Assembly (NCBI GenBank): GCA_963706025.1
Contig: CAVPLM010000014.1
Coordinates: 64,001 to 128,000, forward strand
DNA: 64,000 nt
Reading direction: 5' to 3'
From: an uncultured Actinomycetes bacterium
Lineage (GTDB): Bacteria; Actinomycetota; Thermoleophilia; RBG-16-64-13
The translations under genes were made by a program, and so were the position numbers. Shown one piece after another: positions 1-64,000 of the stretch. Every line of letters begins with the position of its first letter. Within the stretch, counting starts at the first letter, position 1. The notes beneath the pieces were generated by a model, which saw only the letters and a program-made list of their open reading frames with translations, had not been told where the DNA came from and did no database searches.

Positions 1-542
1 TTGGCGCCAAACGGCACGACATGCACCCTCGCGGGGTCGGCATCGTAGTCTTCGACCGCCGACTGCGCCGCCCAAGCCGAGGAATAGAGAGCCGCCCCAA
101 CGCGGGCAAGTGCCGCCCGCTCCATCGCGTGACCGGCGAGAACGCTTTCTGTGCAAAGACCTGAGAACGACGGGTAATAGTCGACCATACTGGCGAAGGT
201 CGCGTCCGTCCAGGTGACGATGGGAAGTTCGGTGCTCAGATACGCGATCGGTATGGTGCTGGGACTGAAGACGGCATCGACTTTCAGACCTCCGAGCCGC
301 GACTCCACCTGACGCGCATAGTGATGCAGCACGCCAGGATCGCGGTCATAGAGATAGGCGCAGCCGAAGTGACCCTGGAGTGCCGCGCGTGCGCGCAAGA
401 GCCTGCCGAACCGTGTCTTGAGGGGCCCGATGTGCTCGAGAGCGACCCCCCGTTGGATAAGGGCGCGAGCCATGTGATGGGGAGTACCCGACCACTGGCG
501 CACATCCGCCGCATCGTACGTCGTGACGAACGCAAGCTTCAA
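1..542 (-). CDS. Glycosyltransferase family 4 (GT-B), N-terminal part; runs off the window edge
   Basis: Manual translation of the minus strand from TTG 542: MKLAFVTTYDAADVRQWSGTPHHMARAL...VTWTDATF...SAWAAQSAVEDY...VHVVPFGAN, a typical GT4 N-domain. It is not in the ORF track because it has no stop inside the window. Confidence 0.8.
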   Translation of the reverse strand, partial: MKLAFVTTYDAADVRQWSGTPHHMARALIQRGVALEHIGPLKTRFGRLLRARAALQGHFGCAYLYDRDPGVLHHYARQVESRLGGLKVDAVFSPSTIPIAYLSTELPIVTWTDATFASMVDYYPSFSGLCTESVLAGHAMERAALARVGAALYSSAWAAQSAVEDYDADPARVHVVPFGA

Positions 543-912
543 CGGGCACCGGTGCGCCGTGGACCAGGATCCGCGTGTTCGTGCGACTGCCGATCTACCT
601 CAAAGCCTCCGCCGGCTCGAATGGTTTTGGTTGCAGGCCTCCCATCTCGTCCCACATTCTACCAGCGCGCAGTTTGGCCTCGTGCGAGGCCATCAGCGAG
701 TAAGCTCGGCGCCTCGTCTGCGACGTCATTGTTGCGATAGGTCTTCTTGGCTACCATACGTGCGGAGGGCAGCGATGCCCAGCGGCCATGTGGGTGGTTG
801 CCGGGCTGCACGGAGCCCGCGTGGGACTGGAGGCAGCATTGTTCACCAGGGGAGGCGGCGGAGATGGAGGCTTTGGAGCCGCTGCACCGACGCATGAAGG
901 GGTAAGCGAACG

Positions 913-1872
913 ATGAGGCTTCGCGCGTTCTATGAAGCCCATGTCAAGTCCTACCTCCCATCTAGGATGCAGGCGTTCTTGCATGGAGCCGCGAGGCGAT
1001 ATGACCTTTGGCGGCTTGGACCCCAACCGACGAGGATCCTCGGACCTAGGTGGAGACGCAGCCGAGACGAGGTTACGATGGATATCACGTACGCGTGCGA
1101 CCTCGGTTGCTTCAACTGCAATCGGTCCTGTTCACAGGACCCCTCCGGCGATCACATGTCCATCGGGCAGGTCCGGCAGTTCTTGGAGGAAAGCAGAGCG
1201 CGCCAGATTCGGTGGAAGCGGATCGGTCTTTTAGGGGGCGAGCCGACATGCCATCCGCAGTTTCTGGAGGTGGTCGATCTGGTCGTTCAGTACCGCGACG
1301 AGTTCTCTCCAGAGACTCAGATCAGAGTGGTTACGAATGGCTACAGTGCTCGGACGAAGAGACTGCTTTTGCAGCTGCCTGCCGACGTGTACGTGAAGGA
1401 CTCTGCTAAATGCACCCGTGAGCAACCTTTCTTCTACACCTTCAACGTAGCCCCCGTCGACGTCCGCGATTATGAGCGTGTGGACTTCTATAACGCCTGT
1501 CCTGATACCCAGGTCTGCGGCATCGGTGTGACTCCCTACGGGTACTATCCGTGCGGGGTCGCCGGAGCTATCGACAGAACGTTCGGTTTTGACCTCGGAA
1601 GGAAGGTGCTTCCTGCTAGTGACGATGACATGAAACAGGAGTTGCGTACGTTCTGTGCCCTATGCGGCAGCTTCAAGGTGCACTCAGGTGAATCGCAGGA
1701 CGACTCGCTGGACGGCACGGTGATGTCACGGGCCTGGGTGGAGGCGTATGAGCGCGCGCGGCAGAGCCCAGTGCGTCTCTCCCGGCTGGGGGAGCGGGAG
1801 AGCTCGTCCCAGCTGGAGGATCGCACTGGCCGGCCGTCGGGCGACGCGATGTCGGGACCAACCGGGAGGTGA
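913..1872 (+). CDS. Radical SAM protein with C-terminal Cys-rich (twitch/SPASM-like) segment
   Basis: CDLGCFNC (CxxxCxxC), GGEP motif, VTNG; further Cys in NAC..TQVCG...YPC...FCALC. Confidence 0.85.
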   Translation: MRLRAFYEAHVKSYLPSRMQAFLHGAARRYDLWRLGPQPTRILGPRWRRSRDEVTMDITYACDLGCFNCNRSCSQDPSGDHMSIGQVRQFLEESRARQIRWKRIGLLGGEPTCHPQFLEVVDLVVQYRDEFSPETQIRVVTNGYSARTKRLLLQLPADVYVKDSAKCTREQPFFYTFNVAPVDVRDYERVDFYNACPDTQVCGIGVTPYGYYPCGVAGAIDRTFGFDLGRKVLPASDDDMKQELRTFCALCGSFKVHSGESQDDSLDGTVMSRAWVEAYERARQSPVRLSRLGERESSSQLEDRTGRPSGDAMSGPTGR

Positions 1873-2936
1873 CTCCGTTGACCGGGAGCGGCGACCGGGA
1901 TATTCGCGTGATAGAAGGCAGAGAGGCCGATCCCTCTCAGCTCTCTGCTCTGTTTGACGAAGCCTTTGGACCGGTGATGAGCCGCTTCTTGATGGAGCAT
2001 GCGGAGTGGATCCATCGGGGACCGGTGGGCCGTTTCGTCGCTACGGTCGACGGCGTAGTGGCGGGATTTCGTGGGATCATCCTCACGAGATGCATGTTGG
2101 CGGGCGAGGAGCTCTCTGCGGCATGGGGGATGAACCTGTACGTGCGGCCGCAGTTCAGAGGCCTGGGCCTGCAGAGACTGCTCGATGAGCGCCTTCAACG
2201 GGCCGCCGACATAAGGATGAGCTTTCCGGGCGAGCTTGGCGCAATAATCTACGCCAAGCAGGGGCACGGACTACGGGAGGGCCTCTGGGAGTGGCACATG
2301 CCTTTTGCACCGGTATCTTACTGGAGGGGTAGGGACGCGAGCATCCGTGCCGTCGCAAGACAGACACCCGCGGCTGCGCGCGCGGCCTTGTTTCAGGCCC
2401 GGGCTGGGTCTTACCGACGCACGCGTACCGAGGTGGTCGACCAACCTGACTTGACGGTGCTGGAAGACGTCTTTCGTCGATACGTCGATCCCGAGTCAGT
2501 GACTACCCTCCGCGACGCGGCCTTTCTCCGCTGGCGTTATCTGGAAGCTCCTTACCGTTCCGATCTGGCTTTCTATCTGACCAGTCTTCGCGGGCAGCAT
2601 ACCCACTACGCGATCGTACGCCATGGTAGATCGCCATCGGCACCGGCTCGCGTCCTCGATCTGTTCGGGGACTTGCGGGACGAAGAGGGATTGGCCGATC
2701 TCATTCGCGCCATACTGCGCGACGCGTCTCGGCGCCGGATGAGCCACGCGGCGATCCTTGTCACCTCACCTCAGCTTGCGCGCGCCGTTCGCGCCTGCCG
2801 CTTTTTCCCGATCAACCCGTATCGCTTCCGCTGGTCGGCGGAGGCCCCACGGGTTCATGCGCGCTTTGCCACCGCTCAAATCTATTGGACGCTTGGGGAC
2901 AGCGATAACGACCTCCAAGCAGTGGCGTTCGCTTGA
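1869..2936 (+). CDS. GNAT-family acyltransferase
   Basis: LYVRPQFRGLGL acetyl-CoA-binding motif; LRDAAFLRWRY typical of glycan-locus GNATs; 4-nt overlaps with both neighbours. Confidence 0.75.
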   Translation: MTPLTGSGDRDIRVIEGREADPSQLSALFDEAFGPVMSRFLMEHAEWIHRGPVGRFVATVDGVVAGFRGIILTRCMLAGEELSAAWGMNLYVRPQFRGLGLQRLLDERLQRAADIRMSFPGELGAIIYAKQGHGLREGLWEWHMPFAPVSYWRGRDASIRAVARQTPAAARAALFQARAGSYRRTRTEVVDQPDLTVLEDVFRRYVDPESVTTLRDAAFLRWRYLEAPYRSDLAFYLTSLRGQHTHYAIVRHGRSPSAPARVLDLFGDLRDEEGLADLIRAILRDASRRRMSHAAILVTSPQLARAVRACRFFPINPYRFRWSAEAPRVHARFATAQIYWTLGDSDNDLQAVAFA

Positions 2937-4243
2937 AAGTCGTCCACCTCAATACTCAGGACATCGTTGGAGGGGCTGCGCGGGCGATCTATAGGATCCA
3001 CCGAGGGTTGCTGGCCCTTGGAGAGGACTCGACCCTAATGGTGCGCGACAAGTCGAGCGGGGATCCCACCGTTGTGGCCTTCGAACCGAGCCCTGACCTC
3101 GCCGCCCGGTTGCGGCGGGTTCGCCGACAGCGGGCTATCAACCGCGACGGCCGCCGCCACCTTTGGGACCGTTCGGTTGGCTACGAGTTGTTCAGTGACG
3201 ATCGCAGCGCGCTCGGGCCGGCGCTGGTCCAGAGGCTGCCGGCGGCCGATATCATCAGCCTCAACTGGATCCCGGGCTTCGTCGACATCGGAAGCTTCTT
3301 CCGAGGCTTCTCGCCCAACGCGCGGCTTGTCTGGCGCCTTCCGGACATGTTCCCCTTCACCGGAGGCTGCCACTACGATGGCGGCTGCGGGCGATATGCC
3401 GAGTCCTGCGGCAACTGCCCCCAGCTGGCCTCCAACGGAAACGCCGATCTGTCCCGTCGTATCTGGCAGCGGAAGAAGGATGCCTACGATCGCCTGGCGA
3501 GGGACCAGCTCCAGCTGGTGGCGGTCAGCAGCCTCCAGGTCGAGGAGGTTCGTCGAAGCAGCCTGCTCGGCAGATTCCCGGTCACCATGATCCCTGCCTG
3601 TGTCGACGTGGCCACCTTCACGCCCAGGCCGAAGGTCGCGGTCAGAGAATCCCTCGGTCTGCCGCCACACCGGCTGATCGTGCTTATGGTGGCCGATACC
3701 TTGACCCGCCGCGCCAAAGGTGCTTCCTTGCTGGCTGCTGCGATAGGCCTGTTGGACAGAGACCATAGGCCGTTGGTCATGACTGTAGGCCGCAATGCAC
3801 CGGAGTTCGCGGCCGAGTTCGATCATCTCCACTGGGGCCATGTGAGCGACGATCGGCTGCTCGCGCTTCTCTACTCTGCCGCCGACCTGCTCGCGTTCCC
3901 ATCCCTGCAGGAGGCCGGCGGCCAGACCGTTCTCGAGGCTCTGGCCTGCGGCCTGCCTGTGGTAGGGTTCGACAGCGGCGGAGTGCGCGCCGCGATCCGA
4001 CCTGGAGTCACCGGATTCATCGCGGAGGCCAAGACAAGCGAGGCTCTGGCCGCTGCTCTCAAGATCGCTCTCGAGGATGTTGAGCGGCTCCACGCGCTTT
4101 CCCGTGCTTGTCGAGAGACCGCCGAGACGCAGTTCTCGGTCGAGTTGGCGGCTTGGCGCTATCGAGAGCTGTACGGTTCCCTGCTCGCCGGAAACGAGCG
4201 CCGAACTGGAACGCCCGCGTTCCCCCCGGGTCCTGGAAACTGA
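2933..4243 (+). CDS. Glycosyltransferase family 4 (WcaC-like)
   Basis: MKVVHLNTQDIVGGAARA, DMFPFTGGCHY..GC..Y...CGNCPQL, PSLQEAGGQTVLEALACG. Confidence 0.9.
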   Translation: MKVVHLNTQDIVGGAARAIYRIHRGLLALGEDSTLMVRDKSSGDPTVVAFEPSPDLAARLRRVRRQRAINRDGRRHLWDRSVGYELFSDDRSALGPALVQRLPAADIISLNWIPGFVDIGSFFRGFSPNARLVWRLPDMFPFTGGCHYDGGCGRYAESCGNCPQLASNGNADLSRRIWQRKKDAYDRLARDQLQLVAVSSLQVEEVRRSSLLGRFPVTMIPACVDVATFTPRPKVAVRESLGLPPHRLIVLMVADTLTRRAKGASLLAAAIGLLDRDHRPLVMTVGRNAPEFAAEFDHLHWGHVSDDRLLALLYSAADLLAFPSLQEAGGQTVLEALACGLPVVGFDSGGVRAAIRPGVTGFIAEAKTSEALAAALKIALEDVERLHALSRACRETAETQFSVELAAWRYRELYGSLLAGNERRTGTPAFPPGPGN

Positions 4244-4265
4244 GATGGCCTGAGGATTGCCGAGG

Positions 4266-6044
4266 ATGCCGTTCAACAGAATACGTCCGACGAGCATTCA
4301 ACTCGAGGCCTCGTCTATCTGTCAGTTGAGGTGCCCTTCGTGCCCGACTCACGGCGGGGCCGTGCCTCCGGCGGTGGGTAACGGGTTTCTGAAGCTGCCC
4401 GACTTTCAGGATCTCATCCAGAACAACCCTCGGGTCAGGGAGATCGAGCTCTCGAACTACGGAGAGATCTTCCTCAACCCGGATCTATTGGGAATCCTGG
4501 AATACGCCAACGAGCGGGGAGTCGCGCTGAAAGCCGATAACGGGGTCAATTTCAACAGGGTGAGTGACGAGGTCATCGAAGGGCTGGTGAAATACAAGCT
4601 GAGAAGCATGACGTGCTCCATCGACGGAGCCAGCGAGCAGTCCTATCGGCTGTATAGGGTGAACGGTAGCCTTTCGACAGTGATCGACAACATACGGAAG
4701 CTCAACGCGCTCAAGAGCAGGTACCGATCGGAGTTGCCCAAGCTGGTGTGGCAGTTCGTGGTCTTTGGTCACAACGAGCAGGAGATCTCGCAGGCCAGAG
4801 AACTCGCCCGTGTCCTTGACATGACGTTCTACCCGAAGCTGTCGTGGGACCTGCAGCTCGCGCCCGTCCTTGACAGAGAACTGGTGAGAATGGAGGTCGG
4901 AGCGGCAGACCGCGAGGAATACAAGCAGCGCTTCGGAGTCGACTATGCTCGGGCGTGTTGCCTTAGTCTGTGGAATCGCCCGCAGATCAACTGGGATGGG
5001 AGGGTGTTGGGCTGCTCGCGCAACTTCTGGGGCGACTTTGGAGCGAACGCCTTCACCGAAGGACTGGTGGCGAGCATCAATGGCCCGGGGATGCGGCATG
5101 CGAGACAGATGCTCCTTGGCAAGAAGCCGGCCGAGGAGGGTATTCCCTGCACGATCTGCAGTATCTACCTGGACATGAGAGCAGAAGGCACGTGGTTGAA
5201 GAAGAGTGAAATACGCGCGGGGCGCCGCCCCGCCAGGACCTGGCCGTCGGCGAGGGTCCGACGGTCGGTCGCGTGGCGCGGGACAAGGTCTGTCTACCGG
5301 ACGTTCAGACCGATTCCAGAGTCGACCCCCAACCTGGCCAGCCGGGTCTACTCTCTCACGATCCCACTCCCGCCCGACGACGAACGAGGCTGGAAGTCGT
5401 ACGGCATCTTCGCCGGTTCCACCAAGGGTTTGCGGACCCTGTCCTGCCACGTTTCAGCGCTGACAAAGGACACCTGCCCCCATCCGCCGCACACGCATGA
5501 GGAAGAGGAGATCCTGATACTGCTGGCGGGCGAGGTCGATCTCCTTCTGGCCGACACTCACGCTCCTGGAGCGACAAGACGCATACGTCTTCAACCCGGT
5601 CGGTTCGCCTACTATCCGAAAGATTGTGCCCATACGCTGATAACCACCAGCGAGGACCCGGCCAACTATCTGATGTTCAAATGGCGGGCGCACTCTACAA
5701 GGACGGGATCAGCCCTTGCCTATGGCCTCTTCGACACGCATGACTCCAATCTGGACGAAAGCGCCCCAAATGGGTTCATCTCGCGAATGGTATTCAGCGG
5801 GCCGACGACTTACCTGCAGAAGCTCAGCTGCCATACATCCACCCTTGCTACGGGGGGAGGATATGCTCCCCACGTCGACCCCCACGATGTAGCCATAGTC
5901 GTCCTTCAGGGCGAGGTCGAGACCCTTGGGCAGAGAATCAAGCCTCATGGCGTGATCTTCTACGCGGCGGGGGAGCCTCACGGCATGCACAACCCCGGTC
6001 AGACCGTGGCCAGGTACATAGTGTTCGAATTCCATGGACGGTAG
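4266..6044 (+). CDS. Radical SAM/SPASM protein fused to two C-terminal cupin domains
   Basis: CQLRCPSC; SPASM-like C..LW...INWDGRVLGCS...PCTIC; cupin motifs HPPHTHEEEEI...GE..AHTL and PHVDPHDVAIVVLQGE...PHGMHN; one uninterrupted ORF. Confidence 0.85.
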   Translation: MPFNRIRPTSIQLEASSICQLRCPSCPTHGGAVPPAVGNGFLKLPDFQDLIQNNPRVREIELSNYGEIFLNPDLLGILEYANERGVALKADNGVNFNRVSDEVIEGLVKYKLRSMTCSIDGASEQSYRLYRVNGSLSTVIDNIRKLNALKSRYRSELPKLVWQFVVFGHNEQEISQARELARVLDMTFYPKLSWDLQLAPVLDRELVRMEVGAADREEYKQRFGVDYARACCLSLWNRPQINWDGRVLGCSRNFWGDFGANAFTEGLVASINGPGMRHARQMLLGKKPAEEGIPCTICSIYLDMRAEGTWLKKSEIRAGRRPARTWPSARVRRSVAWRGTRSVYRTFRPIPESTPNLASRVYSLTIPLPPDDERGWKSYGIFAGSTKGLRTLSCHVSALTKDTCPHPPHTHEEEEILILLAGEVDLLLADTHAPGATRRIRLQPGRFAYYPKDCAHTLITTSEDPANYLMFKWRAHSTRTGSALAYGLFDTHDSNLDESAPNGFISRMVFSGPTTYLQKLSCHTSTLATGGGYAPHVDPHDVAIVVLQGEVETLGQRIKPHGVIFYAAGEPHGMHNPGQTVARYIVFEFHGR

Positions 6045-6127
6045 ACGGGACTGATCGGCAGGGTCAGACCCCGAGGGCCGGTCCGGACTGCTGGACGTGA
6101 CCCTTAGCCCGCACAGGTACTACAATC

Positions 6128-8119
6128 ATGACCGACCCTGCGCCGCACCGGACGGGCTTGTCTCCGGTGCCGGCTACATCGGGGCTTGCGGCCGCGAAGC
6201 GGCCGGACCGTCTGGAGATAGGAACTAGGTCGACGCCCGTGCTGAAGAGAGTCTGGGAATCCCTCAACGAATACCTGCGCATCAACGCCATACGGCGGAT
6301 GCTCTCCATCGTCGACGTGAGGCCCATCGAGGTTGGCGGGCTCATCGCGCTTGCGGTCCTTTTCGCCATCTTCGAAGGCATCGGCCTCGCGCTGCTGCTT
6401 CCCATCCTTCAGTACGCTGATGGTGGTCAGACGGCCATCATTGAGAGCTCGGGCATCATATGGAGGACGATCGCGAGCTTCATGGACTTCTTCCACCTCC
6501 CTATCAGCCTACCGGTCCTCTTGTTGCTCGCGTTCATCCCCATTCTGTTGCGGCAAGGGGTCTTCTACCTCAACGCCTGGTACTCGGCCGTGGTCTCCTC
6601 CCGTATCGGCCTGCGCTTGAAGATGCAGACGCTCGATACGATCCTGGACGCCGACCCGGAGTTCTTCTCCCGTCACACCGTCGGGCATCTCGCGGGCGTG
6701 GTCATAAGTCAGACGAGCGTAGGCGGCAGTGCCATCCTTGCCGTGATCAAGCAGCTTTCCATCGTGCTGCTCATAGCGGTTTACGTCGCCATATTGCTTG
6801 CCCTGACGGTTCCGCTGTCGCTCATAATCCTTCTCTTCGCGGTGATGGTGTATCTGGCGGTGCGGGCCAATATCAAGCGGACGCGGGCCTACGGTCTTGT
6901 GACCACTCGGGCTTCTCAAGAGGTATGGAGCACGATCGTCGAGCGGCTCAGCCTGATTCGCCTCGTCAAGCTCCGGGACCAGAAGCAGCCGGAGTCCAAG
7001 CGTATCCGGGACTTGTTTGACAGGCTCCGGATCGTCGAGGTGCGGCAGGCCCGCCTGGGGGCGAACATCGAAGTGACCGCCGACCCTCTGCTGATGCTGT
7101 CGGTGTTCTTCACTCTCTACGTCGGTATAGCCGTCCTGGGTATGACCCTGCCCCAGCTCGGACTGCTGCTGTTCGTACTGAACCGGCTCAACGCAAAAGT
7201 GAAGGAGTTCAACACCGGCCGTCAAGCGATCTCGAAGAACATGGCCGGGCTGATGCTCGTCAGGGACCTTGCAGAGGATGCCACTGCTTCCAACACCATC
7301 CGTCGGGGGCCAGAGAGATTCGGGAACCTCGAGCACGAGATCGTGCTGACCGACGTGACGTTCGCATACCCGGATGTGCACGCTACCGACGGCACTCTCG
7401 TCGCAGGGGGCCACTCGGTGCTGAACGGGATATCGGTCTCGATACCCGCCGGCTCTTTCACTGCGCTGGTGGGCCGCTCCGGCATGGGCAAGTCGACACT
7501 GGTTGAGCTCCTACCCCGGCTTCGTGAGGCCACTGCGGGCAGCATCACCTATGACGGCACCGATATCAAGGCCTTCGACGTAGGCAGCCTCCGCCGCGGC
7601 ATCGGCTATCTCACCCAGAGCGCGATGCTGTTCAGCAACACCGTGCGCGAGAACCTGACCTATGGGGTTGGCTTCGAGCCCTCCGAGGAGCAGATCCGGC
7701 GCGCCCTCGAACGGGCTCACGCCGGGTTCATCTATGAGCTTCCAGAAGGACTCGAGACCAGGATCGGCGAGCGAGGGGTGCGGTTCTCCGGAGGCGAGCA
7801 GCAGCGCATCGCCCTCGCACGCGTGCTTCTCCAAGACTCGTCCGTCTTGATCCTGGACGAACCCACCGCTGCGTTGGATTCGGAGTCGGAGACCTACATC
7901 CAGGATACGTTGGCGAACCTGCATGGCGAAAAGACCATCATCGTCATCGCGCACCGGCTCGCGACCGTCATTCAGGCCGACCAACTCCTGGTCATCGAAG
8001 GGGGCCGGCTGGTGGAGCGTGGAACGCACGAGGAGCTCGTGGCTCGGGGGGGCGCGTATCAGCGGCTCTTCCAGAGCCAGCTGTTCTTGCCCCGCCCCCA
8101 GGGACACCCTACGGAGTAG
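6128..8119 (+). CDS. ABC exporter, fused permease/ATPase (MsbA/HepA-like glycan or lipid flippase)
   Basis: N-terminal TM helices; Walker A GRSGMGKST, signature FSGGEQQR, Walker B ILILDE, IAHRL. Confidence 0.9.
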   Translation: MTDPAPHRTGLSPVPATSGLAAAKRPDRLEIGTRSTPVLKRVWESLNEYLRINAIRRMLSIVDVRPIEVGGLIALAVLFAIFEGIGLALLLPILQYADGGQTAIIESSGIIWRTIASFMDFFHLPISLPVLLLLAFIPILLRQGVFYLNAWYSAVVSSRIGLRLKMQTLDTILDADPEFFSRHTVGHLAGVVISQTSVGGSAILAVIKQLSIVLLIAVYVAILLALTVPLSLIILLFAVMVYLAVRANIKRTRAYGLVTTRASQEVWSTIVERLSLIRLVKLRDQKQPESKRIRDLFDRLRIVEVRQARLGANIEVTADPLLMLSVFFTLYVGIAVLGMTLPQLGLLLFVLNRLNAKVKEFNTGRQAISKNMAGLMLVRDLAEDATASNTIRRGPERFGNLEHEIVLTDVTFAYPDVHATDGTLVAGGHSVLNGISVSIPAGSFTALVGRSGMGKSTLVELLPRLREATAGSITYDGTDIKAFDVGSLRRGIGYLTQSAMLFSNTVRENLTYGVGFEPSEEQIRRALERAHAGFIYELPEGLETRIGERGVRFSGGEQQRIALARVLLQDSSVLILDEPTAALDSESETYIQDTLANLHGEKTIIVIAHRLATVIQADQLLVIEGGRLVERGTHEELVARGGAYQRLFQSQLFLPRPQGHPTE

Positions 8120-8249
8120 GCTGCGGGTGCCGCGGAGCTCCAGTCTGCCCACCCGGATGATTCCTTTATGTGCCAACCAGGCTTACACTTAGGCTCAGGG
8201 GAATCTCCCCAGCGCGACTTGAAGTCACCACGATCTTCGGGGGAGCATC

Positions 8250-10019
8250 ATGAAGGGCACCGGTGCTGAGATCCTGGTCCGCTATCTGGAGAACGAGGGA
8301 GTCAAATACGTCTTCGGTCTTCCCGGGGCGCATCTCCTCACTTTCTACGATGCTCTGCGGGAATCCAGCATCACGTCTATCTTGGCGAAGCATGAGGGAG
8401 GGGCGGCCTACATGGCGGCCGGTCATGCGCTGGCCGGCGGCGGGCTCGGCGTCTGCTGCGGGACGGTAGGCCCAGGAGCGACCAACCTCGTATCAGGTGT
8501 CGCCGCCGCCTACATGGCCTCGCTGCCCATGCTGGTCTTGACCGCACAGGTCGGGACCTCTTCGATAGGCAAAGGGGCTCTTCAGGAAGCCGCCGGCGAA
8601 GGCCGTACCTTCTCTCAGACCGAGCTCTTCTCCTCGGTGACCAAGTACTCCACCATGGTCACCCACGCCGGCAAGCTGCCGGAGACGCTTCGGCGGGCTC
8701 TACGCATCGCGATGAGCGGCCGCCCGGGACCGGTCCACCTGGACCTGCCCGCCGACGCGCAGCGAGGTCAGGCGGAAGACGAGATCATCGGTCCCGACCA
8801 GTATCGTCCCGCTCTCACCACACGACCTGCGGAAGCGGACCTCCGGCGTGCGGCGGAGCTGTTGCTCGCTTCCCAGAAGCCGGGCATGCTGATAGGGGCG
8901 GGCGGGAGGAAGGGAAGTGCTCCCAAAGACGTCCTGCGGCTCGCCGAACTCCTCGCCTGCCCTGTGGCCACTACCCTGCCCGGCAAGGGCACGATCCCCG
9001 AGGATCACCCTCTTGCCCTGGGTTGCATCGGGCTCTACGGCACGCGTGCCGCCAACAGCTACATGCGTTCGGGATTGGATGTGCTGCTCGTGGTCGGATC
9101 CAGCCTGCACGAATTCAGCACTCACGTCTGGGACCCGGCACTTCGACCCTCCAACGCACTCATCCAGATAGACGTCGACCCAGAGGAGATCGGTAAGAAC
9201 TACCCGGTGGATGTGGGTCTGTTGGGTGACGCGGGCATCATCCTCAAGGGGCTGCTGGAGCAGGTGGAGAGTCTCAAGACGGCAGATCGCCTGCCGGCTG
9301 AGGACTTCTCGGCCCTTAAGGCCAAGACCGAGTACTTCTCCGAGCCTGCCATGACCTCCACGGACGTCCCCCTGAAGCCCCAGCGCGTGATGGCCGAGCT
9401 GGGGGAGGCCCTGCCGGAGGATGCCCTCGTGTTCACCGATATCGGCAACACCGTCACCTGGGTGGAGAGATGTCTTCCCGTCAGACGGCCCGATGTGACC
9501 ATGTCGCTGTGCGGTCTGGCCGCGATGGGTTCGGGGGTAGCCGCGTGCATAGGGGGCAAGCTTGCGGCCCCGGACCGCCCCACCATGGTCGTCTGCGGAG
9601 ACGGTGACTTCCAGATGCACGGCATGGAGGTGATGACCGCGGTCAGCCACAACATCCCGGTGGTCTGGCTCATCCTTCAGAACGACATGCTTGCCATGGT
9701 GCGCGATGTCCAGACGATGACCTACAAGGGTCGTTACGTGGCCTCCGACTTCGCGGCGCCCGATTTCGTGAAGCTGGCCGATTCCTTTGGCGCCCTTGCT
9801 CTGAGGGCCGAGAAGCCGGGGGAAGTGGCCGACGCCATGAAGGCGGCCTTCGCCTCCGATCGGCCGGCAGTCGTCAGCGTGCCCATCGACCCTAACGAGA
9901 TGCCGCCGGCCAAGGCGAGGATGATGGCCATGGACCGGTCCCTCGGCAACCCTCCCCTCATGCAGTCGCTGAGCCTCGGGTCACTGAAGACCATCTGGGC
10001 CATGCTCAAGGAGCGGTAG
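8250..10019 (+). CDS. ThDP-dependent enzyme, acetolactate synthase large-subunit-like
   Basis: VFGLPG, HEGGAAYMA, GPGATN, GRPGPVHLDLP, ThDP motif GDGDF...N; no regulatory small subunit nearby. Confidence 0.88.
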   Translation: MKGTGAEILVRYLENEGVKYVFGLPGAHLLTFYDALRESSITSILAKHEGGAAYMAAGHALAGGGLGVCCGTVGPGATNLVSGVAAAYMASLPMLVLTAQVGTSSIGKGALQEAAGEGRTFSQTELFSSVTKYSTMVTHAGKLPETLRRALRIAMSGRPGPVHLDLPADAQRGQAEDEIIGPDQYRPALTTRPAEADLRRAAELLLASQKPGMLIGAGGRKGSAPKDVLRLAELLACPVATTLPGKGTIPEDHPLALGCIGLYGTRAANSYMRSGLDVLLVVGSSLHEFSTHVWDPALRPSNALIQIDVDPEEIGKNYPVDVGLLGDAGIILKGLLEQVESLKTADRLPAEDFSALKAKTEYFSEPAMTSTDVPLKPQRVMAELGEALPEDALVFTDIGNTVTWVERCLPVRRPDVTMSLCGLAAMGSGVAACIGGKLAAPDRPTMVVCGDGDFQMHGMEVMTAVSHNIPVVWLILQNDMLAMVRDVQTMTYKGRYVASDFAAPDFVKLADSFGALALRAEKPGEVADAMKAAFASDRPAVVSVPIDPNEMPPAKARMMAMDRSLGNPPLMQSLSLGSLKTIWAMLKER

Positions 10020-10039
10020 AGGGATCGGGCGGGACAGCT

Positions 10040-10831
10040 TCAGCTCTCGCCCAATCCCCCCAGGTGCAGGCGCCTCACCATCCGATCCGCCATGCCAGGC
10101 GAGAGAGTGTTCACCAGGATCAGAGTCTTTGAACTCAGTCGTGGGACAAGCACTTCGGCCTTTTGCTTGAGCACCGCCCGCACTATCGCGTCTGCGACTC
10201 TCTCGGGAGGAATCTTGGCGGAGATGGACGGGACCCGCACATCCGCGATCATCGGGGTATCGATGCGTCCCGGGAAGATCGTCGACAGGTGAACACCGGT
10301 GCCATGCAGTTCTTGTCTGAGCACATCGGCGAGCCCGCTAACCGCGAACTTCGATGCAACATAGGCCCCGTCTGGCGGTATGCCTTTCTTCCCATCCACT
10401 GAGGCCACCACCACGATATGTCCCGCTCCCAGTGCCAGCATGTGAGGGAGGACTTCCAGAATAGAGTAGAGGCAACCATAGAAGTTCACGGCCATGACGC
10501 ACTCGACGTGCTCAACCGTGAGGTCTTGAACCGGGCACCGGAGGTATGTCCCTGCGTTGGCAACGAAGACGTCGATCTTGCCGAATCGGCCGAGCGAGGC
10601 GTCGACGAGAGCTTTGACCTGTTTTCTGTCCGAGACGTCCGTCGGCACAACCAGCGTCTCGACGTTCCACGCCCGCGCCTCTTGTTGCACCTGCTCGAGC
10701 GCCTGCTGACTTCGCGCTGCCAGCACCACGTTGGCTCCCCTCCGGGCAAATGCGATCGCCGTGGCGCGCCCGATGCCACTCGACGCCCCGGTCACTAAGA
10801 CCGACTTGGCTTCCAACTCCTTGGCCTTCAT
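10040..10831 (-). CDS. Short-chain dehydrogenase/reductase
   Basis: TGASSGIG, NAG, YVASK catalytic motif; start at MKAKELEAK after GGAGG RBS. Confidence 0.9.
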   Translation of the reverse strand: MKAKELEAKSVLVTGASSGIGRATAIAFARRGANVVLAARSQQALEQVQQEARAWNVETLVVPTDVSDRKQVKALVDASLGRFGKIDVFVANAGTYLRCPVQDLTVEHVECVMAVNFYGCLYSILEVLPHMLALGAGHIVVVASVDGKKGIPPDGAYVASKFAVSGLADVLRQELHGTGVHLSTIFPGRIDTPMIADVRVPSISAKIPPERVADAIVRAVLKQKAEVLVPRLSSKTLILVNTLSPGMADRMVRRLHLGGLGES

Positions 10832-10907
10832 TGCCTCCTCCTCGCCACCGGATGTACTCGCGCTGGAGTTGGCGATCCCCATCGGCGCGTTTCAGCTGGA
10901 TTCCGGG

Positions 10908-12089
10908 TTACCTCACTATTCGGTGACCCACCACCTGGCCGTCGCTGTGAAATGCCTCCAACAGGCGCTGGCTCTCGGGGATGATTCGCCATCCATTCGG
11001 CACCGCTCGCCCGGGAGAAAGAATGCAGCCGGCTCCGAGATAGGCGTCGTGACCCAGGCAGGTGCCCAGTAGGAGGACTCCCGAATCGATACGTCGCCCG
11101 TCCTTAAGGACTTGCACGCATTTCCCATCGAAACGGAAGTCTGAGACGGTCACGCCGTCGCTGATGAACGTGTTCCTCCCCGATAGGTTCAACCCGACGT
11201 AACGGCAACTGATGCAGGCACCGGGATACAGCACAGAGTACTGGACGACGCAGCCGTTGAAGATCGTGCTGCCTGCGCCGACGATCGACATCTCCACCGT
11301 CGTATTGTTTGCTATGTAGCAGTCGTCGCCAACGACCGACTCCCTCACGATCGCGCCGGCACCGATCTTCACGTTGTCCCCCACGACGCTACCCTCGACG
11401 TAGGCCGTAGGATGGATATCGCAGTCTCGGCCAAACCGATTCAGTTTCCGAAGCACTTTATGCTGATTCGTGGACCGCGCTCGGAGGGCCAACAATAGGA
11501 GCCTGATAGCCGAAGCCTTCTTCAGTCTTGCTCCATCAGCCAGTAGAAACGCCATATTGGCGGCCCAAAGATTTGTCCAGTGGTCGATCTGGATCATGAC
11601 CATGTTTGTCAACGGTACCCAGTAACCCTCGCCGGGCATCATGTGATCCGGGAAGTGGGCGTTTTCGAAGAACTGGTCCACGTCGATCACAACAGGACGC
11701 GCCTCGCCCGTGGTTGAACCGGCCGGTAGGTAGTTGAGACCGTATTCGACTCGGTCTGAATAAACTCGCACATCCTGGGTGGTAACGATCGAGTTGCGGG
11801 TCTCTGATCCTGGCTTCGCGCAACAGACCGTGGGGACTCCCAGTTCGCGAGACCTCAGCAGGAACTCCCGGAGCAACTCACGTGAAAAGAAGAGACTGTC
11901 CCGCATGACCACACACTCGCCCGCCTCGTCGACCTGAGAGGCATCTTGAATCACAGCCGATTCTAGGCTCAGGGCGCGAAGCGTCTCTTCTTGGTGTTGC
12001 GCCAGCCGCCGATTCCCGATGAGGCAGTCGCGGGGCTGATCGCCGAAAGGTTCGATCTTACTGCGGCTCTGGACGATGTAGGCCTTCAT
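10908..12089 (-). CDS. Hexapeptide-repeat (left-handed beta-helix) protein with degenerate nucleotidyltransferase-like N-terminus
   Basis: C-terminal repeats IHPTAYVEGSVVGDNVKIGAGAIVRESVVGDDCYI...; GGAGG RBS upstream. Confidence 0.7.
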   Translation of the reverse strand: MKAYIVQSRSKIEPFGDQPRDCLIGNRRLAQHQEETLRALSLESAVIQDASQVDEAGECVVMRDSLFFSRELLREFLLRSRELGVPTVCCAKPGSETRNSIVTTQDVRVYSDRVEYGLNYLPAGSTTGEARPVVIDVDQFFENAHFPDHMMPGEGYWVPLTNMVMIQIDHWTNLWAANMAFLLADGARLKKASAIRLLLLALRARSTNQHKVLRKLNRFGRDCDIHPTAYVEGSVVGDNVKIGAGAIVRESVVGDDCYIANNTTVEMSIVGAGSTIFNGCVVQYSVLYPGACISCRYVGLNLSGRNTFISDGVTVSDFRFDGKCVQVLKDGRRIDSGVLLLGTCLGHDAYLGAGCILSPGRAVPNGWRIIPESQRLLEAFHSDGQVVGHRIVR

Positions 12090-12376
12090 CTCGATTCACC
12101 TCCATTTGCAGGATGGTGGCGCTTCTTGAGAAATCGGGGTTACAGCCAGGCCTGACTTGTGCGCCTTTGGGCACGACTCATTGCCGATGGTCTTGCCCGC
12201 CTTCTCTGTAGCATAAGTCCGGACTTAGCGGCAGACAAGTGGCTCGTCTGCAATGCACGTCTCGCAGCAGAGGTGTTCCCTAGTCAATACCCCCGCAAGG
12301 CATAGCGATCGTCTCAGCCAGGGAGGAAGACTGGAACCGGGAGCGCCTCACTCGGACGTCGGCGCCGCGCGTCGGG

Positions 12377-13651
12377 CTACTCGGCGGGCTCCTGCTCTTT
12401 CTCCGCCTTTTCCTTCCGCATCTTCTCGATCCACTCTACCCAGGGCTTCTCGTCCTCCGCCATGCGGGCCCGGAAGTAGGGCTCCATCTCGAAGTGGTCC
12501 TCGCGGTCGATGAACACCCACAGCGGGTGCGGTTCCAGCGGCGGGCAGCCGGCCGACCAATGGCGCCCCTCGCCTCGGAAGCGCTTCACGCAGTCACCGA
12601 TGAGGATCACATCGTTCGGGTCGACGCCCTGCGGCATCTCGTCGTCCCGCTTGGGGCCCACCACCACGTGGCAGCCGGCATTCTTGTCGTACTGGCCCAG
12701 AGCCTTGAGCTTCTCCATGGTGAACGCCACCAGGGATTCGCAACTGCTGCAGGCGCCGCTCGTGTAGAAGTTGTACTCGGGCCAGGTCTCGAAGCCCTCC
12801 AGATAGGGGAACCAGAGGTCCTTGTGCACCTCCTCGATCGTCCGGCCCACCACCTCGATATCTTCTTCTTTGAAGTTGCCCAGGTTGCGCTCGGCGGCTG
12901 CCGAGAAGTACTGGACGTTTTCGATGCTCAAGCCCACCATGCGGCAGGCGGTGGCGTCCAGGGCGACCGGGTCCTTGCTCCCCACCACGCAGCCGAAATC
13001 CACCGGGATGGTGGTGTGCGGCCCGAAGCCCTCAGCCGGGTGGATGAGGTCGGCGATGGTCAGATCGGCCCGGATCACCGACCACACGTCCATCATGGCG
13101 GCGGCCAGGTCGGTCATATGCATCTGCTGGTGGGTGAGGTCCTGCACCACGCCCTTCATGTTCTTGAGTGCGCAGGTGAACACCATGCTGGCGTGACTCT
13201 TGAAGATGGGCAGGTTGAAGATGTGCTCGGCTTCCAGGAGGAATCGGGGGAGCTTGACCTTCTTGATATCGGAGCGCGCGTCCCGGATGGGGATGTTGAT
13301 AAGGTCTTTCTCCCGTTTGATGTCGATGAGACGGGCGCCGGCGGCCTCGGCCGCGGCGCCGATGCCGCTCACGTCGAGCACGTGCATGGAGTCGCAGCCG
13401 ATGGCGGCCGCCTCGGCCACGATGATGTCCTTGGGCTTGGCCTTCTTGACCTCTCTGATGACCGCCGCCACGAACTCGGGGCTGGTGTTCACCGAGGTCT
13501 CGGCCTTGGCGGGGTGACCGGCGTTGGGCTTCAGCACCACGGTGCTCCGCGGCTTGACCAGGTTCTCCACGCCGCCCAGGAGGGCGAAGACCTCGGCCAC
13601 CATCTTCTCGGGGTCGGGATCCTTGGCTATGGCGACGAGCGATTTGGGCAT
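12377..13651 (-). CDS. DUF362-family Fe-S protein
   Basis: VVLKPNA, NTSPE, NLPIFKSH..FTCALKNMKG, DPVALD; C-terminal GACSSC, IGDC and GCPP motifs; real start MPKSLVAIAKD at 13651. Confidence 0.85.
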   Translation of the reverse strand: MPKSLVAIAKDPDPEKMVAEVFALLGGVENLVKPRSTVVLKPNAGHPAKAETSVNTSPEFVAAVIREVKKAKPKDIIVAEAAAIGCDSMHVLDVSGIGAAAEAAGARLIDIKREKDLINIPIRDARSDIKKVKLPRFLLEAEHIFNLPIFKSHASMVFTCALKNMKGVVQDLTHQQMHMTDLAAAMMDVWSVIRADLTIADLIHPAEGFGPHTTIPVDFGCVVGSKDPVALDATACRMVGLSIENVQYFSAAAERNLGNFKEEDIEVVGRTIEEVHKDLWFPYLEGFETWPEYNFYTSGACSSCESLVAFTMEKLKALGQYDKNAGCHVVVGPKRDDEMPQGVDPNDVILIGDCVKRFRGEGRHWSAGCPPLEPHPLWVFIDREDHFEMEPYFRARMAEDEKPWVEWIEKMRKEKAEKEQEPAE

Positions 13652-13655
13652 TTCC

Positions 13656-14641
13656 CTACCTCCGTTGCTCAGGTGTCTGTCGGGGGCGTAGTGTGACTGC
13701 TGGACTGGCCGTCGACCGGCCGGTCGGCGGCGATGGCAGCGGCTGCGGCGTGCCGGCGGCCTTGGCGCTGACGCGCTGGGCTGCGGCGGCGGTGGCGCTG
13801 ACGGCGCCGGCTCCCTCCGTGGCGCCAACGGCGCCCGCGGCGGCCATGGCGCCCGCGGCGGCCGTGGCGCTGATCCTGGCCAGCAACCGGTCGAACATGT
13901 TGGCCGAGCCTCTTGAGGGTCATCTCGGTGTCGAGACCCTCCAGATAGCTCAGATCTTCCCACCAGATCCAGGCGAACAGTTCGGCCACTATAAGGTCGG
14001 TCTCGATGTCGGTGCGGATGGTCCCCTGGGCCTTGCCTTCTTCCACCAGGTCGGCATACCACTGGAGCATCTCCACCCGGCGCCGCACCACGTGGTCGCG
14101 CACCCGGTCTTTGGGGATCCAGGAGATGAACTGGAACATGGGCGCGTTGAAGCCCTCGATATCCTTGGAGAAGATGCGGGCGTGTGACCCGCCCATCTCG
14201 CGCAGCCGATCGATCACGTTGGGGGCCTTGGACGAGTTCAGCCAGGCGAAGACCCGCTCGATCAATGCATCGTGCGCCGCGATCAGGATGTCTTCCCGGC
14301 TGTCGAAGTGACGGTAGAGGGCGGCGTTGGAGATCCCCACAGCGTCGGCGATGCGCGACATGCTGGCGCCCACCAGGCCGTACTCCGCCACCAGGCGCAG
14401 CGTTGCCTGGACGATCTGGGCCTTACGCTCCGCGCCGGGCAGGCGCCCGTGGCCGTTGCCCGGGACGGGTTCGCCCGTGCCGGCTGCGCCCCCGCGCGTC
14501 GCCCGCGGGACCGGCGCCGCCGCCGCGGACGCCGCCGCCCCAGTCGCAGGCGCAGCCGCCCGCGGCCGCGGACGCCGCGGTCGCCGCGGGCGTGGTCGCA
14601 GCCGCGGACTGCTGCGGCGCTATGCCCGGAGTCGACTTCAT
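13656..14641 (-). CDS. TetR-family transcriptional regulator (frameshifted; Ala-rich tails)
   Basis: [51 protein letters not shown]; ATGA overlap with the thiolase stop; indels near 14.5 and 13.9 kb. Confidence 0.8.
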
Positions 14642-15840
14642 TCCGCCTCGATGATGGTGGCGATCCCCTGCCCGCCGCCGATGCACATGGTGGCCAGGCC
14701 GTACCGGCCTCCGGTGCGCCGGAGGCCGTAGAGCAGCGTCGTCAGGATGCGTGCTCCCGAGGCCCCTATGGGGTGCCCCAGAGCGATGGCGCCACCGGAA
14801 GGGTTGGTCTTGCTCATGTCCAGTTCGAGGAGCGGGGCTATGGCCAGCACCTGGGCGGCGAAGGCCTCGTTGGCCTCCACCACATCCATCTGGTCAACGG
14901 TCATCCCGGTCTTCTCCATCGCTTTCAGCGTCGCGTAGTACGGGCCCATGCCCATGTAGGCCGGCTCCAGCCCGGCCGAGGCATAGCCGACGATCCGCGC
15001 CAGCGGCTTGAGGCCCCGCTTTTCCGCGAAATCCCGGGAGGTCAGCACCAGAGCGGCAGCGGCATCGTTCACCCCGGACGCGTTTCCTGCGGTGACGGTG
15101 CCGTCTTTCTTGAAGGCCGGCTTCAGCTGGGCCAATCCCTCCAGGGTGGCGTCCGGCCGGGGATGCTCCTCTGTGTCGAAGAGGATGGGGTCGCCCCTCT
15201 TCTGAGGGATGGGCACCGGCACCACCTCGTCTTTGAACCAGCCGGCAGCCATGGCCGCGGCCGCGCGGCGCTGGCTCTCGAGCGCGAACGCGTCCTGAGC
15301 CTCGCGGGTGATGCCGTAACGGGTGGCGATGTTCTCGGCCGTCATGCCCATGTGGTAGTTGTTCACGGCGCAGATGAGGCCGTCGCGGAGCATATGGTCC
15401 TCGAGCAGGCCGTCGCCCATGCGGTAGCCCGTGCGCCCTTTCGCCAGAAGGTAGGGGGCGAGGGACATGTTCTCCATGCCCGCGGCCACGACGACGTCCG
15501 CGTCTCCGCACGTGATGGCCTGGGTGGCGAAGTGGACCGCCTTCATGCTCGATCCGCACAGCTTGTTGACGGTCACCGCCGGCACCTCGTCCGGCAGGCC
15601 GGCGGCGTGGAGGGCTAGGCGACCGGGGTTCTGTCCCTGCCCGGCCTGCAGTACGTTGCCCACGATCACCTCCTGGACGTCCCCCGGCTCCAGACCGGCC
15701 CGCTTGACCGCTTCGGCGATCACGAACCCGCCCAACTGGACGGCGGGGATCTCCGACAAGCTGCCCAAGAAGCGGCCCGTACCCGTGCGGCATGCGCTCA
15801 GGATCACGGTCTCGCGCGACGAGGTCGTTTCAGGCGCCAA
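14638..15840 (-). CDS. atoB: Acetyl-CoA C-acetyltransferase (thiolase)
   Basis: NKLCGSS (catalytic Cys), [21 protein letters not shown]. Confidence 0.92.
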
Positions 15841-15868
15841 GATGCTTCCTTTCCTCGCGGATTGCTTT

Positions 15869-15888
15869 GTTGGTTAACGACTACCAAC
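15869..15888. promoter_or_regulatory. Palindromic operator GTTGGT-N8-ACCAAC (putative TetR site), copy 1
   Basis: gttggttaacgactaccaac in the divergent thiolase/LDH intergenic region; the same motif recurs at 34821-34840. Confidence 0.65.
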
Positions 15889-15900
15889 TTGACTGCCACC

Positions 15901-15930
15901 ACTATCATGCTCTGCGCGGCGCTTTGTCAA
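15901..15930 (-). promoter_or_regulatory. Putative sigma70 promoter of the thiolase-TetR-DUF362 operon
   Basis: Minus strand TTGACA-N18-GATAGT; operator lies just downstream. Confidence 0.5.
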
Positions 15931-15997
15931 GACCGCTACCGGCCCCGTCTCTTGCAGGTAAACTTGCTCGCACGCGATCCCAGAAGAAGGGGGGAAG

Positions 15998-16922
15998 ATG
16001 AAGGTGACCGTGATCGGCGCGGCCGGCTCGGTGGGCGCGCCCGCTGCGTTCTACATCGGGGCTTTGGGGCTGGCCGACGAGATCGTGCTGATCGACATGC
16101 GCCCGAACGTGGTGCAGCAGCACGCCATGGACATGAGCACGGCTTTCTCGGCGCTCGCGGTGAGAGTGACGGCCGGGACGCACGAGGACATGGGCGGCTC
16201 GGACCTGGTCATCAACGCCGCCGGCGTGCCCCAAGGTCTGATCGCCGACCGCATGGAGATGCTTCCGAGGAACATCCCACTGGTGCGAGAGGTGGCGCTC
16301 GCGGTCAAGCGCCACTGCCCGGCCGCCTTCGTGATCACGGCCACCAATCCCATCGACCCTCTGAACTATGCCACCTGGCGGGCGGGGGGCTTCGACCGCC
16401 ATCAGCTCATCGGCTACTCGGTCAACGACTCGTTCCGTTTCCGCGAGATGGTGGCCCGGGCGAAAGGGGTCAAGGTCGGCCAGGTCGAGGCCACGGTGAT
16501 CGGCGAGCACGGCAGCACCCAGGTACCTCTCTTCAGTTCGGTGCGTATCGACGGCCGGCCGGTCTCCTTCAGCGAAGAGGAGAAGCAGGCGATCAGGGCG
16601 GAGATACCCACCATCTTGAAGCGGTACGAGGAGCTGCAGGCCGGCCGGACGGCCGGTTGGACGAGCGCGATCGGCCTGGCGGCCATCGCGCGCGCCGTCC
16701 TGGAGGATACTGGGGAGGTCTTCCCCTGCTCGGTGGTGCTCGACGGCGAATACGGCCGGCGGGGCATTGAGCATGTCGGTCCCGGTTAGACTGGGGCAGC
16801 ACGGGCGTGCAGGAGATACTGGAATGGGAGTTGGCGCCGGATGAGCAGAGCCGGACTGGATAGGACTGCGGCCGCGCTGGAAGCGGCGGCCCGCGATGGT
16901 GGATGAGAACCTGGCATCATAG
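15998..16922 (+). CDS. LDH/MDH-family 2-hydroxyacid dehydrogenase (C-terminus frameshifted)
   Basis: GAAGSVG, ITATNPID, NDSFR, GEHG; substrate loop AGVPQGLIADR. Confidence 0.85.
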
Positions 16923-16950
16923 CTTGCACCGTCGAAGGGAGAACTGAGGG

Positions 16951-19071
16951 ATGACCCAGCGTTTCGAGAAGCTGATGGAGCCGGGAATGATCGGCCCGGT
17001 GAAGACGCGCAACCGCATCATCAAGACCGCCAACGGTACCTCGTACATGGAGCCGGACCAGACTGTCGGGCCACGCATGATCGCCTACTACGAGCGCATA
17101 GCCAGGGGCGGGGTAGGCTTCTTGGTGGTGGAGTCCTGCGGCGTCGAGTATCCGCTGGGCATCCAGCACGTGCACTATCAGCCGGACGGCAGCTACGAGG
17201 GCGTGCAGCTGCACTTCGACGACGACAGGTTCATCCCCAGCTTCGCGCGCCTCACCGAGGCGGTGCACAAGTTCGGCTGCCCGGTCTCTATCCAGTTCCA
17301 GCATTCCGGGCCCTGGAACCCAACCGGCCTCCTTCCGCGGGATCCCAAGATCAGGGACGTCAAGGCCGCCTCCGCCATGACGGAAGAGGAGCTGCCCGGC
17401 CCCGACTTCCTGCCCTGCCGGGCCATGACCAAGCAGGAACTCGAGGACCAGATCGATCTCTGGGCCTCGGCGGCCGAGCGGGCCTGGAAGGCGGGCTTCG
17501 ACGCCTGCGAGATCAACCACGCCACCGCGCACCAGGGCAACACCTTCCTGTCGCGCATCTGGAACAAGCGGGACGACGAGTACGGCCCGCAGAGCTACGA
17601 GAACCGCACCCGCTTCATCCGCGACATCATCATGGAGGCCAAGCGCCGCTGTGGTCCCGGCTTCGCCGTGCATGCGCTCATCAATGCGGCCGAGTACAAC
17701 CACCCGCTGGCCACCACGCCTGGAAGAGGGCGCCGAGATGGCCAAGCTCATCTGCGAGGTGGCCGACGGCCTCAACGTCCGGGGCGAGCGCTACGGGCAC
17801 CGGGGCGGCATCCTCCAGCCCGACCGGCTCATGTATCCGGAGCCGCCGTACGACCTGCCCAAGGACCTGGATTGGAGCCGCAGAGGCGACGGGGCGGCGG
17901 TGCCGCTGGTCGAGGCGGTCAAGCGCAAGGGTGTCAAGGTCCCGGTGTGGACCGCCTGCCGCATCGACGCCGAGTGGGGGGAGAAGTACCTGCGCGAAGG
18001 CCGCCTCGACTTCGTGGGCATGACCCGCTTCCTGCTGGCCGACCCCGAGTACCCCAACAAGGTGCGCGAGGGACGCCTCGAGGACGTCCGCCCCTGCCTC
18101 GGCTGCCTGCACTGCTTCGAGACGCGCAACCGCAACAAGAAGCTCGAGTGCCGGGTGAACGGCGACCTGGGGCGGGAGATCATGCCCGAATACCAGGCGA
18201 AGCCGGTCGAACGCCGCAAGAAGGTGCTGGTGGTGGGAGGCGGTCCCTCTGGGATGGAGGCGGCGCGGGTCGCGGCCAACGCGGGCATGACGTCGTCCTC
18301 TACGAGAAGAGCTCTCGGCTGGGCGGCCTGGTCCCGCTTGAGCGCCATCGTCAAAGACTGCGAGACCCCGGAGCTGGTGGACTTCACCCGCTGGCAGGAG
18401 CGGGAACTTCAGAAGGCGGGCGTCAGAGTCCGCCAGAAGGTCGCCGTCTCCGCCGACGTCGTCCGGGCGGAGAAGCCCGACGCCGTCATCCTCGCGGCGG
18501 GAGCCGTCCATCCCGAGTCAGACCTGCCCGGGATGGACCGCAAGAGCGTTATCCGCACCGAGACCCTCTATCGGAAGCTCAACCGCTACCTCAAGGTCTT
18601 CAGTCCGGCCGCTCTGCAGAGGCTCACTCACCTGTGGATGCCCGTAGGCAGGCGTGTGGTGATCATGGGCGGGACGCTGCACGGCTGCGAGCTGGGCGAG
18701 TTCCTGGTCAAGCGGCATCGGCGGGTGATCATCGCCCACAACGGCCCCGCCTCGGAACTGGGGGACGAGATGGGCCGCGACGACCTGGCCAACTTGTGGC
18801 CCTGGTTCAGGCAGAAGTACGTGAGTCTCTGGCCTGACGCGGCCTACCGGGAAGTCACTGCCGATGGTCTTAGAATCCAGCAGCCCGAGAAGCGCCAGTA
18901 CGTCCTGCCCGGCAAGAGCATCATCAATACCCAAGACTGGGCGCCCAACACGGCCCTCGTCGAGGAACTCACGCCGCTGGTGGCCGAGATCCACGTGGCC
19001 GGCAGCGCCGGGAGCCTGGGTTGATGGCGGAGGCGGTGCGCGAAGGCGTACTTGCTGGATGCTCCGTCTGA
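16951..19071 (+). CDS. NADH:flavin oxidoreductase (OYE/enoate reductase/2,4-dienoyl-CoA reductase family), frameshifted
   Basis: RNRIIK, AGFDACEINHA, NKRDDEYG..ENRTRF, PCLGCLHC...CRVN Fe-S motif, VLVVGGGPSGMEAA. Confidence 0.88.
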
Positions 19072-19090
19072 GCAGGGAAGGAGGGCGGTA

Positions 19091-20773
19091 GTGTTCCAGA
19101 CACTCGAAGGGGCAGTCCCTCACCTTGAGGACGATGCCGGGAGTACATCGAGTGCAGGTGGTGGAGCGGCCTGACCCTCGGAGACCTGCTCGATCGGGCA
19201 GCGCAGATCCATCCCAGCCGTGAGGCTTTCGTCGACAGGCAGAACCGGCTCACCTATGCCCAGGCCAAGGAGAAAGCCGATCGTCTGGCCGTCGGCCTCA
19301 TGGGTCTGGGCATCGAGCCGCTGGATCGGGTGTTCATGCAGCTACCGAACTGGAGCGAGTTCGTACCCGCCTACTTCGCCTGTCAGAAGATCGGCGCCAT
19401 CACCGTGATGTTGATCGACCGCTACCGCCAGCACGAGATCGAGCGGCTGGCGGACATCGCGGGGGCGAAGGCTTGGATCGTTGCCGCTCGAGTACGGCAA
19501 GACCGAATTCCTTCCTATCATCGAGGACGTGCTGCAAGAGTGCCCGCAGATCGCCAACGTCATCACCGTCCGGGGTGAGGTCGACGACCCGGCTTTTCCG
19601 GCCTCGAGCGGTTGATCGCGGAAAGCGAACTCACCGAGGAGATCTGGCTCGCCTGGCCGGGCGCAGGCCGGACCCGAGACAGGTGGCTCACATGGGTCCG
19701 ACCGGAGGAACCACCGGAGAGCCGAAGCTCGTGCCCCGCACCCACAACAGCATCGTCTGCAACGTCGAGTTCTGCTCGCAAGTCTGGGGTCAGCATTGCG
19801 AGGACGTCAACCTGATCGTGGGGTCGATCGCCCACGACCTCTCCTTCGGCAAGGGCTTCATGGGCAGCGTGATCACTCAGGGCAAGCTGGTGATGCTCGA
19901 TACCACCGACGCGCGGACCATCTGCGAGACGATCGAGCGCGAGCAGGTGACGTCGGTCATCTGGGTGCCTACCCTGGCGCAACGCCTGCTGCAGTACGAG
20001 GAGATCGACAAGTTCGATCTGAGCTGCGTGAAGAAGATGCACAGCGCGGGGGGCGCGGCGTTCCCTGAACTGGTGCGGGATGTATTCGGAAGGCTCAGTA
20101 TTCGGTTTCACAACGGCTACGGTGCCACCGAGGGCATGACGACAATCACGAGCGCCGAGGACGATATCGAGACGGTCTGCTCTACCGTGGGCAGGCCCAC
20201 TTGCCCGGGCGACACCTACAAGGTGGTGGACCGGGACGGCAACCCCTTGCCTCCGAACACGCCGGGCGAGCTTCTGGTCAAGGGGCCCTCGATGTTCACC
20301 GGCTACTACAGAAACCCCGAGGAGAACGCCAAGACCTTCGACGAGGACGGGTTCTTCAAGACCGGGGACGTGGCCACGATCGACGAGAACGGCTACATCA
20401 CTCTGACCGGCCGGCTCAAAGAGATGATCAACCGCGGTGGGGAGAGCATCAGCGCCACAGTGATCGAGCAACTCATCAATCGGCACCCCGAAGTCGCGGC
20501 CGTAGGCGGTCGTGGCCATGCCGGATCCCCTGATGGGGGAGCGGGTCTGCGCCTACATCCAGCCGGCTCCCGGCGCCCAGTTGGACCTTCGAGAGGATCA
20601 TCGCCTTCTTGCGCGAGGAGAAGGCCTCGGTGCTGGAATTGCCGGAGCGCATCGAGTTCGTGGAGGCCATGCCGTACTCGGGAGTCCAGAAGATCGACAA
20701 ACAGGCCTTGCGCGAAGACATCCAGAAGAAACTCGAAGCCGAGATCGTCGCCGGCGAGACACCGGAGGCATAG
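19091..20773 (+). CDS. Aryl-acid AMP-forming CoA ligase (DhbE-like adenylation enzyme), frameshifted
   Basis: TGGTTGEPKLVPRTHN, YGATEG, FKTGD, KEMINRGGESI, MPDPLMGERVCAY. Confidence 0.87.
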
Positions 20774-20814
20774 CCCGCATGCGGGCCGACAGCCTAGGGA
20801 CGCAAAGGAGCGAG

Positions 20815-21370
20815 ATGTCTGCGACAGAGATCCGATTCCACGGCCGGGGAGGCCAGGGGGCCGTGCTGGCGGCGAGGATGCTGGCCTCGGCCTGCGCGGC
20901 CGAGGGCAAGTGCGTGGCCAGCTTCCCCATGTACGGGTTCGAGCGGCGGGGGATGCCGGTGGTGGCCTTCACCCGCTTCAGCGACGAGCCCATCCGGGAG
21001 AAGACCCAGATCTACACGCCCGACTGCCTGGTGGTCATCGACCCCACTCTGCTCGACCTCAAGACCCTGTTCGACGGGCTGAAGCCCGACGGGGTGCTGG
21101 TGCTCAACAGCCCCAAGGAGTTCTCCGAGCCGCCGCACCCCAGCGTCAAGCGGGCGGCGGTCATCAACGCCACCCAGGTGGCCCTGTGCGAGATCGGCCG
21201 CGACATCCCCAACACCTGCCTCATCGGCGCGCTGGCCAAGGCCACCGGCTGGGTGAAGCTGGAATCGGTGCTGCAGGGCCTGGCCGACTACCTGGAGGGC
21301 GACATGCTCAAGACGGAACATCCGCAACGCCGAGCGCGGCTACGAGGAAGTGGAGGTGATCACATGGTAG
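20815..21370 (+). CDS. porC: 2-oxoacid:ferredoxin oxidoreductase gamma subunit
   Basis: EIRFHGRGGQGAV, FPMYGFERRGMPV, IPNTCLIGA; indel near the 3' end. Confidence 0.88.
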
Positions 21371-21724
21371 AGCGCGGCAAGGCGCCCGCCGGCGCGCAGC
21401 GCCCGACAGGCGCGGGCCCAGGCAGCAGCCCGAGGAGATCTTCCAGACCGAGGCCTGCTGGTCCGATATCCGAGCGGCGACCTGCTGTGCCTGCACACGG
21501 GCGACTGGCGCACCGAGCGGCCGGTGTTCGACAAGGAGAAGTGCAACGCCTGCGGCTTCTGCTACATCTTCTGCCCCATCCAGTGCATCGTCGACGACGA
21601 GGACGGCATCCACTACGCCGCCGACATGGACTACTGCAAGGGCTGCGGCGTCTGCGCCAAGGAGTGCCCCAAGGACGCGATCACCATGACCCCCGAAGGA
21701 GACTTCGATGACTGTCGCATCTGA
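21364..21724 (+). CDS. porD: 2-oxoacid:ferredoxin oxidoreductase delta subunit (2x[4Fe-4S])
   Basis: TGDWRTERPVFDKEKCNACGFCYIFCP...DYCKGCGVCAKECP; start uncertain because of an indel. Confidence 0.85.
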
Positions 21725-22959
21725 GCGGGAAGGCCGCCGCGGTGGCGGTGCCGCCCGTCGCGGCCGGGCGCCAGACCAAGGTCATCACCGGCAACGGCGC
21801 GGCCGCCTGGGCGGCCATGCTCTGCCGCGAGTGTGGCGTATGCCCGACGTGGTGGCCGCCTATCCCATCACCCCGCAGAGCGAGGTGATCGAGCAACTGG
21901 CCAGGTTCCACGCCGACGGGCTCTTGGACTGCCAGTACGTCAACGTGGAGGGCGAGAACTCGGCCCAGAACGTGGTCTGCGCGGCCACCATGGCCGGGGG
22001 GCGGGCCTTCACGGCCACTTCGTCGTACGGCCTGGTCTACATGTACGACGCCATGTTCCAGACCGCGGGCTACCGAGCGCCGGTGGTGATGATCAACGTC
22101 AACCGGGAGCCTCCGGGCATCCACGCGGTGTGCTCCGGGCCAGCAGGACATGATCTCGGTGCGCGACACCGGCTGGGTGCAGCTCATCTGCGAGAACTGC
22201 CAGGAGATCATGGACACCACCATCATGGCCTTCCGCCTGGCCGAGGACTACGACATCCAGCTGCCGGTGATGGTCAACTACGACGGCTACTACCTGTCGT
22301 TCCTGGCGGAGTCGGTGGAGATCCCGGCCATCGCGGAGGTGGACGGCTACCTGGCGGCGCTGAAGAGCCAGCCGCCGCGGCCGCAGTTGCTGCCGGGCTC
22401 GCACTTGGGATGCGGCAGCCACGGCATCGGCATGGGCTACGTGGAGCTGCGCAAGAAGCACATGGCGGCCATGGAGCGGGTCAAGACCAAGCTGGAGGAG
22501 ATCGAGGGGGACTTCGCGGCGGCCTTCGGCCGCGGCTATGGCGGCCAGATCGAGGAGTACCGCACCGAGGACGCCGACATCGTGCTGGTGACCAGCGGCA
22601 GCGCCGTGGGGACGGCGCGCACCGTGATCGACGCCAAGCGCGAGGAGGGCATCAAGGTGGGCCTGGTGAAGCTCCGCCTCTACCGGCCCTTCCCCACGGA
22701 GCGGCTGAGCGCAGGCCCTCAAGGGCAAGAAGGCCATCGGCGTGCTCGACCGCAGCATCTGCTTCGGCTGGGACTGCGGCCCGCTCTACATGGAGACCCT
22801 GGCGCTCACGCCCCGAGATCGGCATCGTGCCCATGCTGAGCTTCATCGACGGCCTGGCCAACATGGACATCACCCAGGAGCACATCGGCCGGCATGATCG
22901 ACGACATCCAGGGGGCGTCCCAGGGGTCGCCCTACCAGCAAGTGACGTGGTTACCGTGA
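21708..22959 (+). CDS. porA: 2-oxoacid:ferredoxin oxidoreductase alpha subunit, frameshifted
   Basis: TGNGAAA, DVVAAYPITPQSE, FTATSSYGL, LPVMVNYDGYYLS, LRLYRPFP. Confidence 0.88.
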
Positions 22960-23020
22960 GCGACACGGCTACCGTGAGCGACGGTGCCGCGCAGCCGCTA
23001 GGGCAAGCGAGGGTCCTGAC

Positions 23021-23949
23021 ATGGCTGAACAACGAAAGCGGCAGCCCAAGGTCTGTGAGTACTATCAGAACGAGGACCAGTTCTCGCCCGGGAGTCGCCT
23101 TCTGCGCCGGGTGCGCCCTCGAGCTGAACCTGAGGTTCGTCTCGCGGGTGCTGGGCAAGGACATCATCTTCGTGGGCACGCCGTCGTGCTCGGCGCCGGT
23201 GCTGCACGGGCAGAACGTGGCCGCCTGGCATAGGCACGCCTACTACGCCTGCACCATGACGGGCGTGGCCTCCAGCGCCTCCGGGCTCACCCGCTACTAC
23301 CAGCAGGCCGGCATCGACGCCACCGTGGTCTGCCACACCGGGGACGGCTGCGCCCAGGACGTCGGCTTTCAGACGCTGAGCGGAGCCGCCGAGCGCAACG
23401 AGAAGATGATCTACATCACCTACGACAACGAAGGCTACATGAACACCGGCATCCAGCAGAGCAGCGCCACCCCCTATCGGCGCCTCCACCAGCACCACCC
23501 CACTGGGCAGTGCCGGCCGCGGCAAGACCACCGGATCGAAGAACATGCCGCTGGTGATGGCCATGCACGACATCCCCTACGTGGCCACCGCCACCCTCAG
23601 CCACCTGGAGGACTACGCCAAGAAGCTGGTCAAGGCCAAAGCCAAGGCCAAGGAGGGCTTCGCCTACCTGCACGTCTTCTGCCCCTGCGTGGTGGGCTGG
23701 AAGATCCCGGTGGACTCGTCGATCCAGGTGTGCCGCGACGCCGTGAGGACCAACTACTTCCCGCTGTGGGAGATGGAAGACGGCGCCTGCCGCATCACTC
23801 ATCCGGTCAAGGACCCCAAGCCCGTCGGCGAGCTGACCACGACCCTGGGCAAGTTCAAGCACCTGCGCGACGAGGACCTGGCCGTCCTTCAGGGCCAGGT
23901 GGACCACCGCTTCAGGGTGCTCCAGGCTCTGTGTGCCGGCTCGGCCTAA
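23021..23949 (+). CDS. porB: 2-oxoacid:ferredoxin oxidoreductase beta subunit, frameshifted
   Basis: FCAGC, GDGCAQDVGFQ.LSG, YDNEGYMNTGIQQSSATP, FCPCVVGW. Confidence 0.88.
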
Positions 23950-24096
23950 GGGCCGGCCGCGCGGAGGTCGGCTACGGCGCCCAGGTCCGAGCTTCGCCTA
24001 GCGCGGCTCGGCGTAGGCAGACCGCCGCGGCGCAGGCCGCGGCGCGCAGGCCGCCCGGTCAGGCCCCCCGCCAGGTGTCTCGCGACAGGCGTCCCC

Positions 24097-24555
24097 TCAG
24101 ACGTCCTCGCCGCTGCCCTCCCGGACGTACTCGAAGCCGTTCCCCGTGGTGAAGAAGATGAAGGGTCGATCCACCCTGTGGACGACAAGGGGGCAGTGAG
24201 GCGTCCCCGCCGGGACGAAGACCGCGCACGACTTCGTCAGCATGCGTTTCTCGTCGCCCACCCAGAGCTCGACCTCTCCGTGCAGGTCCATCTGGTCGTC
24301 AGGGTCGGTCCCCAGGAACACCAAGTACTCGTCGAAAGCGTGGCTGTGTGACTCCCTGAGGTTGTCGACAGAGCCCGTCCGCAGCACCATGCAGGTCTCG
24401 AGGTAGAAGGCGCCTGGGAGGGTCCCGTCCAGTTCGTTGTCGATGTAGAGGGAATCGCACCAGGGGATGTCGCTGACCACGTTCCTGCTCTGGGGGTGCT
24501 CCGGGTGCGGTGGGGTCTCGGTGATGAAGTACTTGCCGTAGTCGCTCCGTTCCAT
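24097..24555 (-). CDS. Small cupin-domain protein
   Basis: SHSHAFDEYLVFLG...VFVPAGTPHCP cupin motifs. Confidence 0.8.
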   Translation of the reverse strand: MERSDYGKYFITETPPHPEHPQSRNVVSDIPWCDSLYIDNELDGTLPGAFYLETCMVLRTGSVDNLRESHSHAFDEYLVFLGTDPDDQMDLHGEVELWVGDEKRMLTKSCAVFVPAGTPHCPLVVHRVDRPFIFFTTGNGFEYVREGSGEDV

Positions 24556-24650
24556 GTGCTTCTCCTGAAGGTGTCGGTTCGGATGGGGCTCCCATTCTTG
24601 CAGATGTCCCGGCCGATCGCATGTGTGTGACCCGAGCGTAAGGCGCCCGA

Positions 24651-24692
24651 CAAAAAGAAACCCGCCCCCCTCGGTGGTCGAGGGGGGCGGGT
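24651..24692 (-). terminator. Rho-independent terminator downstream of the substrate-binding protein gene
   Basis: 14-bp stem acccgcccccctcg/cgaggggggcgggt, 5-nt loop, followed on the minus strand by TTCTTTTTG. Confidence 0.85.
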
Positions 24693-24767
24693 CTGTCGTC
24701 AGTCGGTCACTGCGTCGACCACGTCAGCCGTATCATGGCTTCGAGGTCGCGGGCAGTCCGCTGATAT

Positions 24768-26130
24768 CTACCTTTCCTCCCAGGGGACGAACGTCACCGT
24801 CTTGCCGGTGGCGACTTCCGTCGGGGTAGAGGACCACGCGCTTCCCGCCCGATGCCCATTGGAACGCGAGGAACGGGATGTCGGCGATGCCTTGGTCGTT
24901 GTACTGGATGTCGCCCATGGCCGTGCCGGGGAAGCTGCCGTTGAAGACCTGATCCCTGACGGGGCCGGGTTCGAACACGCCGGCCCTCTCGATGGCGGTC
25001 GCCAGGATCTGCACGCCGGCGTAATAGAGGCCGATGCTATTGGAGGTGGCGCCGTCGTTATCAGCCGTGAAGGCCGCTCCCAGTTCCTTGCAGCGTAGGG
25101 GTACGGCAAGGTCTCCGACCAGAAGCCGTCGTAGCAGATGTAGTCCGCGTCGGCTCCAAGGCCATTATAGAAGTCGACGGGCCAGAAGCCCTTGTACCCG
25201 AAGATGTACTTCGGCGACCAGTTCGCCTCCTTCATCTGCTTGACGAACGTGATGCCGTCGCTGGGAGCGATCAAGGTGACTACCCCCTCGACTCCCGCCT
25301 CTTTGAACTTGAGGATGATCGAGGAGAAGTCCTTGTTGCCCTCGACGAACTTCTCGTACGACACGACTTCAAAGCCTGCCGCCTCGAGCCCCGCTTTGGT
25401 GGCGTCGCCGAAACCTACGCCATCCGGCGTGTTCTCGGTCATTACCGCGAACTTCTTCGGAACATCGGCCGGATCCATCGCCTGTGCCCCTCCCACGGCC
25501 ACGAGGCCGGAATCGGCAGCCGACTCGAACATGTCGGTGGACCACCTCAGATCCATGCCACCGATGAATCCCGCGAAGGATCCATCAGGGCTGGCCTCGT
25601 CGGTCCAGCTCGACACGATGTGGAAGTAGGCCTCATACTGCTCGGCCACTGTCGCCGCCGCCTGGTTGACCGGAGTGATGTTCGAGCTGAGGATGATCTT
25701 GATGCCATCGCTCTTGATCAGCTTCTCCATGGCCGCGGCGCCCTCGGTAGGCTGGCTCTTGTCGTCGACGTACTTCAGCAGCGAGCTTGTGCATCTTGCC
25801 GTCGGCGAGCTTGACGCCACCCTTGGCGTTGATGTCGGCCACGGCCTTCTCCTGTGCCCATTTCTCCTCTTGGCCGGTCAGAACGTTCGAGCCGGTCAAG
25901 GAGTTGATCGAACCGATGACGAGGTCGTCGCCCATTTCCGCTCCCGCGGCGGTGGTGTCGGTGCTCGCAGGCGCGGTGGTCTCGGTGGCTGGCGGTGCCG
26001 TGGTCTCGGTGCTCGCCGGCGCGGCAGTTGTGGTGGTCTCTTCTTCGCCGCAGGCTGCCAGGAACATGGTTCCCATCAGACCTAGAACGAGGAGCGTCAG
26101 AGTCAGAATCAGCAGTTTCTTGCTTCTCAC
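24768..26130 (-). CDS. LIV-type ABC transporter substrate-binding lipoprotein, frameshifted
   Basis: Lipobox LAAC, Thr-rich linker, INSLTG...AVADINAKGGV, KDFSSIILK. Confidence 0.87.
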
Positions 26131-26271
26131 GATATCCCCCTTGGTTTCTCTTGGGAGCTGATGTTGGGTTGAACGACACTAGCCAAGTGCAGTCACCTCA
26201 TAGATTTCCCCCCCGAGTTATTCCTGCCCAGTTGGATCAGCGTTTGTTCCATGGACTGCAGGACTGGCGTG

Positions 26272-26280
26272 ATTATAGCA
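26272..26280 (-). promoter_or_regulatory. Extended -10 promoter (TGnTATAAT) for the SBP gene
   Basis: Minus strand TGCTATAAT, perfect consensus in the divergent intergenic region. Confidence 0.6.
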
Positions 26281-26543
26281 GGATGCCTTGGCTGTCATCG
26301 AACGGTGGCCAATCGGCAGGTGCGAGCGGTGGCGGATCAGCCGGTCTGTTCTTCCCAAAGTTCGCCGCCATCTGTTATGGTGGCGCGGCGCTCGTATGCG
26401 AGCGTGTGTTTCGGCGGCATCGTTCCAATCGGGGGGTACCACTTGCAGTCACCGGTGCGGTGGTTGGGGGTTCTCATACGACTCCGCGCGGCTCGTCGAC
26501 GGCCCGGTTCTCTCGGACAGGGTGCGGGCGGTAGGTAGGCATC

Positions 26544-27281
26544 ATGCCGGCCGGGGAACCCCTTCTTGCGCTGAGCGGAGTCTCCAAGCACTTCGGTGGT
26601 CTGCAGGTCATCACCGATCTGGACTTCGTCGTGCACGAGGAAGAGATCGTGGGGTTGATCGGCCCCAACGGCGCCGGAAAGTCGACGGTCTTCAATCTCA
26701 TCACTTCGATATACCCGATAGATCGTGGCACTATCCGGTTCAAGGATAGGGAGATCGCCGGCCTTGCTCCGCACAAGATCTGCCACTTGGGGATATCGAG
26801 GACCTATCAGCTTGTCAGGGCTTTTCTAAAGATGTCGGCCTTTGAGAACGTCATGACGGCAGCCGTGTACGGGGGCAGGCACCACGCCCAGAGTGCCAAG
26901 GAGCGCACTCTGGAAGCCCTCGAACTCGTGGAGTTGTCCGGCAAGCGGGACATCAAGGCGGCGCACTTGACTCTCTCCGACCGTCGCCTGCTGGAGATAG
27001 CGATGGGCCTGGCCTCCATGCCGGCGCTCATCCTGCTGGATGAGCCCATGGCCGGACTGACCGACGTCGAGATAGAGCACCTGCTCGGTTTGCTCAGGGC
27101 GATTAGGGACGAACGTGAGTTCTCCATCCTGTGGATCGAGCACAGGGTGGACGCAGTCCTGGACTTCTGCGACCGCGTCGCCGTGCTCGATTACGGGGTC
27201 AAGATCGCGGATGGGTGTCCGGACGACGTGGCGTGCGACCCGCAAGTCATAGAGGCGTACCTTGGCGAACCAGTTGCTTGA
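26544..27281 (+). CDS. livG: LIV-type ABC transporter ATP-binding protein
   Basis: GPNGAGKST, LLDEPMAG, IEH, VIEAYLG. Confidence 0.9.
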   Translation: MPAGEPLLALSGVSKHFGGLQVITDLDFVVHEEEIVGLIGPNGAGKSTVFNLITSIYPIDRGTIRFKDREIAGLAPHKICHLGISRTYQLVRAFLKMSAFENVMTAAVYGGRHHAQSAKERTLEALELVELSGKRDIKAAHLTLSDRRLLEIAMGLASMPALILLDEPMAGLTDVEIEHLLGLLRAIRDEREFSILWIEHRVDAVLDFCDRVAVLDYGVKIADGCPDDVACDPQVIEAYLGEPVA

Positions 27282-27993
27282 GGTCAAGGAACTGAGCGTT
27301 TCCTACGGGGATGTCCGGGCCCTCCAGGACGTCTCCTTGGAGGTCGAGGAAGGATCGATCGTGGCTCTTGTCGGGGCTAACGGCGCCGGGAAGTCCACTC
27401 TCCTCAAGACCGTGTCGGGCCTTCTTCATCCGAAGGGAGGACAGATCCTTTTCCTGGGGGAAGACCTGGGCAAGCTCAACCCCAAGCATCGCGTCGACAG
27501 AGGCATCGTGATGGTGCCGGAAGGACGCCGGCTCTTCCAGACCCTCACAGTCCTCGAGAATCTGAGGTTGGGAGCATATCTCCCCAGGGCACGGGCCACC
27601 TACGACGAATCTCTGGAACGAGTATTCGGGCTGTTCCCGGTGCTGAAGGACCGGAAGGATGGGAAGGCCGGTCTGCTGAGCGGCGGCGAGCAGCAGATGC
27701 TGGCGATCGGGCGGGCCGTCATGGCCCACCCAAAACTGGTCATGGTCGATGAAGCCTCCCTGGGACTCAGCCCGATCCTGACGAGGGCGATCTTCGAGTT
27801 GATCGTCGCACTCAACCAACAAGAGACCACGGTTCTCATGGTCGAGCAGAACATCCACATGGCCTTGAAGATCTGCCACAAGGCGTATGTGATGAGGACC
27901 GGAAGCATCGTCCTGAGTGGGTCAGGGCAAGAGCTTCTCGCCAACGAAGACGTGCGCAAAGCCTACATAGGCGAGCGGGGGAGTCGGCTGTAA
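27274..27993 (+). CDS. livF: LIV-type ABC transporter ATP-binding protein
   Basis: GANGAGKST, VPEGRRLF, LSGGEQQMLAIGRA, VEQN. Confidence 0.9.
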   Translation: MLEVKELSVSYGDVRALQDVSLEVEEGSIVALVGANGAGKSTLLKTVSGLLHPKGGQILFLGEDLGKLNPKHRVDRGIVMVPEGRRLFQTLTVLENLRLGAYLPRARATYDESLERVFGLFPVLKDRKDGKAGLLSGGEQQMLAIGRAVMAHPKLVMVDEASLGLSPILTRAIFELIVALNQQETTVLMVEQNIHMALKICHKAYVMRTGSIVLSGSGQELLANEDVRKAYIGERGSRL

Positions 27994-28874
27994 TGGGTTC
28001 GCTTGCTCAGGTCCTGATCAATGGCATTCTTCTGGGGTCCATGTACGGCATCGCGGCCGCCGGCCTAAGCCTCATCTTCGGGACGATGAGGATCATCTTC
28101 CTCGCCCAAGGGGCGATGATCGTCTTCTTCGCTTTTGTATGCTACTGGCTCTTCGTCAAAGTCAGCATCGATCCGTATCTTTCCCTGCTCATAGTGGTGC
28201 CGTTCGCCTTCTTGGTGGGCTTGGGCCTGTTCTACACCCTGTTCCGGAAGGCTGTCGCCCTCGAGGATAAGAACGTCTCGCTCTTGATCGCTGTGGGTCT
28301 GATGTACCTGATCGAGAACGCGATACTGAAGGTTTGGTCGGCCACTCCGCGTGGCTTGGACATCTCGTATTCGGGCGCCACCCTCGTCTTTTGGGGCCTC
28401 CGAGTGTCGTGGCTGCGCCTTGCGCTTCTGGGGCTCGCGTTGGTGTCTGCAGGAGTCGTCTTTGTGTTCCTGAAGAAGACGCGGGTGGGGACCGCGGTGA
28501 GGGCTGCCAGCGAGGACCTGGAGGCGACGAAGCTCCAGGGGATCAATTCCCTCTGGGTATGCGCGATCAGCTTCGCCATCGGGATCGGGCTGGCGGGTGT
28601 GGCCGGTGTCGGCTTGGCCACGGTCTACTCTTTCGACTACCAGTTCGGATTCGTCTTCTCTATCAAGGCCCTGGTCGCCCTCGCTCTCGGAGGCATCGGC
28701 AACGTGTTTGGCGCTCTGGCAGGGGGCATTCTTCTGGGGATCATCGAGAACCTCGCTGCCTACTACGTGGGCATTGGATGGATCGAGATTGTCTCGTATG
28801 GGGTGTTCATGCTGGTGCTCATCTTCCTGCCCCAGGGCTTGTTCGGCAGGCGGGGGCTGGTCAAGAAAGTCTGA
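27993..28874 (+). CDS. livH: LIV-type ABC transporter permease
   Basis: NGILLGSMYG..GLSLIFG, GTAVRAASED, hydrophobic. Confidence 0.88.
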   Translation: MGSLAQVLINGILLGSMYGIAAAGLSLIFGTMRIIFLAQGAMIVFFAFVCYWLFVKVSIDPYLSLLIVVPFAFLVGLGLFYTLFRKAVALEDKNVSLLIAVGLMYLIENAILKVWSATPRGLDISYSGATLVFWGLRVSWLRLALLGLALVSAGVVFVFLKKTRVGTAVRAASEDLEATKLQGINSLWVCAISFAIGIGLAGVAGVGLATVYSFDYQFGFVFSIKALVALALGGIGNVFGALAGGILLGIIENLAAYYVGIGWIEIVSYGVFMLVLIFLPQGLFGRRGLVKKV

Positions 28875-28880
28875 TTTGCG

Positions 28881-29924
28881 GTGAAAACCGGGAAGAGCGA
28901 TGGCGGTCATATGAGTCTACGCGCAGTCTCCGGCGCGTTTGGCAGACGGAAGCTGATCTGGGCGGGCCTCGCGGCCGTGGCGGTCGTGTTCTTCGCGACC
29001 CTGCCTCTCTTCTACGACGTCCACAACGGGCAGTTCGGCGTCTTCTTGTTCCTGGTGTTCATATACGGCATCGTCGCCCAGGGGTGGAACCTGGTAGGCG
29101 GGTACACGGGGCAGATCAGTCTCGGCCAGAATGCCTTCTTCGGCCTTGGAGCCTTTACCATGGCGCTACTGTGGTTCTGGGACGTTACCAAGACCAGCTA
29201 CTACTTCGATCCCCTCCTCCTGTTCCTGAGCGGAGTGACACCTGCAATCCTCGCGGTCCTGGTCGGAACGCCCCTCTTGTCCCGCCTAAGGGGCGACTAC
29301 TTCGCCTTCGGCACCCTTGGAATGGGGATGATCGTCACCGTGCTGTTCCTCAATGGGGGGGACTTCACCGGTGGGGCCGAGGGCAAGCTTCTGATCAAGA
29401 AGATGCCTGAAGGCGTGGTCTTCAACCTGCGCACTCACTACTGGGTGGCTTTGCTGGTAGCCGTTCTGGCGACTCTGGTGGTGTACATCCTGACTACTTC
29501 CAGGGTTGGGCTTGCCTTGAGGGCCATCCGGGAAGACGAGGTCTCAGCCGCGTCGCACGGGGTCCATGTCCTCAAGTACAAGGTCCTCGCGTTTGCGGTG
29601 GCGGCGGCCATGGCCGGGGTGGCCGGCGGCATATACGGCTACTATCTCCTTCAGGTAACGCCCTCCAACGTTTTCACTCAGAACTGGCTGTTCTACCCTA
29701 TTCTGATGGTCGTGCTCGGGGGGACTGGAACGCTCATGGGTCCGTGGATAGGTTCGTTCTTGATCTATGCCATGGCCTGGTACGCAGACCTGTACGCCCC
29801 GGGCTACCACCCGATATTCTCAGGGGTGATCATCATACTGGTGATGTTGTTCCTACCGGGCGGTATCATGGGGCTTGCCGAGAAGAGACCCGGTCGGCGG
29901 AGCAGAGGCTCGGCCGCCCCGTAG
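28881..29924 (+). CDS. livM: LIV-type ABC transporter permease
   Basis: WNLVGGYTGQISLG, LRGDYFA, LRAIREDE. Confidence 0.88.
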   Translation: MKTGKSDGGHMSLRAVSGAFGRRKLIWAGLAAVAVVFFATLPLFYDVHNGQFGVFLFLVFIYGIVAQGWNLVGGYTGQISLGQNAFFGLGAFTMALLWFWDVTKTSYYFDPLLLFLSGVTPAILAVLVGTPLLSRLRGDYFAFGTLGMGMIVTVLFLNGGDFTGGAEGKLLIKKMPEGVVFNLRTHYWVALLVAVLATLVVYILTTSRVGLALRAIREDEVSAASHGVHVLKYKVLAFAVAAAMAGVAGGIYGYYLLQVTPSNVFTQNWLFYPILMVVLGGTGTLMGPWIGSFLIYAMAWYADLYAPGYHPIFSGVIIILVMLFLPGGIMGLAEKRPGRRSRGSAAP

Positions 29925-30144
29925 CGCGCGCGGATCTGCAGTCACGGTCCATAGCCGCCACTGTGGCTCCGGTACCTCTGTGACATCGCGAAAAGACTCC
30001 CGTCCCCGGCTCTACACGTCAGACGCCGGACCTGTCCGGTTGCGGGGCGCGGCCGGGCGCGGGGCGGCTGGGCGCGGGGCGTGGCCGCTTCACATTTCCG
30101 TCACAGGGGGTGCACGTGCGCAGAGGAGCTAAGGGGGTACTCGC

Positions 30145-31156
30145 GTGAAGGCGGCCGTTCAGAAGGCCATCCACGTGGTGGAGGTCGAAGAGGTTCCCGA
30201 GCCTGTCACCAAGCCGGATCAGATCAAGGTCAAGATCGCCTATGCCGGGATCTGCGGCACCGACATGGAGATCCTGGAGGGGTCTTTCGGACTCGTCAAG
30301 GTCCCCACCTTTCCCAAGATCGAGGGACACGAGGCGTCGGGAACCATCGTCGAAGTGGGATCGGCGACCAAGCTCGGCTACGAAGTGGGGCAGCGAGTGG
30401 CCATGGTCCCGGTGGCGCCCTGTGGAGCCTGCTACTTCTGCAGGAGCGGGATGGAGGCGTACTGCACTCATTTCACCGAGTATTCGGGAGCCTTCGCCGA
30501 GTACGGCTACTACGCGGAGGGCCAGGTCTTTCCCATCGCCGACGACGTGAGCTTCGAGGTTGGCACCATGCTCGAACCCCTCTCTATCGCCATGCGGGCG
30601 AACCACCTGGGCCAGGTGGGCCCGGGCAAGTCGGTGGCCATCTTGGGAGCCGGCCCCATAGGCATGCTCAACCTGATCGTCGCGGTCCACAGCGGAGCCG
30701 CGGTCACCATGGTGAGCGAGCCCTTCGGCTACAAGAGGGACTTCGCCCGGCGGCTGGGCGCGACGGCGACCGTGGATCCCAAGAACGAGGACATCCTCGA
30801 AGTCACCAAGAGTCTCACGAACGGCCTCGGCTTCGACGCGGTGATCGACTGCACAGGCAAGCTCGCCGGAGCGGAACAGGCCGTGAAGCTGGCCGGTCCG
30901 GGGGCGCATGTGGTCTGGGCGGCGGTGTATCCCGTGGGGGGGACGGTGCTGGTCGAACCGTGGGCCGTCTTCGAGAAAGACCTCAGCATCCACGGCGTCT
31001 TCCAATCGCCGTACTTCCTGTGGCGAGCGAACAAGATGCTCTCGGTGCTGGATCTCGAGTCCTCTGGTATCACACGTGTACGCGCTCGACGACATCAACC
31101 AGGCCTTCGCCGATCAGCGCGCGGGCAAAGTCATGAAGGCGTTGGTCAGGCCCTGA
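30145..31156 (+). CDS. Zn-dependent alcohol dehydrogenase (threonine/polyol DH-like), 3' frameshift
   Basis: GICGTD, GHEASG, CGACYFC...C structural Zn, GAGPIG. Confidence 0.88.
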
Positions 31157-31189
31157 CCTGCGCTCACCACTAAACAGGAGGGTCTTCTT

Positions 31190-31651
31190 ATGTCCGCGCA
31201 AGAACCGACGTACCACGGCACCCGGCTCCACCACGTAGGGGTGGTGGTGAAGGACATCGACAAAGCTATAGCTCACCTGGAAGCCCTTGGCTTCGGCCCC
31301 TTCAAGTTCGATGACGAGCACAAGGTGTTCGCCATCAACTTCAAGGGGGAGCTTCACGGCAGGCCGGCCGAGTGGACCACCAAGATCAGCAACGCCCTCA
31401 TGGGCGACGTGGAGCTCGAGCTCCTCGAGCCGTATGAGGGCGACCAGGCTCTCAAGGAAACGCTCGACGCCCAGGGCGAAGGTCTCCACCACATCGGCTG
31501 GTTGACCACCGACCTTCAGGGAGACATCGAGCGGGCGACGGCTCGGGGGGCCAAGGTGTGGACGAGCTCCTTCCCCGTGGGGCAGCCCGGCTTCTGCTAC
31601 TTCGAGAATAGCGAGATCGGCAACCTCGCCATCGAGCTAAGGGAGCCGTAG
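31190..31651 (+). CDS. VOC-family protein (methylmalonyl-CoA epimerase/glyoxalase-like)
   Basis: LHHVGVVVKD, ELELLEP, GEGLHHIG, IELRE. Confidence 0.85.
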   Translation: MSAQEPTYHGTRLHHVGVVVKDIDKAIAHLEALGFGPFKFDDEHKVFAINFKGELHGRPAEWTTKISNALMGDVELELLEPYEGDQALKETLDAQGEGLHHIGWLTTDLQGDIERATARGAKVWTSSFPVGQPGFCYFENSEIGNLAIELREP

Positions 31652-31654
31652 GCC

Positions 31655-32674
31655 ATGAAAGCTGCACTCACGTACGGGCCCTTCGACACTCGGGTAGAGG
31701 AGGTCCCCGAACCGACTCCCGGCCCGGGCGAGATCAAGGTCAAGATCGCCTACTGCGGCATCTGCGGCACCGACCCCGAGATCTACGACGGGAGCTTCGG
31801 TCTCCTCAAGGCTCCCTGGTGGCCCAAGCCTCCGTTCACGACGGGACACGAAGCCTCCGGCGTAATCGCCGAGCTGGGCCCCGGGCTGCTCGAGGGATAC
31901 CAGGTCGGCCGGCGGGTGGCCATGAACTTCCGCACCTATTGCGGAAAGTGCTACTACTGTCGCTCCATGAGGGAGCAGTACTGCGAGCACGTCACCTCGT
32001 ACGAAGCGGGCTTCTCCGAATACGCCCTCTACGGGGAGGGCGCCATCTATCCTCTCCCCGACGACGTGAGCCTCGAGCGGGGGGCCATGCTGGAGCCGGT
32101 GACGATCGCCCTGCACGCGGTGGATCAGGGCAACATCAGTCCGGGGAAAACGGTGGCCATTTGCGGAGGCGGAACGATCGGCCTGCTGGTGCAGCAGATC
32201 GCCATTCGAGCCGGGGCGACTCGGGTACTGGTCTCGGATCCCATGCCCGAGAAGCGGGCGATGGCCATGAGATTGGGGGCGGACTGGACGGTCGACCCGC
32301 TCGCCGAGGACCTCGTGGCCGTCGGCCGTGAGCTCACCGGGGGGCGTGGTTTCGACACCGTGTTCGAGGCCAGCGGCAAGCTGTCCGCGGCCCAGCAGTC
32401 CATGGGGCTGGCCGACAAATGCGGCACGATCGTGTGGGTGGGCGTGTATCCGGAGGAAGCCGAACTATCGGTCAATCCCTACACAATGTTCGCGAGCGAG
32501 CTGACCGTACGCTCGAGCATGCTGGCTCCTTATGTCTTCCCGCGCGGCCTCAAGCTCCTGTCCAAGTTGGATCTCGAACCGATGATCACCGAGATCGTTC
32601 CCCTCGAGGACATCGCTCGGGCTCTGGCCGGCCGCAAGACCAGCAACGCCGTCAAGATCCTCGTCAAGCCGTAG
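31655..32674 (+). CDS. Zn-dependent alcohol dehydrogenase (paralog 2)
   Basis: GICGTD, GHEASG, CGKCYYC...C, GGGTIG. Confidence 0.9.
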   Translation: MKAALTYGPFDTRVEEVPEPTPGPGEIKVKIAYCGICGTDPEIYDGSFGLLKAPWWPKPPFTTGHEASGVIAELGPGLLEGYQVGRRVAMNFRTYCGKCYYCRSMREQYCEHVTSYEAGFSEYALYGEGAIYPLPDDVSLERGAMLEPVTIALHAVDQGNISPGKTVAICGGGTIGLLVQQIAIRAGATRVLVSDPMPEKRAMAMRLGADWTVDPLAEDLVAVGRELTGGRGFDTVFEASGKLSAAQQSMGLADKCGTIVWVGVYPEEAELSVNPYTMFASELTVRSSMLAPYVFPRGLKLLSKLDLEPMITEIVPLEDIARALAGRKTSNAVKILVKP

Positions 32675-32713
32675 GACTTCATTCCGAAACGAACAACCGG
32701 GGAGGTCGCCTAA

Positions 32714-32917
32714 ATGAGTGAAAAGATCAACTGCGGCAAGTGCGACATGCTGCTCTACTTCGGGGAGGAGATCAAGCGCCGTCTCTACATGCGGGCCATC
32801 CCCGACGAGGCGGCGGTATTGGCCGCCTACAACAATGCCTGTCCCCGCTGCGGCAACCCGCTTTCGGAGGATTCCGTGAAGGTCCAGATCAAAAGGCGGC
32901 GCACCCATGGCTCATAA
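32714..32917 (+). CDS. Small zinc-ribbon protein
   Basis: GGAGG RBS; CGKC...CPRC; overlaps the transketolase start. Confidence 0.7.
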   Translation: MSEKINCGKCDMLLYFGEEIKRRLYMRAIPDEAAVLAAYNNACPRCGNPLSEDSVKVQIKRRRTHGS

Positions 32918-33809
32918 CGACGCGCTCATTCTGGAGCTGGAGGCCAGGACGAAGAAGATGACCGACCACTGCCTGACCCAGTTCTGCACCTTCAGCCAGG
33001 GTCACGTGGGCGGGACCATGTCGGTCATGGAGATCATCACCGCTCTCTATTTCCACCACATCAAGTTCGATCCCAAGGATCCCGACTGGCCCGAGCGCGA
33101 TCGGGTGATCATGTCCAAGGCGCACTGCTGCGAGGCCATCTACGCGGCTCTGGTCGAGCTGGGGATGTATCCGGAGGAGACGCTCGGCACGTACTACTGC
33201 TACGGATCGCCCTTCCAGGGGCACGCCGATCGCTGGTGCACTCCCGGTATCGACTTCTCCGGCGGGTCGCTGGGCCAGGGCCTGTCCTTCGCGGCCGGCC
33301 TCGCCCTGGCCGAGAAGCTCAAGATGAAGTTCAACCCGCCCTCGCGGGAGGACACCTTCCTGCCTCGCTACATCGTCCGCTACAACCCGCGCTTCCGCAC
33401 CTATTGCATCATGGGCGACGGCGAGATGCACGAGGGCCAGGTGTGGGAAGCGGCCATGTTCGCTACCAAGTTCAAGCTCGACAACCTGATCGGCATCGTC
33501 GACTACAACAAGTGGTCGCTGGACGGCCCGACCAACGACATCATGCCCATCGAGCCGCTGGTCGACAAATGGCGGGCCTTCGGCTGGACGGTCTACGAGA
33601 TCGACGGGCACGACCTACGCCAGATCCTCGATTCCCTGGACCTGGTGGCCAAGCAGTACGGCGACAACAAACCCAAAGTCATCATCGCCCACACCGTCAA
33701 GGGGCGAGGGGTCTCCAACTGGGAGGAGCTCCACATGCACCTCGGCCGGGGCGAAGAGATGATGAAGGGTGTCCGGGAAGGGAGAGCCAAATATGGCGAC
33801 ATGGAATAG
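32907..33809 (+). CDS. Split transketolase, N-terminal (ThDP-binding) subunit
   Basis: GHVGG, RDRVIMSKAH, QGH, GSLGQG, GDGEMHEGQVWEA...N, HTVKG. Confidence 0.9.
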   Translation: MAHNDALILELEARTKKMTDHCLTQFCTFSQGHVGGTMSVMEIITALYFHHIKFDPKDPDWPERDRVIMSKAHCCEAIYAALVELGMYPEETLGTYYCYGSPFQGHADRWCTPGIDFSGGSLGQGLSFAAGLALAEKLKMKFNPPSREDTFLPRYIVRYNPRFRTYCIMGDGEMHEGQVWEAAMFATKFKLDNLIGIVDYNKWSLDGPTNDIMPIEPLVDKWRAFGWTVYEIDGHDLRQILDSLDLVAKQYGDNKPKVIIAHTVKGRGVSNWEELHMHLGRGEEMMKGVREGRAKYGDME

Positions 33810-34785
33810 GTATGTGGAGATCGGCGAACCCGTCATGACGGGCAAGGGGATCGGCACAGCCATCAAGGCCGCCTTCCTCAAGGACCCCCGCGCTCTCGCC
33901 ATCTTGGAGGATATGCAGTTCCCGGAGATCGAGTGGTTCACCGACAATATGTTCGAGCGCATGATCGAGTGCGGCATCGCCGAACAGAACGGGGCCTGCG
34001 TGGCGGCTGCTCTGGCCTCCGAAGGCTTCGTCCCCGTCATCAACAACTTCCTCTTTGCCAGCATGAGCCGGGCGTACAACCAGATCCGCCAGAGCATCCT
34101 GGTGGACCGGTTCAACGTGAAGTTCATCTCGAGAGAGGGGGTGTGGGGAGAGGTAGGCGTCTCTCACGCCACCATCGAGGGCATTGGCAGCCTGCGCGTC
34201 CTCCCGAACCTGGTGATCATGAACCCGGCCGACGTGGTGGAGGCCCAGAAGGCGACCGAGGCCATGATGCAGTACATCGGACCGGCGATGATCAAGCAGG
34301 AGATGAGCCCCAACCCCTTCAAGATCTTCACAGATGATTACCCCTTCGATATCGGCAAGGCCTACTCGCTGCGGGACGGCAAGGACGCCACCATCATAGC
34401 CACCGGCTACATGGTGACCGAAGCCATCAAAGCGGTCGATCTGCTGGAAAAAGAAGGGCTCGACGTGGGGGTCCTCAACGTCTCCACCCTCAAGCCGATC
34501 GACGAGGAAGCGATAGTCGCGGCGGCCGCCCGCACCGGGGCGATCGTCACCGCCGAGAACTCGAGCGACATCAACGGCTTGGGCGACGCGGTGGCCTGCG
34601 TCCTTTCGGAGAACCTACCGACGCCGCTCGTCAAGGTGGGTGTGGAGGACGAGTTCGGGCAGTCGGGGCTCGTCACCCCCGAGAAGGACGAACTCATGGA
34701 GCACTTCGGCTTGAGCGCCGAAGACCTGGTCGTTTCGGTGAAGGAGTGCATCGAGAAGAAGGAGAGGCTGCGCAAGGGGGCCTGA
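33793..34785 (+). CDS. Split transketolase, C-terminal subunit
   Basis: ECGIAEQN, RAYNQIRQ, LKPID, VTAEN, DEFGQSG. Confidence 0.9.
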   Translation: MATWNRYVEIGEPVMTGKGIGTAIKAAFLKDPRALAILEDMQFPEIEWFTDNMFERMIECGIAEQNGACVAAALASEGFVPVINNFLFASMSRAYNQIRQSILVDRFNVKFISREGVWGEVGVSHATIEGIGSLRVLPNLVIMNPADVVEAQKATEAMMQYIGPAMIKQEMSPNPFKIFTDDYPFDIGKAYSLRDGKDATIIATGYMVTEAIKAVDLLEKEGLDVGVLNVSTLKPIDEEAIVAAAARTGAIVTAENSSDINGLGDAVACVLSENLPTPLVKVGVEDEFGQSGLVTPEKDELMEHFGLSAEDLVVSVKECIEKKERLRKGA

Positions 34786-34820
34786 GGCCCGGTGTGAGCC
34801 CGGGCAGTGGAGCGACATAA

Positions 34821-34840
34821 GTTGGTGACCAGTAACCAAC
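34821..34840. promoter_or_regulatory. Palindromic operator GTTGGT-N8-ACCAAC, copy 2
   Basis: gttggtgaccagtaaccaac upstream of cyclase and transhydroxylase genes; matches 15869-15888. Confidence 0.65.
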
Positions 34841-34877
34841 GAACACACGACCAACGGGCGCTTTGGACTAGGGAGGC

Positions 34878-35636
34878 ATGATGAAAGTCAAGAAGATCGT
34901 CGATCTGAGCCAGCCGTTCGGGCACAACACTCCCCTGTGGCCTTACTTCCCGGACATCAAGATCGAGCGGTTCCACTATCACGCCAAGTCGGGCGTGTTC
35001 ACCCAATGGCTCTGGCACCCCATGCACATCAGCACGCATGCCGACTCCCCGATCCACGTGATCGCGGGCGAGTGGTCGACCGAGCAGATCCCGCTCGACT
35101 ATTACTTCGGCACGGGTGTGGTGGTCGACGTGGGTCCCAAAGGCAGGTGGGAGTTCATCACCGCCGAGGATCTCGAGAAGGCCACGCCCAAGATCGAAAA
35201 GGGCGACATCGTCATCATCCACACCCACATGCACGCCCAGTTCAGCGACAGCAAGGACTATTTCGCCCGTTCGCCGGGTCTGGTGCCCAGCGCAGCCCGC
35301 TGGCTGGTGGAGAAGGGCGTCAAGGCCGTGGGCGTGGATCAGCAGGCACTCGACCACCCGCTGGCCACGGCCATCGGCTACCACGGCCCCGGCCCGCTGC
35401 TTCCCGATGTGGTGGCGGAGTACGAGGCCGAGACCGGCCGCTCCGCCAAAGAAGACTTCCCCGACTGGGAGCCGTGTCACAACATTCTCCTGGGCAACCA
35501 CGTGATGGGCTTCGAGAACGTGGGTGGCGACATCGACGAAGTACTGGGCCAGCGCGTCATCATCGCCGGCTTCCCCATCCGCTGGGTGGGAGGGGATGGC
35601 TCGATGGTCAGGCTGGTCGCGATCATCGAGGAGTGA
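34878..35636 (+). CDS. Cyclase-family metal-dependent hydrolase (kynurenine formamidase-like)
   Basis: DLSQP, HISTHADSPIH, GVD..ALD, H..LL...ENV, GDGSMVR. Confidence 0.88.
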   Translation: MMKVKKIVDLSQPFGHNTPLWPYFPDIKIERFHYHAKSGVFTQWLWHPMHISTHADSPIHVIAGEWSTEQIPLDYYFGTGVVVDVGPKGRWEFITAEDLEKATPKIEKGDIVIIHTHMHAQFSDSKDYFARSPGLVPSAARWLVEKGVKAVGVDQQALDHPLATAIGYHGPGPLLPDVVAEYEAETGRSAKEDFPDWEPCHNILLGNHVMGFENVGGDIDEVLGQRVIIAGFPIRWVGGDGSMVRLVAIIEE

Positions 35637-35779
35637 TCCGGCGATCGTGAGGGCCATCGCTTCTACCGGGGCTGCCGCGGTCACAAAGACCCGACCGGTT
35701 ATCCTGTAAGCTGAGGGTGAGTCGCCCCTTCGGCGAGGGGCGGCGGCGCCGCAAGTCCGACAAAGGGGGACGTCATTCT

Positions 35780-38395
35780 ATGGGATCAGTAGCCAGATAC
35801 ACCAACGGGACGACCGGCGGGCCGGTGTTCGTGGATGTGAAGGACGGCAAGATCCTCCGCATCACGCCCCTCGAGTTCGACGAGACCGATGCCGCCTCGT
35901 GGACCATCCAGGCCAGGGGACGCAGCTTCACGCCGCCTCGCAAGGCCACGGTATCGCCCTGGACGGCCGCGCATCGCTCCACCATCTACTCGCCCAAGCG
36001 CCTCCTCACCCCGCTAAAACGGGTGGACTTCGATCCCAAAGGCGCCCGCAACATCCAGAACCGGGGGACGTCCGGGTACGAACCCATCAGCTGGGACGAA
36101 GCCCTCGATACCGTGGCCGAAGAGATGATCCGGATCCATCGCGAGCTGGGCCCGGCCGCCGTCCTCTCCACCCCTGGATCGCACCACCTGTGGGGCAACG
36201 TGGGCTATCGCCACAGCGCGTATTTCCGCTTCATGAACCTGGTCGGCTTCACCTACGGGGAGCACAATCCCGACAGCTGGGAAGGCTGGCACTGGGGCGC
36301 CATGCACATGTGGGGCAACAGCTTCCGTCTGGGCATCAACGAGCAGTACGGACTACTCGAGGACGCGCTCAAGCACACCGAGCTGATCATCTACTGGTCT
36401 TCCGACCCTGAATCGAGCTGCAACGGGGTCTACGCGGGCCACGAGGGCAATATCCGCCGCAGGTGGTTGAAAGAGCTGGGCGTCAAGATGATCGTCATCG
36501 ACCCCTATCTCAATCACACCCAGGCCCTCCTGGGCGACAAGTGGTTCTCGCCCCGCCTGGGCACCGACGTAGCCATGGGCCTGGCCATAGCCTTCACCTG
36601 GCTGACCGAGGGGACCTACGACAAGGAATATATCGCCGGTCGCACCACCGGCTTCGACGAGTGGAGGGACTACGTCCTCGGCAAGACCGACGGCGTTCCC
36701 AAGACGCCGGAGTGGGCTGAGGCCGAGAGCGGCATCCCCGCCCGCGAGATCCGGGCGCTGGCCCGGGAGTGGGCCGCGAAAAAGACCATGCTCGCGGCCG
36801 GCGGCCCGGGCGGCATGGGCGGCGCCTGCCGGGCCTCGTGGGGCAACGAGTGGGCCCGGACCATGGTGGCCCTCGCGGCCATGCAAGGGCTGGGCAAGCC
36901 GGGCAGCAACATCTGGGGCACCACCAGCGGTGCGCCCGTCGACTGTAGCTTCATGTTCCCCGGCTACGCCGAAGGCGGCATCTCCGGCGACACCAACAAC
37001 TCCGCCGCCGGCTTCCGCTTCGTGAACCGCATGTTCCCCAACGGCGGCGGCCATCAGCAATCCCCAGCACACCACCGAGGGCCAGACCATCCCGCGTCTC
37101 AACATCCCCGAAGCCATGCGCCACGAGAACGTCAAGTGGCGGGGCAAGGGCTTCTGCGGCTCGCACATCGAGAGCCAGTTCCAGAGGTACGAGTATCCGG
37201 CTCAGGGCTATCCCCACGTGGGCATGTACTACCGCTACGGGGGCTCGTTCTTCGGCACCATGACCGAGACCAACCGCTACGTCACCGCCTATACGCGAGG
37301 GGAAGGTGCCCTTCGTCGTCAGCCAGAGCCATCTGGTTCGAGGGCGAGACCAAGTTCGCCGACATCATCCTGCCGGCCTGCACCAACTTCGAGCGCTGGG
37401 ACATCAGCGAGTACGCCAACTGCTCCGGCTACATCGCCGATTCGTATCAGTTCTGCAATCACCGGGTGATCGTGTTCCAGCAGAAATGCATCGAGCCGCT
37501 GGGCGAATCGAAGTCCGACTACGAGATCTTCGCCGAGCTGGCCAAACGGATGGACGTCTACGGCCCCTACAGCATGGGCGGCAAGACCGACCTCGACTGG
37601 GTCAAGGACTACTATCACGCCACCGACATGCCCACGGTCATGAGCTGGGAGGAGTTCGCCAAGAAGGGCTACTACGTGGTGCCGGCTCCGGAGGAGAAGA
37701 GAGCGAAGCCGGGCCTGCGCTGGTTCGCGGAGGGCCGAGCCAAGGACACTCCCGACTGGGGCCCCGCTCCGTGGGACCAGATCAAGGGCGAGGGCCTTCA
37801 GACCCAGAGCGGCAAGATCGAGTTCGTCTCCTCCAGCCTCAAGCGGCTGGAAGCCACCGGCACCGTCGACCCCGAGCGGCCGGTCATGGGACCGCAGTAC
37901 ATCGAGAGCTGGGAGGGCCACCACACCGCCGAGCTCGTACGGCAAGTACCCGCTGCAGATGGTGTCTCCCCATCCGAAGTTCAGCTTCCACACCATGGGC
38001 GACGCCAAGGACAGCTGGATGAACGAGGTCAAGGACAACCGGGTCCTCAAGGACGACGGCAACTACTACTGGATCATGCGGGTGAACAGCAAGGGACGCG
38101 GCCGCGCGCGGCATCGCCGACGGCGACCTCATCCGGGCGTTCAACGACCGGGGCTCGGTCATCCTGGCCGCGCAGGTCACCGAGCGGGTACCGCCGGGGA
38201 CGGTCCATTCCTACGAGTCCTGTGGCGACTACCAGGCGCTCGGCGAGCCGGGCCACTCTCCCGACATCTCAGGTTGCGTGAACATCCTCACGCCCAAGCG
38301 CTACATCACACCCACGTCGACCGCCATGGCCAACAACTCGTGTCTCATCCAGATCGAGAAATGGGACGGCACGATCGAAGGAAGGGGTGGCCTGA
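35780..38395 (+). CDS. athL: Pyrogallol-phloroglucinol transhydroxylase-like molybdoenzyme, large subunit (frameshifted)
   Basis: GGPVFVDVKDGKI, SHHLWGNVGYRHS.YFRFMN, HNPDSWEGWHWG, FPGYAEGGISGD, FADIILPACTNFERWDISE, ANCSGYI, SPHPKFSFHTMGD. These motifs match the Pelobacter acidigallici enzyme as I recall it. Confidence 0.88.
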
Positions 38396-39251
38396 TGAGC
38401 GACCTGCGCCAAGAAGTGGAACATGGTCATCGACGTCGACCGATGCATGGACTGCAACGACTGCTTCCTGGCCGACAAGGACGAGTTCACCGGGAACGAC
38501 TTCCCACCGTATTCGGTCGCCCAGCCCTGGAGCGGTCACCGCTGGATGAACATCATGCGGACGGAGCGGGGCCAGTATCCGCTGGTCCAGGTGGCCTACC
38601 GGCCCACGCCCTGCCTTCACTGCGACGACGCGCCCTGCATCAAAGACTCGCCGGCCGGGACCGTCTACAAGCGCGACGACGGCCTGGTGATCATCGACCC
38701 GGTGAAGGCCGAAGGGCCATCCCGAGATCGTCAAGACCTGTCCCTACGACGTCATCTTCTGGAACGAAGAGGCCCAGGTGGCGCAGAAGTGCACCGGCTG
38801 CGCCCACCTCATGGACGAGGGCTGGAAGGAGACCCGCTGCTCGCAGGTCTGCCCGGCGGAAGCCATCAAGCTGGTGCTGGCCGACGACGCCGAGATGGCC
38901 GCGTTGGTGGCCGCCGAGGGGCTGGAGGTCCTGAGGCCCGGAGCTGGGGGCCAAGCCGCGGGTCTACTACAAGAACCTGTACCTGTTCGACAAGGCGTTC
39001 ATCGCCGGCAACGTGGTCTTCGGCGACACCGACGAGTGCGCGCGAAGGCGCCAAGGCGACCGTGACGCCGGCGGCGGGCAGCAGGTGGGGCGAGGCGACG
39101 GCCAGCAACTACGGCGACTTCTACGTGGACAGCTGGAGCCGGGTGGGGAGTACACGGTGACCGTGGAGGCGCCGGGCTATACCCCGGTAACACAGACCAT
39201 CAAGCTCGAGCAGAGCTTAATATAGGGACGGTGGTGCTGGCCAGGGGCTAG
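38395..39251 (+). CDS. bthL: Transhydroxylase small (Fe-S) subunit with C-terminal beta-sandwich domain, frameshifted
   Basis: MVIDVDRCMDCNDC, GHRWMNI..ERGQYP, YRPTPCLHCDDAPC, AQKCTGCAHL, KPRVYYKNLY, NYGDFY. Confidence 0.86.
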
Positions 39252-39308
39252 CGCATTTGGAAAACCTCGGCGCCCCCCAGGCGGGGATAGGGAGGTTTCA
39301 TCCGCGAC

Positions 39309-39343
39309 CAAAGAGGAGTCCCACGCAAGGGGGCTCCTCTTTG
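39309..39343 (+). terminator. Intrinsic terminator (possibly bidirectional) after bthL
   Basis: caaagaggagtccc-acgcaag-ggggctcctctttg, 14-bp stem with one G-U pair. Confidence 0.75.
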
Positions 39344-39600
39344 TGGTATATGCAGTCACCGCGCACATCTGGCGCCTCGAACCTGATGCCTCAAACAGGA
39401 GCCATGTCAGGGTCGCCAACCCGGGGAGTGAGAAAGCGGGGGGCGATCGAGGCTGACCTTGCCGCCACCGGCAGAATGCCGCCGGCGTTTCCTGTAGTTG
39501 TCACCCCAGTGGGTGAAGTCGCCGAGATGGTGTCCGCCGTCTGCATGGCCTTCGCCGGTGCCGACCTTTCTGGTGAACTGCGGCGGATGTTCAGTCAACC

Positions 39601-39629
39601 TTGACAAAACGCTTCCTACGTAGGATAGT
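39601..39629 (+). promoter_or_regulatory. Putative sigma70 promoter of the amidohydrolase-dpp operon
   Basis: TTGACA-N17-GATAGT. Confidence 0.6.
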
Positions 39630-39630
39630 G

Positions 39631-39668
39631 GAATCGTTCGACGATACAAGTGTATTGACTAATGATAC
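39631..39668. promoter_or_regulatory. Tandem 17-bp operator (GTAT-N9-ATAC-like), putative IclR sites, copy 1
   Basis: gaatcgttcgacgatac and gtattgactaatgatac, 21 bp apart; same arrangement at 54547-54584. Confidence 0.6.
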
Positions 39669-39690
39669 GCTCCTAGGGGGGACCTGGGTC

Positions 39691-40783
39691 ATGCGAGCAG
39701 CAGGCCGTTTCGTCGTAGAAGCTCACGGCCACATCACCACGCTCTACAAGTCCAAAGGGAAGCCCCCGGGTGACTACTTCGGCGGGCTCACCAACAGTTT
39801 CAGCGAAGGCGAAGTGGAGTACTTCGACAACTCGCCGCTCACGCTCTACGACATGGAGCGCTACGGCGTGGACATGGTCCTGCTCAAGCCCAGCCAGGTG
39901 GGCAACACCAACGAGAGCCACGCCGAGCTGGTCGATCGGTACCCGGACAAGTTCCGGGCCTTCTGCTCCGACGGCAAGCTGAGGATCAAGTGCTCCCGGG
40001 GCGAGGCCAAATGGAACCTGGACGACGCCGCCCAGGAGGTCGAGGCCGCTCTCAAGACCGGCAAGTTCATCGGTATCGGGGAGTTCGTCCCCCGGGACAT
40101 GGACGAGAAGAAGGTCTACACCTACGCCGAACGGCTGAACGAGTACCGCACCTTCTGTGAACTCGCCCAGAAGTACGGGGTGTCCATCGACTTCCACGAT
40201 TTTGCCTGGGGCTTCGAGTGGGACTTCTATGCGCTGCTCACCCGGCTGTCCATGGAGTACCCGGACGTCCCCATCATCTTCAACCACGGCGGCTACTCCA
40301 TCGGGTCCTATATAGAGGGGGCCGACGTCGTCCGCAAGGCCTGCGTGGTGGCCGGCCGGGCCATAGGCCCCGGCGGGAGCAACGTCTACCTCGAGACCGG
40401 GTCCTGGCCCGCCGAGTACTACGAGATAGCCCTCAAGGACCCCAACGTCGGCGTCACCCAGCTCATCTGGGGCGGGGACTACGGCCACGTGCCCCAGTAC
40501 ATCCTGGGCAACAAAGGCGGTGATCCGCCCACCTTCTCCACCGCTATGAAGCGTTGGCCGCGGGTACCTACCTACCAGATCGACTGGTGGGGATGGTCGC
40601 TTGCACCAGATCGACCGGCTGCGCGACTGGGTCACCCAGGACGAGATCAACCTGATCCTGGGCGGCAACGCCGCCCGCATCTGGGACCTGCCCGTGCCGC
40701 ACGAGCGCATGTTCATGAGCGGCCGCCCCGACGTCTGGGGCATCCACTGGGAGGAGTCGGTGCCGAAGCCGGACAAGGCCTGA
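39691..40783 (+). CDS. Amidohydrolase-superfamily protein (Amidohydro_2-like), 3' frameshift
   Basis: VEAHGH, GIGE, DFH, IIFNHGG, NVYLETG, WGGDY, ILGGNAAR. Confidence 0.85.
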
Positions 40784-40845
40784 GGTCGGGGCGGGAAGAT
40801 GTCGCCGGCTGAGCCGCAACTACGCAGGGCCGGAGGAGACAGGGA

Positions 40846-41804
40846 ATGATCTCCTACCTCATCCGCAGGGTGGTGCAGGCGATCGCTCGTCGTCCTGCTG
40901 GCCTCGTTCCTGGTGTTCGGCATCATGCACTGGCTGCCCGGCGATCCCATCCTGATCTATGTGACGTCGGACTCGTACAAGCAGTACACCGCCGAAGAGA
41001 TCGAAGAACTTCGTCACCAGTACGGCTTGGACCGGCCCGTGATCGTGCAGTACGTCGATTGGCTCGGCGGCGTCTTCACCGGCGATTTCGGCAAGTCGAT
41101 CACCCGCGGAACGTCGGTCGCCGACGATCTGGCCCGGGCACTACCTGATCACCCTGTACTACGGTCTGACCGCCTTCATCTTCGCCCATCTGATCGGAAT
41201 ACCGCTGGGGATCGTCTGCGCGCTCCGACGAGGGAAGTGGCTGGACAGCATGATCACCGCGCTGGCCAACGTCGGGATGACGCGTGCCCATCTTCTGGCT
41301 GGGGATAATCCTCATCTACGTCTTCAGTCTCAAGCTGGGCTGGCTGCCCGTCGGCGGCTACACGTCCCCCACTGAGGACCTGGCGATGAGTCTGAAGCAA
41401 CTCATCATGCCTGCCTTCTGCCTGGCTCTCGGGCCGCTGGCCGGGTCCACGCGGCAGACGCGTTCGGCCATGCTCGATGTGATCCATCAGGACTAGTGCG
41501 AACGGCCTGGGCAAAGGGACTCAGGGAACGGGCCGTGGTCAGCCGCCACGTGATAAAGAACGGCATCCTGCCGGTGGTCACTCTGTCAGGGATGGCCATC
41601 CCCATGGTGATCGGCGGGTCGGTGCTGGTTGAGAACGTCTTCAGCATCCCCGGTATGGGAAACCTGGCGACCACAGCCCTCTTCAACAAGGACTATGCCG
41701 TCGTCCAAGGAGTCGTCCTCATCGTGGCCATCATCGTCGTCTTCTCGAATCTCCTGGTGGACATCTCCTATGGCTATCTCGACCCCCGAGTGAGGGTGGG
41801 TTGA
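40846..41804 (+). CDS. dppB: Dpp/Opp-type ABC permease B, frameshifted
   Basis: LPGDP, GLDRPVIVQY..W, GDFGKS, PIFWLG, VLVENVFSIPGMG, LDPRVR. Confidence 0.87.
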
Positions 41805-42698
41805 GAGCCGGGGCGGTAATAGCCCCGGGGGCCGCTGCTGCTTCCGCCGGCGAATGAGCACCGGCCGGCTTGGCGGTACATCTTCTCCTCCACCGGGGTC
41901 TCTTCATGTTCGGCGCGGTGGTGATCGTCTTGCTGGTGTTGGTGGCCGTCTTCGCCCCGCTCATTGCTCCCTATGATCCATACGCGCCAGACATGCAGAA
42001 CTCCCTCGCGCCGCCCTCGGCCGACCACTGGCTGGGCACCGATCGCCCTCGGCCGGGATACTCTCAGCCGCCTGATATACGGCTCTCGTACCTCTCTGGT
42101 CGTGGGTCTCAGCGCCGTCGCGGCGGCTCTGATGCTGGGCGGGCTGCTGGGGACTGCAGCCGGCTTCCTTGGCGGCGGGGTTCAGACCGTCATCATGCGG
42201 GTGGTCGACACTCTCATGGCGATACCCATGTTGCTTCTTGCCCTTACCTTGGCTGCAGTCCTCGGCGGCGGCCTGAAGAACGTGGTCATCGCCATCTCCA
42301 TAAGCATGATCCCGCCCTTTGCCCGCCTGATGTGCGCTCAGACTCTGACCATCAAGGAGAGGGACTATGTAGCCTCCCTGCGCAGCATGGGCGCGACGCG
42401 GGCGACGGTGTTCGGCCATGTCATGCCCAACGCCTACCCGGCCGTCCTCGTCTTCGGCACCATGATGATCGGCAGCGCCATCCTGGGTGAGGCCGGTCTC
42501 AGCTACCTCGGTATCGGCATCACTCCACCTGGGGCGGCCTGGGGCGCCATGGTCGCCGCCGGGTTTCCCTACCTGCTCACCAACCCTTGGATGTCGATAG
42601 CTCCCGGGGTCTGCATCATGCTCGTTGTCTTCGCTTTCAACATGGTGGGTGACGGGCTGCGGGACGCGCTCGACCCCCGCCTGAGGGGGACGATGTGA
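41801..42698 (+). CDS. dppC: Dpp/Opp-type ABC permease C, frameshifted
   Basis: IAPYDP, HWLGTD..GRDTLSRLIYGSRTSL, HVMPN, LSYLGIG, GDGLRDALDPR; start uncertain. Confidence 0.87.
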
Positions 42699-43721
42699 GC
42701 CACCCGGGCAACACGCCGCTGCTCGAGGTCCGCGACCTACGCGTGGAGTTCCGGACACCTCATTGGCACCGTGCAGGCGGTGGATGGTCTCTCCTACACG
42801 GTATACGAGAACGAGATCGTCGGCATGGTGGGCGAGTCAGGCTGTGGCAAGTCGGCCAGCCAGTTGGCCGTGATGCAGCTCATCCAGAGCCCGCCCGGCT
42901 TCATCAGCGGGGGAGAGGTTATCTTCGGGGGGAAAGACCTCCTCCGCTACAAACGCAACGGTCCGGAGATGCGCGCGGTCCGAGGAGGCCAGATCGCCAT
43001 GATCTTCCAAGAGCCAATGACTTCGCTCAACCCCGTCTTGACGATAGGCGACCAACTGGTCGAAGCCGTCCGGGTGCACTGCGGCCTTAGGAGGCCAGAG
43101 CGGCAAAGCGCGGGCGATAGAACTTCTCAAGATGGTAGGCATTCCCGCGGCTGAGCGCCGGGTGAACGACTACCCTCATCAGTTCTCGGGCGGGATGTGC
43201 CAGCGCGTGATGATCGCCATGGGTCTCTCCTGCGGCCCGCAACTGCTCATCGCGGATGAACCTACCACTGCCCTCGATGTCACCACCCAGGCTCAGATGC
43301 TCGAGCTCATGAAGAGGCCTGGTCCAGAGAGCTCGAACACCTCCCTGGTCATCGTCACCCACAACCTGGGAGTGGTGGCCCGATACGTCCAGAGGATCTA
43401 CGTGATGTATGCCGGACGTGTCGTCGAAGAAGGGACCACGAAGGAGATCTTCGGCCGGCCTCGCCATCCTTACACGTTGGGGCTCCTCAGGTCGGTGCCC
43501 CGGCTGGACGAGACGAGGGCAGCCGACTGGTGCCCATCGATGGCATGCCGCCCAATCTCATCGATATGCCGGGTACCTGCGCCTTTCTGCCCCGATGCCC
43601 TTACAGCATCGATCGCTGCCGAACCGACCCCTGGCCCGACCTCACTTCTGTGGAAGATGGTCATCGTATCCGTTGCTACGTCGATCTGGAGACTCGTCCA
43701 GTTGAACACGCGCTTGCCTGA
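42695..43721 (+). CDS. dppD: Dpp/Opp-type ABC ATP-binding protein D, frameshifted
   Basis: [35 protein letters not shown]-terminal Cys motif. Confidence 0.88.
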
Positions 43722-44699
43722 CCAAGAAGAGGTCCTTCGCCTCGTCGACCTGGAGGTTTCACTTCCCCATCACGAGGGGGGTGTGGAGGCGCAAGGTCGG
43801 GACGGTGAAGGCTGTGGATGGGGTGAGATCTCACCGTGAAGCGAGGCGAGACCCTAGGCCTGGTGGGCGAATCGGGCTGCGGCAAGACCACTATCGGCCG
43901 CTCGGTCATCCGTCTCTACAAACCGACCTCCGGCCAAGTGTGGTTCGAAGGCCAGGACATAAGCCGTCTTGGCGAGCGGGCTTTGCGGCCTATCCGTCGC
44001 CGCATGAGCCTCATATTCCAGGATCCCAGCGGGTCCCTGGACCCCAGGAAGAGTGCCGGCTCGATCGTGGGCGAACCTCTGAGAATCCACAAGTTGGTGA
44101 ACGGCCGGCGGTCCTACGACGAGAGAGTGGAAGAGCTCTTCCGGCTGGTCGGGCTCGATCCTTCGATGATCGACCGGGTTCCCCACGAGTTCTCCGGCGG
44201 CCAACGGCAACGGATCGGGATCGCTCGGGCACTGGCCTGCGACCCTTCCCTGATCATCTGTGACGAGCCGGTTTCGGCTCTGGACGTTTCCATGCAGGCT
44301 CAGATCATGAACCTGCTTCAGGATCTCCAGGAAGGGTTGGGCGGCCTCGCCTACATCTTCATCGCGCACGACCTGTCGGTCGTGCGGCACGTGAGCGACC
44401 GGGTGGCCGTGATGTACTTGGGACGGATCGTGGAGTTGACCGAGTCCCGTATGCTCTACAGCGCTCCCCGCCACCCCTACACCAAGGCTTTGCTTGCTGC
44501 GGTGCCGATTCCTGACCCGTTCGTTGAGGAGACCCGGGAGCATACCGTCCTACGAGGGGAGATACCGAGTCCCCTGAGCCCACCGGAGGGGTGCACGTTC
44601 CATCCCCGTTGCTCGTACTGCGATCCAGCCTGCAAGACGCAGGTGCCTCAGCTCCGCGAGGTCGCTGAGGGCCACTACGTTTCGTGTTTGCTCGCCTAG
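43702..44699 (+). CDS. dppF: Dpp/Opp-type ABC ATP-binding protein F, frameshifted
   Basis: [45 protein letters not shown]. Confidence 0.9.
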
Positions 44700-44814
44700 C
44701 TGCCGAGCGAGGAAGGAGGGGGTAGGAGCCAGGAAGCCAGCGAGTGTCGACTTTGAGTTCCTCCGGCCGTTCGAGAGGCCGGACGGGGAAGGGCAACACA
44801 AGAGGAGGAAAGCA

Positions 44815-46568
44815 ATGCGAAAGACTATTTGGTTGGTGCTTGTAGCCGTGTTGGTCCTCGGGCTGGTCGCGGCCGTGGCCGTAGGCTGCGACGACGATGA
44901 GGGCACCACAACCACCAGCGCCGCCGGCACCGAGACCACTGCGGCACCCAGTAGCGAGACCACCGCGGCGCCCAGCACCGAGACGACCGTAGCTGAAGGC
45001 GAGCCGGTCATGGGCGGCATCGTCAAGACCGGCACCGTTTCACGCCCTGCCAAGTTTGGATTCCCTCCCACGGTTTTCGGGCCCGACCAGTGGTTCGAGG
45101 GCCTGTTCCTGGAGATGATGTTCAATCCCACCGATCAGATCGACGTCTACACTCCCGCTCTGGCAGAGAGCTGGGAACTCACGCCCGACAAGTCCGCCTA
45201 CATCTTCAAACTCCGCCAGGGCGTGAAGTTCCACGACGGCACGGATTTCAACGCGGCGGCATGTAAGTTCTGCTGGGAACTGGCGATGGGCTCCCCGCCT
45301 GCCGCCCCGCCCGGCCCACCGCCCGGCGAGGGTGGACCGCCGCCCAGCGAGGGGACCGCGCCGGTGGACCGCCGCCCGGTGGGCCGCCCGCCGGCCCGCC
45401 CCCGGACTTCGCCTTCGTGGACTCGATCGAGGTAGTAGACGACTACACGGTCAAGGTCAACCTGAAATCCTGGAGCAACCAGGTCCTGCCGTTCATCGGC
45501 CGCAAGTCCTGGGCTGTGTTCTCCCCGACCGCATTCGAGAAGAACGGCGCCGAATGGATGAACACCAATCCGGTGGGCACCGGCGCCTTCATGCTCAAGT
45601 CTTTCACCCCTGACCAGAAGATGGTGCTCGAGAAGAACCCGAACTACTGGGGCAAGGACGCCCAAGGCCGGCAGTTGCCGTACCTGGACGGTGTCGAGAT
45701 CCAAGTTTTCGGCGACCCCAGCACCATGACCATGGCCCTGCAGGCCGAACAGATCGATGGCACCGACCAGGTGAGCCTCGTCGGCGCCCAGCAACTGCAG
45801 AACGACTCCAAGTTCATCCTCAGCAGCTTCGGCGGACCGGTCCTGATGTTGGAGATGAACACTACGGATCCGGCTTCCGTGTGGAGCGACATCAAAATGC
45901 GACAGGCGCTGGAATACGCCCTCGACAAGGAAGGGATGGCCAAATCGGTGGGGATGGGTTTCACCCCCGCTGTTTACACGGTGATCCACAGCGTCGCCGA
46001 CGTTGTCGATCCGGGCACCACGCCGCGCACCTACGATCCGGAGAAGGCTAAGTCTCTGATGGCCGAGGCTGGTCATCCCACGGTGGAATTCACGCTCAGC
46101 TATGACACGAACAGGACGGACCCCGGCATGGCTGAAGCAGTCCAGGCGAACCTGGCCGCCGTCGGGATGACCGTCAAGCTGAACGGGATGAACACGGGGG
46201 CCTTTGCCGCAATCAGCACCACGGTGCCCCAGGGCAACGACATGATATTCCAGGGCCTGCGCGGTAGTTCCCCGAACGTCCTGCAGGGGGCCATCGAGAT
46301 GTACGGCAAAGGGACCATCTACTTCCCGGCTGCCAACTTCCCTGCGGACTTCTACACGCTCATGGATAAGGCGCAGACCCATCCGAGCATCGCCGACGCG
46401 AACCCCGACATCGCCCAGATGGAAAAGGTCGCCTACGACGATGCGCAGGTCTGCCCCATCACCATGGCGGCTTTCATCGCGGTGACCGGACCAAAACTGA
46501 AGAACATGGAATGGCACCTCGGCAATACTCCGACCCCGTGGTTCAACGAGGCTTGGCTGGCCCCATGA
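44815..46568 (+). CDS. Family-5 ABC substrate-binding lipoprotein, frameshifted
   Basis: Lipobox AVGC, Thr-rich linker, PALAESWE, LRQGVKFHDGTDFNA, PVGTGAF, KNPNYW. Confidence 0.88.
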
Positions 46569-46603
46569 TTTAGAGGCATAGCTGTCTTTTAGAGTGGTTG
46601 CGA

Positions 46604-46634
46604 CGCCCGGCAGCAGCGGCGCTGCTGCCGGGCG
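46604..46634 (+). other. Perfect 14-bp GC-rich stem-loop after the SBP gene (mRNA-stabilising hairpin or weak terminator)
   Basis: cgcccggcagcagc-ggc-gctgctgccgggcg; no U-tract. Confidence 0.55.
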
Positions 46635-46704
46635 CCCGCTCCGACGCAGAAAACCGCCGAATCACGCTCCGAACATGAAGGGCGTACGGCCCGAGGAGAC
46701 AGAA

Positions 46705-48337
46705 TTGACCGTATCAGTCATCACACGATCCATGGAGGCGGATGTCCTTGTGATCGGCGGCGGACTCGCCGGCTGCACGGCGGCCATCCACGCCCGCGCA
46801 CGGGGTGCCTCCGTCATCCTTGTCGACAAGGGCTACGTGGGCAAGTCGGGCCAGACGCCGTTCGCCGGGAGCTACTGCGTGTTCAACCCGGAGTGGGGCG
46901 ACGATCTGGAAGCTTGGATGGATCAGATCAACACGTACTCCGATCATCTCAACAACCGAGTCTGGACCGAACTCTGCTTCAAGGAGTCGCATGCCCGCTT
47001 CGAGGAACTCTCGGCTTGGGGAGTGCGGTTCGAGCAAGACCCGTCGGGACGGCTACGCCGGGGAGGCACACCGTTGGGGCCCTGCAGGGCGCTTAGCATG
47101 GAGGTCCGCGAGCCCTCCATGATCCTGCGCCGCAAGGTCCTCGAGAGTGGCACTACGGTCCTCGACAGGGTCATGGTGGCCGAGCTCCTTACCAGGGACG
47201 GCGCGGTCATCGGGGCCGCCGGCATCCCCATGGACGCCGAGGAAGTGCTCGTGTTCAGCGCCAAAGCCGTGGTACTCGCGGCCGGGGCCGGCGGGTTCAG
47301 ACCGACCAACTGGCCGATCAACAACCTCACCTCCGACGGCGACTGCATGGCCTACCGGTTGGGTGCCGAGATCACCGGAAAGGAGTTCGCCGACCCTCAC
47401 GCGGGTTTCGGCGACCGGGCCGGGCACATGGGCTTCGGGCGGTACGGCCGCGTCCCCGAGGGCGGAAGGCCTCGGATGGGACGCCGGGTCAACGCCGAGG
47501 GCGACCCGGTGGGCTCCGCCGGCACTCTCTTTCTGGACCTTGATTTCGAAGCCCACGCCGGGCGAGCCCCTATCTACGTGGAGTACGAAGGCGGAGAACG
47601 CCATCCGGTCGTCGGCGGGGCCGCCTCGGGGATGTCCACTCACAAGGCAGAAGGGGTGTGGCCGGCCGACACCGACTGCTCGTCGAACATACCCGGTCTG
47701 TTCGCCGCGGGTGACTCCCTCGGCACGATGCAATCGGGAGCCACCTACGCCGCCATCGGCCAATCGGTGCTCGGTTGCTCGGTCACGGGAACGCGGGCGG
47801 GCCTCGGGGCTGCGGCGTACGCCTCCCGGGTCGACGGGCGCCTCCCAGAAACAGGTGAGGTGGAGCGGGTGACCGAGGGTTTGGTCGCCGCCCCTCGAGC
47901 GTAAGGGCGGCTTCAGTGCCCGCTGGGTCACGCAGATGCTGCAGAACACCATGATCCCCTACTACGTGATGTACGTGAAGCATGGAGATCGCCTACGGGC
48001 GGCGCTCACCAACGTCGAGTTCTTCCGGGACCATCTGGGCCCCATGCTGTACGCGCGGGATCAGCACGAGCTGCGGATGGCGCATGAGACGAAGAACATG
48101 ATCTTGAACGCGGAGATGCGCCTGCGTGCTTCCCTCTACCGCACGGAGAGCCGGGGCTGCCATTACCGGGAAGACTACCCGCGTCGGGAAGACCCGGACT
48201 GGCTGGCCTGGGTGATCATCAAGAAAGGAGAAGACGGGCGGATGGAGCTCTTCAAGCGTCCGCTGCCCCAGGAATGGTGGCCGGATGTCTCCCAGCCCTA
48301 CGAGAAGCGCTACCCGGTGAGGATGCCCGGTGAGTGA
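46705..48337 (+). CDS. FAD-dependent oxidoreductase, AprA/SdhA/FrdA flavoprotein family (copy 1), frameshifted
   Basis: DVLVIGGGLAG, TSDGDCMAYRLGA, PGLFAAGD, ASLYRTESRGCHYREDYP. Confidence 0.85.
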
Positions 48338-48387
48338 CACATGGAAGAAACCCGGCTCCCGACCAATCCGAGTTGAGGAATCAGCGC

Positions 48388-48609
48388 ATGGCAATTGAGA
48401 AGATCGACCAGGAGCTCTGCATAGGCTGCGGCGACTGTGTGAACAGCTGCCCCATGGACGTGATCCGGATGGATGAGGAGACCGGCAAGGCCGTCATCCG
48501 CTACGGCGAGGACTGCATGATCTGCGATCAGTGCGCGCTCGATTGTCCGGTGGACGCCATCACCGTGACGTCCTCGAAGACCTCGCCACTCACGCTGAGC
48601 TGGGGATAG
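48388..48609 (+). CDS. 2x[4Fe-4S] ferredoxin, AprB-like (copy 1)
   Basis: CIGCGDCVNSCP..., IRYGEDCMICDQCALDCP. Confidence 0.88.
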   Translation: MAIEKIDQELCIGCGDCVNSCPMDVIRMDEETGKAVIRYGEDCMICDQCALDCPVDAITVTSSKTSPLTLSWG

Positions 48610-48624
48610 AGAAAGGGACCGGAA

Positions 48625-50410
48625 GTGAAAGAGACCTCGGTTGCATGCGATGTGCTGGTGATCGGCGGCGGCCTGGCCGGCTGCTTCGCCGCGGTCAAGG
48701 CGCGCGAGCAAGGGCTGGACGTGATCTTGGTCGACAAAGGATACGTGAGCCGCTCCGGGGAGACTCCCGATGCCGGCGACACCGCGGTGTTCGATCCGGC
48801 GTGGGGCCACGATCTCGAGCAGTGGCTCACCCAGGTCAGCGCCGTCGGCGAGTACGTCAACAACCGGCACTGGAACGAACTGGTCTTTCGTGACTCGCGG
48901 GAGCGGTTCGCCGATCTGCGCTCCTGGGGAGTCCGGTTTCTCGAGAAGGACGGCGAGCCCGTGCGGCTCGCCCATCCCCTGAAGAACACCAGCCTTCCCG
49001 ATAGGGACAAGTTCCCTCCCCTGGTGAGCGAGGTGGTCCACTGGCTGCCGGGGTTCCCCGAGATCATCAGGAAGCACGTGCTGAAGAGTGGCGTGCGGAT
49101 CGTGGACCGGTTCATGGTCACCGAACTCCTCTGCCAGGAAGGACGCGCGGTGGGGGCGGCCGGATTCGCCATCGAGGGGAACAAGCCCAGCGTGATCCAG
49201 GCGAAGGCGACCGTGGTTTCCGCCGGAGGAGGAGGTTTCCGGCCCATCGGCTATCCCACTCACGAGCTGACCGCCGACGGTCACGCTATGGCCTATAGGG
49301 CAGGGGCCGTCATAACCAGTAAGGAGTTCGTGAGCCCCCCATTCCACCAGCCCCGACCATCCGGCCTGGCCTCCGATGTACCTCTTCTTCTCGTCAGGGG
49401 GTTCGGCGGCTCTGCCCGGCTTCTGGGAGGACCCCAAGCTCTTCAACGCGCTGGGCGAAGAAGTACCGGCGCGCGGCATAGCCTGGCACGGGTGGCTTGA
49501 CGCCGAGTACGAAGCCCACGAGGGACGGGCGCCTTTGGTGCGCGATCTGGGGCGACGGGGCCGGCAGCCGGTCAGCGGACCGGGGGCGCACGGCTCCATG
49601 CTGGGGCATGCCACCGGAGGTATCTGTCCGGTGGACGACGATTGCGCCACTCACGTACCCGGTTTGTTCGCCGCCGGGGACAGCTGCGGTACCTGCTTCA
49701 TCGGGGCCTCCTATTCGGGCTTCGGCTTCGCCACCATGCACGCGGCCGCCACCGGGGCGCGTGCGGGCCTGGGAGCGGGCCGGGAGGCGGCGCAGACGGC
49801 GGCCGGCCGCGGCGGCTCTAGGCCCAGCCGGGCAGCGGCAGCCGACAGTGGGGCCGCCATGCTGGACAACCGTCTGGTGGCCGACGCCGTGGGCCGGGTA
49901 CTGGCGCCGCTCGAGCGGAAAGGCGGTTTCAGCCCCCGCTGGGTGACGCAGGTTCTGCAGAACACCCTGGCTCCCTACTTCGTGCTCTACGTGAAGAGAG
50001 GCGACCGGCTGCAGACGGCGCTGGATACGGTGGAGTACCTCCGCGACCACATGGTCCCGAAGCTCTACGCCCGCGATGACCACGAGCTCCGTCTGGCCCA
50101 CGAGACCAGGAACATGGTAACGAACGCCGAGATGAAGCTCAGGGCTTCGCTCTTCCGCACCGAGAGTCGCGGGACCCACTACCGCGAGGATCACCCCGGT
50201 CGGAACGACGAGGAATGGCTGGCCTGGGTCAGGTTGAAAGACGACGATGGTGCCATGGGGGCCTTCAAAGAGCCCATCCCCGCCGCATGGCACCCGGATC
50301 CGGCGAAGACCTACGAAGAGAGATACCCCATGCGCCTGCCGGGAGAGCCGACCGGGGCCGATAGGTCGCAGGGCGACCGGCCTGTCCCGCAGCCGGGAGA
50401 AGGGGGGTAG
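48625..50410 (+). CDS. FAD-dependent oxidoreductase, AprA/SdhA/FrdA family (copy 2), frameshifted
   Basis: DVLVIGGGLAG, TADGHAMAYRAGA, PGLFAAGD, ASLFRTESRGTHYRED. Confidence 0.85.
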
Positions 50411-50415
50411 CGGCG

Positions 50416-50634
50416 ATGCCCATTGAGTCTATAGACCCTGTCATGTGCAACGGCTGCGGCATCTGCGTGCGCAACTGCCCCATGGACGTGATCCGCATGG
50501 ATAGGACGATTCGCAAGGCGCAGATCCGCTATCCGGAGGACTGTATGTTGTGCGGCCAGTGCTTGGAGTGCCCGGAGAAGGCCATCTACCTCAAGCCGGG
50601 GTTCCTGCAGCCCACGCTACTGGGCTGGGAGTGA
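50416..50634 (+). CDS. 2x[4Fe-4S] ferredoxin, AprB-like (copy 2)
   Basis: CNGCGICVRNCP, IRYPEDCMLCGQCLECP. Confidence 0.87.
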   Translation: MPIESIDPVMCNGCGICVRNCPMDVIRMDRTIRKAQIRYPEDCMLCGQCLECPEKAIYLKPGFLQPTLLGWE

Positions 50635-50637
50635 ACC

Positions 50638-51807
50638 ATGGAGAAGCTTAGCTACCCCGTCACCGGCACCGGCATGAAGCGGTTCTACGGGCCCCGCGGG
50701 GAGATCGCGCGACCCGAGCCGGGAGAACCGTTCTACGGGCAGGACGCCTATTATCCGGGTCTGGAACCTTCCTATGAGGACAACGGCGACGGCACGGTGT
50801 CGGATCTGCACACGGGCCTTGTGTGGCAGAAGACCACCGACGCCAAGCCCGACTCGCTCGAGGGGCGCATCACCTGGTACGAAGCCGAGGGCTACGCCCG
50901 CGACCTCAGGCTGGGAGGGTTCGACGACTGGCGGGTGCCCGGCATCAAGGAGCTGGTGTCGCTGGTCGACGCCAACGGCGCCATGATGATCCACAAGCCC
51001 TACTTCGACGAGAGGTACTTCGATCTCACCTACGGCCCTAGCAACGTCGACGGCTACAGGGATATCGATTCCCAGCTCATCACCGGCACTTCCTATATCG
51101 CGAAATCTGTCCTGTTCTCGGATTGGTGGGTGGACTTCGGGGAGAAGCTGATCGAGCCCGGCAAGATGCACCTGGCGCCGACCTTTTTCGGCTACAACTT
51201 CACCGACGGCCGCATCAAGAGCTACCCGAAGGAGAACCACCCCTACAACGGGCTGCAGACGTGGTGCATCCGCTGCGTCCGAGGACCCGCCTACGGGGTG
51301 AACGACTTCGTCGACAACGGTGACGGGACCGTGAGCGACCGAGCGACGGGACTCATGTGGCAGAAGGCCGACGATGGCAAGGGGCGGACTGGAAGGAAGC
51401 GCTGGACTACGCGGAGCACCTGGAACTGGCCGGCTACGACGACTGGCGGCTCCCGAATCAGAAGGAGCTCCAAAGCATCGTCGACTACGACTTCATCCCG
51501 GCGATCAATCTCGTCTTCCATGTGAGCGACCCCCGGGGCTGGTTCTGGAGCAGCACGCCCTTCATCGACATGCCCGGACAGGCGGTGTATGTGGCGTTCG
51601 GCAAGGCGACGGGCAAGACTTCTGCGCGGCCGGAGGACGAATACGACGTGCACGGGGCCGGGGCGATGAGATCCGATCCGATGGTGGGGGATCCCGCCTG
51701 CTTCCCGGAGGGACGGAGGTCCGCAGAGAGACACCGTGAGGATCTACAACTACGTCCGCGCGGTCCGGAACATCGGCGCGCCTCGGCGGCCTCGGCATCC
51801 CCACTAG
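50638..51807 (+). CDS. DUF1566 (Lcl C-terminal) domain protein with two repeats, frameshifted
   Basis: Two DNGDGTV.D..TGL.WQ...W..A..Y...L.L.G.DDWR.P..KEL repeats; ends YVRAVR. Confidence 0.82.
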
Positions 51808-51830
51808 CAGCTCGGAAAAGGAGAGACCAC

Positions 51831-52831
51831 GTTGTCAGCACGAACGGCATCTCGCGCACGGACAGCGCCGTGACCCGACTTCCTGCGAGCATGGGGCCGC
51901 CGCCTCCCATCCCGCCCTACCTGCACGAGACGGAGTTCAGCGTCATCACGGTGGGCAGCGGATCGCCGGAGCTCAACCCCGAGCCGGGCCGGCGCCTGCA
52001 CCGTCGTTCAGTACAGGGGCAAGTACTACGTCGTCGACGCCGGCAATGGTTCGGCACTGAGCTTCATCAAAGGTGGTCGCCACGGCTCCTACCGCCCAGG
52101 GATATCGCCGCCGTCCTTTTCACGCACCTCCACCAGGACCACGTGAACGACTACTTCGACCTGGTGACGACCAGGTGGAGTGAGGGCGGCAAGCGCCTTG
52201 ACCTGATAGGGCCACCCGGGAGCCGGAGAGCTCCACGGCTTCCTCATACTTTTTTCAGGGACGACCTGGTCTACCGCTGGCTGGGCGCGGCCGGCAGGCA
52301 TCGACGGTGAGGGGATGTTTACGGGGGTAGACGTGCGAGAGCTCACGGGATCGAACGAGTTCGAGCTGGGAGGGATGAGGGTAACGACCGCCGAGATGAC
52401 CCACTCCATGTACGACCTGGGGTATCGCTTCGACGTCGAGAAGCGAGTCGGTGGTGGTGTCGGGAGACACTGCCTTCGACCGCCGCTTGATCGCGCTGCC
52501 GAAGGGGCGGATGTCCTGGTGATCGACGCCAACCCTTGGGCGCGATGGGACCAGGCCACCACCGCCGCGCAAGCTCTCTGGCCGAGTTGCCGGCGGAGTA
52601 CCAGGTACGGGTGCCATACCGGGGCGATCCCGAAGCGCCGAACCACATGTCCTTGCCCGAGGTGGTGCGGATGGCGGCGGAGGCGGAGGTCAAGCACGGT
52701 GGTGTTGACCCATCTGTGGCCGCTGCCGGTGGACGCAGGCGCTGGTGGAGCGGACAGAGGCAGCGTTTGTCACCGGAGGCTTCCAGGGGCGGGTGGTCTT
52801 TGCCGAAGACGGTCTGGAGGTAGCGGCTTGA
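51831..52831 (+). CDS. MBL-fold metallo-hydrolase (RNase Z/arylsulfatase-like), frameshifted
   Basis: GSGSP, VVDAG.G, FTHLHQDH, VSGDT, ADVLV, LTHLWP; start uncertain. Confidence 0.8.
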
Positions 52832-52879
52832 TACCCGACTGGTGCCAAATACGGTGACATGAACGAGGAGGCTCGATAG

Positions 52880-54113
52880 ATGAGAAGGTATATCGCCCGC
52901 TTCGTAGTCGACACCCACTGTCACATCACCACCCTCTACCAACCGGGAACGGACGCCGGGTGGGAGAAGGTGGAGAACGAAGAGTGGACCGGACTTGAGG
53001 CCGAACTGGCTCCGTTCGACAACTGCTTCCTGACCATGTACGACATGGACCGTACGGCGTCGACATGGCGGTCCTCTTGCCCAGCATCCCGGGGACGCTC
53101 GAACGAGACTCAGGCGAAGCTGGTCAAGCGATTCCCCGACAGGTTCCGGGCTTGCTGCAGCGACCAGAAGACCATCCTCAACGCGGTGCGAGGGCAAGGC
53201 GCCCTGGAGCTTCGAAGGCGGCGCTTGCACGAAGTGGAGGAGGCACTCAAGACGGGCTGGTTCGTAGGCATCGGCGAGTTCGCCCCGGGCTCGTACGCCC
53301 GGAACCTGCAGGTTCCCGGGGCCGAGGGCAAGGTCAGCTTCGAGCAGCGGGTGGAAGAGTGGGCGGCCCTCTGCGAGCTGGGGGTCAAGTACGACGTCCC
53401 GGTCCTTTGCCACGACCAGTTCATCTGGCACCGGGAAGGCAGCTGGACGCTGACCCAGCTACTGGCCAAGGTGTCGGAGATGAACCCCAAGGCCAAGATC
53501 ATGCAGACGCACGGCTGCGTCGAGGACGAGTGGACCCGGGGCCTGGACGCCATCAGGGAGATGTACACAGTGGTCGCCGGACTCGCCAACGTCTACATGG
53601 AGACCGGAGGCTGGTGCGAGAAGCAGTTCGAGGTGGCCTTCGAAGTCGGGGTCACCGCCGACCACCTGATGTGGGGACACGACTACGGCAACGTGCCCCA
53701 GCACATCGTGCGCCGGGGCGTGGAGAAGTACGGGCCCAAACCCAAAGCCCTCGAGTATCGCAATCACCATGTCGCTCATGATGTTCGGCTACAAGGACTG
53801 GCCGGCGGTGCCCACCTATCAGCCCGACTTCTACGGCTGGGGCCTGCGCACCGTCGACCGGGTGGGCGACTGGCTCACGCAGGACGAGATCAACCTGATC
53901 ATGGGCGGCACCGCCGCCAAGCTGTACAAGCTGCCGGTGCCCTACTCGCGGATGTTCCCCGAGGGCCGCCCGGACATCTTCGGCGACAGGGCGGCGGAAA
54001 GCGTGCCCTTCATCCCGCGGGAGCAGATCCAGCATCCCGATCCGGAAGGTCTGAGAATGTCGACGAACCCCTGCAAAATACCGCTGGGCCACATAACACC
54101 AAGCCGCCCGTAG
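52880..54113 (+). CDS. Amidohydrolase-superfamily protein, paralog of 39691-40783, frameshifted
   Basis: VDTHCHITTLY, GIGEF, THG, NVYMETG, WGHDYG, QDEINLIMGG. Confidence 0.85.
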
Positions 54114-54210
54114 GCGGCTGGTAGAAAGAAACAGAAGCGAGGGCGGATGTCGGCTTCGAACGTTGATCTAGACCACAGCTACCCGGTCGGGACCAGGGGG
54201 CATGAGACGG

Positions 54211-54486
54211 CTAGCGCATGCGCATCGCCTCGAGGAACGTCGGCGAGATCTCATAGCCTGCACGGTCACCGACTATCAGAGAGTCGCCGCAATGAGGGCA
54301 GATTGCGGTCCGGTCGACATCGCCTTCAGGATGATCCCGGTCGACTTCGTCGGTCCACTCCTTGATCTCCGCAGGGACAAAGGTGGAGAGACAGTTGAGG
54401 CAGCCGCATGTGTTGCTGGCCAGCACCTCTTCGCGGTTGTGCTTGGTGTGCTTGCTCACTTCCTCACGGTCGGCCCTTCGAAACAT
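54211..54486 (-). CDS. Small Cys-rich (zinc-finger-like) hypothetical protein
   Basis: AGGAGG RBS; CGCLNC...TAICPHCG. Confidence 0.72.
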   Translation of the reverse strand: MFRRADREEVSKHTKHNREEVLASNTCGCLNCLSTFVPAEIKEWTDEVDRDHPEGDVDRTAICPHCGDSLIVGDRAGYEISPTFLEAMRMR

Positions 54487-54513
54487 GTCGGCACCTCCTA
54501 ACGCGCGCGACGC

Positions 54514-54542
54514 TTGCACGCGTCAAACAATACTTGTATGAT
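54514..54542 (+). promoter_or_regulatory. Putative sigma70 promoter of the beta-helix/IclR operon
   Basis: TTGCAC-N17-TATGAT. Confidence 0.65.
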
Positions 54543-54546
54543 GGTT

Positions 54547-54584
54547 GTATCGTCAAGTGCAACGGGCGTATTATCAAATGATAC
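54547..54584. promoter_or_regulatory. Tandem 17-bp operator, putative IclR sites, copy 2
   Basis: gtatcgtcaagtgcaac and gtattatcaaatgatac, 21 bp apart, immediately downstream of the -10 box. Confidence 0.6.
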
Positions 54585-54636
54585 ACATGGTTGAGTGTTT
54601 GCAGGTGCGAGTCCGTCGATCATTGCAGCTCGGGTG

Positions 54637-57175
54637 ATGAATACTAAGGCTCAGGTAGACACGGAGTGTTCCGAGCTTACGCCCGGCTCGGGGCCCGCCG
54701 CAGAGGTAGTATTCGTTGATGGCAGGAACGTCGCCGGCCCCTGGGACGGCCGGTCATGGGGAACGGCCCATCGGACCGTGCAGGAAGGGCTGGACGAGGC
54801 GACCAGGCGCATCGCAGCAGCGCAGGAGCGCTACCGACTCGGCTAGACCCGGAGAGGTTCTGAGTGCCGAGGTGTGGGTAGCTGCGGGTGTCTACAGACC
54901 TACCGACAGAGGCGACAGGACCGCCACCATCCGTTTGCACACAGGGGTCGGGCTGTACGGCGGCTTCACCGGGATGGAGACCGAGCGTGACCAGCGGGAC
55001 TGGAAAAGCAACGAGACCATCCTGAGCGGGGCCATCTCCGATGACCCCAAAGACCACTCGTACCATGTGGTGATCGGCGCCGACGATGCGGTCATCGACG
55101 GCTTCACTATCCGCGACGGCTACAACCTGCCCGAGGGACGCCCGCCCGCATCACATGAACCCCGGCCTGCTGCTCGAATCACGTGGTCGGGGCACCGGTG
55201 CGGGGATCCTCAACTTCCAATGCGCTCCGACGGTGCGTAACTGCCTGATATGCGACAACGTCGCTGCCAAGGGTGACGGCATGTACAGCATGGTCACCCG
55301 CGATTGGCCGGCGACGGGGGTGGAGAAAGCGCCCCTCGTGGAGAACTGCATCTTCGCCCGGAATCTCGCGGAAGGCAGGGGCGGGGCCGTTTCGAACGAT
55401 CTGGAGACCCATCCTACTTTCGTCTCCTGCGCCTTCGTGGAGAACCGGTGCAACGGTAAGGGTGGCGGCATGTACAACGACTTCGACTGCTCACCCTCGC
55501 TCGTCAACTGTCTGTTTGCCCGAAACGAAGCCATGAAGGGCGGCGGTATGGCCAACGACGGGCGCTCCAATCCCACCTTACAAACTGTACGTTTGCCCGG
55601 AACAATGCGCTGGACATGTACGGCGCGCTGTATAGCGGTACGGGTCCTACGAATGTCCCCAACGTGCCGGTTGTCACCAACTGCATATTCTGGGGCAACA
55701 CGGCCCATAGTGGGCCCAAAGAGATCGGCAATTGGCACGACTGCCGCACGGTCGTCTCGTACTCGTGCGTCGAAGGGGGGTACGCGGGCGAGGGCAACAT
55801 CGACGCCGACCCGCGCTTTATCGACCCTGACGGGGGCGACTTCCGCCTGGGACCGGGATCTCCCTGCATCGACTCGGGCCACGGTGGTTTCGCACCTCCA
55901 GCCGACCACGACGGCAACCCCCGCTACGATGACCGAGGCAGCCCCACCGGCCCGATGGCAAGGGTCCCTTTCATCGCCCCCGGTGCTCACCTGCCTGAGC
56001 CGTCCTTGGAAGCTCGGTTCCAGGCACCCGTGGACATGGGTGCCTTCGAACGACAGATCGATTCGGTGCGCGCCGGCGCTGAAGCGGAGGCCCCGCGGGG
56101 TGGGTCCGACCGGGTCGTCTACGTCAGCAGAGACAACATCGAGGGTCCGTGGGACGGGAGGTCCTGGGACACCGCGTACTCAGATCTACAGGAAGCGCTT
56201 GCCGACGCCTATCTGGGGGCGACCGAAGTGTGGGTGGCTGCTGGGATCTACCGGCCGGCCGAAGGCCATGACCGCACGGCCTCTTTCCGGCTCAAGGGAG
56301 GACTGGCCCTCTACGGCGGTTTTCGGGGAACCGAGACAGCTCGGGAACAGAGGAACTGGGCGGCAAACCGCACGGTGCTCTCCGGCGATCTCGGCAGCCC
56401 GCTGGGAAGGGGCGGCAATTCCTACCACGTGGTGATAGGGGCCGACGGGGCTTTCCTGGATGGCTTTGTGATCACCGGTGGAGAAGCCGACGGCGAGGGC
56501 ATCCATTCCCACGGAGGGGGGATGCTCAACTACAACGCCTGCTCGCCGGCCGTCTCCAACTGCCTTTTCACCGAGAACTACGCCGGGGAAGGCGGCGCCA
56601 TGTACAACTACAACCTTTCCTCCCCGGCTGTCACCGACTGCGAGTTCAGTGGCAACGAGGCGGCGAAGGGCGGGGCAATGGTGAACCGGGTTGGGGCCTC
56701 CCCAACCGTGGACCATTGCTCGTTCATCGGCAACCGGGCTGAGTGGCGGGGCGGCGCGATGCTTATCGACTACGGCTCGGGCCCGAGGGTCTCCGCTGGC
56801 GTCTTTGAGGGGAACCACTGTGGTGGCCACGGGGGCGGGGTCTTCCTGGAGAGCGTAGCAGCGCAACTCGGTATTGTCGGCACGCATTTCGACGGCTGTT
56901 CCTTCGTGACGAACTCAGCGGTGCTCCGAGGAGGAGCTCTGGCCTGCGCCGACGCGAGCAACCCGACCATCACCCGCTGCAGCTTCGAGGGCAACAGAGC
57001 TGGGAGCGGGGGAGGGGCCATCTCTAACGACTACTTCGTCACCTCAAAGGTTCAGGACTGCACGTTCGTAGGTAATATCGGCGGTGACGGACGTGCCGAC
57101 GTCGATACCGACCCAACGTCCACGGTGATCGGCTGGGGTGACGTGCTGCCGGACGGTGTTCTCGGAGGTTCTTGA
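54637..57175 (+). CDS. Right-handed parallel beta-helix (pectin-lyase-fold) protein with internal duplication, frameshifted
   Basis: Two copies of DGRSW.TA...EVWVAAG.YRP...LYGGF.G.ET...LSG...SYHVV; many F..N.A..GG(A/G)M repeats; NIDADPRF...SPCIDSG...DMGAFE; start uncertain. Confidence 0.8.
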
Positions 57176-58022
57176 TGGCCAAGGGCAGCGACACGACAAG
57201 CGGAATGCCGGAGAGTCCCAGCCGAAACGGCGGGCTCACGGAGCGCGGTAGCGACGACGTTTTCCAAGTCCGGGCTCTTTCGCGCGGACTGCGCATACTC
57301 GCGCTCTTTACATTGGATAATCCTGAGTGGAGCCTGAGCGACTTGACTCGGCGAACCGGTCTTCACAAGGCCACCACTTACCGTATGACGAGGACCATGG
57401 AGGCCGAAGGATTCCTGGTGTTCGATGCGCACCTCGGGAAGTACCATCTAGGTCCGGCCACGATCCCTCTGAGCTTCCTGGCCTCGTCGCAATCGGAGCT
57501 GCTCCGGCTGGCTCGTCCCTATCTCGAGGAGTTGGCGGAGTTGACAGGCGAGACCAGCAATCTGGCCGTGGAGGTGGAAGGCAGTATCGTAGTAATTGGG
57601 CAAGTGCTCACTTCGCATCCATTCAAGCCCACACTGCCTTTGGGACGGGTGCTCAATGATCTCGCCAATGCTCATGGAAAGCTCTTCGCGGCCTTCAAGC
57701 CCGAAGCCGAGAGAGCCCGGATCCTTTCTCTACCTCAAGTGAAGCTCACCCCCAAAACGGTCACCGACCCGGTTGAGATTGCGGCTCAACTGACCCAGGT
57801 CGCTACAGATGGGGTGGCCTTCGATCTCGAGGAGCACGGCCTCGGTATCTATGCTGTGGCCGCGCCCGTGCGAAACCAGAGCGGCGACGTAAAGGCCACC
57901 CTCTCGGTGGTCGCGCCCAAGGAGAGATTCGGCGCCTCAGGAGAAGAAGAAGTATGTCCAGGCTGTGAAGACGCGTGGCGGCGTCGTTCTCCGCCTACCT
58001 GGGCTATCCTGGCGGCAAATGA
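57175..58022 (+). CDS. IclR-family transcriptional regulator (3' frameshift)
   Basis: VRALSRGLRIL...SLSDLTRRTGLHKATTYR, TGETSNLA, AHGK, E...GIYAVAAPV. Confidence 0.88.
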
Positions 58023-58112
58023 GGCCACTTCTGGGTCGCCGAGTCTTGTGGGTTTGTCCCTGAGTCTCCGGAGACGATGGTACTCTGACTGCATATCAGA
58101 GAGGGGATGCAT

Positions 58113-58682
58113 ATGGACCAGGATGACGTTTCGATCCTCGGCATCGCCGGCAGCCTGCGCCAGGCTTCTTACAACCGGGGGCTGTTGCGGGCGGCGGCGG
58201 AAGTGCTGCCTCCTGGAGTGAGCCTCGATATCCTCACGCTTGACGACATCCCGTTGTTCAGCGCCGACGTCATGGCCGGGGGCGACCCACCGTCTGTCCA
58301 TGAACTGAAGGAGCGCATTCGTGCGGCCGACGCCCTGCTCATCGCCACTCCGGAGTACAACTACTCCATACCGGGGGTGCTGAAGAACGCCGTGGACTGG
58401 GCTTCGCGACCCTCGAAGAACAGCGTCCTTCGCGGCAAGCCTATCGGGATCATGGGGGCGTCGGGCGGAGACAGCGGGACCATCCGCTCCCAGATGGCGC
58501 TGCGCCAGGTGTTCATCCAGACGAACTCGCTCGTCATGGTGCAGCCGGAGTTACGGGTTGCCCAAGCGGGGGCGAAGTTCGATGCCGCTGGCAACCTCGT
58601 GGACGCGGAGCTGCGCGAGCGGCTCCGCGCCTTCGTGGCGGCTCTGGTGGACTGGGCGCGGCTGGTGGGCAGCCGGGCCTGA
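58113..58682 (+). CDS. NADPH-dependent FMN reductase (ChrR/SsuE-like)
   Basis: GSLRQASYN, ATPEYNYSIPGVLKNAVDWASR. Confidence 0.92.
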   Translation: MDQDDVSILGIAGSLRQASYNRGLLRAAAEVLPPGVSLDILTLDDIPLFSADVMAGGDPPSVHELKERIRAADALLIATPEYNYSIPGVLKNAVDWASRPSKNSVLRGKPIGIMGASGGDSGTIRSQMALRQVFIQTNSLVMVQPELRVAQAGAKFDAAGNLVDAELRERLRAFVAALVDWARLVGSRA

Positions 58683-58884
58683 GCCCCGCGCCGGCGAGAC
58701 GTCGGGGCGTTCCGCCGCCGGTCTGGGTGCCTGTGCATGCCGAGCGCCGGGTCCCGCCGCGTGCCCGGGCTCCGACCGGCTACGCCCGGCTCGCATCCGG
58801 GGCGCCCCGCGGCCTGCCCCATGGACCATCCTCGCCGACGCGTAGTATGCTTCTTGGAGTCGCGCGCCAAGCAAAGGAGGTCCC

Positions 58885-59928
58885 ATGAACGTCGCTATCC
58901 TCACCGGGGGTGGGGACTGCCCGGGCTTGAATGCAGTCATCCGAGCCATCGTCCGCAAAGGCATAGGTGACTACGGCTGGGAGCTCACCGGTGTCCGCAT
59001 GGGCTGGCGAGGGCTCCTGGAGAAGGACACCTGTCCCCTCGATCTGGAAGCGGTGAGCGGCATCCTCCACGTGGGCGGCACCATCCTCGGCACCTCTCGC
59101 ACCAACCCCTCAAAGGTCGAGGGAGGCCCGGAGACGGTGGTCAAGAACCTGGCCGAGCTGGGCATCGATGCCCTCATCGCCATCGGCGGCGACGACACCC
59201 TGAGCGTGGCGAAGCGTCTTCACGAAGATCTGGGCGTCCATGTGATCGGCGTGCCCAAGACCATCGACAACGATCTCTCCGGCACCGACTACACCTTCGG
59301 TTTCGATACCGCCGTCTCCATTGCCACCGATGCCATCGACCGTCTGCACACGACGGCCGCGTCTCATCACCGGGTCATGGTGGTGGAGGTCATGGGCCGC
59401 CACGCCGGCTGGATAGCCCTCATGAGCGGCATTGCCGGAGGAGCCGATGTCATCCTCCTCCCCGAGTTCCCGATGACGGTGGAAGACGTGTGTGACCTGA
59501 TCGAGTCCCGGGCCGCCCGGGGCAAGCCTTTCAGTGTGGTCTGCGTCAGCGAAGGGGCCAAGATCCTGTGGAGGTCGGGCGAGCAGAAAGAGGTCCTGGC
59601 CTCCGATGAGGTCGATGCCTTCGGCCACGTGAAGCTGGGAGGAGTAGGGAGCGTCCTCGCTCGCGAAATCAAGCGCCTCACCGGGCGGGAAGTGCGGGAG
59701 ACCACCCTGGGCTACATCCAACGGGGCGGATCCCCGACCGCTCACGACCGCATCCTCGGCACGCGCTTCGGGTTCAAGGCCGCTCAGATGGTCGCCGCCG
59801 GCCAGTGGGGCATGATGGCCGGGCTCAAAGGTGATGAGATCGTGTCGGTGCCCCTCGCGGAGGCCGTCTCCGCCTGGAAGCTGGTCCCCGAAGACATGTG
59901 GGAGCTGGCCCGGGTCTTCTTCGGCTAG
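58885..59928 (+). CDS. pfkA: 6-phosphofructokinase (group III)
   Basis: TGGGDCPGLN, GGTILGTSR, GGDDT, PKTIDND, EVMGRHAGW, QRGG. Confidence 0.92.
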   Translation: MNVAILTGGGDCPGLNAVIRAIVRKGIGDYGWELTGVRMGWRGLLEKDTCPLDLEAVSGILHVGGTILGTSRTNPSKVEGGPETVVKNLAELGIDALIAIGGDDTLSVAKRLHEDLGVHVIGVPKTIDNDLSGTDYTFGFDTAVSIATDAIDRLHTTAASHHRVMVVEVMGRHAGWIALMSGIAGGADVILLPEFPMTVEDVCDLIESRAARGKPFSVVCVSEGAKILWRSGEQKEVLASDEVDAFGHVKLGGVGSVLAREIKRLTGREVRETTLGYIQRGGSPTAHDRILGTRFGFKAAQMVAAGQWGMMAGLKGDEIVSVPLAEAVSAWKLVPEDMWELARVFFG

Positions 59929-60003
59929 GGGCAGGCGTCCCGACGACAGGGGAACGGCCGGCTGCGACAACCGCCCAGAAGACGATGAGGGCGGAGGTGG
60001 TCG

Positions 60004-60717
60004 TCATTCTTGTGGTCTATCGAGCTCGATGCCCGCAGCGCCCTGCTTGTCGCGAGGCCTGTTCTTCATCGCGCTCCAGATCTGTTTTGCTCCGGAAAGC
60101 ACGGCCAAAGCCAGGGCTAACCAGAGCAGGTAGACGGAGATGGTCTCCAGAGTCTCCAGTTCGAGGAAGCTGGCGACGAGGAACAACAGCAATGCCAGGC
60201 TCTGTACCACCATCTTGGTCTTGCCGATGTAATTGGCCCCCCGCGCCTTGCCGGTCCGGACGTAGACGCCGACTCCGATCGCGCTCATCACCAATTCGAG
60301 GATGACGAAGACCACCATGATCCGGACCACCAGGTACTCCCAGCCGACCCAGGCCAGCACCCCCCCGATGAGCAGCTTGTCGGCTATGGGGTCGATGTAG
60401 GTGCCCAATTGCGTGATCTGATCGCGGGTGCGGGCCATCGCCCCGTCGATGAAGTCGGTGCAGATCGCCAGGACGAACACGCCGAGGGCCCACCAGCGAT
60501 GGTCGTAGTAGAGGAGGACCAGGATCACCGGGATGAGGATGAACCTGGCTACGGTGACCTGGTTGGGGCGCACCGACCGAGGAAAGAGCCTCAGCCACGT
60601 TTTCTCGACCAGTCTGTCGGTGAACTGCTGAAAGGCGGGGGTCGGCGCTCCCTGGACGGGAATTCCGGCCCCCTTGGAGCCGTCGTCGAGTTCCGAGTGG
60701 TCTACCGCTTCGTGCAT
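60004..60717 (-). CDS. CDP-alcohol phosphatidyltransferase (PgsA-like)
   Basis: PNQVT.AR, TDFIDGAMAR...GTYIDPIADK. Confidence 0.88.
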   Translation of the reverse strand: MHEAVDHSELDDGSKGAGIPVQGAPTPAFQQFTDRLVEKTWLRLFPRSVRPNQVTVARFILIPVILVLLYYDHRWWALGVFVLAICTDFIDGAMARTRDQITQLGTYIDPIADKLLIGGVLAWVGWEYLVVRIMVVFVILELVMSAIGVGVYVRTGKARGANYIGKTKMVVQSLALLLFLVASFLELETLETISVYLLWLALALAVLSGAKQIWSAMKNRPRDKQGAAGIELDRPQE

Positions 60718-60868
60718 GCTGGCATCCTACTGCCCGAAATAGAATCTGTCGACCGGCGTGGGGGTGGCGTAGGCATGCCGCGGGTCACTCAGTGCGCCGG
60801 GCCCCCGGGGGCCCTGTGTTAATATGGCCCGCGGCAAATGAATACTTATACAGCTCCGGGAGCAACAC

Positions 60869-62326
60869 ATGAAGACACCTGATCTCAGCCTCTCCGACCT
60901 CGGTTCGTATTTCCCCGACGACTTCACTCCCGAGCAGCGGGCGAAGGCGCAGACCGTGTTCCTCAAAGAGCTCGCGGCCAGCGCCCACAAGTTCTACCGG
61001 GGCAAGATGGTCAGCATGCCCAAAGCGGGCATCTACGGCTTCAACTGGTTCAACGTCTACTACACGCCCGGCGTCTCCATGGTCTCCACGTCCATCCGCG
61101 ACGACAACGACGCCTCGTTCGATCTCAGCAACCGGGGCAATCTGGTGGCCGTGGTCAGCGACTCGACCCGGGTGCTCGGTGACGGCGACGTTACCCCTCC
61201 CGGAGGCCTGGGGGTGATGGAGGGCAAGGCCTTCCTCATGAAGTACCTAGGCGGCGTGGACGGCGTGGCGCTTTGCATCAACAGCTACAACAAAGAGGGC
61301 AAGCACGATCCCGACAAGATCATCGATTTTGTAAGAATGCTCGAGCCCAGTTTCGGTGCCGTCAACCTGGAGGACATCTCCCAGCCCAACTGCTTCAAGG
61401 TGCTGGATACCTTGCGCGAGGAGTGCGACATCCCCGTGTGGCACGATGACGCCCAGGGCACGGCCAGCGTGACCTTGGCCGGGCTCATCAACGCCCTGCG
61501 GGTGGTCGGCAAGGAGCTCAAGGAAGCCAAGATCGTCCTCCTGGGCGCCGGCGCCGCCAACAGCACGGCGGCGCGACTGCTCCTGGCCGACGGAGTCGAT
61601 CCGGACAGGATGATCGTCTTCGACAGCAAGGGCGGTCTGCACAAGGGCCGCGACGACGTCAAGGCCGACACCGCCTTCTACCGCAAATGGGAGATCTGCG
61701 AGGCCACCAACCCGAAGCGCATCGACACCGAGGAGGAAGCGCTCAAGGGCGCCGACGTCATCATCGCTGCTTCCAAGCCGGGTCCCGGCACTATCAAGCC
61801 CGAGTGGATCAGCTCCATGGGTCCCAAGTCGATCGTGTTCGCCTGCGCCAACCCGGTACCGGAGATCTATCCCTACGCCGCCAAGGAAGCGGGTGCCTAC
61901 GTGGTGGCGACCGGACGGGGCGACTTCCCCAACCAGGTGAACAACTCCATCGGCTTCCCGGGCATACTCAAGGGCGCCCTCATGGTGCGGGCCCGCAAGA
62001 TCACCGACGAGATGGCCATCGCCGCCGCCCATTCGGTCGCCGACTTCGCCGACAAGAAGAAGGGCATCAACCCCGACTACATCATGCCCACCATGCAGGA
62101 GACGGAGGTCTTCGCTATGGAAGCGGCCGATGTGGCCATGCAGGCCATCAAGGATGGGGTGGCCCGCATCGAGCTGTCGTGGGACGAGGTCTACAAGACC
62201 ACCCTGGCCGACATCAACGAGACCCGATCGATCATCGACCTGCTGCAGAAGAACGAGTTCATCAAAGCCCCCGACCTGAAGATGCTGGAAGAGGCGCGCG
62301 ACAAGGCGGTCGCCGCGGTCAGCTGA
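60869..62326 (+). CDS. NAD(P)-dependent malic enzyme
   Basis: YTPGV, GVMEGKA, NLEDI, HDDAQGTA, GAGAAN, ANPVPEI, ATGRGDFPNQVNN. Confidence 0.93.
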   Translation: MKTPDLSLSDLGSYFPDDFTPEQRAKAQTVFLKELAASAHKFYRGKMVSMPKAGIYGFNWFNVYYTPGVSMVSTSIRDDNDASFDLSNRGNLVAVVSDSTRVLGDGDVTPPGGLGVMEGKAFLMKYLGGVDGVALCINSYNKEGKHDPDKIIDFVRMLEPSFGAVNLEDISQPNCFKVLDTLREECDIPVWHDDAQGTASVTLAGLINALRVVGKELKEAKIVLLGAGAANSTAARLLLADGVDPDRMIVFDSKGGLHKGRDDVKADTAFYRKWEICEATNPKRIDTEEEALKGADVIIAASKPGPGTIKPEWISSMGPKSIVFACANPVPEIYPYAAKEAGAYVVATGRGDFPNQVNNSIGFPGILKGALMVRARKITDEMAIAAAHSVADFADKKKGINPDYIMPTMQETEVFAMEAADVAMQAIKDGVARIELSWDEVYKTTLADINETRSIIDLLQKNEFIKAPDLKMLEEARDKAVAAVS

Positions 62327-62437
62327 TAAGTCACTCGGGGTGCCCCGCAGGTCGCCGAGGCCGTGCGCGCCCGGCGGTGCAGCTACGCTCGCCGTTCGCC
62401 GGCGCCGCTCGATCTGCTTGGAGATGGGGAAGTGCAG

Positions 62438-63723
62438 ATGACCGGATTCCTGGTCCTGGGTGCGCTCGTCGTGGTGTATGCGCTGGCGGCGGCACGAATC
62501 GAATACTTGCACATAACCGGCCCCATCGTCTTCGTGGTGGTGGGCTTCATTCTCGGCTCCGGCGGGACATCCGTGATCGAGCTTGGAACGGGCTCTGAGA
62601 TCGTGCGCGTGACTGCCTCCGTCACCCTTGCCCTGCTGCTGTTCTCGGATGCGGCGACCATCAAGCCCCGCGTCGTGGCCCAAGACGCGGGGATCATCAC
62701 TCGTCTCCTGATGCTTGGTCTGCCGCTGACGATCGCACTGGGCTCGGGGGTCGCATGGCTTGTAGTGCCTGCTCTGAGCATAGGAGTGTGTGCACTGCTG
62801 GCTTCCATCCTGGCGCCGACCGATCTCTCTCTTGGTCTCGCCATGTTCAAGAATCCTCGGGTACCGGAAGTGGTAAGGGGAGCCATCAATGTAGAGAGCG
62901 GGTTGAACGATGGCATCGCTGCTCCTCTGGTCACCCTGTTCATCGGGGTGGCGGTAGCCGAATTCGAGCACGTGAGCAGTCCGGCTGTGGAAGCGATCGT
63001 CGAGATCGCCATCGGTGTCGGGGTCGGCGGGGCCATCGGAGTCGTCGGGGGGTTGCTGCTTCGTCTCTCCCGGCGCGCCCACTGGTCTTCGGTAGCCTCC
63101 CGCCAATTCGCCGCGTTGGCTCTGGTCATTCTGGCGTATGGGGTGGCCGTGGTGATACATGGCAATGGTTTCATCGCCGCCTTCGTTGGAGGATTGGCCT
63201 TCGGGATGATGGCCCGCGAGGCCGCTCACGAGGCCGTGGAGTTCTCAGAGAGGGCGGGCACCCTACTCACGTTCGCCGTCTGGTTCATCTTCGGCACTGC
63301 GGTGGCCCCTGTCATCATTTCCGAAGGACTCTCCTGGAGACCCATCCTGTACGCGGTGCTCAGCCTGACCTTCGTCCGCATGGTGCCGGTGGCGTTGTCC
63401 CTTCTGGGAAAGAAGCTGCATGGCTCGACGTTGCTCTTTGTGGGATGGTTCGGGCCGAGGGGACTGGCCAGCGTGGTGTTCCTGATCCTTGCGCTCCAGG
63501 GGTTGAAAGAGGCCGGGATGGACACGACGCTCCTGGCCACTACGGCCGGTTGGACCATCTTATTGAGCGTCATCCTGCATGGGATATCGGCCGGCCCTGT
63601 CGCCGCCTGGTACGGCGCCCGGGTCCAGAAGTTCGCGCCCGACAGCCCGGAGTTGGAGCCTACTACCAAGTCGCTGTGCGACACGGGCTCGCGATGCCGA
63701 CATCGTCTCATCAGGAGGACTAG
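62438..63723 (+). CDS. CPA1-family cation:proton antiporter
   Basis: LAPTD, NVESGLNDG, FGPRGLAS, many TM helices; 3' end uncertain (63723 if an indel near 63670, otherwise 63781). Confidence 0.88.
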
Positions 63724-63834
63724 CCGTCCGCTCTCCAGAACGCGTTTTCTTTCTACGCCGCCGCGGTATTCAAGAAGTTGACCGGATATCATGACGCTGG
63801 TGGTGGTCAGCTACTAGGTCTCGAGGAGGTCCGC

Positions 63835-64000
63835 ATGTTCTTTCCGTCTTGGGGCTGGGATTCGGATTGGGGCTGGGGGTGGGGCTGGGTCGCCGCCGTC
63901 GGCGGGATCATCTTGCTGGGAATATTCCTGGTGCCCTGGTTCTTCTTCCTGCTCAACCTGCAGAACACGCTCAACAGGGTGAGCGATAGCAACCGAGCTA
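63835..64000 (+). CDS. Membrane protein, partial (runs off the window)
   Basis: GAGGAGG RBS; MFFPSWGWDSDWGWGWGWVAAVGGIILLGIFLVPWFFFLLNLQNTLNRVS... Confidence 0.65.
   Translation, partial: MFFPSWGWDSDWGWGWGWVAAVGGIILLGIFLVPWFFFLLNLQNTLNRVSDSNRA

Follow-up and report, generated by a model that had tools for sequence, protein, structure and literature searches.

What does the run of genes between about 39.6 and 58.0 kb of the window (the whole 64-kb stretch of DNA that was analysed) encode, and can it work in the genome that carries it? The reading we favour, to which we assign a probability of roughly 0.55, is that of a conserved catabolic regulon, IclR-repressed and ferredoxin-driven, acting on a phenolic or aromatic acid, ester or lactone taken up from outside, with a transhydroxylase route as its neighbour and with frameshifts that are artefactual. 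What the analysis shows is which genes are present, their synteny, the conservation of the operator, the fold class and the model support for flavoprotein–ferredoxin pairing; the role of the repressor, the substrate class and the order of the reactions are what we infer.

An earlier note on this DNA had described a co-oriented run of genes from one amidohydrolase through a second, followed by a beta-helix gene and an IclR gene. This order was recovered by Pfam on the + strand as Amidohydro_2, two BPD_transp_1, two ABC_tran with oligo_HPY, SBP_bac_5, FAD_binding_2 with Succ_DH_flav_C, Fer4, a second FAD_binding_2 with Succ_DH_flav_C, Fer4, two Lcl_C, Lactamase_B_2, Amidohydro_2, Beta_helix/Chlam_PMP and HTH_IclR with IclR_C (Table 1). 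Its proposed start of the island, position 39601, had to be corrected as this is the TTG of the TTGACA -35 box and the first gene starts at ATG 39691. At the other end, the IclR open reading frame appears to run to 58221 on account of two late frameshifts, its true end being near 58016.

Table 1. Features of the island in coordinates of the 64-kb window.
Feature	Position	Strand	Remarks
Promoter 1 and operator	39601..39677	+	TTGACA-17-GATAGT, then overlapping half-sites GAATC..GATAC-N4-GTATT-N7-GATAC
amido1, PF04909 metal-dependent hydrolase/decarboxylase 1	39691..40783	+	one +1 frameshift near 40600
dppB-type permease	40846..41804	+	4 frameshift events
dppC-type permease	41801..42698	+	3 frameshift events
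dppD-type ATPase	42692..43721	+	3 frameshift events
dppF-type ATPase, start uncertain	43657..44699	+	2 frameshift events
Family-5 (Opp/Dpp/Nik-type) solute-binding lipoprotein	44783..46568	+	2 frameshift events
SdhA/AprA-like FAD flavoprotein 1	46675..48337	+	one frameshift near 47890
2x[4Fe-4S] ferredoxin 1, 73 aa	48388..48609	+	Fer4
SdhA/AprA-like FAD flavoprotein 2	48637..50410	+	one frameshift near 49336
2x[4Fe-4S] ferredoxin 2, 72 aa	50416..50634	+	Fer4
Cytoplasmic DUF1566 protein, two Lcl_C domains	50638..51807	+	2 frameshift events
MBL-fold hydrolase, HxHxDH	51840..52857	+	about 11 frameshift events
amido2, PF04909 enzyme 2	52880..54113	+	6 frameshift events
Small Cys-rich ORF, 91 aa	54211..54486	-	divergent from operator 2 region, between the two units
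Operator 2	54547..54593	.	includes GTATTATCAAATGATAC at 54568-54584
Right-handed beta-helix / PMP-repeat protein	54601..57175	+	about 857 aa in L012; 4 frameshift events
IclR-family regulator	57175..58019	+	two late frameshifts

Thirty-five related loci (the L-numbered loci) were fetched for synteny comparison. L025, L028 and L029 are syntenic with the first half (amidohydrolase 1, dppBCDF, SBP, flavoprotein, ferredoxin, flavoprotein), at a nucleotide identity of about 80% across 39.6-46.6 kb. L005, L007, L010, L014 and L016 share the second half, in which a flavoprotein and a ferredoxin are followed by DUF1566, MBL and amidohydrolase 2; here the nucleotide identity was 72-84% across 48.4-54.1 kb. 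In two MAGs a single contig carries both halves. Of the 35 loci, 18 had an AprA-like flavoprotein, 13 had IclR and 11 had a Mo subunit, and the same 8 loci had both DUF1566 and MBL genes. Both halves recur in Actinomycetota MAGs (Gaiellales/Thermoleophilia), often with pyrogallol-transhydroxylase-like Mo enzymes and further flavoprotein–ferredoxin pairs. The earlier note had made its proposal depend on co-occurrence elsewhere, and the genes are indeed found together. The island is a genuine conserved gene cluster common to several uncultured soil Actinomycetota (Thermoleophilia/Gaiellales-like).

As written, the record encodes fragments and not the listed proteins, and the frameshifts had previously gone unmentioned. 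Frameshift-aware alignment to intact orthologues revealed interruptions in 13 of the 15 genes tested. Of the 42 events, each of one base, 31 were insertions and 11 were deletions; both ferredoxin genes were without a break. Only 5 in-frame stops were counted in 5673 frame-corrected codons, and identity to the orthologues after correction was 0.63-0.97. The same method returned no events in the intact relatives L025, L007 and L010 (5236 codons), and 27, 7, 7 and 5 events in the damaged L028, L014, L016 and L015, respectively. Because other MAGs carry unbroken orthologues and so few in-frame stops occur, the frameshifts are read as consensus errors of the assembly and not as decay, which we regard as likely. 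Across the window, frameshifts cluster in two stretches, one of about 16.8-26 kb and one of about 37.9-58.0 kb, with intact blocks at 26.5-37.9 kb and 58.1-64 kb. Such clustering is not predicted by uniform sequencing error and could result from decay of dispensable islands. A true pseudogene cluster, that is an abandoned pathway with decaying genes and a locus inert in this genome, would account for this patchiness, for the sheer number of events across 13 genes and for the catabolic or accessory look of both broken zones. It is nevertheless unlikely, as neutral decay giving 42 indels should also bring many nonsense and larger changes, whereas stops are few and the events are single-base only and skewed towards insertions. 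The same kind of damage is moreover seen in four other related MAG records while others are clean, and amido1 retains 97-98% amino acid identity to its intact L025 orthologue at about 80-88% nucleotide identity to relatives, so that constraint was kept until very recently.

The operator said to be common to both promoters was confirmed. GTATT-N6-TGATAC occurs exactly twice in 64 kb (39652 and 54568), compared to none in 100 shuffles, and the promoter regions of both units align in register. In 11 related loci the composite operator GATAC-N4-GTATC-N7-GATAC again stands upstream of orthologous genes. Scanning 636 kb with up to 2 mismatches resulted in 17 matches, compared to 0-3 in each of 20 shuffles, and all 17 precede island genes. 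Across loci these are amidohydrolase 1 (L025, L026, L028 and L029), MBL-amidohydrolase 2, one Mo-enzyme gene, the beta-helix gene (L012) and IclR (L010).

The regulator has both an HTH domain (HTH_IclR PF09339, E 2.7e-15) and an effector domain (IclR_C PF01614, E 2.1e-31), which together with a conserved palindromic operator at neighbouring target promoters speaks for membership of an IclR regulon. As in PcaU/PobR/PcaR-type IclR aromatic operons, the regulator adjoins its target operons and the palindromic operator overlaps the promoter; unlike PcaR/PcaU, it falls under the cut-off of the pcaR_pcaU model (E 1.7e-38, 132 vs 285 bits). Operator 1 follows closely on the -10 box of the promoter of amido1, and operator 2 is located between the divergent small ORF and the beta-helix-IclR unit. 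The positions of the sites predict that IclR binds the composite operator and, given their placement at both units, it would repress both of them as well as itself until an effector arrives.

None of the island proteins reached a curated cut-off in the NCBIfam scan, and no island function is therefore assigned by homology. For the two PF04909 enzymes, Pfam score and modelled fold suggest a place in the aromatic-acid decarboxylase/hydratase/lactonase group. Against an Amidohydro_2 gathering score of 26.4, amido1 scored 32.7 bits, the L005 orthologue of amido2 45.9 bits and the broken window amido2 18.1 bits; matches of the window copies were weak (E 8e-8 to 2.5e-3). The structure model (pLDDT 94.4) is a (beta/alpha)8 barrel. 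Its closest structures in the PDB all belong to this group, being 2,6-dihydroxybenzoate decarboxylase, dihydroxybenzoate decarboxylase, LigJ, PDC hydrolase and LigW (TM 0.5-0.69 at 11-17% identity, query-relative TM about 0.5), and a second comparison agreed with this. The TIM barrel, the nearest PDB structures and an HxH...H...D metal site are shared with gamma-resorcylate/dihydroxybenzoate decarboxylases, LigW, LigJ, LigI and ACMSD. In contrast to the PF04909/COG2159 aromatic enzymes, the island enzymes have at most 17% identity to them and a weak Pfam match; E131 and H199 are additional invariant residues, and the C-terminus bears an extension that is conserved. H14, E131, H169, H199, E235 and D263 are invariant in 117 sequences. 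An HxH/E/H/H/D metal site is typical of hydrolytic amidohydrolases, and such a pattern is no less compatible with a hydrolase than with a decarboxylase.

The importer is a complete Dpp/Opp-type system (two permeases, two oligo_HPY-tailed ATPases and a family-5 binding protein), all parts of which are frameshifted; a lipobox was seen in the L029 orthologue of the binding protein. The nearest solved or curated relatives of the latter bind peptides, glutathione, nickel (chelates) or opines, not phenolics. This, along with the type of metal site, would suit degradation of an amide, peptide-like conjugate or N-heterocycle, in which Dpp imports a peptide- or opine-like compound, a ring or double bond is reduced by the flavoprotein–ferredoxin pairs and amides are opened by the "amidohydrolases". 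Fermentation of pyrimidines and nicotinate is known to combine an Fe-S flavoprotein with an amidohydrolase for reductive ring opening. We consider such a scheme quite improbable. The fold neighbours are aromatic-acid decarboxylases, the LigJ hydratase and the PDC lactonase, which runs counter to the amide-cleaving step first proposed, and the sole cyclic amidase among the listed fold matches (dihydroorotase 5vgm) ranks 48th. Transporter neighbours of the enzyme vary between loci (Dpp, Liv, TRAP/TAXI or MFS). Its company in other lineages, namely TRAP/TAXI, MFS or Liv-type carriers, MarR (in one instance), AthL-like Mo enzymes and arylsulfotransferase, indicates aromatic acids or phenols.

The flavoproteins matched profiles of SdhA (2e-55), PAPS reductase alpha (2e-47) and AprA (3e-47). 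A complex model of the orthologous L005 flavoprotein and ferredoxin gave an ipSAE of 0.91 compared to 0.00 for the best control, with at least 64% of contacts shared between runs and a partner pLDDT of at least 81; of 157 solved complexes 116 attained that mark, as did 2 of 215 mismatched pairs. The model supports a complex of the two proteins, but its score may reflect likeness to the solved AprAB complex. Up to five or more AprA-like flavoproteins are present per locus (L001, L007), and a GltD-like NAD(P)H module present in relatives is absent from the window. Identification as SdhA/FrdA was not supported, since the best model (PRK08275) gave 178-222 bits against a cut-off of 587 and the neighbours are two-cluster ferredoxins of 72-120 aa, with no SdhB-type three-cluster subunit or membrane anchor. 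Identification as AprAB adenylylsulfate reductase was likewise not supported by family scores, as both the aprA and aprB family cut-offs were missed by far, the intact L005 orthologue scoring 61.5 bits and the window fragments 34-35 bits against 641.75 for TIGR02061.

The MBL protein aligns over its full length with the MBL-fold arylsulfatase 8gyg (E 1.2e-15, residues 33-315 vs 11-293, about 27% identity by eye) with HxHxDH kept; the fold of 8gyg is presumably that of SulfAtlas family S4. RNase Z and PNGM-1 are also matched. As its nearest match is an arylsulfatase and arylsulfotransferase (ASST) genes adjoin the amidohydrolase in L019 and L024, a sulfated aromatic may be the substrate. The same two observations could be taken as sulfur metabolism proper, in which the MBL sulfatase desulfates aryl sulfates and the AprAB-like enzymes act on APS, PAPS or sulfite/sulfonate and not on carbon. 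The flavoproteins do share the layout of an FAD alpha and a 2x[4Fe-4S] beta subunit with AprAB and archaeal PAPS reductase, as well as profile matches of about 1e-47 and a putative, modelled interface, and the small ferredoxin mimics AprB. At only 72 aa, however, the ferredoxin differs from that of AprAB, SdhA outscores AprA as top profile match, and no sulfate adenylyltransferase, sulfite reductase or sulfite exporter was found in Pfam/NCBIfam scans of picked ORFs from the window and 15 of the 35 loci. The multiple flavoproteins per locus better fit a substrate-specific reductase set, and sulfur metabolism as the core of the island is very doubtful.

Directly upstream of the island are a close AthL homologue, an Fe-S subunit and a cyclase-family gene. 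The Mo subunit matches pyrogallol hydroxytransferase 4v4c with E 1e-273 and the cyclase family is, in the available text of one source, that of dihydrophloroglucinol cyclohydrolase (PMC10470551). A link of the island to this transhydroxylase had been proposed and has indirect support, as the islands of L001, L012, L014 and L016 include AthL-like Mo subunits, one of them with the operator, but the 64-kb scan found no operator upstream of the window's own transhydroxylase genes. The placement of the AthL homologue beside or within the islands recalls Pelobacter acidigallici AthL/BthL and the phloroglucinol pathway (PGR, DPGC, TfD and TAL), while no island gene is among the members described in that text (PMC10470551).

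No paper describing the island was found in the literature search. The claim that it has no precedent was nonetheless too strong, since the Gordonibacter/Ellagibacter ellagic-acid (urolithin) cluster, as far as the accessible parts of two reports describe it, pairs a decarboxylase of the same superfamily with transporters, Mo enzymes and a regulator, namely the metal-dependent decarboxylase-lactonase Eah/EAL (IPR032465), MFS transporters, three Mo catechol dehydroxylases and a LuxR regulator (10.1101/2025.01.17.632430; 10.64898/2025.12.05.692447). By these descriptions it is the nearest precedent, an anaerobic polyphenol-processing system of Actinomycetota likewise combining an ACMSD-superfamily metal enzyme and bis-MGD Mo enzymes with a transporter and a regulator of its own. 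The island differs from it in an ABC importer instead of MFS, IclR instead of LuxR, a Mo enzyme of AthL (transhydroxylase) type and the additional two AprAB-like flavoprotein–ferredoxin pairs, DUF1566 protein and MBL hydrolase. The catalytic His12/185/186/287 given for Eah/EAL (10.64898/2025.12.05.692447) have no obvious match in H12/H14/H169/H199 of the island enzymes, and no relative given with a source name in two listings (112 and 120 entries, most of them nameless) was a Gordonibacter.

Taken as a regulon for aromatic compounds, the island probably imports and breaks down a plant-type phenolic without oxygen. The Dpp-type ABC importer with its family-5 lipoprotein would take up an anionic phenolic or aromatic compound, from which the two divergent PF04909 enzymes, via their HxH/E/H/H/D metal site, and the arylsulfatase-like MBL hydrolase would cleave off carboxyl, lactone, ester or sulfate-ester groups, or open them. 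The two AprAB-like heterodimers (FAD and 2x[4Fe-4S] subunits) would then reduce the product with low-potential electrons, and the resulting products would probably feed the adjacent route of pyrogallol-phloroglucinol transhydroxylase and phloroglucinol.

The small Cys-rich ORF on the opposite strand was absent from the gene list of the earlier note. Its DNA is conserved beside IclR in L010, L014, L015 and L016, and a promoter-like site is found upstream of it at 54556-54527.

Stop-to-stop frames with a coding-like GC3 signal were collected from the window (G+C content approximately 64%) and scanned against Pfam. In the interval from 39.6 to 58.0 kb, with every gene on the + strand, this resulted in an Amidohydro_2 enzyme (PF04909; amido1), two BPD_transp_1 permeases, two ABC_tran+oligo_HPY ATPases and an SBP_bac_5 protein. 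These are followed by two pairs, each consisting of a FAD_binding_2+Succ_DH_flav_C flavoprotein and a two-cluster Fer4 protein, and then by a two-Lcl_C (DUF1566) protein, a metallo-beta-lactamase-fold (MBL) protein, a second Amidohydro_2 enzyme (amido2), a Beta_helix/Chlam_PMP protein and an HTH_IclR+IclR_C regulator. The co-oriented gene list of the earlier note was thereby recovered. The amidohydrolase that it placed first is indeed the first gene, but the start that it gave, 39601, falls on the TTG of a -35 box (TTGACA) and the gene begins at an ATG at 39691. Taken as a whole its observation was real and went beyond chance, but was incomplete. A small Cys-rich ORF lies between the two units (see table); its product had no Pfam or NCBIfam match, and its DNA is conserved beside IclR in the related loci L010, L014, L015 and L016. 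No core protein of the island scored above any curated NCBIfam family cut-off. Rfam at gathering scores gave no matches between 38000 and 59000 and ARAGORN found no tRNAs in the whole window, and the island is therefore without a riboswitch or a tRNA-linked border. The island is a regulator-linked catabolic cluster of known superfamilies in an undescribed combination. No paper on its gene set was found in a literature search whose coverage left out most subscription journals and preprint supplements.

Conservation was evaluated by scanning one genome per species with the amidohydrolase alignment, which resulted in 35 loci. Most of these are MAGs titled Actinomycetota, Gaiellales or Thermoleophilia, and a few belonged to Dehalococcoidia, Bathyarchaeota, Neomoorella, Vibrio, Oscillospiraceae, Rhodospirillaceae, Acidobacteriaceae and Deltaproteobacteria. 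Synteny of the first half of the island was observed at roughly 80% nucleotide identity in L025, L028 and L029, and that of the second half at 72–84% in L005, L007, L010, L014 and L016. L025 and L001 are located 2.8 kb apart on the same contig, while L028 and L016 overlap on another, and at least two other MAGs therefore contain both halves. Co-occurrence elsewhere, which had been named as the test of the island, was thus found. Family counts, operator positions and neighbouring carriers are collected in the table; 7 of the 35 loci counted were shorter than 9 kb.

Features of the island and their occurrence among the 35 related loci and the window
Feature	Occurrence	Position	Strand	Remark
Small Cys-rich ORF, 91 aa	window	54211–54486	-	between the two units, divergent from operator; CxC..C and CPxC motifs
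AprA-like flavoprotein, any type	18/35 loci
IclR	13/35 loci
120-aa ferredoxin	13/35 loci
72-aa ferredoxin	12/35 loci
DMSO-reductase-family Mo subunit	11/35 loci
DUF1566 and MBL	8/35 loci			together in the same loci
GltD/NfnB-like NAD(P)H module	7/35 loci
dppB, dppC	5/35 loci
Operator before amido1	L025, L026, L028, L029, window			operator scan
Operator before MBL-amido2	L001, L006, L014, L015, L016			operator scan
Operator before AthL-like Mo gene	L001			operator scan
Operator before beta-helix gene	L012			operator scan
Operator before IclR	L010			operator scan
Operator before first gene of L010 block	L010	1434		operator scan
Dpp-type carrier beside PF04909 enzyme	Rhodospirillaceae MAG
Liv-type carrier beside PF04909 enzyme	several Actinomycetota
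TRAP carrier beside PF04909 enzyme	Neomoorella
TAXI-TRAP carrier beside PF04909 enzyme	Vibrio			with MarR
MFS beside PF04909 enzyme	Oscillospiraceae, Acidobacteriaceae, Dehalococcoidaceae

The islands of relatives are larger, with an extra SDR, an aldo-keto reductase, a nitroreductase, two exporter-type ABC proteins, a second DUF1566 and MBL, an AthL-like Mo subunit (pyrogallol-phloroglucinol transhydroxylase type) and up to five more flavoprotein-ferredoxin units. For this reason the window holds a compact variant, in which the transhydroxylase genes lie just upstream of the island, not inside it, and the beta-helix gene is found between the operator and iclR. The beta-helix gene is linked to the set in L012 and L026 too. 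In L005 a 556-aa protein (13670–15337) with N-terminal Fer4, Fer4_20 and Pyr_redox_2 domains resembles GltD/NfnB (PRK12771, E 2e-116). It comes after a 680-aa flavoprotein and the 120-aa ferredoxin and has counterparts in L001, L007, L010, L014, L015 and L016 and no copy in the window. This protein is a likely point at which NAD(P)H feeds the ferredoxin chain.

The two promoter regions of the island align in register, and GTATT-N6-TGATAC occurs in exactly two copies in the 64 kb (39652 and 54568) as compared to none in 100 shuffles, which bears out the claim that both promoters carry the same operator. In relatives the site is a composite, GATAC-N4-GTATC-N7-GATAC. Scanning of the 35 loci and the window (636 kb), allowing at most 2 mismatches in the 15 fixed bases, resulted in 17 matches vs 0–3 in each of 20 shuffles. 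The second site of the window has 2 mismatches to a looser pattern of 13 bases and was not recovered by the 15-base scan. Site 1 of the window begins two bases past the -10 box, the position expected of a repressor. Based on adjacency and on the site before iclR itself, the protein binding the operator is presumably IclR, which, at the composite site, would repress both units as well as its own gene until freed by an effector, presumably the substrate or an early product.

Most Pfam domains of the island are split across neighbouring frames in the record. In the case of amido2, the best relatives cover only 71% of the ORF, and tblastn finds the remainder in another frame together with two short out-of-frame stretches. 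Intact orthologues were aligned to the window by a frameshift-aware dynamic programme, which resulted in 42 one-base events (31 insertions and 11 deletions) in 13 island genes. Frame-corrected identity to the orthologues was 0.63–0.97, with in-frame stops left at 5 of 5673 codons. Upon application of the same method to the intact loci L025, L007 and L010 no events were observed in 5236 codons, while L028 had 27, L014 and L016 7 each and L015 5. These frameshifts are probably consensus errors of the record and not biology, as they are single-base events only, insertions are in excess, nonsense changes are nearly absent, amido1 retains 97–98% amino acid identity at roughly 80–88% nucleotide identity and several related records have been damaged independently. 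Damage across the window is patchy, with the blocks at 26.5–37.9 kb and 58.1–64 kb reading cleanly, and this leaves room for real decay of the genes, which we consider unlikely. An alternative genetic code or programmed frameshifting was rejected, the events being scattered, of both signs and missing from orthologues. The case illustrates how an apparently novel gene island may have mostly broken frames in its record, and the intact orthologues in L005, L007, L010, L025 and L029 are the ones for experimental use. The apparent overlap of the IclR ORF with the start of an FMN-reductase gene (58107; window 57934–58221) arises because two late one-base insertions shift IclR out of frame. In the transhydroxylase large subunit the match to 4v4c stops at residue 745, leaving approximately 110 C-terminal residues unmatched, the frame signal shifts near 37950 and 38100, and the sequence of the Fe-S subunit is spread across three frames (broken region 37900–39225); the broken zone therefore begins upstream of the island as first delimited.

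Close relatives of the flavoproteins are few, the best full-length representative having 46% identity, and 158 clusters pass E 1e-30. The family profile matched mycobacterial SdhA (2e-55), archaeal PAPS reductase alpha (2e-47), AprA (3e-47) and L-aspartate oxidase (1e-39), with no curated NCBIfam cut-off reached, and look-up of the flavoprotein and of DUF1566 in the ESM Atlas returned generic unnamed family clusters only. A complex model of the intact L005 flavoprotein with its 72-aa ferredoxin scored 0.91 vs 0.00 for the best control, a level attained in 116 of 157 solved complexes as compared to 2 of 215 mismatched pairs. Contacts agreed between runs by at least 64% and partner pLDDT was at least 81. 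The model supports binding of the flavoprotein to its ferredoxin although, as AprAB is already solved, it speaks of likeness more than proof.

The PF04909 enzymes have relatives in 112 and 287 clusters, all uncharacterised and named only 'amidohydrolase family protein' or 'hypothetical', and a sequence search of the PDB gave no match for P0001, the amido2 orthologue. A model of the amido1 orthologue from a 117-sequence alignment reached a pLDDT of 94.4; that of the amido2 orthologue was weak (65.8) and had the same fold neighbours. The nearest solved folds (TM 0.5–0.69, identity 11–17%) were an uncharacterised clostridial amidohydrolase, 2,6-dihydroxybenzoate and dihydroxybenzoate decarboxylases, LigJ hydratase, 2-pyrone-4,6-dicarboxylate hydrolase, LigW and ACMSD. 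H14, E131, H169, H199, E235 and D263 are invariant in the alignment and H12 almost so; this metal site would be compatible with hydrolysis and with decarboxylation alike. A transporter stays beside the PF04909 enzyme in distant lineages but its type varies, which fits a small imported organic acid. Arylsulfotransferase (ASST) genes adjoin the PF04909 enzyme, as well as a ferredoxin or flavoprotein, in L019 (12311–13750, Neomoorella sulfitireducens) and on a Bathyarchaeota contig (L024, 772–2100). The MBL protein aligns over its full length with arylsulfatase 8gyg (E 1.2e-15), HxHxDH being conserved, and more weakly with RNase Z and PNGM-1. DUF1566 and the beta-helix protein had no PDB match by sequence and no informative relatives. 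The DUF1566 copy of the window looks cytoplasmic, while a second paralogue in relatives (L005, 6359–7900) begins, judged by eye, with a lipoprotein-signal-like hydrophobic segment followed by Cys.

The genes directly upstream of the island encode a close homologue of the large subunit of pyrogallol hydroxytransferase (4v4c, E 1e-273) and its Fe-S subunit, adjoined by a gene of the cyclase family, to which dihydrophloroglucinol cyclohydrolase (DPGC) is assigned (PMC10470551). No operator copy was found at these transhydroxylase genes, and in this genome their link to the island is therefore by position only. In L001 the Mo gene inside the island does carry the operator.

Gene content, synteny, conservation of the operator and the fold class are shown by the analysis, as is model support for the heterodimer. 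As to substrate and chemistry, all of which we infer, a Dpp-type system would bring the compound into the cell, where the PF04909 enzymes and the MBL hydrolase would remove or open carboxyl, lactone, ester or sulfate-ester groups. The product would then be reduced by the two AprAB-like enzymes with low-potential electrons received via their ferredoxin subunits. Electrons would come from the GltD-like NAD(P)H module in relatives and, in the window, possibly from 2-oxoacid:ferredoxin oxidoreductase genes at 20.5–22.8 kb, and trihydroxybenzene-type products may enter the neighbouring transhydroxylase and phloroglucinol route. We give this mechanistic picture as a whole a probability of roughly 0.55. 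The earlier proposal of an anaerobic uptake, hydrolysis and reduction system for a conjugated small molecule is partly supported.

Among described systems, the ellagic-acid cluster of Gordonibacter and Ellagibacter comes closest. It comprises the metal-dependent decarboxylase Eah (EAL in a second preprint), three Mo catechol dehydroxylases, MFS carriers and a LuxR regulator (10.1101/2025.01.17.632430; 10.64898/2025.12.05.692447). The logic is shared, including the metal-dependent decarboxylase superfamily, whereas the island differs in transporter, regulator and Mo-enzyme type and adds the flavoprotein-ferredoxin, DUF1566 and MBL parts. A more doubtful proposal, which we advance tentatively, is that the AprAB-like pairs, partnered by the new subfamily of PF04909, the MBL hydrolase of arylsulfatase-like type, cytoplasmic DUF1566 and AthL-like Mo enzymes, might form an undescribed ferredoxin-driven anaerobic plant-polyphenol pathway of soil Thermoleophilia/Gaiellales under one IclR regulon. 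Its substrates might be lactone, ester or sulfate-ester forms (ellagic-acid-like, sulfated phenols), and its flavoenzymes a new class of phenolic-ring or side-chain reductases. If true, abundant uncultured soil Actinomycetota would own a modular, oxygen-independent phenolic toolkit. This would bear on how polyphenols persist in, or are lost from, wet soils and peat, a question raised as the 'enzyme latch' in PMC10470551. Three protein families that so far carry only the annotations 'amidohydrolase family protein', 'FAD-binding protein' or 'Lcl C-terminal domain protein', and likewise the defined operator and regulator, would gain a testable context. Interest in the island is moderate and centres mainly on two protein groups of these abundant uncultured soil bacteria, the AprAB-like enzymes, which are uncharacterised, and the new subfamily of PF04909.

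Elsewhere in the window, an intact block at 26535–35636 encodes a Liv-type ABC importer, two Zn-alcohol dehydrogenases, a glyoxalase-fold protein, a split transketolase-like pair and a protein of the cyclase (DPGC) family, and is possibly part of the trihydroxybenzene route (PMC10470551). A second frameshift-rich zone, at approximately 16800–26000, holds fragments over changing frames of a malate/lactate dehydrogenase (C-terminal part absent), an OYE/Pyr_redox enzyme, an AMP-binding ligase, 2-oxoacid:ferredoxin oxidoreductase subunits and a Peripla_BP_6 binding protein. The left end (898–6041) carries radical-SAM proteins, one of them cupin-fused, and a GT4 glycosyltransferase, unrelated to the island.
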